DNA of 64,000 nucleotides from Blepharisma stoltei ATCC 30299 (taxonomy: Eukaryota > Protista > Ciliophora): positions 234,073-298,072 of the forward strand of contig CBFDEM010000061.1 of NCBI GenBank assembly GCA_965603825.1, in the 5' to 3' direction. The position numbers and the translations under genes were made by a program. Positions 1-64,000 of the stretch are shown piece by piece. Positions within the stretch are counted from its first letter, which is position 1; the number at the start of each line of letters is the position of its first letter. The notes below the pieces were generated by a model. That model worked only from the letters and a program-made list of their open reading frames with translations. It made no database searches and was not told the origin of the DNA.

Positions 1-3000
1 AATGCAGCTTGTGCATTCTCCATCAAATGTGGTGCATGAGTAGCATTCTTTATCCCTGCAAAGCACACATGCTAAATCGCTAACACATCCATGTACGCAG
101 CTTGTCAGGCATTGTTTGCAGCTGTCTGGATACTCATTTAATGCACAGTTACTTAAACATTGAAGACTTGAAGGGCAAGAAGCACAGCCAGTGTTGCATG
201 AAGAGGTTGCATAGTCATCTGTCTGATAAGTATAAGAGTTATATATCATTACTCTAGCTATAAACCCATAGTGTCCTGATGCTACATGATTTTCATCATT
301 TCCTATATAAAGAGTCCCTGAAATGGTATCTTTAAAATAAATTAAAGCAGAAGTGGTAATATAATTAATCAAGGTTGCGTTTATATAGAGGTTTAAAGTA
401 GTTTTGCCGTCAGTTTGAACTTGTCCTGTAAAGCTTAAAAAATTCCAATTATTAATAATACTTGAGGAGGCTGATAAAGTAGTTAATGACGAGTCTGAAA
501 AATATATAGAAAGCTGAGGGTATCCTGATGAGTCTATAATTACTTTTAAAATTTCTGATGAAGTATATTTAGTCATAAGAATCCCAGCTCCCAATGGCTT
601 AGCCCATATAGAAATTGAGAAAGATGGTGATATCATGACTGTAGAATGGATATAGTCGTTTAGGTGAAAATAATAGCCTCGCTTATAAGAAGGAATCGGG
701 TCATTTGTATCAGATCAATTAGGATAAACATTTGCGCTCACAGAGCCTATGCTAAAACTAGAAACAGTGTCAAGATGGACCTGATCTGTTAAATCAAGAC
801 TGATAGCTAAATTTGTTGAAAAATCGCAAGCATTTGTACCTGAGTTTGCAGTATACCCAGTTGGGCACTCACTTAAGCATTGTCCAGTTAAAGAAAAGAA
901 ATAAAATCCAGAAAAGCATGAGGTGCATTTTTGATAGGTTATATCAGTGCAATCTGAACATCCACTTGAGCATGCCAAGCATGAGAATCCATCTGATGAA
1001 ACTATATATCCAGAATTGCAGACACATGCATTAGGAGCTCCACTTGCATTAGTTACACATTGAGTGCATTTGCCTGAGCCAAATCCTGTGCAAATCGAGC
1101 ATAAAACATCATCACAAAGATTACATGTTCCTGATCTGACGCATCCTTTGCTGCAGGAATTGCAAGATAAGTAAGAAGATCCATCATAATAATTTGACAA
1201 ATCACAATTTCATAAGCAAGTGTCACAAAATGTAATCATATAACTGTAAAAATTATTAATAGGCACATTCCACAGCTGAAAATTATTAATAAACCCAACA
1301 AAGCCAGAAGAGCTGCTTTTCCCAATCATTAAGTTTGTTGAAGTGACGTCTCTATAAATATAATTTGAAATACTTAAGCTTTGATCCATTGAGCTAAAAT
1401 AGAAGTCTGTTATAGTTGTGGCATCAGAGGTGTATTCAAAAGTTATTGACAAATAGCTTCAGCCCCCTGAAGCCAATGTAGATGGTGCTGATAAAGCTTG
1501 AGTTGATAATGCTTGCGTAGGGTCTTCCATAACAGCTGTTATACTTCCAGTTGAAGATAAAATAAGCCTTGCTTCTTTTTCTAGTATATCACCATCAGTT
1601 ATTACATATATTCATAGCCCAATAGAAAAACTATGAGAAAGATAAACAGATATTGAGGATAATAAGTAGGTGGCCCCATTAAAATATAGACCTCTATCAT
1701 ATGCAGGAATAGGATCGACAGATTCAGGATTTGCAAAGGGCTGGTATGTGCTTGATGACGTTCCAGTGGTAAAAATTCCATAAGAACCTTGGAAATCAGT
1801 ATTCAGAGACTGATCAATCACTGGAGTTGAGACTAAAGTACAGGAAGCCCCATAGCCATATGGGCAGTCATTCAAACATATGCTCCCTACCAATTGTTTC
1901 CCTGAAATGCAAGTACTACACTCAAAATAAGTCGTTTGTGTGCATACAGAACAAAGTGCATCACATAAATCACAATTAGCTGTATTAGAGTTTCAAATAG
2001 CGCTTGTCATGCATTGGCAGCCTCCTGTTCCATCAGCTTCTGCATTAGTGATGCAGCTTGAGCAAGACCCAGAAAAAGAGGTGCACTCATAGCACTGCTC
2101 TGTTTTACATAATCTACAAGTGTTGCTATGTCTGCATCCCTTTGTACAAGTTCCCATACAATCTACACAGGCTGAACCATCGTAATATTGTGATAAAGGG
2201 CAGGTATCTGGACAATTATAATCACTAGGGCAACTCAAGCATGGAGAGGTACAACTTGATGTCGAATAGTCACTAAGTTTCAAAGTTTCTGAATTATAAA
2301 TATTTATATCATATAAAAAACCTGTGAAACCACTGTTTAAACTTGATTTTGTTCCAATATAAAGAGTTCCTAAACTGAGATCCTGAAAATAAACTTGGCT
2401 TACTGATGAGCCTGTATCTATTGGTATCGAATTAAAATATGAGCTTATTGTTGTTACATAGCCTGTATCGATTATTCCTGTAAATGCAATAAAGTTTCAG
2501 CCATTCAATACACTTGATGATAAAGCTACAGATAGTGCTGAGGAGTCGCTTAAAGTAATTGAAAGTTGAGGGTACTCAGAACTTAAAATTTCAAAGCAAA
2601 ATATTTCGCCCCCAGAAACAGTTTTAGAGACTATTGTGCCTGCAGAAGTTGGATAAATTCAAACAGAAATAGAAAAATATGGTCCAATCACTGTGTTGGT
2701 TGTGAGATAAGTAGTGCCAGTAAAATAGTATCCTCTTAAATAGGCTGGGTATGGATCGTTAGTATCATAATTCGGATAAGTGTTTGTATTAGAAGATCCA
2801 ACTGAAATTCCTGAAATTGAATCAAGCACTATTTTGTCATAAAAAATTATACTTAATCCAATATTTGAAGAAAAAACACAAGTTTTTGTATATGAGTTTT
2901 CGGTGTAACCTGTAGGACAGCTTGAAAGGCAAAAATTGCTATTATAAAAATAAGAGCTAGAGGTGCAGGAAGTGCATAAATAGTAAGATGAGCCAGTACA

Positions 3001-5055
3001 ATGAGCGCATCCCGCATAACAAGCTGAGCATAAAGCTTGATTTGCATCAGGCTGGTAAAATCCAGAATTACATGAGCATGGAGACCCAGAAGCATTAGAA
3101 ATACACGAAGTGCAAGCTCCTGACCAAAATGAGGAGCATTGAGCGCATAAAAAATCGTCACAAATATAGCAAGAGGTTCCTCTAGTACAGCCAATTGTGC
3201 AAGAGCCTAAGCATGGCTGACATACAGATCCATCATAATAGTGAGAATAGTCACACGGCCATAAAGTTGATAATGAACCTCCTGTCAGTGTATTTATGCT
3301 ATAAGAAGAAGAAAAATCGCTAATTTCAACTTGTCAAAGTATAAAATAAGCAATAAACCCGCTAAAATTTGTTGAACCTTTGCCAATATATAATACTCCT
3401 CCTGATGGCAATCTGAAAACATAATCTGTAACAGTTACTGCTGTTCCAGCTATATTATTAAGGTAAGGAATTACTGTAGTCACTTTATTGGAAAACCCGA
3501 TTGAATAAGAAATGTAGCTTCATACATTTGAAGTTATAGATTGTGAAGCTGAGTAGCTTGTAGACGTTCCATCCCACTTTTCTAAGTAAAAATTAATTCC
3601 GGTAGAACCAATATTAAGTTTATTTGAGCTATGACCTATAATTGTCCCAGAGTTAACTAGCACCCATAGGCTCATACTTCAAGTGTTAGAAAGATTTATA
3701 GACCCACTTAAATATTGGTTGGAATTGAAATAAAAACCTCTGCATTTTGCAGGGAATGGATCAGATGATTCTGGAGAATTCCAATAATTATAGCTTGAAG
3801 AACCTGTGGCAGTAGTCAAAGCTGTTCCATAGCTTCCTGCAAATGAGCCTGTAAAATCAGCAGTCAAAACGGCTGTAGAAACAGCTGTACAACTTCCGAA
3901 TCCATATGGGCATGCATATAGGCAAATTCCTCCAATTAAAACTTTTCCACTAATACATGCAGTATTTGTCCAGGTTTGGGTGCAAGTTGCACCAAAATAA
4001 TCACAGCATCCTGGAACTATTCCTGTAGTGCATGCTGTACACATTGATAAAGAGTATCCATAACAAGAACTGCAATCAGGAGAATAACAAATATCACAAC
4101 TTGAGCCTCTAACGCACCAAGGCCAAGTGGGACATCCCGAGCCACAGTTTTGGCAAGCAGACCCATCTCAATATTGATTATCAACACAATCAATAGTACT
4201 ACTCATTGTCCCATAATTTCGATTTGTATCAGATCTTGCCTGAAGTCAATAAATGAACCCTCTAAAAGAGTTTCCTCCGCTCAAATTCCCAAAAGTCCAC
4301 GTATACGTTGCTGTACCTGAAAATTTTGCTTCAGTGCTGCTTGAGGTTGTTGTTCCAACATTAGACCCATTTATATAAAAATTTATGGTTGCTTCAGAGC
4401 ATGAAGATTGATTTAGAATTATTGATGCTTGATGTCATGACGAGATATAGCTTGAAGTGCTAGCTCCAGATATAGAAATTGAGCCACTGCTTGTATTATA
4501 GACAATTGCACTAAACATATAAACACCAGAGGAATCTGTCCATATCCTTATATATGAGCTCGAGCTCAAAAGGACGTTTAAAATTTCTCCACTGTCTAAA
4601 GGCTTAATCCATAAATTTAATGTGAAATACAAAGCAGGAACATGACTTTGATTACTAGTGATACTTGAAGTCGTAGCGAAATAAAAGCCACGATCGACTG
4701 TTGGGAGAGGAGAATTTTGAGTTGCTGAATTATATGAAATTGATCCTGGATTTTCGAAGTGCTCAGAAGCAGATGTGGAACTTGCAATATATGTGGCAGT
4801 CAAATCTTGAATGTTTAAAAATTCTAGTGTGAATAAAATTGCATTGTTACTATTGGGCATGCTGCATGAATAGCCAAATCCATAATTTGCATTTGAGCCA
4901 AATAGTGAAGGGCATGAATTCACACATACTTTACTATCAGCTAGGTAGTATGAGTTTGAGCATTTGCATGTAAAATATAAATCGCTACTGTTAGATGGGC
5001 AGCAACAGTAGGTCAACAATATTTTGGTGAAAGAAACTAAAGCAAATATCATCAT
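1..5055 (-). CDS. G1: giant modular LamG-like/Cys-rich surface receptor, 3'-partial (at least 1685 aa, at least 5 modules), UGA=Trp
   Basis: Track ORFs 4435-5055, 3679-4044, 1993-2283, 1612-1893, 1210-1452 and 715-1200 share one frame and each ends in TGA where paralogs have Trp. Signal peptide MMIFALVSFTKILLTYC. RG[FLY]YF module motifs at ~4685, 3735, 2730, 1690 and 680. The frame runs off the window start. Confidence 0.88.
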
Positions 5056-6083
5056 GTTTTAATGTATAAATGGAAATTCTCCCTCTAAAATTTTCAATTA
5101 ATTTGAATCATAATCCATAGCAAGACTTAGAATTGTTAATTTTTAAAGGCCAAAATAATCTCCTCTTTTGTTAATCCATTATTAATACTAATGAACAAAA
5201 TTTTATATTACAATGTGTAAGTTTGATTTGATTTAAGTTAAGAAAAAACTTCACGTTTCGATTTTATTCTAAAATAGCTAGGCTTTATTTGACTGGAATA
5301 AAATAATCATTGAATCTTTTTAACTGATATAAGCTAAGTTTTATTTGAGGTGTAGTAATATTTTGTGATAAAATGACTTTCATCTTTGATTTTATAATTC
5401 TCTTAAACATTTTAAAATTAGAATATTATCTATGCAATTTAATCTATTTTCCCTTTAATTGTTTTTCCATTCCTTTGATTAGTGGGTGGAACATTAAGAT
5501 ATTTGCATTTTGTCTCTTGATATTATTAACCTAGATATTCCTGATCGTGGGAAAAAGGAGTGCCATTTTATAATATTTCGAAGCATTTATGATTGAATTT
5601 AAGAAAGATGCTTTAGCTCAAATTTCTAATGAATTATAAAAATTATTTTACTTTGGTGTGTTTAAGACTACATCGATACCTGAAACATTGCGGATGTTTT
5701 GAACTTAAGGTCTGATTTAGATTATTTGATTTCTTCTATGGTAATTAGGCCTTTTGAGAACTAGAGAGCTCAAAGGCACCATAAATTTGAAATTTATGCT
5801 AATTACCATCTAACCTGAATCAAACAAAATCTCTCATCCTCCCCTCTTTAAATTAAACTTCCTATAACAATCAACATTTACGTGACCTATTAAATATGCA
5901 AAGGTGTGTTCCTAAACTAGAATAATTTGGTTTGGAGCTATATAAAACAAAAGCAACGTACTTTATTATTTACATCATCGAATTTAATTCATCTTTAATA
6001 TTTAACTAAATTTCTTTAGCAATAAATTATGTATCTTCTTATAATTATGCTGTAATCGAATTACTCAATACAGAATAATTCAA

Positions 6084-9000
6084 TTATTTTTCGATTTTTT
6101 TATGGCTATCATTCAAAGGTTGAATACTATTTCTCATAATCCCTGCTTTGGTCAGCTTATGATGGATAACACCATACAGAGTTCTTGCAAAAATCGCGAT
6201 TGAAGAAAAAGATTGAATGATCATAACTCCTATCACAATAGCTACAATGGCGTTTTCAAATGTCGAGGTAATTTCTTGCTCTAAATTAAATAAATAAATT
6301 GATGTCGAGCTCATAACTAAGCAAATCATAATTTCAGTCAATAAATTGTTTATTTGCAAAACTGGGTCCTCAAAAGGCCAGAAAAAGATCAGATGCAAAA
6401 TAGTCATTAAGGAAAGAACAATATTTATGGTGACTTCAGTTTGCGGATATTCCCTCAAAAATACCAAATTTATTATATAGATGAATCTCCTTATAAAGAA
6501 CACGAAGTAATACTGTGTTGCAAGGAGGCCTCTATCAACTCTGAACTCATAAAAGAAGGAACTAAATAACTCTGTGAAGCTCTTTTCTCTTGACTGGATC
6601 CGATTTTTATTTTTATAAGAGAACCAGAAATATCCTGGTGGAGTTATAACTAGTAGTATATAAATTGCTAAGCATATAATAAAATTGATAATTTGTGTGA
6701 AATTGTTAAACCCAAAAGTAATTAGGCCAATACTAGCTGCAGCTCCTAGTTCAAGGTAGCACTGGATTCAAAATCTCAGATAAAATCCAAACTGATAAAC
6801 TTTTACTGTTTTCATAAACTTTTTACCAATTCACCTAAATGAGCATCGTGAAAAAAAGAAAACTACAGGCAGAGCAGTTAATGATGCAACTATTATTGTA
6901 AAATCATTGCCTTGCGTTATTAAAATCAAATCAGTATCAAACCCAAAATCTTGTGCTTGAGAATATGGAGCATTTCCTTCATTTTTATCAATTATATATA
7001 TAAAAATATTTGGAAATAAATTGAAGGAATTCAAATTATTCAAAAACGAGCTCATTTTGGATGACAGTGGAATTCCTGATAAAGTCAAGTAACTCAGAAT
7101 TTGTAAGCTGTTTATCATACTTCATAAAGAACTAGGGCTTGGATTTACAATTGATAAGGCAACAGCTCCAGAAATAGCAACTTGAACCCCAGCTGCTGCT
7201 TTAGAAGTAATTGCCTCAACTGCCGGAGAGTATGGAGCTGGATCATAAGAATTAAGTGATATAGAAATATCTGAAGAATTTAAAACGCCGTTTGATATTG
7301 ATTTTATGTCTGTTAAGTTTGAGAATTCTAAAGTAGTTAATGTGCCTTTAGATATTTCTTTAGATATAACTAGAGAAATATAATAGCAAGTGCTATTCAT
7401 CTCCTCAATTTTAAATGAAGCTTCTCCTTGTTTTTGAATTTTGATAGTAAAGTCATTTGCAGAGAGACTGTTAGCAAGGATATCTGAAAAAATAAGGTAA
7501 AGTGAATTATCTGAAAAAGCAGTCAACTTCGCTGAAAAGGGAACTAATATGCAGTTTTCAGCCCCATTGTAACCTAAATCACAATAGCATAGATCATTTT
7601 TAAGGCTGGCATTTTCTACACAAGAATTGCACTTTGTAGAGGATTCACAATAAGTGCAGAAGCTTGGACATGGATACAATTTCCCATCAGGACCTCTAAA
7701 TCCGCCTGCTTCCACAGGAATACAAGAATTGCTATTAGAAGTGTCAAGCACATAGTTTATATCACAAATACAAGAACTAGGATTGATAGCGTTTTCTATA
7801 CATTTAGAGCAGCCAGTAGATGAATAATCATTGCAAGAATCGCATAATAAATTATCGCAAAGAGAACAAGTAGACCTTCAGTCTCTGCAGGTTTCTTTGC
7901 ATTTTACGTTGCACTGATAGCATTTATTATAGGCTGGTCCAGCTCAATATTCATTTATTTTGCAATTCGGAATGCATTTTTGGTCTGTTGGGCACACACT
8001 GCAGCTTTCAGTACAAGAGGTCGTGGAAAGGCTTGACATAGACTTTAGTGAATTAAATATCTGTATACTATAAAGAAAGCCTTGATAAAAATTATAAGTT
8101 GATGATGAACTAAGCTGAGCGCCTATAGACATTATTGTGTGAGGACCTTTATCCTGGAAAATCCCATATATTGAGTTTCCGAGCGCGTCAGATAATCCAT
8201 TTATATAACAAGACAGTTTACTGTAACTGTTTTGAGTCAATTCTAATGTAAATACTACATGACTCCATTCGTAATTATTGAGAAGTCTATCAGCCATATA
8301 AAAAATTTGGAATGAGCTTAAGGTAAATGAAATCGAAATTTTGCTGCCCATCAATGAGATGGAGTAAAGCGTTGAATAACTATCAGAAATGTTATGCTTT
8401 GATAATAGAGTGCCATATGAAGTCTCAGTATTTAATCATATAGAAATCGTAAAGGTAGAGGGAATTATAAGTCTTGGTGATGCATAATTTGAATATTCTG
8501 GCATCCTTAAAATAGAAGATTTGCCGTTAAAATAAAATCCTCTTAAGTAAGCAGGTATAGGGTCATCAGGTTCATAATTTGGATAAAATTGGTTAGTTGA
8601 TCCAGTTATAACAGGAATTGAGTTTACCTTATCATAAATTACTCCATTCAGAGTATTCAGATCCAAGTCAAAAATTTTTTCTTGAACTAATACACAACTA
8701 CTTCCAGAAGGTGAATATCCTAACGGGCAGCTATTTACACAAATTCCTGATACATTATAAAATCCATTAGAGCACGTCAGACAGTCTAACGAAGTTGATG
8801 ATGCACAAGTTTTACAAGAAACATCACAAGAGCCACAGTTTTCATTGGTGCTATCCCAAAAGTATCCAGAATTGCATTGGCAACTTGCTCCGCTTAAGCT
8901 TGCATGCGTTTTGCAGGTAATGCATACACTTGTATAGTCATCACATACTTCACATAGCATATCTTGGCAGAGATTACAACTTTTATCAACTCTTGCACAG

Positions 9001-12000
9001 CCTTTAGCTAAGCATCCAGATGAGCATGTGACACAGCTGTTGCCATTTCAGTATTTATCTATATCACAACTATCCAAGCAAGTATTGGAATTATCTATTG
9101 GACATAGAGAGCACCCACTACAAGTGCTTGATGCTAAACTACTAACTGCTATTAGCGCATTATAAATTTTGAGATCTCAGAGAAATCCACTGAAAAATGA
9201 CGTTAAGATTGAAGAGCTAATATAGCCTGCTCCAATAGTCATCAAAAACGAAGCACCTAAATCACTTAGCCAGCTTGGGTCTAGATCGCTGGATGTATCG
9301 ATCATTCCATTTCTAGATAAACTAATAATTTGTTGTGGATTAGTACTTATGCCTGAGCTTGCTGATATGAAATTTCATTGAGAAAGGGCAGCTTCTAATG
9401 ATGGATTAGTACTTGTAAAAGTTTTTGTATTAGAATTTTTTAAAGTTAAAGTAAGTGAAGGGGCTTTGTTTATCAATTCCAAACTAATATGTTTTTTAAA
9501 AAGACCACTATCGGCTTGCTTGGAAAAGATTACTCCTGTATTTGAAATTGGCTTTATTCATGCTGACATAACAAATTTTGGCGAAAATGTGAGCAATGAT
9601 GAAGTGGTGCCTGCATAAGGAGGCAGCCTCATATAAGATGAACCAGAGAAATAATAACCTCTATAAATGGCTGCTATAGGATCAGTTGAATCATAATCAG
9701 GATAAAATTTGTTATCTTTGCCTGTTAATACCTGAATATTTGACTTCAAATCAGTGATGATGTCTTTTATTTGATGAGGCATCAAGTTAAATACAAAAGA
9801 ATTTGAATAATTCGGGTCTCTATCGCAGTTACCACCATTTATAATATACCCAGTAGGACAAAATGGCATGCAGAATGATTGTATTAGATAGTGGCTGGAA
9901 ATGCATGTGAGGCAGCCATTATAGTTTGGAGTTGAGCATGCAGAGCACATTGCATCGCAAAGTTCACAGCTCTCAGTATCTGAATCTCATACAGCATTTG
10001 CAACACATACACAATGATTACTTACTTTATGAGCGTTTGCAATACAACTTGTACATTCTCCTGTAAAAGTCGTGCATGATTGGCATTCTTTATCTCTGCA
10101 AAGTCTGCACGTTAAGTCACTAACGCATCCTTCGCTGCAGCCAGTCTTGCAAGTATTGCAGCTGTCTGGATACTCATTTACTGCACAGTCGCTTAAACAC
10201 TGGTGGTTTGAAGGGCAAGTAGAACAGCCAGATGTGCAAGAAGATGTTGCGTAGTCGTCAGATTTATAACTATGAGAGTTATATATCATTAATCTTCCTA
10301 AAAATCCATATAGTCCTGAAGTCCCAAAAGTTTCATCATTTCCAACATACAGCATTCCTGCATTAGTATCTTTAAAATAAGTGAAAGCTGTTGAAATGAT
10401 AGAACTTGGAGATGCTCCATTATCAATATAAAGTTTTAAAATTGATTTTCCATCATCTTGGATATTGCACGTAAAACTTAAAAAATGCCAGCTTAATGTA
10501 ATACTTGTGGAGGTAGTTAGAGTTTGGGTTGATGAGTCAGCAAACACAATTGAAAGCGCTGGAAATCCTGACGAGTTGATCTCAATTTTGAGAATCTCAG
10601 TAGTAGTAATATATTTAGTCATCAAAGTTCCATGATTTAGAGGTTTAGTTCATAGAGAAATAGTGAATGATGGAGCTATCATGACTGTAGAGGATAAATA
10701 ATCACTCATGTAAAAATAATACCCTCTTTTATAAGAAGGTATAGGATCATTCAAATCAGTTGATGTTAACCCACTATAAGTATTTGTATTAGAATTCCCT
10801 ACATTAAAGCCAGAAACGGTATCCAGCCTAACCTGGTCTGTTAAATCAAGACTAATCCCAAATTTTGACACAAAATCGCAAGTTTTTCCCCCTGTATTTT
10901 GTGTATATCCAGATGGGCACTCATCTAAGCACTGTCCAGTATTAGCAAAGAAATATCCAGAACTGCATGCTGTACATTTATTATAGGTCACAGCCAAGCA
11001 TAAAGAACACCCACTGAAGCAAGAAGCACATGATAAACCATCAGTGGATCTTCCAAACCCAGCATTGCATAGGCAAAGCCCTGACGATAAAGTTACACTG
11101 GGATCACATTGAGTGCATTTACTTGAATCAAATCCTGTGCAAGTTATGCATAATGAATCGTCACAAATATTACAAGTACTAGCTCGCCTGCATCCATAGG
11201 TACAGGAATTGCAAGCAGAGATAGCTCCATTTATATATGAAGAAATATCGCAGGCTCATAAACAAGATGCTCCCTGCCCTGATTCACAAAATGTAAAACT
11301 GCTGATAATTGCTGGAAATCCTGTAATTGCAGTATTTCATAGCTGAAAATAATAAATAAAGCCCACAAATCCAGGATTGTTGCTTTTGCCGAGTATTAGA
11401 GAGGTCAGTGCCTGGTCTCTGTAAATCATTTTTGTTAAACTGCTTGCTGAACTTGAAACTCCATTTATATAAATTGATAGGGCTGTGTTCCCTAGTGAAT
11501 ATTCAAAAGTGACTGATAGATAAGCCCACCCAGTAAATGACGAGCTAAGTGTTAATGCCTGAGAAGATGTTGCCTGAGCTGGATCTGTCATTGTAACAGC
11601 TATAGAGCCTGTAGAAGTCAGCGTTAAAAAAGTTTGTTTTTGCAATAAATCACCATTTGTAATTACATATAACCATACTCCGATTGAAAAACTATGAGAA
11701 AGATAAACAGTTGTTGAGGATAATAAATACATATTTCCATCAAAATATAAGCCTCGCTTATATGCAGGAATTGGGTCAACACTTTCAGGGCTGTTGGAAA
11801 ACTGAAAAGTCGCTGCACTTGTCCCTGTTGTAAAAATTCCATAAGACCCTTGAAAATCTTCATCAAAAGACTGATCAATCACTGTAGTCGTTACTACTGA
11901 GCAAGAAGTACTGTAAGGACACTCATCTAGACACACAGTTCCTGCTAGTTGATAGCCTCCTAGACAAGCTGAGCATTCAAAATATGCTGTTTTTAAGCAA

Positions 12001-15000
12001 GTCGAGCAAAGAGCATCACAAAGCTCACATGTTTCACTTGAAGACACTCAGAAAGCATTAGAAGCACAAGTGCAGCCTCCATTCCCATCGCTAACAGCAT
12101 TTGTAATGCAAGTTAGGCATGAATTAGCACCTGTAAACTCAGTGCATGTAGCGCATTCTTTAGTCTTGCAAAGGTTACAAGAATCAGCGTTTCTGCATCC
12201 TTTATTGCATGCACTTATGCAACTCGCACAAGGAGAGCCATCATAATATTGAGATAATGGGCAATTATCTGGGCAAGTTAAATCTATAGGACATTTTGTG
12301 CAGCTGCCTGAGCATCCAACAGTTTGTCAGTCATCCAATGCATGATTACTCTGGCAGTAAATCTTTAGTTCCCACAAAAACCCAATAAACCCACCACTGT
12401 AAAGCCCGATATAAAAGTTTCCTGTCTTGCTGTCTAACAAATAAAGTGGACTTAAAGATGTAGAAGTAGCTTGAGAAGCAGAATCAATATAAGAACTTAT
12501 TGTTGTTGTCCCGCCAGAATTAACTTTACAGTCAAATGATACAAAAACTCAGCTATTAAGCACATTTGAGGGTCCTATTACTGAAACGGTGCTTGAAGCA
12601 TCCATTAAGAGAAGTGACAGTTTTGGATACCCTGATGATAAAATTTGAACAAATCACTGGGTTGTTGATACATATTTTGTTATAACCATACCACTTGCTG
12701 TAGCCTTTATTCATAGAGATATTGAAAAATTTGGAGCAAGCATAAACATTGTAGTTAGATAACTATTGGAATTAAAATAGTAGCCTCTGAGATATGCTGG
12801 AACTGGATCATTCGAATCATAAGTAGGATAAGCATTAGAAAATGAAGATCCTACTTGCTTTCCTGACAGTTGATCAAGTAGTATTTGATTGCTAAAAGAT
12901 AAGCTAAGTGCCGTTACTGATGACAAATCACAGTTACCTGTGCCTGTATTTTTTGTATATCCTATAGGGCAATCTGGAAGACACATTTTACTGTTATAAA
13001 AAAAGGAACTAGAGCTACAGGAGGTGCATAAATAATAATATGAGCCTGTGCAATGAGCACATCCTGAATAGCAAGCTGAGCATAAAGCTTGGTTTGCGTC
13101 AGGTTGGTAAAATCCAGAATTGCAAGAGCATGGGGATCCAGAAGCATTAGGAATGCATAAAGTGCAAGCCCCCGACCAAAATGATGAGCATTCAGCACAT
13201 AAAAAATCATCACAAATATAGCAAGATGTTCCTCGAGTACAACCATTTGTGCAGGATGAATCTAAGCATGTTTTGCAGACTGATCCATCATAATAATACA
13301 AATAATCACATGACCAAAAAGCTGATACTGAGCCTCCTGTCAATGTATTGATACTATAATAAGCAGAAAAATCACTGACTGTCACCTGCCAAAGGATAAA
13401 GTAAGCTATAAATCCATTGAAATTTGGTGAGCCTTTGCCGACGTATAGCGTTCCACCGGAAGGTAGTCGGAATATATAATCTGTTACAGTTGTTGGAGTT
13501 CCAGCAATCTTGTTAAGACACGGAGTCATAGTTGAGGCTTTATTTGCAAACCCAAATGAATAGGAAATATATGTCCATGTATAAGAAGTTAAAGCCTGCG
13601 AAACTGAGTAGCTTGTAAGGGAAGATGAACCATCCCATTTTTCTAAGTAAAAAGTTGCAGCTCCACTAGAATCAATAATAAGCTTATTTGTACTATGACT
13701 AATTATTGTCCCAGATATTGCATAAACCCAGATCGCCATACTCCAAGTGTTAGACAAATTTATGGATCCGCTCAAAAATTGATTAGAGTCAAAATAAAGC
13801 CCTCTATTTTTAGCTGGCTTTGGATCAGAAGACTCTGGAGAATTCCAATAGTTATAACTCGAAGAACTTGTAGCCGTAATCAAAGCTGTTCCATAACTTC
13901 CTGCAAAGGCCCCTGTAAAATCAGCAGTTAAAACAGCTGTACTAACAGCTGCACAATTTCCAAAACCATACGGGCATGCATATAAGCAAGCATCCCCAAC
14001 CAAAAAATTTCCAGTACTACACCCTGTATTTGTCCAAGTTTGTGAGCAAGCTGTCCCTAAATAGTCACAGCAATTAGGAACTACACCTGTATTACAATTA
14101 ATGCATGTTAATGGAGGATATCCCTTGCAAGTAATACAATCAAGGACATTGCAAGTGATACAGTCGGTTCCTCTAATACACCAAGGCCAAGTTTGACAAC
14201 TTGGGCTGCAGTTTTGGCAAGAAGAGCCATCTCAATATTCGTTATCAACACAATTAATAGTAGCAGTCAAAGCAGCAGTGCTCTGAACACAATCTGCTCT
14301 TGCTTGAAGCCAATAAATAAACCCTCTGAAAGAATTTCCACTACCTGTATTTCCAATATTCCATGTATAGGTTAGCTTTGGAACCCTTACTTCAGTATTG
14401 CTGAAGTCTGTACTCCCGACATTGCTTCCATTAATGTAAAAAGAAATATTAACTGTATCGCAGTCGAGCTGATTAATAATCATGGAAGCAGTATGCCATG
14501 AAGATGTAAAGCTAGAAGTGGAAACTGCAGTTCTTGAGGCTTGACTGTTATTTGAATCGTAAACATATATTGTGAATTTATACACACCTGAGGCATCAGC
14601 CCATATCCTTATATACGAATCTGGACTAAAAATAACATTTAAAATTTCCCCATTAGCAAGAGGCTTAATTCATAAATTTAAAGTAAAATAGCACCCAGGA
14701 ATAAAACCTTTACTATTCGCGATACTTGAAGTAGTAGCAAAGTAAAAGCCACGGTCAATAGTTGGAAGTGGGGAATTTTGTGTGGGAGAACTATATGAAA
14801 TGGAGCCTGGGTTTTGGAAAATAGTAGTTGAATCAGTTGAACTCACTATCTGAGCAGCAGTTAAATCCTTGATGCTTGAAAACTGTAAATCGAAAATAAT
14901 CGCGCTTGTTCCACTTGGCGGGTAACATCAGGCAACAATACCACTTCTCTTAGCATAAGTGAATTGCGAAGGACATACATCAATACCTGTGCATACTTTG

Positions 15001-15113
15001 CCATCCTGTATCTTTGAATGAAGACAGTAAGGAAGCCCAATTATATTTCCACCATCATAAGGACAAGCGAGAGTCAACAAAAATTTGGCGATAAAAATAA
15101 GAACAGTTTTCAT
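6084..15113 (-). CDS. G2: ~3009-aa receptor-like membrane protein (signal peptide, 7 LamG-like/Cys-rich modules, stalk, ~9-TM FLC/Pkd2-like domain)
   Basis: Twelve track ORFs from 14928-15113 to 6084-6503 share one frame. Internal breaks are TGA and the terminator is TAA at 6084-6086. Length 9030 nt is 3010 codons. Module motifs at ~14745, 13800, 12780, 11750, 10720, 9655 and 8535. Confidence 0.9.
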
Positions 15114-15243
15114 TATGTTTATAGATTATGTTAATTTGAAACATTTCAATTTATAAGGAAAGTTTAATTTATTTGCTTGCAAACAATCAATAAAAGCTTC
15201 TACTAGTTTACTATAAATCCCACTTAAGAGTATTTGCTAGTTG

Positions 15244-15316
15244 CCGGCAGAGATTTAGCATATGAAAGCTAAAATACACTATTGCCATATTCTGCCGGGT
15301 GTTGGAAAGCATCCAA
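15244..15316. other. Nested inverted repeats (possible structured RNA or DNA element) upstream of G2
   Basis: CCGGCAGA (15244-15251) / TCTGCCGG (15291-15298) encloses TTTAGC (15254-15259) / GCTAAA (15268-15273). It is followed by TTGGA (15302-15306) / TCCAA (15312-15316). Confidence 0.35.
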
Positions 15317-16460
15317 TTATGTGCAAAATTTAATATAAAAAATCATTGTAATTTATATTTAGTCTAATTGAAGCTTAATTTTTAATCTATTTGACTTACG
15401 AGCTAAGCTAATATGGCATCAATATGTTGGGTTAGTTAGTTAGCTTAATCAGAGTACCAAATGTAATCAACTTGACTTTTCAAATTATTTTATCAGTAGC
15501 AATAGTCGCACTTGATATTCTTGCTAATCAAATAAGTTGGCAACTAAATTCAACTTACATTATAAAATGGATAATAAAGAAAATTTTAAATACTTAAGTA
15601 GTTATAGATAATTGCAGCTTTAAATCAAAATTTGCTTTAACTTTATCCAGAAAATAGACTTTAAACGTCCTCTAATAATTACTTTAGAATTAAATTCTTC
15701 TTCTTTTCCAGCTTTATTTAATTTCTCAAAATTTTAGAAATCTTGAGGATTTAGATGAATGTACAATAATATAATTTAAATAAAAATCGTGAAATCAATT
15801 GATAATTCCACATATCATCATACTCAAATTATTTCAATTAATTATGTGGAAATGGGTAAAATAGCAGTGTTTTAATACAAAAAGAGTGCTATTTTAGGTA
15901 ATATTAATCAAGCTAAATTTACAAAATTAGCCTGGAACAACGAAGATTAACAAATAATTTATTCGGATAAAAAAATGAAATAATCGAATTGCTTTTTATT
16001 AATAGATGGCATCTAAGAAGATTATTTAAGCTCAAAGGAGAGCCATTGAAGCCAAACTTCAAGACTGGCATCCTCATTGTTAAAAAGGTTAAGGTGGCCA
16101 CACTGGAGGGTTGGAGAAAAATTGCGAGTCTGTCCAAGGAAGGTTTTGAGGTAGTTGTGTATCGGGTGACTAGGCAGTGGAGTTTAAACGAAATAAATTT
16201 AATTGATTTATTCGTTTACAATACTGGAGTAAATATAAAAGATCTTTCTTTGATAGATTTATGCCAACTATTTCATCACTTTCTAATAGACTCAATCAGA
16301 TCAATGGCAGATCCAAAACTATTATTTTGATCATAATTTTACCATGATAGAAATAAAAGTACTCTTTTAGAAGAATAGAGTAAATCTATAAAATAATTAA
16401 GACAGTGTTTAAAATTATGATTAAACATTTCACAACTAATAAAATATGAATATTAAAAGG

Positions 16461-19400
16461 TTAATTGTATTTCTCTAAGTTTTCAGATTTTTTGAGATTT
16501 TTACGAATTAAATGGTAAATAGTCCTTGAAAAAATTGCAACTGAAGAAAATAGTTGAATTCCCATAACTGTAATTACAGCTGCAACTATCGTATATTCAA
16601 AAATGGCAACTATTTTATTATCTATATAAAATAAATATACTGAAATAGCAATCATTACTAACCAAACTAATATTTCAGTCAATAAATTACTTATTTGCAC
16701 GATCTGATCACTAAATGGTCAGTAGAAAAATAGATGCATAATAGTAGATAAAGAAAGCAGAATATTTATAGTAACCTCTGTTTTTGGATAATCCCTTAAA
16801 TAAACCAAACTTGCAATGTATATTAGTCTTCTAGCAAAAAATAGAAAATAATATTGTGTTGCAAGCAGTCCTTTATCTGTTCGAAATTCATAAAAAAATG
16901 TACTAAATAAGTTGTTAAAAGCTTTCTCTCTATATTTGATTTTATTTTTATTCTTATAAGAAAATCAAAATAGCAAGGGTGGAGTGATAGCTAAAGGAAT
17001 GTATAAAATAATGCATAAAACAATGTTTGCAGCTTGGATAGGGTTGCTATAACCAAATTTTACTAGGCCTATGCTAGCAGCAGCACCTATTTCAAGATAG
17101 CATTGAATTCAAAATCTTAAATAAAATGCGTATCTATAAGAGCTTAAAGCTTTCCTAAATTTTTTATTAAGCCATCATAGCGAGCATCTTGAAAAGTAGA
17201 AAACCGCAGGAAAAGCCACCAAGGATGCCAGAATTATTGTAAAATCATCTCCTTGATTAATTAGAATTAAATCGGAATCGTATCCAAAAGTCTGAGCTTG
17301 AGAATAAGGAGTATTCCCTTGATCTTTTTCTATAAAATATATAAAAATATTAGGAAAAAAGCTAAATGAATTCAAGCTGTTCAAAAAAGCTATCATTTTG
17401 TCTGATAAAGGTATCCCTGACAGTGTTAAATAGCTGAGAATCTGCAGAGTGTTCATCATAGTTCATAAAGAACTGGCGCTTGGATTTATAATTGACAAAA
17501 CAGCAGATACTGCTACAATTGTTTGTGTAGCAGCCTTGGTTTGAGAAGTAATTGAAGAAATTGTTGAAGAATAAGAATCTGGGTCATAAGAATTTAAATT
17601 TGCAGAAATTTCAGATGAATTTAATAAGCCATTTGATACTGATCTGATTTCTGTAAGATTTAAAAATTCAAGAACTAATAAAGTCCCCTTAGAAACTTTG
17701 CTATCAAAGCTTAAAGAAATATAATAGTATGTCTCATTCTTGTGCTCAATTTTTCAAGAAAAGTCTTTATGGTTCTTAATCTTTATAGTAAAATCAGAGG
17801 ACGAGAGAGGGTTGATAAGATTGTCTGAAAAATTAAGGTATAAAGAATTATCTGATAAAACCCTTAGGCTAGCTGAGAATGCAACTCGGCTGCATTGTTT
17901 TGCACCACTATAGCCTAAGCCACAATGACATAAATTATTTGATAAGCTTGCATTTTCTACACAAGCTATACATTTTGTTAGAGACTCACAAGAAGTGCAT
18001 AGATCTGGGCAAGAATAAAAAAGTCCATCTGAGCCTCTAAATCCACCTGACTCTATTGGGATGCAGCTACTTTTATTAGAAATATCCAACACAAAATCAA
18101 TATCACATATGCAAGATTCTGGGTTTATAGCTTTTTCTTCGCAAGCCACGCACCCTGCAGCAGAATAATCTATGCAATCTTTACATAGTAGATTCTCGCA
18201 TAGTGAGCAAGTAGATCGTCAATCCCTGCAGCTTTTCTTGCAGTTTATATTACATTTAAAGCATGCATTATAGCTTGGACCGATTCAATATTCATAAATT
18301 TTGCAATTAGGAATGCATATTTGATTTACAGGACAAATCCCACAATTTTCTGAGCAGATTGTTGTTGAGAGTTGCGAAATTGGGATTATGCCATTATATA
18401 TCTGAATTTTATATATAAAGCCTTGATAGAAATTATAAATTCCATCTAATGATAGTTGAGCTCCAATAGTCATTGTCGTGTGAGAAATTTTATCTTGGAA
18501 ATCTTCATATCCTGCTAAAGCAGAAGGACTAGGTGATGCATTTATATAGCAAGTTATGCTATTATATCCAGAATCAAGCTGCTCTAACGTAAAAGCTAAA
18601 TGGCTTCACTCATAATGGTTAAAAGAAGTTTGACATATGTACATGAATGAAGATGAGTCTATAATTAATGAAATTCCTGGCTTATCATTCATGACGAAAG
18701 CTGCATAAATTATTGATAAACCTTCAGATAAAGTATGCTTAGATAGCAGTGCATAATTTGAAATTTCTGAATTAATCCATATTGATATAGCAAACATAGA
18801 TGCAATAATAAGTTTAGGTGACATATAGTTCGAATATTCTGGCATCCTCATTATAGAAGACTTCCCATTAAAATAAAATCCTCTCATATAAGCAGGGATA
18901 GGGTCATCATCTTCATAATCAGGATAAAACTTTTCAGATGACCCAGTTATTACAGGTATTGAGCTTGCTTTATCATAAACTACCCCACTTAGAGTGTTTA
19001 AGTCTAAATCAAATATTAATTTCTTAGCCAAAACACAGCCAATTGGAGAGTTTAAATATCCTGAAGAACAGCTTTTGACGCATTTACCTGAGTTCATGGA
19101 ATATCCAGTAGCACATGCTAAGCAGTTATCAGTATTAAGATAAGAACAGACTGAACAAGATGGATTGCAGAGCTCACAGGATTGAGAGCTAAAAATTCAT
19201 AGAGCACTCGCAATACACATACAGTGATCAGATGGCTTGTAAGCATTTGAAATACAGGTTAAGCATTCTCCTGTAAAAGTTGTGCATGATAAGCATTCTT
19301 TATCTCTGCAAAGTCTGCAAGTTAAATCGCTAACACAACCTTTGTCACAGCCTGGCAGACAAGCTGTACAGCTATCTGGATATTCATTTAGAGCGCATTC

Positions 19401-22400
19401 GCTTAAACATTGATGGTTAGAGGGGCATTTAAGGCAGCCAGATATGCATGAAGAAGTTGTATAATCATCAAACTGATAGTCATAAGAGTTATATATAATA
19501 AGTCGAGCCAAAAATCCTTTAAGTCCTAAATTTCCCAAGGTTTCATCATTTCCAACAAAAAGTGTACCTATTTGAGTATCCTTGAAATAAGTCAAAGATG
19601 TAGTTATAAGATAATTATTTGGGACTGTATTGATATAAGAGTTTAGAATTGTTTTACCATCAGTTTGCACTTGCCCAGTAAAGCTTAAGAAATGCCAGCT
19701 GTTTAATATGCTAACAGAAGTTGATAAAGTAGCAGCAGATAAATCTGAAAATACTATTAGAAGGAGTGGGTTTCCTGAAGAGTCTATTTTTATTTTAAGG
19801 ATATCGTTTGACGTATATTTAGTCATTAAAATTCCAGCTCCTAATGCCTTAACTCATATAGAAATTGTGAAAGATGGTGCTATCATGACTGTGGTAGATA
19901 AATAATTTTTTTGATCAAAATAATATCCTCTTTTATATGAAGGAATTGGATCATAAATATCAGATCAATCTGGGTAGACGTTAGCATTATTATTCCCTAC
20001 ACTAAAGCCAGAAACAGTATCAAGCCTAATCTGATCTGTTAAATCCAAACTAGCCCCCAAATTTGTTAAATAATCACAAGTATTTGTCCCTGTATTTATA
20101 GTAAACCCAGATGGGCACGCAGTTAGGCATTGCCCAGTATTAGCGAAAAAATAAAATTCAGGCAAACACGAAATGCATTTTTGATAAGTTATATCAGTGC
20201 ATTGAGAGCATCCATTTGAGCATGCCATACATGAAAATCCATCCGAAGAAATTATAAATCCAGTATTGCAAGTGCATGAGCTAGGGGCTCCACTCGCGTT
20301 GGCTATACATTGAGTGCATTTTCCATAATCAAATCCAGTGCAAACTGAGCACAAAACATCATTACAAATATTGCAGGTGGATGCTCTAACACATCCCTTA
20401 CTGCAGGAATTGCATGCTGAGCAAGAAGCTCCATTATAATAATGAGACAAATTGCAGGACCATGCACAAGAATGGCCAGAGCCGCACATTGTATTAATAT
20501 AAGTTGTGAAGTCGATGATAGGGATATTTCATAGCTGAAAATTATTAATAAACCCTATAAATCCTGAAGAATCACTTTTCCCAATCATTAAGTTGGTCAA
20601 AGAGAGATCTCTAAAAATATAATTAGATACAGCCAAGTTTGCAGCAGAAATGCCATTAATGTAAATCGTTAAAGTTGTGCTGTCAGAAATATACTTAAAA
20701 GTGACTGACAAGTACGCTCAATCGCTAATAGTGGAGCCTGAAGGCAGGGATAGAATAGCTAGTACTTGTGTAGGGCTTTCTAAGCTTGTTTTAATGTCTC
20801 CTGTTGAAGATAAAGTTAACCTAGATAGTTTTTGCAACCAATCACCATTAGAAATTACATAAATTCATGCCCCAATAGAAAAACTGTGAGAAATTAATAT
20901 CTCAGTTGAAGAAAGTAAGTATGTGCTCCCATCAAAAAATAAGCCTCTCTTATATGCAGGGATAGGATCATAAGTTTCAGGAGAATTGAAAAATTGAAAA
21001 GTTGCTGAGCTAGTCCCTGTTCTAAAAATTCCATATGATCCTTGAAATTCACCGTTAAAAGATTGATCTATAACTGGAGTAGACACTGGCAAACAAGATA
21101 CTCCAAATCCATATGGACAGCCATTTATGCACGCAGAACCAATTAATTTATAATTCTCAGAACAAGTTGAGCATTCAAAATAGGTAGTTTTTATGCAAAC
21201 CGAGCAAAGACTGTCACAAATCTCACAAGTCTGAGTTGCAGATACCCAGAAAGCATTTAAGGCACAAGTGCAGCCGCCAGACCCATCGCTAATAGCATTT
21301 GTAATACAAGTTAAGCAGGAATTTGCACCAGAAAATTCTATACATGTAGCACATTCTTTGGTTTTACATAGTCTGCAAGTATCAGAATTTCGACAACCTT
21401 TGCTGCATGAAGTAATGCAATCCGAGCAAGAAGAGCCATTAAAATACTTAGACAATGGGCAGTCATCTGGACATGTCAGATCAACTGAGCATTTTGTGCA
21501 AGGACTTGTACACCCACTGCCCTTCCAATCGTCTAAACTATGACTATTTTCTGAAAAAAATTTTAGTTTCCACAAAAATCCAGAAAATCCTTGAGAATTG
21601 CTTCCAATATAAAAATCTCCGGATTGGCTGTCTTGAAAGTACAGAGGATTTGCACTTATAGCAGTATCCTTTAGAGCTCCATCAATATAAGATTTTACTG
21701 TAGTTGTTCCATCAGTATTAATCGTGCAACTAAATGAAACGTAGTATCAATTGTTAAGAATGCTTGATGGTCCGGCTACCAAAATGGTAGTTGACAGATC
21801 GGATAATAAAAGATCTATCATAGGAGACCCTGATGACAAAATTTGTACTACTAGTCGAATTGAACCGATATATTTGGTTAAAACTAAGCCATCTGAAAAG
21901 GCTTTAATCCACATATATATTGAAAAATTAGGAGCAAACATAAAAGAGGTAAGCAAAAAGCTGTTTGGATTGAAATAATAGCCTCTTAAATAAGCTGGAT
22001 ATGGATCATAAGTGTCATAAATTGGATATGAATTAGAATTTGATGAGCCGACTTTTACTCCAGACATAGTTCCTAAGAGAATGTTGTTAGAAAATGATAT
22101 TGAAAATGAGACTGATATTAAATCGCAATTATTTGTTGCAGAATTTGGAGAATATCCTCATGGGCACTCATTTAAGCATTGCACACTAAGAAAATAAGAG
22201 CCATTTTTGCAGCTTTTACATTGATGATACCCACCTCCATCACAAATACTGCAAGCGCTATAGCATGATAAGCATACTGCTTGGCTTTGCTGCTGATAAT
22301 ACCCAGAATTGCATAAACATGGAGATCCTGAAGCATTAGCAATGCATTCTGTGCAATCTCCTGAAGAGAATGACAAGCATTTTGAGCATAAAATATCATC

Positions 22401-24305
22401 ACAAATATAGCAGGATACTCCTCTTGTACAGCCTATCGTGCAAGAAGCTAAGCATGATTGGCACGAAATTCCATCATAGTAGTGAGAATAATCGCATGGC
22501 CATAAAGTTTTTACTATACTTCCTGTAAACCCATAAAGATTATAGCCAGCAGAAAAATCAGTAATCACAACTTGCCAAAGTTGAAAATAGCTAATAAACC
22601 CATTAAAATATGTTGAACCTTTCCCAATATATAAAGTTCCTCCAGCTGGTACCCTAAATACACGGTTTGTGTAAGTAGATGCTGGAGTTGATATATTATT
22701 TTTTCATTGAGTGAAAGCAGCTGCTTTATTCACAAACCCCATAGAATACGAAATGTAAGTCCAGACATTTGAAGATAGCGAATTTGTGAGTGAATATGAG
22801 AGGTTTAATCCATCTCATCTTTGCACTGTTATTGAAGTCGTCCCAATTATAACATCAAAGCTATTATCACTATGACTGATAATTGTCCCACTAATAGCAT
22901 AAACTCACATAGCTATACTCCAAGTATAAGACAGATCAATTGACGCAGCCAAATACTGATTTGAGTTAAAGTAAAGACCCCTATTTTTAGCAGGAAAAGG
23001 ATCTGAGGTTTCTGGAGAACTCCAATAATTATAGCTTGAAGAACTTGCAGCAGTAATTCAAGCTGTTCCATAACTTCCAGCAAATGGGCCTGTAAAATCT
23101 GCTGTTATTACAGGTGTAGACACATATAAAGAGGGATCTAAACAGTTACCAAACCCATATGGGCACGCATTCAAACAAATGTCTCCTATAAGGAATTTCC
23201 CTGCATTACAAACTGTATTAGTTCAAGTTTGAGTGCATGTAGCCCCATTGACATCACAACACCCTGGAGAAATGCCTGTTCCACATGCTGTGCACATTGA
23301 TAATAAATACCCAGAGCAAGACGAACAATCAGGAGAATAACAATAATTGCAATTGCTGCTTCTAACACACCAAGGCCAATCATTGCAAGCTACATTACAA
23401 TCTTGGCAAGCTGACCCATCCCAATATTGTTTATCAACACATTCAATAGTATTACTCATAGCTCCATAGAAAGCTGTTGTATCAGCCCTTGCTTGAAGCC
23501 AGTATATAAATCCTCTGAATGAATTTCCAGCATCTCCTAAAGTTCATATAAAAGAGGTGCCAGGATACCTTACTTCAGCATTATTTATTAATATAGAGCC
23601 AGCTGACAGTCCATTGATACTAAAGGTAAAACTTATATCGCTGCAAGAGATTTGAGAAAGAGTCATTGAAGCTGTATGCCAATATGATGTATAATGCACT
23701 GAGCTTGAGCCAGAAACAGAAAGTGCAGATCCATTAGAATCATATATTATGACTGTAAACGTATAAGCATTTGAAGGATCTGCTGATATTTGTATATAGC
23801 TATTTGTCGATGAAATAACATTTAAAATTTGTCCGCTAGCAAGAGACTTAATTCATAAATTTAGAGTAAAATAGAGGCCAGGGATATGACTTTTATTGCT
23901 ACTTGCTTTTGATGTTGGAGCGAAATAAAAGCCACGATCTAGTGTTGGGAGTGGTGAATTTTTTGTTGCGGAGTTGTAAGCAATTGAAAGCGGATTTATA
24001 AATTTTTCAGTTGAATCAGTTGAGCTAACAATATAATTTAATTGCAGATTCTTTATAGTAGAAAATTCTAGCGTAAATAGAATTGCGTTTGCACCAGTAG
24101 GGCTGCTGCAATAGTTATAGCATGTAGGACTGCATTGCTGATAAGAGGTAAATAAAGAAGGGCAAGAAGCTTCACAAATTTTTGAATCAATCATATACTT
24201 TGAGCTGTTGCAACCAGAATTTCCACCTGAGGTCCAACTATCGTAAGGGCAAGTGCTAGAAAAGGCTAAGAAAAATTTGGAGAGAAAAATCAAAAGCAAG
24301 CCCAT
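16461..24305 (-). CDS. G3: ~2614-aa paralog, 6 modules plus ~9-TM domain
   Basis: Thirteen co-framed ORFs from 23853-24305 to 16461-16700, with TGA breaks and a TAA end. Signal peptide MGLLLIFLSKFFLAFS. Module motifs at ~23930, 22975, 21980, 20940, 19925 and 18875. Confidence 0.9.
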
Positions 24306-24719
24306 TAGTTTAAATTATATCTAATTATGAGAAAATTTTAGATTTTTTTGGTTTTGAATTTAGATCTTTATTAGGCAAAGTAAAACTAGCAGCAGTATGA
24401 CTAAATTAAAACTTTCTAAAATTTATACTTTATCCATTTTAATAATTTTATAAAGTATATTATTTTAATAATTTATACTTTTTATATAATGCAAATAAGC
24501 CATAATAAAATATATTAATTTCTTCACAATTTGCAAACCACCACAAATAAGCATATATTTTGCTTAATTTAAAGCTGAATTATTAATGATTTAGAAGTTT
24601 ATAATTATATGCTATTATTTAATCAAAGATATTATAGCGTATTGAATAAAATAATTGATAGTTTTAAGAATAGTATTAATTTTAGTGAAAGAGTCAATTT
24701 TTAAATCAATAATTTATTT

Positions 24720-27700
24720 TTAGACTCCTTTAATAGGGAGAACGCAGACTTTTTTATTTCTATGCTCAGCGAATTTGTGCCTTAATATTTCATAAACATT
24801 TCTTGAAAAAATAACGGCAGATGCAGAAAATTGTGTTCCTATGACTGTTAATGAAATAAAAATAATGCTATTTTCCACAACAGATATAATACCTGAACTT
24901 ACATCAAATAAATAAAATGAAGTAGCGCACATAACAAGGCCGATAAGTACTTCACTAAGCAAATTGGAAATTTGTAAAATTCGATCTTTAAAAGGCCAAT
25001 AAGCAAGTAAATAAAATATGCTCATAAGAGAGCATATAATATTAAGGTTAACTTGAGTCTTCGGATAGTCACTCAAAAACACTATATTTGTTATATATAT
25101 AAATCTTCTTAGAAAATATACAAAATAATAAAGAGAGCAAAGCAAACCTTTTTCAGTTCTAAATTCATAAAAAAACGAACTGAATAATGAATTAAAAATT
25201 CTTTTCTTTTTCTGGATTTTATCTCTATTTCAATAAGAAAATATTAAAAATGCAGGAGAAGTTAACATGGATAAAAAATATAATAAAACGCAAACAAAGA
25301 TATTTGTTATTTGTGCTGCATTGTCGCTTCTTCACACTACTAAGCCTACACCTGCAGCTGCAGTGAGTTCAAGATAGCTTTGTATTCAGAATCTTATATA
25401 AAATGAGTATTTACATGCTTTAAGGATTTTTTTGAATTTTTTACCAACAAATCTATAAGAGCACCCAGTAAAATATATAATAAATGGCAATAAAACTATT
25501 GATGCAATTACAATAGAAAAGTCATCGCCTTGGTTTAATAGAATTAAATCAGTGTTATATCCAAAATTTCTAGCTTCTTTATAAGCTTTGCTTCCTTCTT
25601 GCTCTTCAATTAAATATTCAAAAAAATTAGGGAAAAAATTATATGAGTTTAAACTTGATAAAAATTGAATCATTTTATTGGAAAAATCAATCCCTGATAG
25701 TGATAAATAAGTAAGAATTTGTAAACAGTTCAGCAAGCCTCATAAAGAGCTTGGATTTTGATTTAAAATTGACAGTATTATACTTCCGATTACAGTGCTT
25801 TGCACAATTGTGACGATATTTGAAGCAATCTCTGATACTACTAAAATATAAGGATTTGGATCATATTTATTAAGCGGTGAGCAGACAGTCGAAGAATTCA
25901 GAATCCCATTTCAAACTGATTTTACTTTCGATAAATCTAAAAATGTTACATTTGCGACTGCATCTTGGGGAATTTCGTCCTTAATGGACATAGGAATATA
26001 ATAATATGTTTCATTAATTTTCTCAAGATTCCATGTGAACTTTGGATTGGTCTCAATTGATATCGTAGCGTCATTAATAGAAAGTGTGTTTTGTAAATGA
26101 TCTGAAAAATGAAGTGCTAAAGAATCATTAGAGAAAACTATAAGACTCACAGAAAATGGCACATAGGTGCATGTTGTCGCTCCGTTGTATCCATCATTGC
26201 AGCTACATAAATTATTAATTACGCTTGCGTGATTTACGCAGGAACTGCATACCAGAGATGATTCGCAAGTTGAACATAAGTTTGGGCAAGGATAAAGGAG
26301 ATCATCTGAACCTCGATATCCTCCAGCAGGAACTGAGATGCAAGAGTTAGAATTATCAAGCACATAGCCTATGCTGCAAATGCAAGAGCTATTTTCAAGA
26401 GAAGCATTTGATTTGCAAGTTTTGCACCCAGTAGCAGAATAATTAATACATTTATCGCATAGGGAACTATAGCAAACTGAGCAAGATGTTTGACTGTCTT
26501 TACAGCCATTTTTACAGTTCGAATTACAATTTGAGCATTTATTATATTCAGGTCCTTTCCAAAATTTATTTATTTTACAATTGGGTATGCATGAACCATT
26601 TATAGGGCAAACTCCACAATTTTCAGAGCAAGATGTTTGAGATAGTAACGCAACGGAATATACAACATTATATATTTTGATTTCATATAAAAATCCTTGA
26701 AAGAAGTTCCCTACTATATCTTGAGATATTTGTTGAGCACCTATAAGAGATATTGCATTAAAATTTATATCTTGGAAATATCCAAATCCAAGAGTGTATA
26801 AAGGATCTGGATTTGTATTTGCATAGCATGTCACAACCGTGTTTCAATTCATATCTATATTTACTTGAAATACTATATGGCTTCATTCGGAAGTTAGAAG
26901 TGAATTTTGGCACATATATAGGAGTATGGAATTATTAATCAATAACTGAATAGCAGGCTTGCGGCTGATTAAATAGACTGCATAAACAGTTGAATAGCTA
27001 TTGGAAATATCATTTTTTGAGATCACAGCTGAATTTTCATTCTCAATATTTAATCATATAGAAATAGTAAAAACTGGACCAATTTTGAGCTTAGGTGATA
27101 TATATGTTTTATATTCTGGCAGCCTCATAACTGAAGATATTCCATTAAAATAAAAGCCTCTCAAATGAGCGCCTATTGGATCATCCTCTTCGTAATCTGG
27201 ATAAAATTGCTCAGATAACCCCGTTACTACTGGAATTGAACTCGCTGAATCATAGACAACTCCATTCAATGTATTTAAATTCAAACTAAAAAAGAGCTGA
27301 GTTGTCAATAAACATTCGTTTGATAACTTTGCATATCCTAAAGGACAGTCAGATAAGCAAGTTTTGGCTGCAGAGAAATAATAATAGCCAGGTTTGCAAG
27401 ATGTGCATTGATAATAAAATGATCCTGAGCAGGCAGAGCATCCTTCATAGCAAGGCGAACAAATAGTTTGCCCAGGAGGCTCATAAAATCCACTATCACA
27501 TGTGCATGAACTACCTGACCGATTGGCAACACATAAAGTGCAAGAATTGGGCGAAAATGAAGAGCACTTTAAGCATAATTCACTATCACAAATATTGCAT
27601 GAGTCTCTCACGCAGCCCTGCATGCGTTCACAAGGTGGACACCCATAGCATCCAGTCCCATCCCAATATTGATTTACATTACAATCTCAAAGACAATCAA

Positions 27701-29483
27701 GATCCTCTCCTGAATCACAATGATGAAATCTCTCCCTTCAAAAACTGGAACTAGCGACTTGCCAAAGTTGAAAAAAACTTATAAAGCCATTAAAGTCTGA
27801 AGAGCCTAGAAAAAGCGATCCTCCTTCTGGCGGTCTAAAAATAATATTGCTCGCAAAAAGGTAGCTATCATCGGCGGAAAGATCTTGAAGCCATGCAAAT
27901 GTAGAAACTCCGCTATCTTTATCAAATGCCATCGAAAAACACAAATAATATCACTGCAGAGAATTTGGACCTCCTGTTCAAGATAAAGTAGGACTTGGAA
28001 AAGTACTGCCTGTATTATCTTCCATTTCAATATTAAATGATCTAGCGTCAGTACTAAAAAAAACACTATTCTCTTTCTTAAATTGCAAATAGGCTCCAGA
28101 ATAGATATATATCCATATTTCAATTGTAAACTCATATGAAAAATTGATTTTTGCTTCTAAATAGTAATTATTAGTAAAATAAAGTCCTCTATTCTTTACT
28201 GGAATTGGATCATAAGTTTCTCGATCATTTCAAAAATAATAGTGAGAATCACTTGCAGCAGTTACTAAAATATCGTCATAAATCCCCTTAAACTCACCTG
28301 TAAAATCAGCTGTAATAACAGGTGTAGCTACTGGAGCACAATTGCCAAAACCATATGGGCACCCATATAGACAGATTCCATTAATAAAATAATATCCAAC
28401 TTTGCATGAGTTGCTGTATCAGGTTGAGTCACAAGTATCAGCTAATCAGTCACAACTAGGTAATGATCGTATTTTATGTTCCATACACATATCAGAAGCA
28501 TATCCAGTGCATACTAGACAATCTATTGAATGGCATATAGAGGAACAGTTTCTGCGAATGCATCATGGTCATTTTTGTGAGCAGCTTAAATCACAGTCTT
28601 GGCATTGGTTACCATCCCAGTATTGAAGATTAAGACATTGTATTTGAGTGCTCATCTCCCAATAGTTTAAGGTTAAATCATTTCTTGCTTCAGCTCAATA
28701 CAAAAATCCTTGAAAAGAATTCCCTTGATTTCCTATTGTTCAGGTATAATTACCATTTGGAAAATTTGCTTCTTGTCCAAAAAAAAGTTGGCTTATCATG
28801 CTACTCATTTTCGTAAAAATTTGTAGCTTAACTGAATCACATGCAATTTGTTCAATTTGAAATGACAAATAGTTTCATAGGGATAAGGTATTTGAATGCT
28901 TGATTGATAAATGAGATTCATTGTAATTCCCTGAATTTTTAGAAATAATCTTAAAAGAAATTCCACTGTCTAATATGCACTCAATATAATTTTTTGAGTT
29001 TATATCTACAATTATAAGAATCCCTGGGGAGATTTGATGGATTCAAAAGTTCAAAGTGAAATAAAGTGATGGGATGTAGCTTTTATTGCTCATTATTGAT
29101 GAGGAAGGCTCAAAATAAAATCCACGGTCTAAAGTAGGTAGTGGAGAGTTTTTTGTTAAACTACTATAAGGAACTCCAAGAGGGTTCACTCATTTATCTG
29201 TATAGTTACTTGAGCTTTGAATAAAAGAAGCTGATAAATCTTGAGCTTTCCAAAAATTAAGCTCAAATAACTTGGGTGATACTGGCAGATTGCATTTGGC
29301 AAAAGGTGAAGATTCTTCAATAAATTGAGAAGGGCATGCTTCAGAACAAATTTTACCATCAATCATGTACTTAAAATTCATATCTGTGCATATTTCAATA
29401 GTGCTGTTCTTTTGTGTGGATGAAAACGCTAGAAGAGTGTTGGAAAGTAAAATCAACTCGAATAGTTTCATTATTAACCCCAT
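24720..29483 (-). CDS. G4: ~1587-aa paralog, 3 modules plus ~9-TM domain
   Basis: Co-framed ORFs. The gap 27945-29189 was translated by hand and is open apart from TGA. ATG 29483 (MGLIMKLFELILLS) was chosen by alignment to the adjacent truncated copy; ATG 29471 is an alternative. TAA at 24720-24722. Confidence 0.88.
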
Positions 29484-29927
29484 ATGCAACTATGATCAGA
29501 ATATTTTTATGAATTATTTATGAAAACTCAATGCTGAGAACTTAGTATTTTAAATTTATGATGAAAAATACAATTAAACTTAGAAGAATTTATTAAAAGA
29601 GTAGTATGAGTAATTTAACACCCTTGTGGCTAATTATTATGGATTAATAAATAAAAATAAAAATACTTTTGCTTTTAATTTGATCAGTTAGTTACTCTTC
29701 AAGCAGCATTAACAAATAATCGATTTTTAAACAGAAAATTATTTAAGTAATTGACAATTAGTGTAGCACAGGTTTTGAATAATTTTTTCTAGATTTAAGC
29801 ATTTCAAATTTCGACATGCCAAGGCGTTGCCTATATGGAATTTCAAATTTATAAAAAGTTTCAATTGTAAGGCTTGTTGATATTCAAATTCATGGTGTTA
29901 TTAAATTGCACTTAAGTCTAATTTTAT

Positions 29928-30218
29928 TTAAAAAATATGGTTATTTGAGCTTTGGATAGAAGGCGCTGATAAGTCTTGGGCTTTTCAAAACTCAAGCTCA
30001 AATAATTTGGGTGATACTGGTAGATTGCATTTGGCAAAAGGTGAAGATTCTTCAATGAATTGAGATGGACATCTTTCAGCGCAAATTTTTCCATCGATTA
30101 TGTACTTAAACTTCATATCTGTGCAAAATCCAAATATACTATTCTTTTGGAACGATGGTAAAGCTTTAATATGATATGAGAGCAAAATAAGCTGAAATAG
30201 CTTTATTATTGACCTCAT
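29928..30218 (-). pseudogene. Truncated duplicate of the G4 N-terminus (96 aa: signal peptide, first Cys motif, start of module 1)
   Basis: MRSIIKLFQLILLS...CPSQFIEESSPFAKCNLPVSPKLFELEF-W(TGA)-KAQDLSAPSIQSSNNHIF-TAA(29928-29930). DNA at ~30008-30056 is nearly identical to G4 ~29272-29320. Homology stops at about 29940. Confidence 0.75.
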
Positions 30219-30915
30219 AAAATAAAATATAAATCAAATTTTTTTAATTAGTTTTCATCAGGATTATATATCGAGAATTTAATTGCTTATTTTGTCTGAT
30301 TATATATAGATGATCAAATAAAGATTATTTAATTATTAATTTTAGAGGATTGTCTGGCGAAAAATAAATTCGCTCAATATAAAATTAAGGATTCAATAAT
30401 TTTATAAAATTTTCGCTGTTTAAATAGAGTAAACAAAAGTCAACATAAGCAACTAAATATTTTTGATATTAAATAGTTAAGGGTTTGTGTTGAAATAATT
30501 GGTTTTTGCTAAAAATAAAATCCCTTTTAATTTTGATCTGGATTAAAGAATAATTTTTTTTGAATATATTCGAATGCAGGTGATATACTATTAGCTGAAT
30601 ATAGCCTTGAGCATATTTCAATTAAGTAGTGCATATTATATGCTCTAAAGTATTTATTTGCTCGAAATTTAATTTTATTAAAAAAGTATTAAATGCTTCG
30701 CCATTTTTAAAGCTTAATTATATTTTATAATTGAATTCTAAAATTAATCAATTTTCTGACGTTGATGCATAAATTTTTAAAACTGCATTTAATAGCTTGA
30801 TTGACAAATTACTGCGTACAATTAAAAATAGTATAAAGAGACTATTATTATATGCGTTAGGATATTTGTTGAAGAAGAATACTGATTACTCTAAACCTAA
30901 ATTTTAGTAAATTAC

Positions 30916-33900
30916 TTAACTAAGAACCACTTTACTTTCTTGTAATGGATGAATACTAAACTTATCATTTCTATACCGATGAATTTTATGTCTAATAATT
31001 TGATAAATTGTTCTCAAGAAAATACTAACAGAAGAAAAAAACTGTGCTCCCATAATTATCATGGAAATGAAAATAATTGCATTTTCTATGCCAGAAATTA
31101 TGCTTGAGCTTACTTCAAATAAATAAAAGGAAGTTGCACACATAATAACACCTATCATAATTTCGCTTATTAAATTGGATATCTGTAGAATTCTATCTTT
31201 AAATGGCCTATAAAAAATTAAATAAAAAATGCTCATCAAAGAACATATAATATTTATAAAGACTTGAGTCTTTGGGTATTCACACAAAAACACTAAATTG
31301 ACTGTGTACAAAAGTCTTCTTATAAAGAAAACAAAATAATAAAGAGAATATATAAAGCCTTTTTCAGTTTGAAATTCATAAAAAAATGAATCATAGAGCA
31401 GTGCGAAGTTTCTTTGATTTCTTTGGATTTTGTATCTATTTTTATAGGTAAAATAAAAAAAGGCAATAGGGGAAGCGATTAATAATGAAAATACACCGAA
31501 ACAAATAACAATATTTACTATTTGAATTGCATTATCACTTTTTAACTTCACTAGTCCTACAGCTGCTGCAGCACCAAGCTCAAGGTAGCATTGCAGTCAG
31601 AATCTTATATAAAACGAGTATTTTAAATTTTTGAATAAATTTTTAAACCTTTTGCCAACTAATCTATATGAGCAATCTGCTAAATATATTATAAATGGCA
31701 ATGATATCATTGAAGCTATAATGATTGAGAAATCATCGCCTTGATTTAATAAAATTTGATCTGTATTGTACCCATATTTAAGAGCTTGAGCATAAGCTTT
31801 ATTCCCATCTTTTTCATCTATTGCATGTTCAAAAAAATTAGGAAAAAGGTTATAAGAATTCAAATTTGACAAAAATTGGCTCATTTTGTCAGAAAAAGGA
31901 ATTCCAGATAATGATAAATAGCTAAGAATCTGTAAGCAGTTCATCAAGCCTCATAAAGAGCTTGGATTGGGGTTTAAAAATGATAAAGCTATACTCCCTA
32001 TCACAGCACTTTGCACAACTGCTGTAGCTTTTGAAGCAATTGCAGCTACTACTAAATTATCAGGGCTTGGATCATACTTATTGAGTTTTGAGCTGACTGT
32101 TGAAGAATTTAGAGTTTCATTTCCAATAGATCTTACTTGTGATAAATCAAAAAATGTGGCGTTTACTATCGCATCTTGCTTGATTTTATCTTTGATATTC
32201 ATTGGGATGCTATAATATGTCGTATTTATCTGCTCAAGTTCTCATGCGAAATCTGGATTATCTTCTATTGCTATTTTAATGATATTTGCTTTCAGAGAAT
32301 TTTGCAAAGGATCTGAAAAATTAAGAGATAAAGAATTATTTTTAAATACTAAAAGGGTTACAAAAAAAGTAGGGTCAGTGGAATTTGTAGTTTCATTATG
32401 AGCGCTGTTGTCACAGTCAGTATCACATATGCACGTATTGTTCATGAGAGAAGCATTTGATTTGCAAGTTATACATCCGTTTTCAGAATAATCGATGCAA
32501 GTCTCACATAAGGAACTATAGCAAACTGAGCAAGACTCTCGACTATCCTTGCATCCTTTGCATTTTGAGTTGCACTTCGAACATTGATCATATTCAGGTC
32601 CTTCCCAATATTCAAAGATTTTACAATTAGGTAAGCATGATCCTTTTACATGGCAAACATCACAGTTCTCCAAGCAAGATGTAGCCGCCAATAACTTAAT
32701 ATCATAATCTGTATTAAAGATTTTTATCTCATATAAAAATCCTTGAAAGAAGTTCCCTATATTTTGAGATATTTGTTGAGCTCCGATGAGTGTAGCTGCA
32801 TTTAAGTTAATGTCTTGAAAATATCCAAACCCAGCAGTGGATATAGGATCTGGATTTGTATTTATGTAACACATTACAACAGTATTCCCATTACCGTCAA
32901 GCTTTACTAAAAACGCTAAATGACTTCACTTATAAGAGTTGAGAGGAGCCTGGCATGCGATAGAAACAACTGAATCCTTAATCAGCAACTGAAGAGCAGG
33001 CTTTGAGCTGCTTAAAATGATAGCATAAATGGTTGAATAATTGTTAGAAATATCAGTTTTTGAAAACAGAGATGAATTTTCATTTTCAATATTTAACCAT
33101 ATAGAAATCATAAAAATTGGTCCAATATTTAGTTTTGGTGTTACATAAGTTTTATACTCAGGCAACCTCATAACTGAAGATTTTCCATCAAAATAAAAGC
33201 CTCTTAAATAAGCACTTATCGGATCATCGTCTTCATAATTTGGATAAAACTTATCTAATGACCCTGTAATTACTGGAATTGAATTTGCGCTATCATAAAT
33301 GATTCCGCTGATACTGCTTAAGCTTATGTCAAAAACGAGATCTTCCTTCAACAAGCATTCGTTTGTAGATTTCGTGTATCCTAAAGGGCAATCAGATAAA
33401 CAAACATTCGCTTTAGATAAATAATAATAACCCGATATGCATGATGTGCATTGATAATAAAGCAGCCCAGTGCAGTCTGAGCAGAATTTATAGCATGCTA
33501 AGCATTCAGCTTTGCCAGGCGTTTGAGTATACCCTTTATTGCATTCGCATGGGCTTCCTGATGCATTGGCTGCACACAATATGCAAGAGTTAGTTGAAAA
33601 TGATGAGCACTTTAGACATAAATCGTTTTCACAAAGACCACATGAATCTGCCCTTACACAACCATTTTTGCATGATACTAAGCATTTTTCACAGCTCGAT
33701 CCATCGAAATAGTGATCATAATCGCAGTTTCATAAGCAGTCTAAACTAGAACCTGGCTCACAATTAAAATAATTCATACCATCCATAAAGCTTGGAATAG
33801 TTTTCTGTCATAATTGAAAATAGCTTATGAATCCATAAAAGTCGGAAGACCCAAGATATAGCGATCCTCCCGAATGCGGTCTAAAAACGCAATCATCTAT

Positions 33901-35511
33901 GGTGGTTGGATGCTCAGGTAAAGCATCAATATAAGGCGTGATTGTTGAAATTCCATTATAGAAATATTGAACTGAATAAGAAATGCAGTTTCATTGGTGC
34001 GTATTTATTGATAATGATGCGGAAGCAGATATACTTGTTCCGTTTGATCTTTCAAATGTAACATCAATTGCTCCATTAGAATGTATAAGAATTTTATTTC
34101 CAGTGAATCAGACATAAGTGCCACTAATTGGATAAACCCACATTAGAACACTAAATGTGTGACACAAGTTTATAGGTGCTACCAAGTAAGTGTCAGGAAT
34201 AAAATAGAGCCCTCTCATTTTTGCTGGTAGCGGATCTGTGCTTTCTGGGGAATTTCAGTAGTTATAGCTAGATGCGCTCGTTGATGTTATTAAAGGATCA
34301 TAAACTCCTGCAAAATCAGTAGTAAAATCAACTGAAATGATAGGTACAGAATAATCACTAGATCCGTCTGGGGTTGCATACAGACAAATTCCATCAATAA
34401 GAACTTTTCCAGTAGCACAACCAGAGCTATCCCAAGTTGATTTGCAGCTATCTGCTAGCCAGTCGCAACAATAAGGAAGTATACCTGTTTTACATTTTGT
34501 GCACATTCCAGCTGAATATCCATCGCATGTTAAGCAATCTGTTGCATAGCATATGGAGCAATCAGTAGATCGTATACATCAAGGCCATTTTTGACAAGAA
34601 TCATCACACGCTATGCAATCATCAGAATATTTATTATCATAACATGAAGATTCTTTACCTAAGTCTCAAAAAGCCGATGTTAAGTCATTTCTCGCTTCAA
34701 TTCAATATAAGAATCCCTGGAAAGAGCCTGATCCTGATTTCCCAATTGTTCACAAATAATTTCCACTTGGAAAATTTGCTTCTTGTAGAGTGAAAAGATT
34801 GTCCACAAGCATATTTGATGGGGTCCCTTCACTATAAATAGATAGATAAACTGTGCTACAATCTACTTGGTTAATCTGAATTGAATAATACTTTCACACA
34901 GAATCAACTGGTGGGCTTGTAATTTTAAGTGCATTTTCATTATCATCATTTGAATTTTGAGCAATAATTATAAAAATTAAGGTATCTCATCCATTTTCAT
35001 CAAAATCATACCTTCATTCTATATAGTTTTGTGAATTTAAATTTACAGTCAAAATATTACCATGATTATACGGAAAAATCCAAGCATTTGCTGTAAAATA
35101 AAGAGATGGGATATAGTGCTGGTTGCTTGTTATAGATGAAGTTTGGGCAAAATAAAATCCGCGGTCTATTGTAGGGAGTGGAGCAGTTTGGCTTAAAATA
35201 TAAGACACTCCTGAAGGATTCATTCATTTATCTGCGGCATCGATGGAGCTTGCTATAAAAGTTTCTGATAGATTTTGGGATTTTGAAAATTCAAGCTCAA
35301 ATAATTTAGGGGATGTTGGAAGGTTGCACCCTGCGCATATACTAAGTACGCACTTCTTACTAAATTTTGAAGGGCATTTTGAAGCGCAAACTTTATTATC
35401 AATCTTATAATGATAGGTCAAATCTATACATTCATTAGAAACCATATGCTTTGGGCATTCTGAAAACGTCAACACTATTTTGGAGATAAAAATTGCTAAT
35501 AAAAACTTCAT
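30916..35511 (-). CDS. G5: ~1531-aa paralog, 3 modules plus ~9-TM domain
   Basis: Eight co-framed ORFs with TGA breaks and TAA at 30916-30918. Signal peptide MKFLLAIFISKIVLTFSEC. Module motifs at ~35155, 34205 and 33195. Confidence 0.9.
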
Positions 35512-35627
35512 TATTATAGAATTGATTAAATTTTCAGCGTAATTTTATTAAGCAGAATATGAAGAAGTCTAATCTTTTTAATTTACAGGCATTACCAATT
35601 TGATTTTCAACTTGAATTAATTTAAGT

Positions 35628-35972
35628 GATAATGTATCAAAAGAGGGAATTAAGCCAGAGCTTGTATTGCATATAGATTTTGGAAGAACGAAAGTGGGAG
35701 GGTGAAATTCCTAGATTTTGGTGGCTGGGTTCGGCCAAGGAATGATCGAATTAAAATCATTAAAAGTTGATGGAAATGGAATTGAAGTGATTACTTGAGT
35801 TACTGCTGATTTCTCTGATGGAGTTGAAGTATAGCAGAAATTCTTTTTGTTTAATTTTTATTGAAAGCTAGTACTGATAATAGTGAAGCTGGCGATGGTG
35901 GTGCTGATAATTGTGACAGTGCTCTTGACAGCGATACTATTTATAGCATGTCTTCGAGGTGAAAATGATTAA
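35628..35972 (+). pseudogene. Possible decayed plus-strand ORF ending in a hydrophobic helix
   Basis: GC-richer island in an AT-rich spacer. One frame reads DNVSKEGIKPELVLHIDFGRTKVGGWNS*ILVAGFGQGMIELKSLKVDGNGIEVITWVTADFSDGVEV*QKFFLFNFYWKLVLIIVKLAMVVLIIVTVLLTAILFIACLRGEND*, with TAG at 35712 and 35832. Confidence 0.25.
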
Positions 35973-36289
35973 GGAAAATTAGCTGTATGCTTGCCTAATT
36001 CTTTGCTGTTGAAGTGAGGATTTTAGAAGATTATTGGGAAAATGAGAGGAATGCTGCATTTTTGAAGCATTTATAAATAAATAGCTTTGGCTCTAATATA
36101 ATAATTTAATTATTGCTATTTTCAAAATTTAAGCTATTCTTTAGCTCTATAAAAATTTTTGGAGATTTGTTTTTTTATTTATCTGATTTATTTAGAAATA
36201 AATTAGCTTAAATACTTCTAATACTTTAACATAGTTTAACTTTCTCAAACAGAATTTTCTATTAATTCAAATAAAAAAATATTTATAGC

Positions 36290-39200
36290 TTAATTTACAG
36301 CTTTATAAGCTGGATTTTCGTCATTATTTGCAATTTCAATTTTCCCATATTTGCTGCGTATCACTTGATACAAGGTCCTTACAAAAATTGCAACTGAGCT
36401 GGAAAATTGAACAGCAATTGCTATTGCAACAATAATAACCATAGAGCTCTCTATACCTGTAATAATTTCTTGCTCTGTATTGAACAAATAAATTGATGAT
36501 AGCATCATAACTATAAAAACCAATATCTCAGTAAATAAATTGGTTATTTGTAAGATTGGATCTTTAAAAGGTCAGCAGAAAAGTAAGTGGATTATTGTCA
36601 TTAAGGAAAGTACAGCATTTATGGTGACTTCTGTTTTTGGGTAGTCTCTTAAATACACTAAATTTATTATATAGATCAACCTTCTTGCAAAAAATATTAA
36701 ATAATATTGTGTTGCAAGCAGTCCTTTTTCAGTTCGGAATTCATAGAAAAAGGTGCCAAACAATGAATGAAAAGTTTTTTCACCTAAAAGAATTTTATTT
36801 TTATATCTGTAAGATAGCAAAAAAAATAGAGGCGGGGTAAAAACTAAAAATAGATAAACCAACAAACATAAAATAATATTTATAATCTGTGTAGGGTTAT
36901 TTTGACAAAACGAGACAAGTCCGATACTAGCAGCAGCACCCAATTCTAGATAGCATTGGATCCAAAATCTCAAATAAAACGAATATTTATAAGATCTTAT
37001 TGTCTTTTTAAATTTTTTACCAAATCATCTATAAGAGCATCTAGAAAGCAGTAAAACTATCGGAAATGGAGATATAGAGACCAGAATAAATGTAAAATCA
37101 TTTCCTTGATTTATTAATATCAGATTCGAATCAAACCCAAACTTTTCGGCTTGAGAATATGGAGTATTCCCTTCATTTTTATCTATAAAATATATAAAAG
37201 CATTTGGAAGTAGGTTAAATGAATTTAAGCTGTTCAAAAATGCACTCATTTTGCTTGATAGTGGGATTCCTGATAAAGTCAGGTAGCTTAAAATCTGCAA
37301 AGTATTCATCAGACTCCATAGAGAGCTTGGACTGGGATTAATAATTGATAAAGCAGTAGCAATGGAAATTATACTTTGTGTTCCGGCTATCGTTTGAGAA
37401 GTAACGGCTTCAATAGCAGTCAAATATGGCGCTGGATCATAATAATTAAGAGAAACAGAAAGTTCATATGAATTTAAAATTCCATTAGAAACTGATCTCA
37501 ATTTAGTCAAATCCAAAAAAACAAGAGACGCCAGTGTCCCGCTAGAGATTATATGTTCAAAGCTTAAAGTAATATAGTAGCAGGTATTATTAACCTTTTC
37601 AAATTTTCATGAAATTTCATAATTTTTGATCTTAATAATAAAATCATCAGCTTCAAGATCACTTGCAAGATCATCTGAAAAAGTGAGATATAAGGAATTA
37701 TCATCTGAGGCTGTAAGCTTTGCAGAAAAGTCAACTAAGGTACAGTTGCTAATTCCATTATACCCAAGAGTGCAATAGCATAAACCGTTTGATAGTCTTG
37801 CATTCTCAACACAAATTATGCACTTTGTAAGAGATTCACAAGCAGAACAAAGGTTTGGGCAAGAGTAAAAATGCCCATCAGGACCTCGAAATCCTCCTGA
37901 TTTAATAGGAATACATGTGCTGTTATTAGAAGAATCTATCACAAAATCTATATCGCAGACACAAGAATCAGGATTTTTGGCGTTTTCTTTACAAACCACA
38001 CATCCGGTTTCAGAGTAATCGATGCAATCTTCACATAGTAGATCATTACAGAGAGAGCAAGTTCAGTTTCTGCAGCTTTTTGTACATTTTATGTCGCATA
38101 GAGAGCAGGCATTATAACTTGGACCACTCCAAAATTCATTTATTTTGCAGTTTGGAATGCATATTTCATCAGTAGGGCAGACACCACAACTTTCAGTGCA
38201 GACAGCAGTTGACAGTCCACTTATAGGTATTATAGCATTGAATATTTGAATGGTATAGATAAAGCCTTGGAAAAAATTATATAATATTTCTGGTGAGGCC
38301 TGGGCACCAATGATTAACGCTGTATCTAGGCTTCTATCTCTAAAATATCCATAAACTGTTATCATAGATGAATCGGATACACCATTAACATAGCTAGATA
38401 TTGTGCAGTCTTGCTTACTAGTAATTTGTAGTGAAAAAGCTATATGGTTTCATTTATATTCACTCAGTGATGCTTTAGAAGTATATAAAATAGGAGAAGA
38501 ATTCATTATCAAAAATAATGCTGGACTGTTGGCCATTAAATAGACTGCCCAAATTGTTGATGAGTCAGAATTGCTATGCTTTGACATAATTGAAGAGAAG
38601 GGAGCTTCGGGATTTAGCCATATAGAAATTGTAAAAACTGGTGCAATTAAGAGCTTTGGAGATGTAAAATTTGAATAATCAGGCAGTCTTAAAACACTAG
38701 ACTGCCCATTAAAATAGAATCCTCTTAAATAAGCAGCTATTGGGTCGTCAGCTTCATAATTTGGATAAAACTGTTTAGTTGAGCCAGATACTACCGGAAT
38801 CGAGCTTGCCTTGTCATAAATGATTCCTTCTAATGTATTCAAATCTAAATCAAAAATCTTTTCTTTAACTTTCACACACTGATTTCCAGATGGAGAAAAC
38901 CCTAAAGGGCAAGGCGATAAGCAAACTCCTGAGAAGAGATAGAACCCATCAATACAAGTTAAGCATTTAAAATAGTCAAATGAAACGCAGGTTTTGCAGT
39001 AAATATCGCATCCTTCACAAATTTCACTGTCCTTATTGAAAGAAAATCCAGTGTTGCATTGGCAGCTTAAGCCTATTAAGCTTGCATTTTCTTTACAAGC
39101 AATGCATGCGCTTGGATAGCCATCACATTCATCACAAGTATGGCCTTCACAGCCTGAGCATTCAACAGCGCTAAAAAAGCTACATATTTTGCATAGAGGG

Positions 39201-42200
39201 TCATAACAAATGTTGCAAGAATTTAGTCTCCTGCACCCAAATGAACAAGTACTACAAGATTCGCATGCAGCTCCTGTGTAAAATTGAGAAATGTCGCAAT
39301 TTCATAAGCAGCTTCGTCCCATTCCGGCTCCACACAAGTTGTCAATTTGGGCTGAAAAATTGTTGATAGCTGAATTTCATATAGTTACCCAATATAAAAA
39401 TCCTGAAAATAGAGCATTTGAAGAACTTTTCCCAAAAATAAGATTTGATGCAGTGGAATCTCGGAATATTTTATTGCCAGAAATTATTGGGATACTTGGG
39501 ATATTGTCAATGTAAGTAGTAATGATGGAATCGCCATTAAGATAATCTACTGAAATTGATAAATAGCTCCATCCATCAAGACTCATTGGCAATGTTGCCA
39601 GTGAGCTAATTAATTGTAATGGACTTTGCAAATTAATTACCAACTTACCGCTGCTGTTTATTATAAAGCCATTTTCCTTTTCTAAAAAATCACCAGCGCT
39701 TTTTACAAGGACTCATAAACCTAAAGAGAAACTAGTCGATAAATATAAAGATACTGAGCTTTTTAAGAATTTTCCATTTGAAAAATAAAGTCCTCTGTGA
39801 GTAGCTGGAATTGGATCATCATTTTCAGGGCTATTAAAAAAATAATAGGTATTTGAATTCTCACCTGCTTCGAAAATTCCATAATTTCCTTTAAAAGTAC
39901 CATAAAAAGAAGTATCAACTATTGGCGATGATGTACTGGTACAACCAGAATTACTGAATCCAGTAGGACACTGATGTAGACAGACAGCTCCTACTAAAGT
40001 TTTTGCAGTAACGCAAGAAGTGCATTCAAAAAAATAGCTTCCAGCACAGCTACTACAAAGAATGTCACAGATTTCGCAGGTTTCTGACGATTGAATCCAA
40101 ATAGAATTAGGATTGCAAGCACAGTTTCCGCTGTTTAATGAAGCGCTTGCAATGCAAGATGTGCAGTCTCCATCAAATTTTGTGCAAGAAAAGCACTCCT
40201 TTTGCTTGCACAATCGGCAGGTTAGAGCTGATCTGCACCCATATGTACTACAGCTTCCTAAGCAATCACTGCAAGAAGATGAATAAAACTTTCCAAATTC
40301 GCAAGAGTCAGGGCATATTTTTTCCGAAGGACAGTTTGTGCATCCAGAAGAGCATCCAGATCCAATTCATTCGCTTAATGAATGCAAATTATCGTTATAT
40401 ATTTTTAAACTCCACAAAAATCCAGTAAATGAGTCAGAAATACTTTGTTTCCCTATAGTAATCTGCCCTAAACTCATAAAGGGCTGTTTATTAGTGCTTG
40501 ATAAGTTTGAAATTGAGCTTCCATCTAAAATATATGATGCTATAGAATACCCATTAACGATATCAGAACAAAATGCTATGTTGTGCCAAGCACCAAATAA
40601 GTTTTCTGTTCCTGTTAGAGTTATTGCTGATGAGTCTTGCAATTGCACTATGAAATTTATATATCCACTTGCAGAAACTGAAGCAACCATAAGTAAAACA
40701 GATCCATTCAATTGCGATATTATATTTCCCTGAGAAATTGGCCTTGCTCATATGGTAATCGTAAATCATGGACTTATAATGAGGCTTGCAGCTGAAGTCA
40801 TGTATTTTCCAGAAGAAAAATAATATCCCCTGCTTATAGAAGGAATGGGATCTGCTGCATCAAAAGAAGGGTAGGGGTCAGATGATGAGCCTACTGTAAA
40901 ATCATCCACTGAATCTAAATAAATTAAATTTTGCAAAGCCAATGAAATTATAGGAGTTGCTGGAGGATTTGTGCACTGATTTAAAGAAGTATCTTGAGTG
41001 TAGCCTGCTGGGCATGAGGAAAAGCATTGATTATTAAGCAGATAATAGTTTGATTTGCAAGTTATGCATTGATTGTACACCAAATATCCAGTACAACTTG
41101 CACACCCGATTGTACAGGCCCAATTGCATGAAAGCCCGTCTCCTGAAACTAAATAGTTTGTATTGCAAGCACACACTCCTGCTGAAGGTGTTGCATTCGA
41201 AACACAGTTAATGCATTCTCCTGAATCAAATCCACTACAAGTATCACATAGTAAATCATAGCAAATATTACAATTTTGACTTCTTCTGCATCCTAAACTG
41301 CATGAATTGCAGCTGCTGCATGAAGATCCCGTATAATAGTTATTTATATCACAAGTTCACAGGCAACTTTTGCCTAGCCCAGTTCCACATAAATTATTTA
41401 CTTGTGAAGAAAAATCAGTAATTGGGACATTTCATAGCGTAAACCAATAAATAAACCCCTGAAAGGTAGCAGTTGTGCTTTTTCCTATATACAAAGTTTT
41501 CGAAGCTTGATCTCGGAAAATCTTACCATTTACAGTAATAGGTGTTACTGCTTCATTATTAGAGTAAATAGTAATAGATGTCGCTGTGATCGAAGAAATC
41601 ACTGTAAATGATATATGGTTTCATCCAGGTGGATTCGAGATAGCTGGAGTAATAATTGGAGTTACAGCTTCGTTTAGGTCTTCAAGTAAAATTTTTAATG
41701 AGCCATTAGATGATAAGGCCGCATAAGTTTCTTTATATATTATGTCACCATTTGATATAGAATATATTCAAGTACCTACTGAAAAACTATGTGAAAGATA
41801 CACCTCTGCACTAGAGTATATATATTTTCCAGAAGAAAAATAAAGTCCTCTTTTATAAGCAGGAATGGGATCAGCAGATTCTGGTGAATTTCAAAACTGA
41901 TAGGTATTTAAGCTTGCCCCTGTTATGAAAATGCTGTAGCTCCCCGCAAAATCTCCATAAAAAGTCTGATCGATTACAGGGTTTGTAACATTTTTACAAT
42001 GAGGAGAAGTGAATCCATAGGGGCATTCACGAATGCATAAATTCCCAACAGCAAAATTGCAGGTAGTGCATAGAAAGTATCCAGCTGCAGAACAAGTCTG
42101 GCAGTTTTGTGTGGTTTCATTAAAATATGCATCAGTGTCGCAATAGCAAGAGCCATATTCTAAGTAAGCATTGGGTATACAAGAAAAGCAGTCTCCCGTG

Positions 42201-45200
42201 AATTCTTCGCATGATAAGCATGTGCTTTGTTTGCACAATCTACAAGTTAAGCCATTTCTACAGCCATAAGCGCAGTAAGACAAACAGTTTCCACAGCTAG
42301 CTCCTGGGTATGTATTTATCAAGCACTCACTAAGGCACACTAAACTGCTAGGACATTTAGAGCATGACCCATTGCATCCACTGTTAGCATAGTCTAATCC
42401 ATAGCTTAGAGAATCTGGGTATATAGTAATTCTATCAACAAATCCAGTGAATCCATTATTCATGCTAGGACTGCTTCCTATAAACAACAACCCAGAAGGA
42501 TTATCTTTTAGATATGAAAGCATAGCAGTTTTTGGAGCACAATCCACCGCTCCATTGACATATAAATTAACAGTGGTCGATCCGAAAGCATCAATATTCG
42601 ATATTTGAGAAGTATCAGAATTTAAGCTTGCAGTTGCTGAAATTAAATTTCATGAATTGAGTAAGCTAGAACTTGAGGTTAAATCATTTCAAACTGAGGT
42701 TCAAAAAGAACTAAATGTGCAATTAAAATATGCTTGGCCAGTATTCTTTATGCTTAATTGGAAATTATAATCAGAAACATATTTCGCCATAAGATAGCCA
42801 CCTCCAAATACTTTTAATCACAATGAAATAGTAAAACTCGTTCCAATCATATAAGTTGTAGATATAGAGCTGTTGCCAGAAAAATAATACCCGCGATTTA
42901 TAGCAGGCCAAGGATCATTTGAATCATAGATAGGGTACTTATTTGTATCAATGTTTCCTACTTTTAGTGAGCTGATAGCATCAAGTTTAATCAGATTGTA
43001 GAAATCTGAGAAAAATAGAGTTGATCCTGAAATATCACAGGTATTTGTTAAAGAGTTCATTGTATATCCACTGGGGCACTTAGAAATGCACATACCGCTA
43101 TTTAAGTAATATCCCGAAAAGCATGATGTGCAAGAGTTGAATATAAAACTCAAGCATTTTTTGCAGCCAGCAGGGCACGCTAAGCAAATATAGTTGTATC
43201 TGATAAAATAGCCGTCAATGCAAGCACAAGCTTGAGAAGGAGCATCTGAAGAAAAACCTACGCACTTTGTGCATGATCCTGGGCTGAAATTGGTGCACGA
43301 AGCACATAGAGGGTCAGCGCATTGATTACAAAAGACATTTCTGGGGCATCCTGTAAGAGAATTATCACAGGTAGAACAGTTTGTAGCATCATTATACGAA
43401 GCTAAAGTATAGGGAGAGAGACACAAACTTGCTAACCCTAATCCGCAAATATTATCATTAATTCATGAAGAAAAATCAGTGACTAGCACATTTCATAGTT
43501 GGAACGAATAAATATACCCCACAAAGCAATTATAATATGCATTAATTCTTAAGGAGCCTGCATTAAAAAGTGGTCTATAAATTGCACCTGATCTAGTTAT
43601 AGTATACGTTGGGACTCCATTCACAAAAGCATTTATTTGTACGCTATTGTATCCGTAGTTCATGGTAAATGATAAATAATTCCATGCATCATTCGGCACT
43701 ATTGCTGCATTCGTAGAAAATTTAATCTTTGTAGCCCAACCATTGCTTATTTGATACAATAAAGACGCATCTGTAGAAAACACAAAATCATAGTTATAAT
43801 ACGTAATAAAATAAGATACCAGGTTTCCATGGATTAGAGTATTCACCCAAACTCCAACTGAAATATCATGATTTAGCCAAAGAGAGTCAGCTTGCAAATA
43901 GGTATTTTGAGTGAGAAGTAATCCTCTCTGAGCTGAAGTTGCAGAGTCATAGCTGTCAAGTGTCTTAAAAAAGTTATAGCGAGTTGAATCAATTTTGGTT
44001 TTGAATGGCCCATATGTTGTCAGAAGACCTGAATTAAATAGTTCATTGATAACTGGAGTTGATACAGGAGAACAGCCAGAGCCAAAGCCATATGGGCAAC
44101 CGGGTAAACAAATTAATCCTACAAGAGTGGACCCTGAATAGCACACTGAGCACTCGTAAAAGGTAGTGCCCAGGCATGTTTTGCAGTACCTGTCACAGAA
44201 TGAGCATGAGAGAGTTTCTGGGTACCAAAAATAAGAATTCTTGCAGACGCAGCCGCCATTTCCATCTGGAGAGGCGTTTGAAACACATGAAGTGCATGGA
44301 CCTGAAAATGATAGGCAGCTATTGCATGCAGGCATTCGACATAGTCCACATGAGATACTATTTCTACAGCCTCCTGTGCATCCACTGAGGCAATTAGTGC
44401 AAGTTGAAGTAGAAGTATCTAAATACTTTAAGAATGAGCACATAGGAAATATTATTCCATTTGGGCACTGAGCGCCTCCACATCCAGCCGTATTTCAGTC
44501 AGTGCTATATTGAGTTTCATCATTATAAGCTGAAAAACTCCATAAAAATCCCACAAAACCTCCCGATGCGTTCCCGATGTACATACTTCCTAAATCTTTC
44601 AAATATGCTAAATTTGATGATAAAGATGAGCTCACAAGAGCATTATTAATATATATAATCAAGTTCGTTTTGCCCAAGAAGACAAGCCCAACTATTGATA
44701 AATACTTTCAATTATTTAGCACTGAAGAAGTCCCTGATATATTTATTGAAGAAGAATCAGATAAAGTCAGAAAAGCCGAAGGAATACCTGCCCCCGTAAT
44801 TGAGATTGAAATGTATGTTGTCGTAGAAGTTTTTCTGAACAAAGCACCTCCAGATATTGGGTATACCCAAAAATTCAAAGATAAAAAAGGTGACATATAA
44901 ATTCCTGTACTTGTCAAATAGCTTGAAGATTTGAAATAGTATCCTCTGTTATAAGAAGGAACAGGGTCATTAACATCATAACTTGGATACACATTATTAT
45001 TTAATAAGCCAACCTGAAAGTCTGAAATTTTATCCAGAAGTATAATTTCATTGAAGGTTGCTTCTACAACCAAATTTGTTATTTGGATGCATTTATTTAA
45101 TACGCTGTCTTGCGAATACTTTGATGGACAGGATGTCATACATATTCCTCTAAGTAAATAAGTCCCTGATGAGCAGGCAGTGCATGAATAATAGCCTGGT

Positions 45201-47227
45201 CCAGAGCATGCTATGCAAGAAGTGCTACATAGGCTACATATAGATAGCCCATTTGGCTTATAATATCCGGTATTGCATGCACATGGATTTCCCGCTGCAT
45301 TTGTTATACATTGACTACAGCTTCCGCTGTTAAACGAGCTGCAAATTCCACATAAATTATCATTGCAAATATTGCAATTTCCGTTTAAAACACATCCAAG
45401 TGTGCATCCTCCGTCGCATGCAGTGCAGGCTGATCCCCAAAACAAAAATCCGCAATTTCACAAGCAACTGATTCCATTCCCTGACCCGCATCCTCCATCT
45501 CCCATTTCTCCGGAAAAATCATTGATAATCCCTCCCCAGAGTTTAAAATAGCTTACAAATCCATTATAATTATTCGAAACACTCTTTCCTATAAATAATT
45601 TATCATTGCTAGAAGGCCTAAATACATAGTTGCTTATGGAATTTGGTGCACTGGGAGAGTTATTGGAGTACACAATAAGTGATGTTTGTTTATTGGAGAA
45701 GCTGACTGAAAAAGAAAGATAATTTCAGCTAGAGGTACTTATTGAGACTGAGTTAGATAAAGAGGCTGTTGATGTATTATCCCATGAAATTAATAACAAT
45801 GTAGCTAAGCCTGCTGAAGAAACCTTAAGATTCCCATATGAATTCCCTAAAATATCGCCTGCTTGAGGTCTTATTCATAAGGAAATTGTAAATGTATGCG
45901 AAAGATCAATAGCACCTGCTAAATATTTCCCAGAAGTAAAATACAGACCGCGATTTTGAGTTGGTACAGGATCTATAGTTTCTGGAGAGTTAAAAAATTG
46001 ATAACTTGAAGAGTCAGTCCCAGTGTTAAAAATCCCATAGCTTCCTGCAAAAGGAACATTAAAATCAGTCGAAATAAAAATTCCAGGATTTACAGCGCAG
46101 CTTCCAAAACCATATGGGCATGAATTTAAGCATATCCCACCAATCAAAAATTTTCCAGCTTTGCATGTATTGCAGCTCCAAGTTTGACTGCAAGCATCAC
46201 ACAAAGCATCACAACAGCCTGGAACCAGTCCAGTATTGCAGCTTGTGCACATTGAAGTTTCATAACCATTACAAGCCGTACAATCTAAGCTTTTGCATAC
46301 TAAACAATTTTCACTTCTGATGCATCATGGTCAGCTTTGACAAGAGCCGCTACATAATTGGCAATTTGATCCGCCCCAGAAATAAGAATTTAAGCAGGTA
46401 GGAGGATTGATGGAAGGAAAATTTATTGTATTATCACTATTAACTTGGATTCAATAAATAAAGCCTTGGAAAGAATTTGTTGGATGCCCTATTACTCAGT
46501 CATAGCTCCCATTAGGGAAATTTGCTTCTCTGCCTGAAATAGTTAGTATGTGTGGGGTATTATTTATAATAATTTGTAAATCAATTGAGTTATAAGCTGT
46601 TTGAGTAAATTGAAAAGTCACGCCCTCTCAAGAATTACTTAATGCAAGTCCTTGAATAGATGCTAAAACACTATTTCCTGAGTCTAGCTGGTTTTTCAAT
46701 AATAAACTCATATGATAGTTGCCAGACAAAGTTTCAATTTTAATATACTCTAAAGTTCCAATTTTAGCATAAAAAATAACACCAGAAAAAGAAATAGGAA
46801 AAATCCAAATGTTCATTGTAAATAAATAGCTAGGAATATAAATATTTGAGTTTTCTATTGCTGAAGTGCTCGCAAAATAAAATCCTCTATCTACAGTGGG
46901 CAGAGGAGTATTTTGATTTGAATCACCAAATTGAAGATTAGAAAGGTTTGAGAAGCTTGCAACTGTTTTTGCAGTAAGATCTTTCTGAGTCGTAAAGTCA
47001 ATCGTAAAAACTTGGCCAAATGGAGATGAGCAGGATGGTATTGGAGTTGAAGAAAATACTGAGTTAGATGGACAAGTTTCCACACAGAGTAAATTTCCTA
47101 TCAGACTGTAGCCAGTTGAGCAAAGAGTGCAAGGAACTGCACAAGAAGATGAATCACAAAATATGCAGCATTGAGAAATTGCCAATTGAAGTAGAGATGC
47201 TATTAATAAATAAAACTTCACCCTCAT
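36290..47227 (-). CDS. G6: ~3645-aa paralog, 9 modules plus ~9-TM domain (longest complete member)
   Basis: Eighteen co-framed ORFs with TGA breaks and TAA at 36290-36292. Length 10938 nt is 3646 codons. Signal peptide MRVKFYLLIASLLQLAISQC. Module motifs about every 1 kb from ~46885 to ~38720. Confidence 0.9.
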
Positions 47228-47976
47228 TAATTATATATATTGAGAGAATTAAAAATATATTTTCATCAAATGCACCATTTTATGCAACAACCACGCAGGA
47301 ATATTCTAAATCATCTTTTATAAATATTTTAATTTTTCTAAAAAATTCATGCTTTTTGATCGAAAAACCTTTGAAAATTAGTTTTATAAACACAAAACAA
47401 TCAGCTTAATCGCGAAATCGCAGTTTCTAAACCGATTTTTCTTACATTATTGTTCAAGCATAGAATTTAGAGTTAAAGAGAAAAAAGATAAGCCCTAGAT
47501 CTTGTTTTATCTAAGAAGCGCATATAAGATAGGCCTATTTTTAAGAAATAAAATAAAATGCTAAACAGCGTTCAAATAAATAATCCGAATTAATAGCAAT
47601 ATCTAGCTTAATTAATTTCTTTATAATAATCTTAATGATATACGGGCTTTATATTAATATTATTTGAAAACAATAGAATTTTGGAGTTAATACATTTTTA
47701 AAAGATCAATGCTAATAAAATGATAGCATGAATTTTCCATTAGTCTAAACTAATTTTTGCATCATCAATATTGAAGGTTCACTATTGTTTCTTTCTGGGA
47801 TTAATAATTATGATGCTTTGGGAAATATTACAAATATTCCACATTTGCAGAGGTCAAATTCTAAAATAAAATCATTAAAAGAGAATTTTATGTTTATATA
47901 TAATATTTTAACTGATAAATATTATGTTTAATTGATTCTATTCGATGCTAGTTTTTCTTAATAGTTCGTTCTATAT

Positions 47977-50900
47977 TTACATAGTTTCTTGAATTTCTTC
48001 CATCGGGTGAATACTTAATTTAGCGTTTCCATATAAATTTAGCTTATATCTGAGAATTTGATGAAGAGTTCTTACAAAAATAGCGATAGATGTGCATAAT
48101 TGTGTTCCAATAATTATAATAGAAATAAAAATAATACAGTTTTCAGTATAATATATCATCTTTGGACTTATATCAAATAAGTAAAATGAAGTGATAAACA
48201 TAATTAGTCCAATCATAATCTCGCTCACCAAGTTTGAAATCTGAATAATTTTATCTTCAAAAGGTCAATAAATGAGTAAATAAAATATACTGAGCAACGA
48301 GCATATAATATTAATTGAAATCTGCATCTTTGGGCTCTCACTTAAAAACGCCAAATTTGTTGCATATATAAATCTCCTTAGAAAGTAAACAAAATAATAA
48401 AGGGAATAGAGCAGTCCTCTTTCAGTCTGAAATTCATAAAAAAATGAATCATATAAAGAATTGAATTCTTTTTCTTTGGTTTGGATTTTGAATCTATTTC
48501 TATAAGAAAATCTCAAAAACGCAAGAGGAGAAACTATAAACAGCGAAACAACTATAAAACAAATAATGATATTTGCTATTTGAATTCAATTATTGACTTT
48601 AAACATTTTTAGGCCCACAAGTGCAGCAGCACCAAGTTCAAGGTAGCATTGTATCCAGAATCTTATATAGAAACCATATTTATAATTTTTGAAAATTCTT
48701 AGAAATCTTTTACCAACCAATCTATACGAGCAATCAGCAAAGTATATAGCGAATGGTAGTGAAATTATTGATGCAACTATTATAAAAAAATCATCGCCTT
48801 GGTTCAGTAAAATTAAATCAGTATCATATCCAAAATTTCTTGCTTCATCATAAGCTCTGCTGCCTTCTTTTTCATCTATTAAATACTCAAAAACATTTGG
48901 AAAAAGGTTATATGAATTTAAATTCGATAAATACTCACTTATTTTTTCAGAAAAAGGAATTCCTGATAATGATAAATAGCTGAGAATTTGTAAGCAATTC
49001 AATAAACCCCATAAGGAGCTTGGATTTGGATTGAAAAATGATAGAGCTACACTTCCAATAACTGCACTTTCAACAGTTGTTGTTACTTTTGCAGTAATTG
49101 CAGCTACTACTATACTATAAGAATTTGGGTCGTATTCATTGAGTGTTGAGCTAATCGTAGAAGAGTCCAAAATCCCATTATAAATTGACCTTATCTGGGA
49201 CAGATCAAAAAATTTTACATTGACTATTGTATTTTTTTCAATTTTGTCCTTAATTTGTGTTGGAATGATATAATAAGTATTATTTATTTGTTCGAGGCTC
49301 CAAGTGATTTCTGGGCCATTTTCAATTCATATTATGAAATCATCTAATGTAAGTGTGTACTGCAAAGGATCTGAAAAATTGAGGGATAAAGTATCATCTG
49401 AAAAAACTAAGAGATTAACAGAAAATGAAACATATGTGCATGCTGTGGTTCCATTATAGCTAATATTGCAGACACAAGAGTTATTTTTGAGGGAAGCATT
49501 TGGCTTGCAACTTATGCATTCATTTGGAGAGTTATCTGAGCAAATATCACATAAGGAATCATTACAAACTAAGCAATTTTCCTTGGTGTCTTTGCAACTG
49601 TTGTTGCAGCTTGAATCGCATTTAAGACAATTATTATACCCTGGCCCTTCCCAAGATTCAGTGATGTTGCAATTAGGTATGCATGTCCCAGTTATATTGC
49701 AAACTCTGCAGTTCTCCAAGCATGATGTTTGTGATAAGAGTCCAATCTCATAAGCTTTATTATATATTCTTATTTCATACAAAAATCCTTGGAAAAAGTC
49801 TCCAATTCCTTGGGAAATCTGCCTAGCACCAATAAGAGTAACTACGTCAGAATTAATATCTTGAAAATATCCAAAACCAGCAATATACGGAGTATCTTGA
49901 TTAGTATTAGCATAACATGTTGCAACAGAATGCCCACTAGTATCAACTGCAACTATAAATGCTAAATGATTTCATTCAAAATTGTGAAGTGATATCTTGC
50001 TTGAATAAATAAATATAGAATTGTCTATTAAAAACGTTAAAATTGGCATTGCATTAACTAAAGTGATAGCATAGACAATTGAATAGTTATCAGAAATATT
50101 ATTTTTTGACATTATAGTGCAGCTTTCATTTTCAGCATTTAATCATATAGAAATCATAAAAATAGGTCCAATCCTTAACTTTGGTGATATATAATTTTTA
50201 TACTCAGGCAATCTCAATATAGAAGAATTTCCATTAAAATAAAAGCCTCTCAAATATGCACTTTTTGGATCATCTTCTTCATAATTTGGATAAAATTGTT
50301 CAGATGACCCTGTTATTACTGGAATTGAACTTACACTATCATAGATAATTCCACTTTGAGTATTTAAATTTAAATCGAAAATAATATCAGATTCGAATAA
50401 GCATTCGCTGACCGATTTAGTGTATCCCATAGGACAATCAGATAAGCAACTCCCTGCTGCAACAAAATAATAATAATATGAGATGCAGGATGTACACTGA
50501 TAATAAAGTGATCCGCTACAGTTGGAGCATCCAGTATAGCATTGAGAGCATGCAGTTTGTCCAGCGGCTTGATAATATCCAATATCGCATTGACATAGAA
50601 TACCTAATCGATTTTGTTCACATGAATTGCAAGAATTAGGCTCAAATGATGAACACTCCAAACAAAATTCAGTTGCACAAAGATTGCACGAGTCTGCTTT
50701 AACACAGCCACTCTGGCACGAGTCTAAGCATTTATTACAAGAATTCCCATCAAAATAGAAACCATAATCACAACTTCACAAGGAAAATGCTCCTTGATCG
50801 TCATTGAAATAATCTCGAAAAGACAGAAAGTCTGTAAATACGGTTTGCCACAATTGAAAGAGACTTATAAATCCATTAAAATCAGCACCAAGGTAAAGTG

Positions 50901-52551
50901 ATGCTCCAGCTATGGGTCGAAAAATGCCTTCTTGAACTATATATGAATTTTCAGCAGAAGCATCTATATATGGAGTAATTGATGAAGATCCATCATCACG
51001 GTATTTTATTATATATGAAATATAATTCCAATTATTAAGAGATGGTGATGTTGAAGCGGAATACGCGGTATAATCACCCAAAAAATTTTGCATGCTAATT
51101 TCGATTGTTCCATCAGAATGCACTTTGAGATTTTCAGTATATGTTATATAATATCCACTGATGGGATAAATCCATGCTCCAATCGTGAATGTACGATAAA
51201 GATTTATTGTAGCTTTCAAATAAGAATTGGGAAGAAAATAAAGCCCTCTCTGCTTTGCAGGAAGTGGATCAATGCTTTCAGGGGAGTTTCAGTAGTTATA
51301 GGCAGATGAACTTTCTCCAGTAATCATAATATTATCGTAAATTCCTGCAAAGCTTTTAGTAAAATCAGCGTTAATAACAGGTGTATTTACCGGTGAATTA
51401 TTAATAAAACCATATGGTACAGCATACAAGCAAACTCCATCAATAAGAACTGTCCCTTCACTGCAGGAAGTACTATTGAATGTTGAAATACAAGTATTTG
51501 CAAGTCAATCACAACAATAAGGTAGCATTCCAGTTTTGCATCCTGTGCACATATTTTCAGCATATCCATAACACTCTGAACATTCCAATGAATAGCACCT
51601 AGAACAGTCGTCTTCGCCAGTCGAGCAAAGTCAATTTTGGCAGCCTGAATCATTATCACATTTCATACATTGGCCAAAATAGTTTAGAATGCTGCATAGA
51701 TTTGTTGTATCCAATATTCAATAATTTGAGTTCAAGCTATTTGTTGCTTCAATTCAATATAAAAATCCAAAAAAAGAATCTGAATCTGACTTTCCAATTG
51801 TCCACGTATAAGCCCCGTCAGCAAAATTTGCTATTGTACTGCCCCATTTTGAAGTTCACCTATCAATATTATTTCTAGATACCGTTATATTTACTACATC
51901 ACAATCTATTTGATTAATTTGGATTGATATATATTGCCAATTGCTATCAATGATATCACTGCTTACGCTTATTTGATTTTCAATGTTGATTGCACTTTTT
52001 GCTAAAATTTTAAAAGTAAAAATATCTGAATTATATATTAGTTCTATGTAATTTTTTGAGTCTAAATTTGCAGTCAATATCTGTCCAGTCGAAATAGGTA
52101 AAATTCATGCATTTGATGTAAAATAGAGTGCTGGAATGTAGTTCTGATTGCTAGTCATAGATGAAGTTGAGCTAAAATAAAACCCACGATTTCTTGTTGG
52201 AAATGGTGACGTTTTGGTGTCTAAGCTGTAAGGAGTTCCTAATGGATTAGCCCATTTATCAGTTGGATCGATCTTATTCGCTATATAAGTTGCTGATAGA
52301 TCCTCTATTTTTCAAAATTCAAGCTCGAATAATGCAGGGGAAGTTGGCATCGAACATCCTGTACATGAATCTTCTTGAACTGAGTCGCATACTTTTCTAA
52401 AGTGAGTTGGACAAACATTGGCACAAATTTTATTATCAATCAGCAAAGTATTAATCATATCATTGCATGCACCAGTATCCGTAAACGACTGGCACTGTGA
52501 AAAAGCTAGCAATATATTGGAGAAAAATAACAAAAGGAATTGCAATTTCAT
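47977..52551 (-). CDS. G7: ~1524-aa paralog, 3 modules plus ~9-TM domain
   Basis: Eight co-framed ORFs with TGA breaks and TAA at 47977-47979. Signal peptide MKLQFLLLFFSNILLAFSQC. Module motifs at ~52180, 51240 and 50240. Confidence 0.9.
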
Positions 52552-52651
52552 CTTTAAATTCTTAAATAATTATATTTCACTATCAAGAATATAAAAAGCT
52601 TAATAAGCAAGCATGTGTATTTATTTTGTTATAAAAATTTAGTAAATATAC

Positions 52652-55600
52652 TTAAATCGTTTCTGAAAACTCTTCAATAGGGTGAACTTTTAATTTAGAA
52701 TTTCCATATGGATTTAATTTACCACCAAAAAGTTGATAAATAGTTCTTGCAAAAATCGAGATTGAAGTGCAAAACTGTACCCCTATTACCATTATAGATG
52801 TGAAAATTATAAAGTTTTCCATATCTGATATCATGCTTGAGCTTAAATCAAATAAATAAAAAGAAGTTGCACACATAATTATTGAGATCATAATTTCACT
52901 AGCTAAATTCGAAATCTGAATAATTTTATCTTTATAAGGCCAATACGCAATTAAATAAAATATACTGATCAAGGAGCATATAATATTTATTGAAACTTGC
53001 GTCCTTGGGTAATCACTCAGGAACACCAAATTAGTCGAGTATATAAGTCTCCTCAAGAAGTAAACAAAATAGTAAAGAGAATAGAGAAATCCTTTTTCAG
53101 TCCGAAATTCATAAAAAAAGGAGTCAAATAGTGAAAAGAATGTTTTAGACTTTGATTGAATTTTTACTCGATTTCTATAAGAAAACCAAAAAAATGCAAA
53201 AGGGGAAGCTGTATATAATGAAATAATCCCAAAGCAAATAATAATATTTGTTATTTGAGTAAAATTTTGGATTTTGAACATTTTTAGCCCTACATATGCA
53301 GCAGTTCCAAGCTCAAGGAAGCATTGTATCCAGAATCTTATATAGAAAGCATATTTATAATTTTGGTACATTTTTTGAAATTTTTTTCCAACCATTCTGT
53401 AAGAACAATTAGCTAAATATAATACTAATGGAATAAAAAGTACTGAGGCAGCTGCTATAGAAAAATCATCACCTTGGTTTAATAAGATTAAATCAGTATT
53501 GTATCCAAAATTTATAGCATTATCATAAGCTTTGCTTCCCTCTTTTTCATTTATTAAATATTCAAAAACATTTGGAAAAAGGCTAAATGAATTTAAATTT
53601 GATAAGAATTTATTCATTTTTTCTGAAAAAGGAATTCCTGATAATGATAAATAACTGAGAATTTGTAAGCAGCTTAAAAAGCTTCATAGTGAGCTTGGAT
53701 TTGGATTTACAAATGATGCAGCTATAGATCCAATAACTGCACCTTGCACAGCTGAAGATATTTGTGAAGTAATTTCAGTCATAGCTAAGCTATAAGAAGC
53801 TGGGTCATATTTATTAAGCCTAGAGCTAATTGTTGAGGAGCTCAAAATCCCATTATAAATTGACTTTACTTTTGTCAAATCAAAAAATGTGATATTTATT
53901 ATTGTATATTCTTCTATTTTTTCATTAAATATTGTTTGAATACTGTAGTAGGTTGTATTTACCAGTTCAAGGCTTCAGCTAAATTTTGGATCATTCTCAA
54001 TAGAAATTTTAAAACTGTCATTTGAAAGTGCATATTGCAAAGGATCTGAGAAATCAAGAGATAAAGAATCATTAGAAAAAATTAAGAGATCGACAGAAAA
54101 TGGGACATATTTGCACGCTGTGGTTCCATTGTAGCCACTATTACACGCACAAGAATTATTTTGAACTGAAGCATTTGGTTTGCATGCTTTACATCCATTT
54201 GATGAACTATTGCAAGTATCACATAAAAGATCTGTGCAAAAAGAACAAGAATTACCTAATCGATTTTCAACACACAAAAAGCAAGATTTAGAGTCAAATG
54301 ATGAGCATTTCAAGCAGAGCTCGCTATCACAAATATTGCATGAGTCTGCTCTCACGCAGCCATTTTGGCATGAATCTAAACATTTTTTGAAAGAACTTCC
54401 ATCATAGAAGGAATTAAAATCACAACTTCACAAATCCAATGCTCCTGCATTATTATTGAAATAACCTCGATAAGACTGAAAACTTGAAATAGCGATTTGT
54501 CACAACTGAAAAAGACTTATAAATCCATTAAAATCAGCTGATCCAAGATAAAGAGATCCGCCTGCTTCAGGTCTGAAAATCCCTTCTTGCACAAAATATG
54601 GATTTGTAATGTCAGTTTCTATATATGGAGATATTGATGAAGTTCCATTAAAACGGTATTCAATTGAATAGGAAATATAGTTTCATTTTTGAAGATTTGA
54701 CGATATTGAAGTGGAATACGTTTTGCTACTTCCAGCAAAATTTGGCATGCAGATCTCAATTGTCCCGTTAGAATGCACTTTCAGCTGATTCCCAGTATAT
54801 GTTATATAATATCCACTGATGGGATAAACCCATGCTCCAATCGTGAATGTATGATAAAGATTTATTGTAGCTTTCAAATAAGAATTGGGGATAAAATAAA
54901 GCCCTCTCTGTTTTGCAGGTAATGGATCAATGCTTTCAGGGGAGTTTCAGTAGTTATAGGTAGATGAACTTTCTCCAGTAACCAATATGCTATCGTAAAT
55001 TCCTGCAAAGCTATTAGTAAAATCAGCATTAATAACAGGAGTATTTACTGGCAAATTATTAACAAAGCCATATGGGATTGCATACAAGCAAACTTCATTA
55101 ATGAGAACTGTACCTATACTGCAGGTAATACTATTAAAAGTTGAAGAGCAAGAACTTGCTAATCAGTCACAACAAGATGGCTCCTTTCCACTTGTACATT
55201 TTGAGCACATATTTTGAGAGTATCCATAACACTTTGGGCATTGGTCTGAGTAGCACTTAGTGCAGTCATCCTCGCCAGGCATGCATAGTGAGGATGGAGG
55301 ATCGCAGTGTCCTGATTCATCACATACTATACAATTGTTATCATAAAGTATATGAATAATTAAATTAAGTTCTATATCATCGACTTTAATTCTTAATAGG
55401 CTAAAACCTTTCCCCACACAAATTAATGCACTTATATTTTATTTTACTCTTCACTCATCAAAATTATTGCAAGGTAGTCTAATATTGCATAATTGTGAAA
55501 AATCTGGGGATCAATGATAGTGATATAAAACATTTCATCCTTTAATTCAATATAAAAATCCATTGAAAGAAGTTTCATCTGATTTTCCGATTGTCCAATT

Positions 55601-56341
55601 ATATACTTTATTCGGAAACCTTGCTTCATAGCCATGCTCAAAAAGGTTTGGAATACTACCCGGATCTTCATTTATTGCAATAACCAATTTAATTGTATCA
55701 GAATCTATTTGATTAATTTGAATTAACACATATTGCCAAACACTATCAGCTATAGAGGTAATTTTTGGCATATCGCTATCACGATGTGGCGTTTTTGCCA
55801 GTATATTGAAAGCAAAGTAGTGATCATCAAGCACTAATTCTATATAGTTTGTTGATTCAGCCCTTACAGTCAAAATCTTTCCAGGGGTTATTGCTGTAAT
55901 CCATAGAGCTGCTGTGAAATAAAGAGATGGGATATAGGGTTGGTTGCTGGCGATTGATGAACTTGAAGTAAAATAAAATCCACGGCTCCTAGTAGGTAAT
56001 GGAGATGTATTCGTTGGAGAATTGTAAGGAACTAAAAATGGATTTTCTCAATTATCAGCAGAGTTGATTGAGCTCGTTATAGAAGTTTGAGATAGATTTT
56101 GGATCATCCAAAATTTAAGCTCAAATAGCTCAGCATTGGAGCTCGGTAAATTGCACAATTGTCCTTTATCTCGGTCTACATCTTGGATAAATTGTGAAGG
56201 ACATACTTCGCCACAAATTTTATCATCAATTCAGTAATCATTAGTCCCATCATTGCACATTACATCGGCACCTACCCCTGAATATAGCACAAAAGTCAAC
56301 AATATATTGTTGACAAAAAACAAAAAGTTAAGAAAATCCAT
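52652..56341 (-). CDS. G8: 2-module paralog plus ~9-TM domain (~1185 aa if the 132-bp insertion at 55352-55483 is removed; otherwise truncated by an in-frame TAA at 55439-55441)
   Basis: ATG 56341 (MDFLNFLFFVNNILLTFV, missed by the track because of an early TGA) is in frame with ORFs 55547-55873, 55163-55417, 54683-54877, 53975-54355, 53684-53878 and 52652-53617. The one non-TGA stop found lies inside the insertion. Confidence 0.82.
55351..55484. mobile_element. Candidate retained internal eliminated sequence (IES), 132 bp, TA-bounded within an ATAT direct repeat
   Basis: ATAT at 55350-55353 and at 55482-55485. Excision gives TGC AAT ATA CTT TAT GAT = LCNILYDNNC, matching G7 LCSILNYFGQC. The insert is AT-rich, has no counterpart in the paralogs and contains an in-frame TAA. 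Confidence 0.7.
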
Positions 56342-57132
56342 TATAAACTCTTAAAAAATTAATTAAACTTTAGCTGTTTGCATTTAACGCAGGAATAAGG
56401 ATAATTTATTAATTATTTGGAAGGTTAAGCTTGCTAATAAAAGATAGTTAATTAATAATCAGACTGGCAATATTGGATAAATCAATATTATATTTTTTCA
56501 ACTCAGAAATTTTTTTACTGATTCCTTCTAAAACAAAATTGAATTACCGATTTCATGAGATCAAATTGTTTTACTTATATATTTAATTTAATTTTTACAA
56601 CAAATATGTGCACAAAAGAAATCGAGCAAATACGATTTTTCATGAAGGAGACACCTAAATTTAGATCTTAAAATCTGAACATGTAATTTATGCAGTATAA
56701 ATTTTATAAGAAAAGTCCGGCTTACCAGGAGTAATATCAATTAAATTATATATGTCATATAAGATATGGAATGCCAATAAAATAATAAGATAAGAAGTGG
56801 AAAATTTAGCTCAAAAGCAAAAACAAAATCTAAAACCAAAAACCAAAAGAAATGACTTTAAACTGTAAATTAATACACTTACACCATCCCTATTTTTTAC
56901 CTACATAAAAAGTTAATTTTTTCATAGCAGCTTATAGATAGATGGGATCATAAAGATGGTATGTAATAAAAAAGAGAAAAAGCAACAGAAAAGCCTTATT
57001 CTAAAGCAACGTTAAAAAGGCTATTATAAGGAACAAAGAATTTAAATTAGCACAAAGCTTTACTTAATTTCCCAAATATGAAAATAATTTTATTTACTAG
57101 CTAACTTTTTGCCTGCGCTTCATTGCTACAAA

Positions 57133-60100
57133 TTAAGCAATCTTTTTTATAATTCCTGATTTTTTAAGTTTATAGTAAATCACTTGATATAAATACCTTG
57201 AAAATATTGCTACTGATGATACAAATTGGACAATTATTGCCAAAAAGACACTTAGAATAATAGCATTCTCTACCCCTGTCACAATATCTTGCTCTAAATT
57301 AAATAAATATACAGACGTTGCACACATTACAATTAAAACAAGTATTTCTGTCAATAAATTGTTGATTTGTAATATAAGGTCTTCAAATGGTCAATAGAAA
57401 ATTAAATGAAGGACTGTTACTAAAGAAAGAACAATATTAATGGTGACTTCTGATTCTGGATAATTTCTCAAGAAAACCAAGCTTACAATATAAATAAATC
57501 TCCTTGAAAAAAATACAAAATAAAATTGTGTTCCGAGCAAGCCTTTGTCGCTTCGAAATTCGTAATAAAAAGTGCTAAATAAGGCAAATAAAGATTTTTC
57601 ACGTGATTGAATACGATTTTTATTTTTGTAAGAAAACAAATAATAGAGAGGTGGGGTGAAAACCAATAGTAAAAACACAAATGTGCATAAAATAATATTT
57701 ATGCATTGAGTAAAATTATGATTACTGAATGTGGAAATTCCTATACTAGCTGCTGCTCCTAATTCAAGATAGCATTGTATTCAAAACCTTAGATAAAAAG
57801 AGTATTTATAAGCTCTCATTGATTTTTTAAATTTTTTACCGAGCCACCTATATGAGCATCTAGAAAATAGAAAAACTGCAGGAAATGCAAATATGGAGGC
57901 CAGAATAAGTGTAAAATCATCTCCTTGATTTAATAGGATCAGATCAGTATCAAATCCAAAGCTTTTCGCTTGAGAATATGGAATTGTCCCTTCCTTTTCT
58001 TTTATAAAATAAGAAAAAGCATTTGGAAATAGACTAAACGAATTCAGATCATTTAAAAATGCACTCATTTTACTAGAGATCGGAATACCAGACAAAGTTA
58101 AGTAGCTGAGAATCTGCAAGGTATTCATCATGCTCCACAAAGAGCTTGGACTTAGACTCATAATTGATAAGGCAGCTGCTGTTGAAACAATTGCTAGAGT
58201 TCCAGTTGTCGTTTGAGATCTAATTCCTTCTATAGTTGATGAATAAGGTGCTGGATCATAATAATTAAGAGAAACTGAAATTTCAGACGTGTTTAAAATT
58301 CCATTCGAAACGGATCTTAACTCAGCCAAGTTCAAAAATTCAAGAGTAGCTGATGTACCTTTAGGGATTATTTCTTCTAAATCTAATGTAATATAATAGC
58401 TTGTATCATTCACCTGCTCAATTTTTCATGAAACATCATACTTTTTAATTGTTATGATAAAGTCAGAGGCTGTGAGATTATTTGCTAGAGTATCAGAAAA
58501 AGATAGATATAAAGAATTGTCGCTTAAAACTGTAAGCTTTGCTCAAAAAGAAACTAAAGTGCAATTGCTTATACCGTTATAGCCAATATTACAATAGCAT
58601 AAGTCATTATATAGGCTTGCATTATCTACGCAAGCTGTACATTTAATTTGAGATTCACACGAAATACATAAGTTTGGACATGAATAAAACTTTCCATCAG
58701 GACCTTTGTATCCACCAGATTGAATTTGTACGCAAGTGCTATTAGTAGAACCATCCAATACAAAATTTGTATCGCATATACATGAATCAGGGTTGATTGC
58801 ATTTATTTTACAAGTTTCACACCCTGTTTCTGAGTAATTTGTACAAATTTCACATAATAAATTATCACATAGAGAGCAAGTTGATCTTCAATTCCTACAG
58901 CTTTTCTTACACTTTATATTACACTGATAGCATGAATTATAGCTTGGGCCGCTCCAATACTCATTTATTTTGCAATTAGGAATACATATTTGATTTGTAG
59001 GACAAACCCCACAGCTTTCAGTGCAGGCTGTAGTTGATAATTTTGATATAGGCTTGACTCCATTAAATATTTGAATTATATAAATAAATCCTTGGTGAAA
59101 ATTATATAATGAATCTGATGAGATTTGAGCTCCAATTGTCATTGCAGTGTTAGAGCTTCTATCTTGAAAATATCCATAATTGACTATCGCAGATGAATCA
59201 AAATTACCTTTTATATAGCAAGAAGCCATGCTATTCCCATCTGTAGTTATTTCTAAAGTAAATGACACGTGATTTCATTCATTATTTTTAAGTGCAGTCT
59301 GACATGTATAAGCAATTGCAGATGAGCTAATAATGATAGATAGCGCTGGCTTACTATTCATTAAATATACCGCTCATAGTGTTGATAAATTATTGGAGAT
59401 GTCATTTTTTGAAATAATTGTAGAGAATGAAGTTTCAGTATTTAATCATATAGAAATTGTAAAAATAGGTGCAATTACAAGCTTTGGAGATATATAGCTT
59501 GAGTATTCAGGTAGTCTTAAAATTGAAGATCAGCCATTAAAGTAAAATCCTCTTAAATAGGCTGGGATGGGGTCATCATTTTCATAATTCGGGTAGAATT
59601 GTTTAGTTGAGCCGGTTATAACTGGAATTGAGTTTGCTTTATCATAAATTACTCCTTCTAATGTGTTTAAGTCTAAGTCAAAAATCTTTTCTTGAGTCTG
59701 CACGCATTTAGTTCCTGATCGAGAATATCCTTGTGGACAACTCGCCAAACAAATTCCTGAAACCAGATATAATCCATTAGCACAAGCTAAGCAATCTAAA
59801 TATTTCGATGATGTGCAGGATTTGCAAGAAGCATCGCACGCATCACAGCTTTCATTATCAATATTCCAGTAAAAACCAACATTGCACTGGCAGCTTGAGC
59901 CAATTAAACTTGCATTTGATTTGCAGGTAATGCATGTGCTTGTATAATCATCACATAGTTCGCAAACAACATCTTGGCAATGATTGCAGCTCTTGTCCTT
60001 TCTTACGCAGCCAGAGTTTGAGCATCCTGATAAGCAAGAAGCACAACTATTACCATTTCAAAAACTTCCTATCAGACAATTATCTAAGCAAATATTGGAA

Positions 60101-63000
60101 TTGTCATTAGGACATAATGAGCATCCATTGCAAGATCCTTCAGTCAAGATTGGGATAGCTAATGTGTTATATATTTTCATATCTCATAGAAAACCATTGA
60201 AAAATGAGCTAAAATGTGTTGAGTCAAGGTGACGTGCTCCAATCGATATAAAAAATGAGCTTTCTAAGTCTTCCAATCAGCTATCACCTAAATCGCTTGA
60301 AATATCGCTAAAAGAGTTCATTGTAAAGCTAATTGTTTGCTCGGGAGTAGAACTTATTCCAGAAGTAGCAGAAATAAATACTCACTGTGCAAGAGTAACT
60401 TGCAATGATGCATTAGTGCCTATATAAGTAACAGTTGAGGAATCTTTGAGAGTTAAAGTGAGTGATGGGTATTTATTAATTAGTTCAAAACTTACATATT
60501 TAGTAAATGCTCCATTATCAGTTTGCTTGCAAAAAATAACCCCTGTTCCAGATATTGGCTTTATTCAGGTTGCAATTGCAAATTGAGGAGAAAAAGTAAG
60601 TAAAGGAGATGGAGTGCTTAAATAAGGAGGAAGCTGCATATAAGAAGTTCCAGTGAAATAATAACCTCTATATATAGCTGCATAAGGGTCAGTTATTCCA
60701 TAGTTTGGGTAAAATGTATTATCTTTTCCGGTAAGAACAGGGATATTATTTTGTAAATCATTTACAATGTTTTTTATTTGATGTGGCTTTAAATTAAAAA
60801 CGAAGCCACTATAGTTCATATCTATCTCGCAAATATTATTATTCAAAATATATCCAGTTGGACAAAAGAGAGAGCATATATTTTGAAGCATAAAGTAGCC
60901 AGATATGCAAGAGGTGCATTGCGTATAAAATCCTCCACTACAATCTACGCACAAATTATAGCACTGGGAGCATAAAGCTTGCCCAGAAGGTTGAAAAAAC
61001 CCACTATCACAATCGCATGTGCTGTTTGATGCATGCGGTATACACAAAGTGCAAGAATTAGATGAAAATGATGAGCATTTCTGGCATTTATCAGTTTCAC
61101 AGATATTGCATGAATTTGCTCTTACGCATCCATTTTGACAAGATATCAAGCATTGCTCGCAAGATGCCCCATCAAAATAATAATCATAATCGCAATTTCA
61201 TAAACACTCAACATCTGTTCCTATATTGCAATTATAATAATTTAGAGCATTTGTGAAATCAGTTATAGTGACCCCTCATAGTTGAAAATAACTTATAAAA
61301 CCATTAAAATCTCCTGTTCCAAGATATAAATAGCCTCCAGAAAATGGTCTAAAAATATGATCGCTTGTAGAACTGGCTGCAGCATGAGCATTATTTAGAT
61401 ATGGAGTAACTGTAGACACTCCATTTGAAAATCCAAAAGAATAAGAAATATAACTTCATTGCCATAAAGGTGTTGCCATAGAAGATGTTAACAGCTGGAT
61501 TGATCCATCATATTTTTGCATATAAGTCTGAAAAAAACCATTTGAATTCAGTAGAAAATTGCTATAGCTATGCCCTATTCAGCTTCCACTAATTAAGTAA
61601 ACTCATGCGCCAAAACTTAAAGTAGGTGATAGATCAATTTGCCCTTTTAGATAAGTGAACCCAATAAAATAAAGTCCTCTCCATTTTGCTGGAAATGGAT
61701 CGAAGATTTCTGGAGAATTTCAAAAATTATAGCTTAAAGGATCAGATCCAGTAACAAAAACGTTATCATAAATTCCTGCAAAATCATCAGTAAAATCTAT
61801 CGTAATTACAGGAGTAGATACAGGAGAGCAATTTCCAAAGCCATAAGGACATCCATATAGGCAAATCCCGTTAATAGGACTTATACCATTAGTGCATGAA
61901 GTGCTTTGCCAAGTAGAAGTGCAAGCACTGGCTAGCATATCACAACAATATGGCAAAGATCCTGTGGTGCATGATGTGCACATAGATGCAGAATATCCGG
62001 TGCAAGATCCACAACTTACCGTATTGCAAGTGCTGCAGCTGTCACCTCTTATACATCAAGGCCAGCTAGGACAAGCTGAACTACAATTTTGACAAGAAGT
62101 TCCATCCCAATACTGCTTATTTTTGCATTCTAATTTAGCTGTCATTGTAGCATAATTAATAGTTAAATCGTTTCTCGCTTCCATCCAATATAAAAACCCT
62201 TTAAAAGAATCTGGAGCATCTCCTCCAACTAGCTTTCCAATTTTTCATATATTTTTATCAGTTTGGTCTACTGGAAAATTTGCTTCATAATTATAAAAAG
62301 TAGTCACAACTGGGTTTGAGTTTATATATATTTTTAAATTTACTTGATTGCAAGATGCTTGCTCAAGCTGAAATGACACTGTTTGTCAAGCAGAAGTATA
62401 TGGATCGCTATAAGCTGTTACTTTAGTCTCGCCAGAATCGTTAGAGTTTTGCAAAATCACTTTTAGAACAAAAGTAGTTGCCTCTGCTACGCATTCAATA
62501 TAATATCCAGAATTATAATAAAAGGTTAAAATTTGACCCGAACTTAAAGGGTGAATCCATATATTTGCTGTAAAATAAAGTGCTGCAATATATCCTGGAG
62601 TACGTGATAGAGATGAAGCTGAATCGAAATAAAAGCCACGATCTACGGTAGGAAGAGGGGCATTTTTTGAACTAGAACCAAAAAGGGTTCCTCCAGGTGT
62701 ATTGAAATGCTGTCCAGGACTAATCAAATTTGAGATATAAGTTGCAGTCAAATCCTGAGCTGCTGAAAAATCAAGTTGGAATAGAATTGGAGAAGTTGGT
62801 AGGCTGCATGCCGTGCAAACAGTAGTTCCTGTTGTTGTACAGACTGGAGTGAATTTAGAAGGACAAATTTCTGCACAGACCTTCCCATCTATCATTAAGC
62901 TATAATTAGCATCAACACACGAGCCAGAAATACTATTTTTAGGGCATGCGGAATAGGTAAACAATAAAAAGGAGACGAAATTAAGCACTAATAATTTCAT
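57133..63000 (-). CDS. G9: ~1955-aa paralog, 4 modules plus ~9-TM domain (telomere-proximal)
   Basis: Nine co-framed ORFs with TGA breaks and TAA at 57133-57135. Signal peptide MKLLVLNFVSFLLFTYSAC. Module motifs at ~62635, 61675, 60660 and 59540. Confidence 0.9.
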
Positions 63001-63209
63001 TTATTTTCTTAAGTTCTCACCATAGATCATAAAGTTAGAATTTTTATAATATTTGGTTTTTTGTGTGCAATTTTTTATTGTGATTATAATTTTAGAAGCC
63101 TGTCTCTATTTGAAAAATTTATATTTTTGTTCAGCTGCATTTTATCATAAATTAAGATGCAAGATTTAATTGGATAATAGAAGAAAAATTCTTAAATAAA
63201 TTTAGGATT

Positions 63210-64000
63210 TTAGGGTGTTAGGGTGTTAGGGTGTTAGGGTGTTAGGGTGTTAGGGTGTTAGGGTGTTAGGGTGTTAGGGTGTTAGGGTGTTAGGGTGTTA
63301 GGGTGTTAGGGTGTTAGGGTGTTAGGGTGTTAGGGTGTTAGGGTGTTAGGGTGTTAGGGTGTTAGGGTGTTAGGGTGTTAGGGTGTTAGGGTGTTAGGGT
63401 GTTAGGGTGTTAGGGTGTTAGGGTGTTAGGGTGTTAGGGTGTTAGGGTGTTAGGGTGTTAGGGTGTTAGGGTGTTAGGGTGTTAGGGTGTTAGGGTGTTA
63501 GGGTGTTAGGGTGTTAGGGTGTTAGGGTGTTAGGGTGTTAGGGTGTTAGGGTGTTAGGGTGTTAGGGTGTTAGGGTGTTAGGGTGTTAGGGTGTTAGGGT
63601 GTTAGGGTGTTAGGGTGTTAGGGTGTTAGGGTGTTAGGGTGTTAGGGTGTTAGGGTGTTAGGGTGTTAGGGTGTTAGGGTGTTAGGGTGTTAGGGTGTTA
63701 GGGTGTTAGGGTGTTAGGGTGTTAGGGTGTTAGGGTGTTAGGGTGTTAGGGTGTTAGGGTGTTAGGGTGTTAGGGTGTTAGGGTGTTAGGGTGTTAGGGT
63801 GTTAGGGTGTTAGGGTGTTAGGGTGTTAGGGTGTTAGGGTGTTAGGGTGTTAGGGTGTTAGGGTGTTAGGGTGTTAGGGTGTTAGGGTGTTAGGGTGTTA
63901 GGGTGTTAGGGTGTTAGGGTGTTAGGGTGTTAGGGTGTTAGGGTGTTAGGGTGTTAGGGTGTTAGGGTGTTAGGGTGTTAGGGTGTTAGGGTGTTAGGGT
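63210..64000 (+). repeat. Telomere, (TTAGGGTG)n / (CCCTAACA)n, ~99 units, heterotrich-ciliate type
   Basis: Perfect 8-mer tandem repeat to the window end, with the G-rich strand running 5'->3' toward the terminus. CCCTAACA is the unit known from Blepharisma and Stentor. Confidence 0.98.

Follow-up and report, generated by a model that had tools for sequence, protein, structure and literature searches.

Nine co-oriented paralogs, encoded on the minus strand and read with TGA as Trp, cover 89% of the non-telomeric DNA in a 64,000-nucleotide stretch (hereafter the window) of macronuclear contig 61 (C61) of Blepharisma stoltei, a ciliate in which UGA encodes Trp. We lean towards reading them as PF06011-superfamily surface receptors of heterotrichs that, specifically in Blepharisma, have expanded in tandem; like CRMPs, they would sense contact or glycans and couple this to Ca2+ and exocytosis. 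Each protein is predicted to start with a hydrophobic, signal-like amino terminus and to continue as a rod in which CxxC repeats separate ConA/LamG domains; an Ig-like domain then leads into a membrane unit of nine helices folded as in fungal FLC/Pkd2.

A preliminary description of this DNA had proposed that nine such paralogs nearly fill the stretch and that they should be translated with TGA as Trp, and both proposals hold. Long reading frames are recovered in this way, and columns of invariant Trp are encoded by a mix of TGA and TGG (15 TGA and 8 TGG in one; 8 TGA and 15 TGG in another). With the standard code, the window contains no open reading frame longer than 506 aa. Readings with TAR as Gln, and bacterial-code ORF calling, gave fragments only and were rejected. 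Standard-code annotation was said to miss the family entirely; in fact, its full-length proteins are already deposited in GenBank, and a matching orthogroup appears in the supplement to the genome paper.

Seven of the nine paralogs are intact. Each carries a variable number of LamG/Cys modules, repeating at about 340 aa, followed by the Ig-like domain and nine helices; in window order the module counts are 7, 6, 3, 3, 9, 3, and 4. All are on the minus strand: g2 (6084..15113; 3009 aa; modules N E O E O P L); g3 (16461..24305; 2614 aa; N E O E O L); g4 (24720..29483; 1587 aa; N E L); g5 (30916..35511; 1531 aa; N E L); g6, also termed P0008 (36290..47227; 3645 aa), from which both AlphaFold models described below were made; g7 (47977..52551; 1524 aa; N E L), which has low RNA-like coverage; and g10 (57133..63000; 1955 aa; N E P L). 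The window edge cuts g1 (1..5055, minus strand), leaving an amino-terminal part with at least five modules; the membrane domain of this gene falls about 3–4 kb beyond the window start, at C61:230164-231600. The telomere, (TTAGGGTG)n, the CCCTAACA permutation of Blepharisma, occupies 63202..64000 (no strand assigned), and its (CCCTAACA)n repeat begins at 63202, 200 bp from the ATG of the last gene, g10.

The ninth paralog, g8/g9 (52652..56341, minus strand), is an interrupted three-module gene. A signal peptide and first module precede an in-frame TAA (55441-55439), after which two modules, the Ig-like domain, and nine helices follow in unchanged frame. The stop lies in an AT-rich insertion; a TA-bounded 132-bp reading (55353..55484, minus strand) gives the best fit to paralog g7, and is one of many possible sets of boundaries. 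RNA-like contigs extend 25–32 nt inside the insertion, and no joints across it were seen in them; this RNA evidence is thin, coming from one study whose data are only presumed to be RNA. The downstream piece of this gene accounts for the lower end of the range of two to nine modules previously given for complete genes: the number is indeed variable, but runs from three to nine.

C61 is 298 kb long, telomere-to-telomere, and mostly occupied by about 33 loci for giant surface proteins (those within C61:200001-234072 being counted from search hits only). Genome-wide, the census called for earlier yields at least 80 copies. The array had been termed subtelomeric, a label that is too narrow: loci span the entire contig, and telomeres are added throughout the Blepharisma macronuclear genome (PMC9942806). 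Several copies are broken, a sign of birth and death of genes. A 393-kb GenBank contig 61 was considered as a second strain with extra copies, and this was rejected: it is 99–100% identical with insertions, and would be C61 itself with germline sequences restored. It therefore provides no independent support for the frameshifts.

The β domain was thought to resemble LamG/pentraxin (ConA-like) folds, and two lines of evidence bear this out. A full-length protein matches PF13385 (LamG_3) in seven stretches (E 1.2e-45), full-length proteins being required because Pfam searches on stop-free pieces are mostly blank. The AlphaFold model of one module (pLDDT 92.9) is a jelly-roll β-sandwich that matches ConA-superfamily structures with Z 11–18, the best being a carbohydrate-bound arabinanase domain (Z 18.3), CBM40 (15.6), and pentraxin (13.7). 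Matches to botulinum and tetanus binding domains, at 11–20% identity, reflect the common ConA-type fold only and carry no toxin implication. Having a ConA fold does not by itself imply sugar binding, and many LamG domains bind proteins. The signature motif reported earlier does exist, but its true spacing is DPxPxxxRG; DP.P..RG as first written matches nothing.

Within the rods, modules sort into positional classes, N-(E-O)n-P-L. Between close paralogs, in-frame blocks of 682–726 aa (about 685 aa, or two modules) are missing in one, so that module pairs may be gained or lost through unequal crossing-over. Pairwise dN/dS is 0.30–0.66 for internal LamG domains, 0.17–0.29 for Cys repeats, and mostly 0.13–0.31 for the membrane unit. 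All of these pairwise values are below 1, with no clear excess in 15-residue windows, so no positive selection is seen; the sequences point to mostly purifying selection. The idea of diversifying recognition thus survives as diversity in module number, but not as positive selection.

All of the membrane motifs quoted in the preliminary description were found, nine helices are predicted where about nine hydrophobic segments had been counted, and the tails are indeed short, too small for an enzyme. The supposed stalk before the helices is present, but is an Ig-like sandwich of about 100 aa that, in the AlphaFold model, continues directly into helix 1. This Ig plus nine-helix model (pLDDT 93.3) superimposes on an Atlas cluster of which 98% is annotated PF06011 and 67% PF14558 (TM-score 0.73 over 428 residues, with predicted models on both sides). 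PF06011 itself scores at best E 0.003 and 16.9 bits in the window proteins (gathering cut-off 28.5), and matches 15 of 94 relatives, one of which, P0030, is over the cut-off at 29.2 bits. The modelled fold suggests that the unit belongs with the PF06011 nine-helix superfamily, as had been proposed.

Fungal FLC and Schizosaccharomyces pombe Pkd2 (PF06011 plus PF14558) share the Ig-like domain on nine helices. Their sole ectodomain, however, is the ML-like TRP_N (PF14558), for which Pfam searches gave no match; Blepharisma instead places three to nine LamG modules before the Ig domain, adding 1,000–3,100 residues of LamG/Cys ectodomain. The fungal proteins have a tail of 135 aa and occur in a few copies, whereas the Blepharisma tails are short and the copies number about 80.

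Could the nine-helix unit conduct ions? Reconstituted S. pombe Pkd2 passes Ca2+ upon stretch (PMC9727806). The Blepharisma proteins might likewise be tethered mechanosensitive Ca2+ channels, with the ectodomain as a lever of graded length, in line with the receptor-channel of the preliminary description. The FLC/Pkd2 fold match favors this, as do polar residues of the membrane unit conserved across the 94 relatives (R258, 97%; E334, 91%; R354, 100%; E405, 95%) and the fact that the machinery behind the habituating mechanoreceptor current of Stentor is still undefined. However, no solved channel, TRP and PC2 chains included, is among the top structural matches to the unit, channel evidence for the superfamily comes from few experiments, and 33 paralogs with divergent LamG domains exceed the needs of a force sensor. 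Channels of this kind seem unlikely. The broader label polycystin/TRP-like is not supported either: nine helices do not correspond to the six-helix subunit with pore loop of TRP channels and polycystin-2, Pfam finds neither GAIN/GPS nor REJ (PF01825, PF02010) in P0008 and P0009, and even in fungal Pkd2 human polycystins cannot substitute for the membrane domain. Animal polycystin-1 and adhesion GPCRs are similar in concept, their multipass unit bearing an ectodomain that is long and modular, but no REJ, GPS, PLAT, or TRP pore fold was detected in the proteins of the window.

Among solved structures, the unit best matches rhodopsins and class C GPCRs (Z 7–9.7, about 180–200 residues aligned), although helical bundles with Z below about 13 may reflect a common arrangement. 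No solved structure of the nine-helix unit was found. A PDB sequence search returned nothing significant; its MscS matches (E 0.16–0.4) were rejected. The GPCR matches allow a seven-helix signalling core hidden in the bundle or a carrier, possibly intracellular, of lipid or flavin; a carrier role was first proposed for fungal FLC. Short cytoplasmic tails and giant lectin rods, the latter hard to reconcile with a simple carrier, make this improbable, even though CRMPa too has been called GPCR-like (PMC9670195).

The alveolate CRMPs (TgCRMPa/b, PfCRMP1-4, TtCRMP1/2) offer a parallel to the receptor reading. They combine a giant Cys-rich ectodomain bearing putative binding domains with, in Apicomplexa, nine helices (PMC9815656), and those of Tetrahymena and Toxoplasma are required for triggered exocytosis (PMC9670195). 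The window proteins likewise join a Cys-repeat ectodomain to a nine-helix carboxyl-terminal core, and, judged by eye, the last helices contain similar short motifs. There are differences: CRMPs are low-copy, carry EGF/ephrin-like, Kringle, or MAR domains with no LamG arrays reported, and have two EGF-like domains adjoining the membrane core in place of the Ig-like sandwich, whereas the window proteins have no EGF or ephrin-like Pfam matches. Tetrahymena CRMPs, with GAIN and five predicted helices, differ further.

Trypanosoma cruzi DGF-1 suggests another comparison: giant, multicopy, often subtelomeric proteins with 8–9 carboxyl-terminal helices and unknown function (PMC9967923), but a different ectodomain. 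DGF-1_C clusters appear among language-model look-alikes (scores 0.86 and 0.89), as leads only, and none of the 94 relatives has a DGF-1_C Pfam match. By analogy, the family might form a structural or protective coat, or an adhesin, with the membrane unit chiefly an anchor and tandem duplication near-neutral. Mostly purifying selection, several broken copies, and other clustered membrane families in the same genome (PMC9942806 supplement) are compatible with this. Yet apparent expression is low for a coat (on weak RNA-like evidence), and nine helices with invariant charged residues are excessive for an anchor, so that a coat or adhesin is decidedly unlikely.

Relatives show the nine-helix unit joined to other binding domains: malectin, PA14, TIG, REJ plus GPS, and, weakly, H-lectin by Pfam, as well as ephrin-receptor-like repeats in an Atlas match. 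Some combine malectin with LamG; the distant P0032 has REJ and GPS on the unit. Sequence comparison places the C61 family in a Blepharisma-specific clade (support 97) with smaller and few Stentor counterparts (SteCoe_8686), word-based searches having recovered relatives almost all from Blepharisma.

A receptor role is likely. The rod would bind glycans or proteins of prey, predators, or partner cells, or bear tension; the membrane unit, acting by itself or, as has been suggested for CRMPs, in a heterodimer, would convert contact to Ca2+ entry or a local-exocytosis or motor signal, an output step that is a guess. A more ambitious proposal, which we consider doubtful, is that heterotrichs have based a receptor repertoire on an FLC/Pkd2–CRMP nine-helix unit: a dedicated genomic block would encode lectin-rod receptors, retuned in reach and specificity as module pairs are gained and lost, that couple cell contact directly to Ca2+ entry. 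Fungal FLC, CRMPs, and DGF-1 would then belong to a single superfamily.

The family is almost certainly orthogroup OG0000019 of Singh et al. 2023 (PMC9942806 supplement), matched by description rather than gene identifier: clustered, with a central Laminin_G_3 series, a carboxyl-terminal multi-TM region, and malectin in some members. That account predicts seven helices without assigning family or function; here there are nine, in the FLC/Pkd2 fold and preceded by an Ig domain, and the modules follow a grammar. The papers searched contain no account of the nine-helix PF06011 identity, the positional grammar in which module pairs come and go, or the Blepharisma-specific clade with smaller Stentor counterparts. 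This earlier cluster description, and the absence of positive selection, temper the significance.

Few of the receptors through which ciliates detect touch, predators, prey, or mates are known, and the family offers concrete candidates with a common knockdown target. The nine-helix unit, which occurs widely among protists (1,386 clusters at 50% identity), appears to serve as a modular signalling base. If the nine-helix receptor-repertoire proposal is true, the family would supply candidates for the heterotrich mechanoreceptor or for a contact receptor recognizing predator, prey, mate, or gamone glycoprotein.

The macronuclear assembly of Blepharisma stoltei ATCC 30299 has CCCTAACA telomeres and reads UGA as tryptophan (PMC9942806); the window is contig 61 (C61), 234073–298072, and an 8-bp telomere repeat closes it from 63202. 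With TGA read as Trp, ten long open reading frames (g1–g10, left to right) emerge on the minus strand, together nine genes; under the standard code no frame anywhere in the window exceeds 506 aa. Paralog comparison shows TGA and TGG interchanging where the membrane domain has an invariant Trp, so this reading is internally confirmed. The window start truncates g1; the seven intact genes encode 1524–3645 aa and carry 7, 6, 3, 3, 9, 3, and 4 LamG/Cys-repeat modules, spaced at ~340 aa (repeat profile). The family occupies 89% of the non-telomeric DNA, and close homologs carry B. stoltei protein names. The preliminary description of a nine-paralog array stands for gene set and architecture; its lower module count (two) and motif spacing do not, intact genes having three to nine modules.

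The last 483 residues of g6 were modeled (pLDDT 93.3, pTM 0.84) as a seven-strand Ig-like domain continuing directly into nine long helices, followed by a short tail. Over its whole length, the model best fits a fungal FLC cluster in the Atlas (98% PF06011, 67% PF14558), with a TM-score of 0.73 across 428 residues. The published model of Schizosaccharomyces pombe Pkd2, an Ig domain plus nine helices, is consistent with this architecture. Window proteins score below the PF06011 cut-off; 15 of 94 relatives match this family, one above cut-off. The structural match and these relatives support the proposed FLC/Pkd2-type assignment. A Foldseek search of the PDB with this model found nothing significant; a wider structural aligner returned S-layer Ig domains (Z 9.9), and seven-helix rhodopsins and class C GPCRs (Z 7–9.7). 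These receptor matches may be generic, and GPCR-like or carrier roles are very unlikely. No TRP or polycystin-2 chain appears among the PDB matches listed, and Pfam finds neither GPS nor REJ in window-type proteins; the polycystin/TRP-like domain originally envisaged is not supported: "TRP-like" is a Pfam label only, with no such fold seen. The proteins are best seen as a variant within the nine-helix group of PF06011 type rather than as TRP or polycystin channels.

The ectodomain fared as predicted, with a LamG/pentraxin (ConA-like) fold. Full-length g6 (P0008) matches Laminin_G_3 in seven stretches (Pfam, E 1.2e-45), and a single-module AlphaFold model (pLDDT 92.9) is a ConA-type sandwich resembling a sugar-bound arabinanase domain (Z 18.3), CBM40 (15.6), pentraxin (13.7), and neurexin and laminin G (11–12). 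A quick tree of 122 modules, with support by SH-aLRT only, groups them by position: first (N), alternating internal (E, O), penultimate (P), and last (L). Near paralogs differ in length by single in-frame blocks of 682–726 aa, that is, two modules, and their identity is uneven along the alignment; judging from sequence, unequal crossing-over and conversion may account for both. Between close paralogs dN/dS is below 1 in every region: 0.30–0.66 (relaxed) in internal LamG domains versus 0.17–0.29 in Cys repeats and 0.13–0.31 in the membrane unit (an outlier of 0.82 comes from a pair carrying few substitutions). Scanning in windows of 15 residues gave no clear excess. Of the suggested diversifying recognition repertoire, variable ectodomain length is borne out; hypervariable binding sites are not in evidence. 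A subgroup of five copies (L021–L028; C61 105836, 127764, 142250, 148550, and 176623), four of them about 92% identical in DNA, has a ~230-aa amino-terminus in place of the usual first module. This region lacks a Pfam match and, given its dN/dS of 0.86, may be decayed or fast-evolving.

An AT-rich insertion with an in-frame TAA (55353–55484, minus strand), possibly a retained IES, splits g8/g9. Two RNA-like contigs extend 25–32 nt into it, ending at 55452–55459, which shows that at least part of the insertion is retained; g8/g9 probably either is a pseudogene or yields a short secreted piece. In four runs of one study, guessed to be RNA, short, low-depth contigs cover g7 and g8/g9, none covers intergenic 56319–56900, and none is a full-length transcript across either gene. 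This pattern is compatible with low transcription.

The array is real, larger than first noted, and partly known. C61 has 33 membrane-domain loci, from 12 kb to 293 kb; genome-wide, 87 matches represent at least about 82 loci, with further clusters on C6, C63, C29, C43, and others. Across the 262 kb examined on C61, the family fills 81%, in both orientations. Several copies are frameshifted or truncated (L018–L030; 79152–86566, 136261–141112, 163590–167758, and 182468–191526), two corresponding to GenBank fragments of 530 and 582 aa (P0001, P0002); such breaks may also stem from errors or small introns. Both contig ends bear telomere repeats, and the examined part has none internally. Because copies run along the whole contig, many internal sites receive telomeres in Blepharisma, and clusters of such genes at contig ends may have broken the assembly (PMC9942806), "subtelomeric" has little meaning here.

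Non-family genes within the array (C61 1752–34013, 44758–47418, 87594–96370) encode repeated TPR proteins, two DEAD-box helicase copies, a copine, an aldo-keto reductase, and a repeated family lacking a clear Pfam match. GenBank CAJZBQ010000061.1 (L031; 393,583 bp versus 298,072) is near-identical, with extra inserts within genes (against C61 128–147 kb), and is read as a germline-inserted version of this contig. Most copies elsewhere (C6, C12, C29, C40, C63) carry one or two in-frame TAGs within the membrane domain, which probably mark tiny introns. Intact C61 copies lack these TAGs, and intron loss at the root of their clade is possible. The longest member seen, P0013 (4941 aa, 13 modules), also lies off C61.

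A membrane-unit profile retrieved 1,386 clusters at 50% identity. Among 20 checked, the named ones were Blepharisma and Stentor coeruleus, the remainder metagenomic or transcriptomic. Stentor SteCoe_8686 has five modules, one similar neighbor, and unrelated flanking genes; a metagenome contig has a single copy. In both S. coeruleus and a metagenome contig (L032, L033), a five-module homolog is flanked by a cyclic-nucleotide-gated channel gene on one side and a PLAC8 gene on the other, a conserved synteny. In a FastTree of membrane domains, the 23 tested C61 copies cluster together (support 97) within a Blepharisma group (99); the large array is thus an older heterotrich architecture expanded in this lineage. 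In relatives, the nine-helix unit carries malectin, PA14, TIG, REJ+GPS, weakly H-lectin, and, in Atlas clusters, ephrin-receptor-like repeats; P0032 sets REJ, PKD, and GPS domains, a polycystin-1-like ectodomain, on an FLC-type base. DGF-1_C clusters, language-model look-alikes (0.86–0.89), are a lead only.

The family had not been overlooked by annotation. Clustered membrane-protein orthogroups are described in the supplement of the genome paper (PMC9942806), and one of them, OG0000019 (seven-helix carboxyl-terminal domain, Laminin_G_3 series, malectin in some members), fits this family; it had therefore been seen already, without family assignment. No literature connecting the family with PF06011, FLC, or CRMPs, the alveolate Cys-rich membrane proteins, was found in a search mostly of non-subscription journals.

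As modeled, these appear to be surface-type proteins in which an FLC-type unit, with no enzyme tail, carries a rod of lectin-fold domains that can vary in length. A mere coat or adhesin is an improbable role. The rod would bind foreign surfaces or bear load, leaving the signaling to the membrane unit. S. pombe Pkd2 mediates stretch-evoked Ca2+ flux (PMC9727806), suggesting Ca2+ flux as a possible output; that the proteins are self-contained tethered channels is doubtful, if less so than the coat. The best precedent for the proposed action is the CRMPs, which Tetrahymena and Toxoplasma need for triggered exocytosis (PMC9670195) and which are proposed to act as nine-helix heterodimers (PMC9815656); short motifs in the last helices of published TgCRMP cores resemble those of the window family, as judged by eye. 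On balance, the giant proteins of Blepharisma would be receptors for contact or glycans, linked to Ca2+ or exocytosis.

Follow-up and report, generated by a model that had tools for sequence, protein, structure and literature searches.

The window, the 64,000 nucleotides analysed here, is the end of the macronuclear contig C61 of Blepharisma stoltei, and it closes in a telomere (63212..64000, plus strand) composed of (TGTTAGGG)n, the CCCTAACA repeat of Blepharisma. When UGA was read as tryptophan, nine long open reading frames were found, all on the minus strand. TGA columns align with TGG, and the genes are opened by UGA read-through alone; the bacterial, standard, UAR=Gln and UGA=Cys codes were rejected, and with the bacterial code the longest ORF in the window was at most 506 codons. 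A tRNA gene search found none. The nine genes are the end of a tandem family of roughly 33 genes that occupies about three quarters of C61, and the whole contig includes about 150 typed modules. C61:200,001-234,072 and the other contigs of the genome were covered via match coordinates and database proteins only. Proteins containing TGA were searched as stop-free pieces or as database proteins, and one interrupted gene (G8) was read with X at the stop. Word-index protein searches with TGA-free pieces gave almost no matches and one large profile search was therefore used to find relatives.

The predicted proteins contain a signal peptide, a series of repeats, an Ig-like stalk, a nine-helix Flc/Pkd2-type domain and a short cytoplasmic tail. 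Each repeat, or module, is made up of a LamG/ConA jelly-roll domain of ~200 aa and an EGF/furin-like Cys-rich linker of ~140 aa. Modules were located using the conserved RG[FLY][YFL][FL] motif and a LamG profile, and there are 42 in the window (5+7+6+3+3+9+3+2+4 for G1 to G9). The modules have a ConA-like jelly-roll fold, with Pfam Laminin_G_3 (PF13385) detected in seven stretches of G6 (E 1e-45) and both jelly-roll lectins and LNS domains matched in the fold search; the structure model of a module was poor (pLDDT 47). Foldseek matches to neurotoxin binding-domain chains (13-16% identity) reflect the generic lectin jelly-roll and no toxin. The LamG fold is no proof of sugar binding, since many LNS domains have protein ligands. 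The N-terminal domains of relatives include malectin (E 2e-31, in P0014 of B. stoltei), PA14/GLEYA and, weakly, H-lectin.

A common anchor ends G2 to G9. In G6 (36356..37732, minus strand) it consists of an Ig-like beta-sandwich stalk of about 97 aa and about nine membrane helices, modelled as long helices with a pLDDT of 93. The best Atlas match was a fungal PF06011+PF14558 cluster (98% PF06011), with a TM of 0.72 over 405 residues in a comparison of two predicted models. PF06011 was not matched in the protein pieces of the window or C61, and was found in 9 of 72 relatives, weak in sequence (best E 3e-7). No Pfam match to the PF14558 ML-like domain was found before the anchor, and the fold of the stalk was closest to SbsC, LdtMt2 and macroglobulin domains. 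Neither Pfam nor the fold search detected a GAIN/GPS region before helix 1. Matches to 7TM folds (best Z 8-9.5, rmsd 4-5 A, about 180-200 residues) were under the helical-bundle noise level, and no TRP channel was among the matches listed in solved-structure searches of the anchor.

The genes, all on the minus strand, can be described relative to a nine-module master string, N-B1-A1-B2a-A2-B2b-A3-P-Z. G1 (1..5055) is N-B1-A1-B2b-A3, without the B2a-A2 of the master, and crosses the left window edge, beyond which match coordinates place P, Z and the anchor. G2 (6084..15113, 3009 aa) is N-B1-A2-B2-A3-P-Z-anchor, its B1>A2 junction lying in the later part of the linker. G3 (16461..24305, 2614 aa) is N-B1-A2-B2b-A3-Z-anchor and has chimeric linkers near 22250 (B1>A2) and near 19120 (A3>Z, where P alone was lost). 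G4 (24720..29483, 1587 aa), G5 (30916..35511, 1531 aa) and G7 (47977..52551, 1524 aa) are all N-B1-Z-anchor. Six modules are skipped in G4; the last linker is about 55 aa shorter in G5, for which a database protein has the identical length and start, and in G7 has lost about 60 aa between two C-x-x-N-A motifs. G6 (36290..47227, 3645 aa) is N-B-A-B-A-B-A-B-Z-anchor. In G8 (52652..56341), which is N-B1-anchor, Z has been lost and a chimeric linker lies near 54240, while G9 (57133..63000, 1955 aa) is N-B1-P-Z-anchor with five modules skipped and a chimeric B1>P linker near 60870. The strings proposed in a sequence-only reading of the window (G1 NBABA..., G2 NBABAPZ, G3 NBABAZ, G4/G5/G7 NBZ, G6 NBABABABZ, G8 NB and G9 NBPZ) match these exactly.

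The same reading had proposed distinct module types, a proposal that grouping of the modules by gene would contradict. A tree of the 42 modules, built without type labels, recovered the five groups N, B, A, P and Z with SH-aLRT support of 99, 99, 88, 100 and 98, respectively. Only four label changes by type were needed, which is the minimum (shuffled mean 23.2, with none of 200 shuffles that low), against 33 by gene (shuffled mean 29), so the modules group by type and the contradicting pattern was not seen. The type clades recurred in trees of 151 modules and of 119 modules, the latter including other ciliates, and the five types are old, being common to Blepharisma and Stentor.

When modules were shuffled within genes the observed order had a P of about 10^-14, a figure that makes the order look more surprising than it is, since the grammar was derived post hoc and the genes are related by descent. 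With G6 set aside, 26 of the 27 multi-module anchored genes read in the C61 region are ordered subsets or fragments of the master, the sole exception being g70k, which has gained A2-B2b. Descent of the C61 genes from a long master accounts for the conserved order, though the master could instead be a late chimera and not the ancestor; the direction of each event, loss or gain, was assigned by parsimony. The claim that module order is never violated held for the rank N < B/A < P < Z, which is not reversed on C61 or in the strings of the cross-species tree. The full grammar is specific to the window, as genes starting N-A are found on C61 and N-A-P-P-P-P-Z on another contig. Family members contain 2-13 modules. 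A dispersed Stentor gene and a syntenic relative are both N-B-A-A-Z, and variation therefore follows the tandem array. No A-A or B-B neighbours were found on C61. An obligate A/B heterodimer was nevertheless rejected, as only 6 of the 36 possible skips would give A-A or B-B, the chance of seeing neither with roughly 13 events is about 0.1, and A-A runs occur in Stentor.

The idea that whole modules are gained or lost in frame by recombination in the Cys-rich linkers is supported by the junctions. Linkers at non-master junctions are chimeric, with the left part of the upstream type and the right part of the downstream type. The switch points fall at linker positions of about 40, 70, 77, 83, 92, 100, 105, 120, 125, 130, 137 and 152, and so represent many events. 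Most junctions preserve the reading frame and the number of cysteines. In one close pair (g142k and g128k, 85-90% DNA identity) that differs by A3-P, the junction is at a shared TGC-N6-AATGCAA stretch encoding C-x-x-N-A. The flanks of the junctions have diverged by 10-35% from master-like genes, indicating that the events are old. These features suggest that Cys-rich linkers of one paralog or of different paralogs, in one case on different contigs, mis-pair and undergo unequal crossover or deletion, which would remove, and occasionally add, in-frame blocks.

The A-B dimer had also been described as a ~2-kb expanding unit. The size was confirmed, with a spacing of about 345+338 aa, or about 2.05 kb, but expansion was not. 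Among the A/B modules, 66 share their gene with another of the same type, and all 66 are closer to a module of another gene than to any such sibling; recent in-gene tandem duplication of A-B was therefore rejected. Most variants are deletions from the master, in units of 1, 2, 3, 4, 5 and 6 modules. Loss of an A-B pair is the commonest, but single B, P or Z modules, A-P pairs (A3-P repeatedly) and blocks of 3-6 modules have also been lost, and the g70k gain is the only clear A-B gain on C61. Identity is 0.53-0.60 between same-phase linkers, 0.42-0.43 between B1 and B2 linkers and 0.26-0.40 between others. The greater likeness of same-phase linkers would explain why A-B steps of two modules are the most frequent.

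It is extremely improbable that the junctions are assembly artefacts or somatic rearrangements made in macronuclear development. The Blepharisma genome paper reports lower coverage and uncertainty in such clusters (PMC9942806). However, protein identity among the modules of one gene is only 30-60%, too low for mis-joining, the junction flanks are diverged as described above, and at G8, the only gene where reads were checked, the junction was found in independent runs including a diverged one.

In-place expansion was rejected for G6, which is chimeric with a gene on another contig. The 5′ part of G6 (39172..47293, minus strand) gave a single DNA match, 76% identical, to C29:7699-15847, which is probably the locus of the 13-module protein P0013 (CAG9321670). 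The junction (39130..39172, minus strand) is in the B>Z linker, and downstream of it are a remnant of a P-type linker and the C61-type Z and anchor. G8 is interrupted in strain ATCC 30299 by an in-frame TAA (55441-55439) carried in a TA-bounded, IES-like insertion of 129 bp (55351..55479, minus strand). No 15/16-nt intron fitted the stop. Enumeration of direct-repeat excisions was ambiguous alone and the boundaries of the insertion were set by reads. Contigs of three DNA runs span the G8 junction, one of them probably germline-containing and one diverged; contigs of runs guessed to be RNA are shallow and may be DNA. The insertion is missing from the contig of the diverged run, which is probably another strain. 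In that run the N module of G8 differs by about 6-15%, with a 68-nt stretch replaced, and the anchor by 2.5%.

All parts of the proteins are under purifying selection (dN/dS 0.27-0.45), and positive selection was not seen on average in any module type, no domain class having an average dN/dS above 1. The exposed A2 tips of two close pairs gave values of 0.73 and 1.27. N is the most divergent type (46%, against 62-70% for P, Z and the anchor). These values bear on the possibility that the locus reflects mostly neutral decay, with recombination-prone segmental expansion and many short forms eroding without a separate role. Deletions outnumber gains, some copies are frameshifted or truncated, some genes retain N as a degenerate remnant, and the supplement of the genome paper takes many of the short members of orthogroups to be eroding pseudogenes (PMC9942806). 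Against this, the open frames of the short forms are still 4.5-6 kb long, dN/dS is 0.2-0.5 between G7 and G8 and, in the A-B-Z clade, about 0.3 for most regions, and 24 of the 37 listed G7 codons that differ between strains are silent, making decay as the main explanation very doubtful.

The interpretation we favour, and consider rather probable, is an array of old, typed lectin-fold modules, derived from a long master by linker recombination and encoding glycan-binding receptors or adhesins. Malectin or PA14 tips in relatives favour this. The products would be located in the plasma membrane and act in contact with prey, substrate or cells, differing tips and module sets could provide a recognition repertoire, and module number would drift by birth and death. 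Alternatively, module number could act as the molecular ruler suggested in the sequence-only reading, selected for reach above the glycocalyx, with pull gating a Pkd2-like, calcium-permeable domain. The regular 340-aa period, the 2-13 modules per gene, the frames and cysteine counts mostly kept at junctions, and the resemblance of the anchor to Schizosaccharomyces pombe Pkd2, a nine-helix protein (10.1101/2022.08.11.503631) that conducts calcium when the membrane is stretched (PMC9727806), are in keeping with such a tethered mechanosensor. We consider it unlikely, as a spacer has no need of five lectin-fold types kept since the Stentor split, length changes in irregular steps (odd numbers, deletions of less than a module, added furin units and non-homologous fillers), several copies are broken (G8, g80k, g137k, g164k and g183k), the PF06011 link is weak in sequence, and the dispersed Stentor gene and the syntenic relative share one architecture. 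A combined version, quite unlikely, is a repertoire of stretch-activated Flc/Pkd2-type calcium channels on typed-lectin tethers, the tip setting the ligand and module number the reach; if true, a single cell would have a combinatorial system of touch-and-taste receptors.

A variant surface coat similar to the immobilisation antigens, with one paralog expressed at a time and diversity generated by recombination, would fit the Cys-rich tandem paralogs adjoining a telomere, their divergent tips and the greater difference of the diverged run in the N module of G8 than in its anchor. To our knowledge, ciliate immobilisation antigens are GPI-anchored and have no LamG or multipass domains. The C-terminus of G2 to G9 is multipass, and a coat of this kind is decidedly unlikely. 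In Blepharisma, telomere addition occurs at many alternative sites (PMC9942806), and the same genes sit on a 393,583-bp contig in a database record, so a subtelomeric position carries little weight.

Change of repeat number by unequal recombination is already familiar in surface proteins. In the fungal adhesins FLO, EPA and ALS it alters the length of a repeat stalk that bears a lectin tip; their repeats are near-identical within a gene and their anchor is GPI. Relatives of the window family share the PA14/GLEYA tips, but the repeats are old, typed, folded and lectin-like, paralogs exchange them and the anchor is multipass. The LNS arrays of neurexin and laminin also have LamG domains spaced by EGF-like units, and adhesion GPCRs and polycystin-1 carry a giant ectodomain on a multipass domain of seven or eleven helices, whereas the anchor here has about nine and lacks GAIN/GPS. 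Fungal Flc1-3 and S. pombe Pkd2 (PF06011 TRP with PF14558) similarly place a beta-sandwich on a nine-helix membrane domain. They differ from the window proteins, which have a modular ectodomain of 1,000-3,200 aa, a short tail and a large multigene family, and an Ig-like stalk with no Pfam match to the ML-like lipid domain in whose place it sits. DGF-1 of Trypanosoma cruzi and bodonin of Bodo (PMC9967923) are likewise giant surface proteins encoded in many copies, with EGF-like signatures at regular intervals and 8-9 helices at the C-terminus, but are without the LamG repeat grammar and belong to a different lineage and way of life; the DGF-1_C cluster scored 0.89 by language-model features, which is no more than a lead.

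On C61 the shuffling of domains in a free-living protist has left a clean natural record, and the ~150 typed modules of the contig, with mappable in-frame junctions, bear on whether homology alone or selection determines which architectures survive. Judged by architecture and species, the family is almost certainly OG0000019, listed without function in the portion of the supplement of Singh et al. 2023 (PMC9942806) that describes it; beyond this supplement nothing was found in the literature on a ciliate LamG surface family. As set out there, members have a C-terminal multipass domain, a central Laminin_G_3 series and in some cases an N-terminal malectin, and form large gene clusters at contig ends. 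The module types, their order, the recombination junctions and the Flc/Pkd2 link go beyond that account as far as it describes the orthogroup, and tie one large unexplained cluster of Blepharisma membrane proteins to lectin tips and to the Flc/Pkd2 fold, itself poorly understood. The same portion of the supplement counts seven helices in OG0000019 and the anchor model obtained here has about nine.

Nine minus-strand genes (G1–G9, numbered left to right) occupy 89% of the window outside the telomere. Each has a signal-peptide-like start followed by repeats of about 340 aa in which a LamG-like core is joined to a Cys-rich linker, and a membrane anchor is common to the C-termini of G2–G9; G1 exits the window. 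A tree of the 42 modules in the window, built unlabelled, contained five groups (N, B, A, P and Z); labelling by type needed 4 changes on it, labelling by gene 33. The distinct module types proposed in the sequence-only reading were thus recovered, clustering by gene was not found and all nine module strings agreed with those first read. All trees were quick searches with SH-aLRT as the only branch support. Only 100 bp (window 52552–52651) lie between the stop of G8 and the start codon of G7, and the remaining intergenic gaps are 0.4–1.4 kb.

The window and a further 200 kb of the contig (C61) were read as DNA; C61 positions 200 001–234 072 (34 kb) and the other contigs were covered through match coordinates and database proteins. 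The family takes up about 77% of the C61 DNA read, and about 33 family genes were found on C61, including match coordinates in the 34 kb segment. In a tree of 151 modules the five types were kept and the positional subtypes B1, B2a, B2b, A1, A2 and A3 were resolved. One gene, g58k, carries the complete set, N-B1-A1-B2a-A2-B2b-A3-P-Z, and all remaining C61 genes read are ordered subsets of this master string, except G6 and g70k, a gain with the string N-A2-B2b-A2-B2b-Z. The skipped segments are A-B or B-A pairs (G1, G2, G3, g118k, g35k, g97k clade), the A3-P pair (g15k, g107k clade, g70k/g112k), P alone (G3), Z alone (G8), B1 alone (protein P0176) and blocks of three (g112k), four (g7k), five (G9) or six modules (G4, G5, G7). 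N-A starts were also found, and in seven genes a degenerate N remnant, or no recognisable N, stands ahead of A2. The grammar originally put forward, N-B-(A-B)n-[A]-[P]-[Z], therefore holds for its fixed rank order but not for a strict N-B-(A-B)n, which, given the N-A starts and the range of skipped blocks, is a special case of a looser rule. Under this rule rank order is constant and any internal block can be deleted. In the A2-B2b gene clade (L008–L018, C61 79–182 kb) the tip is a degenerate, partly deleted N remnant, and some copies (g80k, g137k) are frameshifted. An inversion breakpoint lies near 163.5–168 kb of C61.

Linkers at the skipped positions are chimeric: the left part resembles the linker native to the upstream module, and the right part the one that natively leads into the downstream module. 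Their switch points (approximate) fall at a dozen distinct places. This bears out the earlier proposal that whole modules change in frame by recombination in the Cys-rich linkers. The clearest junction is g142k versus g128k, where the DNA to either side of an A3-P deletion is 85–90% identical and the two ends of the deletion have in common a short stretch coding C-x-x-N-A; the same motif flanks a sub-module deletion in the last linker of G7. Out-of-register junctions in g70k and g112k leave an extra furin-like unit, and N>A2 junctions contain a short non-homologous filler, with the frame kept in both. Two-module steps are the commonest, which is sufficiently explained by same-phase linkers being most alike (identity 0.53–0.60 versus 0.26–0.43 for others). 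The A-B dimer had been taken as the expanding unit, but blocks of one to six modules are skipped and none of 66 A/B modules had its closest match among the siblings within the same gene, which argues that the repeats are old and that present variation reflects deletion and inter-paralog exchange. Unequal recombination between linkers would delete blocks and exchange them among paralogs.

The strongest case of exchange is G6. Its first 2700 residues are collinear with the 13-module protein P0013 (about 50–88% identity per 100 residues, with a poorer match in the first 200) and match contig C29 of the same genome (76% over 8.1 kb), while its Z module and anchor match G9 and further C61 genes. 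Near the start of C29, adjoining the gene matching G6, is an N module (G000:C29:3876-4609) with 73% DNA identity to that of G9, which points to repeated exchange between the two contig ends.

Contigs of three DNA runs cover the G8 junction, among them a run that has diverged by a few percent and a run that apparently contains germline insertions; the junction is thus not an assembly error, nor obviously somatic. No module-number alleles were seen in this read check, which was limited to the G8 junction. G8 also contains a TA-bounded 129 bp insertion (window 55351–55479) with an in-frame TAA. The assembly and the X5 and X7 runs have this insertion; in the diverged run X12 one contig lacks it cleanly, and the spacing there again matches G7. 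It resembles an IES that is strain-specific or was left unexcised; in the public annotation G8 begins downstream of it (876 aa). X7 contigs have additional DNA at window ~52047, 55340 and 55630 (~800 bp at the last), probably germline IESs within G7 and G8.

A profile search with the anchor recovered 1379 relatives. Other B. stoltei strings include N-A-P-Z, N-A-B-A-B-Z, N-B-(A-B)4-A-P-Z, malectin-(B-A)3-P-Z and N-A-P-P-P-P-Z. Stentor coeruleus SteCoe_8686 is N-B-A-A-Z, and metagenomic eukaryote proteins, probably from ciliates, are N-B-A-A-A-Z and N-A-A-A-A-Z, their inner A-like modules being loosely typed. In a joint cross-species tree (a quick tree with long branches) modules of the N, B, P and Z types cluster with their own type. 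The Stentor gene has no close LamG-annotated neighbours and the same architecture as its syntenic relative, suggesting that variability is tied to tandem clustering. Relatives carry N-terminal malectin, PA14/GLEYA or H-lectin domains; four from metagenomes (P0031, P0052, P0122, P0022) have TIG with PA14/GLEYA or H-lectin, followed by a P-like module and then this anchor.

The modules have the ConA/LamG jelly-roll fold (Pfam E 1e-45), with matches to pentraxin, LNS and lectin domains, and the linkers are EGF/furin-like (weak Pfam matches; cysteine pattern). Every part of the proteins is under purifying selection (dN/dS 0.27–0.45); N is the most divergent module type and P and Z are among the least. 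The anchor is modelled (pLDDT 93) as an Ig-like stalk and about nine helices, and the top structural match of this model was a fungal Flc/Pkd2 cluster (TM 0.72), with weak PF06011 matches in 9 of 72 relatives. Calcium passes through S. pombe Pkd2 upon stretch (PMC9727806), and nine helices are predicted for that protein (10.1101/2022.08.11.503631); the family is at most a distant relative with the Flc/Pkd2 fold. Membership of the canonical TRP channels was rejected, as no solved TRP channel was among the matches listed for the anchor in structure searches, as was membership of the adhesion GPCRs, no GAIN domain being found in the anchor, and of the immobilisation antigens.

We consider it reasonably likely that this is a lectin adhesin or receptor family, variable in length and tip, shaped by birth, death and unequal recombination. 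The outer part may bind glycans, the best indirect sign being the malectin, PA14/GLEYA and H-lectin tips of relatives. That module number instead sets ectodomain reach, as a ruler, seems improbable given the irregular step sizes, the broken copies, the conservation of five distinct folded types over a long time and the unvarying module order and number in the dispersed Stentor-type gene. In the genome paper's supplement, orthogroup OG0000019 has the domain content, clusters and eroding copies of this lectin-like family, and the account of that orthogroup there gives neither module types nor function (PMC9942806). New here are the nine-module master with its subtypes, the junction map, the inter-contig chimera G6, the persistence of module types across species and the read check of the G8 junction.

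The anchors of intact C61 copies contain no TAG, and in most anchor copies on C2, C6, C12, C24, C29, C40, C48 and C63 an in-frame TAG occurs once or twice. These probably mark 15-nt introns, which the C61 clade has apparently lost from its anchors. TGA read-through is needed to open the long ORFs, and TGA columns align with TGG. Protein searches with TGA-containing sequences used pieces free of stops or the corresponding database records. The window is the right end of the 298 kb C61 in an assembly of 41.46 Mb and 64 contigs; this end is made of (TGTTAGGG)n and the opposite end carries the identical repeat. These features match the macronuclear genome of B. stoltei ATCC 30299, which has 41 Mb in 64 contigs, CCCTAACA telomeres and UGA read as Trp (PMC9942806). 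A protein database record places the same genes on a 393 583 bp contig, longer than C61 (298 072 bp), so the telomere at the right end may be an alternative addition site.

Follow-up and report, generated by a model that had tools for sequence, protein, structure and literature searches.

A TA-bounded 129-bp insertion that splits a LamG-array receptor gene in the soma of Blepharisma stoltei ATCC 30299 may be a degenerate, retained IES

In the somatic genome of Blepharisma stoltei ATCC 30299, one member of a family of surface-receptor genes is annotated as two separate genes, which raises the question whether the piece of DNA between the halves is an IES left behind in the chromosome and whether its retention has any function. 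The window analyzed here, a stretch of 64,000 nucleotides, is the telomeric end of contig C61 (assembly of 41.46 Mb in 64 contigs); an 8-bp telomeric repeat starts at about position 63210 (tract 63210-64000), and the gene array reaches to about 200 bp from the telomere. The minus strand carries nine related giant genes, and long open reading frames are obtained in the window only if TGA is read as Trp. The interrupted copy, the shortest of the nine, runs from 56341 to 52652 on the minus strand in this code, and NCBI annotates its halves as two genes of 300 and 876 amino acids. The gene consists of the following parts:

56270-56341, minus strand: putative signal peptide, about residues 1-24, predicted by a hydropathy scan
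55487-56269, minus strand: tip domain, about residues 25-285, with a predicted jelly-roll fold of the LamG/ConA-like type
55439-56341, minus strand: 5' ORF P0001 of 300 amino acids, with a hydrophobic N-terminus, one LamG/ConA-type beta-sandwich and 14 insert-encoded residues, without a transmembrane segment
52652-55350, minus strand: remainder of the gene with intact frame, comprising a Cys-rich linker, further LamG-like modules and a multi-pass membrane domain; annotated as 876 amino acids from an ATG at 55282
52754-53470, minus strand: multi-pass membrane region with at least five strong hydrophobic helices, weakly TRP/Flc-Pkd2-like

The first-pass annotation of this DNA had described the separating piece as a 132-bp segment between ATAT direct repeats with both ends reading TAT inward. 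An extra stretch of roughly 130 bp that contains an in-frame TAA and splits a single minus-strand gene into pieces of 300 and 876 residues was confirmed; its boundaries had to be revised. A DNA contig of run X10, which originates from the same study as the source of the window and is probably strain HT-IV (alleles approximately 3% diverged), lacks a 129-bp segment (55351-55479) and joins 55350 directly to 55480, with two letters (TA) that fit either side. This contig is 2507 nt long and takes in the upstream intergenic region, its remaining indels total multiples of three, and no X10 contig was found over the insert. The revised features are:

55351-55479, no strand: insert, starting with TA, single copy in the somatic genome (contig C61 289423-289551)
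55480-55481, no strand: second copy of the TA terminal direct repeat, the first copy being 55351-55352
55439-55441, minus strand: in-frame TAA within the insert, which terminates the 300-residue ORF

The register of the paralogs matters as a second line of evidence for these boundaries, given a divergence of 15% between the strains immediately to the right of the junction. Removal of 129 bp produces C-N-I-I-L-Y-D-N-N-C, with an aromatic residue at +5 from the first linker Cys as in 23 of 23 scored paralogs, and only this removal recovers their Cys-x4-aromatic register; it also opens a frame of 1186 codons with one TA remaining, a form that is identically present in the DNA of the second strain. 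Removal of 132 bp leaves a one-residue gap relative to the paralogs. About 60 frame-restoring removals flanked by direct repeats of at least 2 bp are possible in this AT-rich stretch, the ATAT-flanked 132 bp being one of them, so that the ATAT repeat alone is no evidence for the ends. The X10 joint and the paralog register rule out the 132-bp boundaries and leave a plain TA repeat, of whose two inward ends only one reads TAT (TATGAATAAT versus TAGACTACCT). By our own estimate, the chance of finding a TA repeat at a junction that was fixed independently is approximately 1-3% (TA frequencies of 0.09 and 0.13). The previously noted excess in module spacing was reproduced: the distance from the module 1 to the module 2 motif is 1077 nt in the interrupted gene, compared with 936-960 nt in the eight other genes of the window and 891-978 nt in 27 further sampled copies, and subtraction of 129 gives 948, the figure reported before. 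Since the paralogs do not contain the segment, it represents an insertion state in ATCC 30299 and not a deletion in the other strain.

Within ATCC 30299, the insert is present in the MAC assembly, in DNA runs and in RNA contigs, and because it is still found in the soma of the strain, it is not a conventional working IES there. Four DNA runs from two studies contain 0.97-0.98 of the sampled words, too much for the insert to be missing, as its loss would cost approximately 4.5%. The germline MAC+IES assembly matches the window without a difference over 51356-56903, insert included, but it was built on the MAC scaffold and is therefore not independent. Likewise, the absence of the insert from the called IESs is expected for anything fully retained, because the caller seeks insertions against this same MAC. 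A contig of run X6, which is probably a MIC-rich gradient fraction, crosses the right junction unbroken with 0 differences from the window. No excised joint was seen in the somatic and germline assemblies, the DNA runs or the RNA of ATCC 30299, in which contigs may have dropped rare variants, and these contig data contain no molecule showing excision from a germline known to carry the piece. Two putative uncalled germline insertions were observed in X6, one as a contig break with a 10-bp overlap at 55335-55344, 6 bp from the left end of the insert, and one as a 14-bp direct repeat at 55623-55636 around approximately 817 extra letters. Both are absent from the published MAC+IES assembly and are possibly uncalled IESs with long repeats or LINE-type inserts.

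With slightly better than even confidence, we interpret the insert as an old, degenerate, TA-bounded IES that is no longer excised in the soma of ATCC 30299 and that knocks out one redundant receptor. The first-pass proposal of an IES-like piece retained in the somatic chromosome gains from the TA repeat, which lies exactly at the junction fixed by the other strain and the paralogs, from a GC content of 26% and from the precise, in-frame empty allele. The flanking coding DNA has 34% GC, and the value of the insert lies within the range of 32 called local IESs (median approximately 25-30%; IESs taken from the germline MAC+IES record by comparison with the somatic loci). Of its inward ends, TATGAATAAT matches the weak consensus of periodic Blepharisma IESs, TAT rrn ttt t (bioRxiv 10.1101/2022.05.02.489906), at 8 of 10 positions and TAGACTACCT at 5 of 10; the ends of real local IESs match at 3-9 positions and thus bracket both values. 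Against the IES reading stand the poor match of the second end and the length of 129 bp, which falls into the non-periodic length range and off the known IES peaks (65-115 periodic, then 153, 174, 228 and 389; PMC9942856). No terminal inverted repeat was detected in the insert (p=0.27), no second copy was found in the somatic genome, and there was no match among the 32 local IESs and approximately 120 kb of germline assembly. Being single-copy and lacking a TIR, the insert looks decayed and not freshly transposed. Two other identities were considered and rejected: a MITE/MITIES (e.g. BogoMITE) or repeat family by the missing TIR and the lack of copies in the soma and among the 32 local IESs, and a heterotrich tiny intron by the size of 129 nt without GT-AG ends and the presence of the piece in RNA.

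The downstream coding part points to recent loss. Compared with X10, 31 codons differ in this part, 15 synonymously and 16 non-synonymously, where 74% non-synonymous changes would be expected under neutrality (P=0.005); the window's own branch carries 4 synonymous and 5 non-synonymous changes, counted over 9 sites among the listed differences and polarized crudely with a distant outgroup. This purifying signal implies that the full-length gene worked in this lineage until recently, and the old appearance of an insert in a gene that functioned so recently is consistent with former excision of the piece. Divergence between the strains reaches 15% of the DNA in 55480-55754, which is part of the tip domain, in contrast to 2.5-3% in the rest of the gene, and it is possible that this excess reflects gene conversion or diversifying selection at the tip, where ligands presumably bind. 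Across 55480-55823, the tips of the two strains are also distinguished by several frame-compensating indels and a replaced block of 68/71 nt. Length-limited protein searches did not recover the protein of the second strain and returned only P0001 itself or nothing.

If the insert is a former IES, PiggyMac-type machinery would normally excise it from between the TAs, with a single TA staying behind, the form found in the somatic DNA of the second strain. In ATCC 30299, excision would have failed in all or most somatic copies and the strain would have been propagated in this state. The failure may have been a developmental accident that was kept by maternal small-RNA subtraction, a process known from Paramecium (PMC6771405), or it may have been caused by the poorly matching end; alternatively, the neighbouring germline insertion hinted at by X6 might have interfered with excision. 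In consequence, one redundant member of the array would be lost as a membrane protein, and the short transcript might give rise to a secreted lectin-fold domain as a by-product. We infer the IES ancestry, the cause of retention and the polyadenylation within the insert.

A less probable explanation that nevertheless deserves consideration is a recent, strain-specific germline insertion at a TA, left over from a TA-targeting element or consisting of captured DNA and never recognized as an IES; the interrupted gene would then be a young pseudogene fixed in a homozygous laboratory strain, and the X10 form would be the ancestral empty allele. Presence/absence polymorphism is to be expected between alleles that differ by 2.5-3% (6-15% near the tip), and the lack of an excised form in the contigs of ATCC 30299, a nearly homozygous strain that has been cultured for more than 50 years (PMC9942806), is in line with an insertion that is never removed. 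The intact frame and the purifying signal downstream also suit a young insertion. However, a young mobile element should have kept TIRs or relatives, and neither was found in the soma, the 32 local IESs and the approximately 120 kb of germline assembly.

Contigs from two RNA libraries indicate what is transcribed from the interrupted gene. They are identical to the window allele, with coverage of 73-83% upstream of the insert and, at lower depth, 12-20% downstream; four RNA runs contain 0.21-0.27 of the sampled words, consistent with this partial coverage. The contig nearest to the insert is:

55452-56197, minus strand: RNA contig of the window allele with 0 differences, in two libraries; the runs are taken as RNA by guess, and contigs cannot prove end or strand

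In both libraries the contig extends 28 nt into the insert and ends at 55452, 11 nt short of the TAA, and neither run has a contig over 55133-55451. The simplest reading is that the transcript ends inside the A-rich insert and that read-through RNA is rare or degraded. The last letter of the contigs is the G of an in-frame TGA (55453-55451), which is followed by A-rich sequence with the TAA further on; addition of poly(A) at this point would give a UGA-poly(A) mRNA, the setting in which other heterotrichs show context-dependent termination. Blepharisma is reported to read UGA as Trp, with possible weak competition by eRF1 (10.1101/2023.10.09.561518).

A product of about 300 residues without a transmembrane segment, as proposed in the first-pass annotation, is plausible, since RNA covers this part of the gene and ends in the insert and the domain is predicted to fold; its secretion is likewise predicted. 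For residues 25-290, AF2 with a 57-sequence alignment gave a nearly all-beta model with a pLDDT of 91, compared with 36 for the single-sequence model. Foldseek matched the model to LamG-type domains with a probability of 1.0, TM scores of 0.35-0.5 and about 10% identity, the top matches being LamG-type domains of clostridial toxin complexes, CELSR1, NEL and lyases. Many of the matches are lectin-fold parts of clostridial toxin complexes; the likeness is one of fold only, with no sign of a toxin. Pfam searches gave no match on P0001 and little on the pieces between TGA codons. Judged from these models, a secreted, foldable tip domain produced from the short transcript is plausible.

Such a product raises the question whether the insert acts as a functional switch, in which variable or maternally inherited excision would yield a membrane receptor or a secreted tip, depending on the clone or mating type. 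The insert lies directly behind a complete, foldable domain with a putative signal peptide, a short RNA is made, the tip is unusually diverged between the alleles, and the two strains, which are of complementary mating types (PMC9942806), differ in insert state. A precedent exists in P. sexaurelia, where mtA loses transmembrane helices via alternative excision (PMC7900874). Nevertheless, we consider a switch unlikely. The contigs of ATCC 30299 show a single state, retained, and the idea that variable excision generates clonal on/off or soluble/membrane variants found no excised molecule in the data from this strain, the only difference being that between strains whose alleles are about 3% apart. 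A stop between the first two modules occurs in one of 30 sampled tip loci, the present gene, besides one telomere-cut locus, and the arrangement is therefore not a family-wide design. In addition, the only other copy found with a TA insert is a decayed pseudogene, and Blepharisma mating types rest on gamones (PMC9942806), which have no known link to this gene. Still somewhat less probable is the specific version in which IES retention is a maternally inherited state that turns a LamG-array receptor into a secreted lectin-fold protein, the insert supplying both the stop and the polyadenylation site, and clones or strains differ in having the soluble or the membrane form.

Rescue at the RNA level, by removal of tiny introns inside the insert (a 24-nt GT-AG intron at 55454-55431, or a pair of 17+16 or 17+19 nt) to give a full receptor with a short extra loop, is very improbable. 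On paper, any of these removals would reopen the frame, and an A is present at -6 or -7 in the candidates of 16 and 17 nt, but neither RNA run contains a spliced or excised joint, no RNA contig lies over 55133-55451, and the RNA contigs end at 55452 and not at a donor (55455 or 55448). Moreover, Blepharisma introns are mostly 15-16 nt long (PMC9942806), and the annotation based on spliced reads calls none here. An assembly artefact, in which an ordinary IES was drawn into the somatic assembly from contaminating micronuclear reads, would agree with the IES-like ends and with low-level MIC DNA in MAC libraries but is hardly credible, as RNA enters the insert for 28 nt in two libraries, the neighbouring IESs are all missing from the window and run X6 of the same strain has no empty junction.

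The interrupted gene belongs to a family of about 30 related LamG/Cys-rich/TRP-like surface-receptor genes, for which a literature search returned nothing relevant. Paralogs match PF13385 (Laminin_G_3) and, weakly, PF06011 (E=0.057 in the neighbour P0002); 89 relatives were found among cluster representatives, and the Atlas cluster has 11% PF06011 with a score of 0.95. Other members of the family are unusual as well. The copy on contig C50 (gene of P0050, L039:10496-10610) carries a 115-bp insert of 25% GC between TATATAA direct repeats in an annotated somatic CDS; it has further lesions downstream and, as a multi-lesion pseudogene, fits decay better than a switch. P0086 (L037:10001-10717, at about 191 kb of C61) has a 1-nt frameshift near a T run and is either a pseudogene or an assembly error, and P0007 (L038:10001-12815) encodes 798 amino acids with a signal peptide but without a transmembrane segment. 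The broken members are what one sees in a birth-and-death array, whose redundant copies can carry lesions, among them IES-like DNA that was not excised. Most of the IESs called in the array are TA/TAA-bounded and AT-rich; those at 32545, 38589, 42811, 50090 and 60704 differ in their direct repeats, which are long (7-13 bp) and non-TA or mixed, and in their higher GC content of 0.31-0.48. The IES-free 5.5 kb around the interrupted gene is not a special feature, as gaps of 4.6 and 5.2 kb occur nearby.

In comparison with known systems, the insert resembles the TA-bound IESs of Blepharisma (Seah et al. 2023, PMC9942856) in its intragenic position, TA repeat, AT-richness, one consensus-like end and precise removal that leaves one TA and an open frame. 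It differs from them in staying in the soma, whereas called IESs have a retention of at most 0.02 in this MAC and fully retained ones are invisible to that method; it was not called, is off the length peaks, lacks a TIR and has an empty form known from another strain only. With the retained IESs of Paramecium tetraurelia (Vitali et al. 2019, PMC6771405) it shares MAC retention, a premature stop, IES-containing transcripts, weak ends, for which somatic retention in Paramecium is enriched, possible inheritance and a proposed route to paralog loss; those cases are mostly partial (0.1-0.3) and within one strain, while retention of the present insert is apparently near-complete and was seen only as a difference between strains. 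As in Paramecium mtA/mtB (PMC7900874), the production of an intact transmembrane surface protein depends on a TA-bounded segment. However, the sequence excised in mtA/mtB is functional, clones of a single genotype occur in either state, and inheritance and phenotype have been shown, whereas the Blepharisma insert inactivates by retention and has no known clonal variation or phenotype. The cryptic IESs of the Blepharisma MAC (PMC9942856, supplement) are likewise TA-bounded MAC sequences that are mostly retained (median 95%), but they belong to the genuine somatic sequence and are lost by error, whereas the present insert does not belong to the gene, which is repaired by its loss. Relative to the LamG/ConA-array, Cys-rich, TRP(Flc/Pkd2)-like membrane proteins of ciliates, the gene has the same architecture, with this copy interrupted and the shortest in the window. 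The retained degenerate IES that we favour would represent a kind of genome-editing failure that is already known, and a functional switch is unsupported by the data.

Callers that set the germline reads of a strain against its own soma miss fully retained IESs, which go uncounted in Blepharisma and surface instead as split gene models, here as two annotated genes. With its exact boundaries, an empty allele in a strain of complementary mating type and SNPs that mark the alleles, the locus offers a ready marker for the maternal inheritance of IES retention, which occurs in Paramecium, in heterotrichs. Should the short product be secreted and its state be switchable, this would constitute a new way to diversify the receptor array, and a maternally inherited retention that decides between soluble and membrane forms would, if true, be the first case in a heterotrich ciliate of alternative IES excision being put to functional use.
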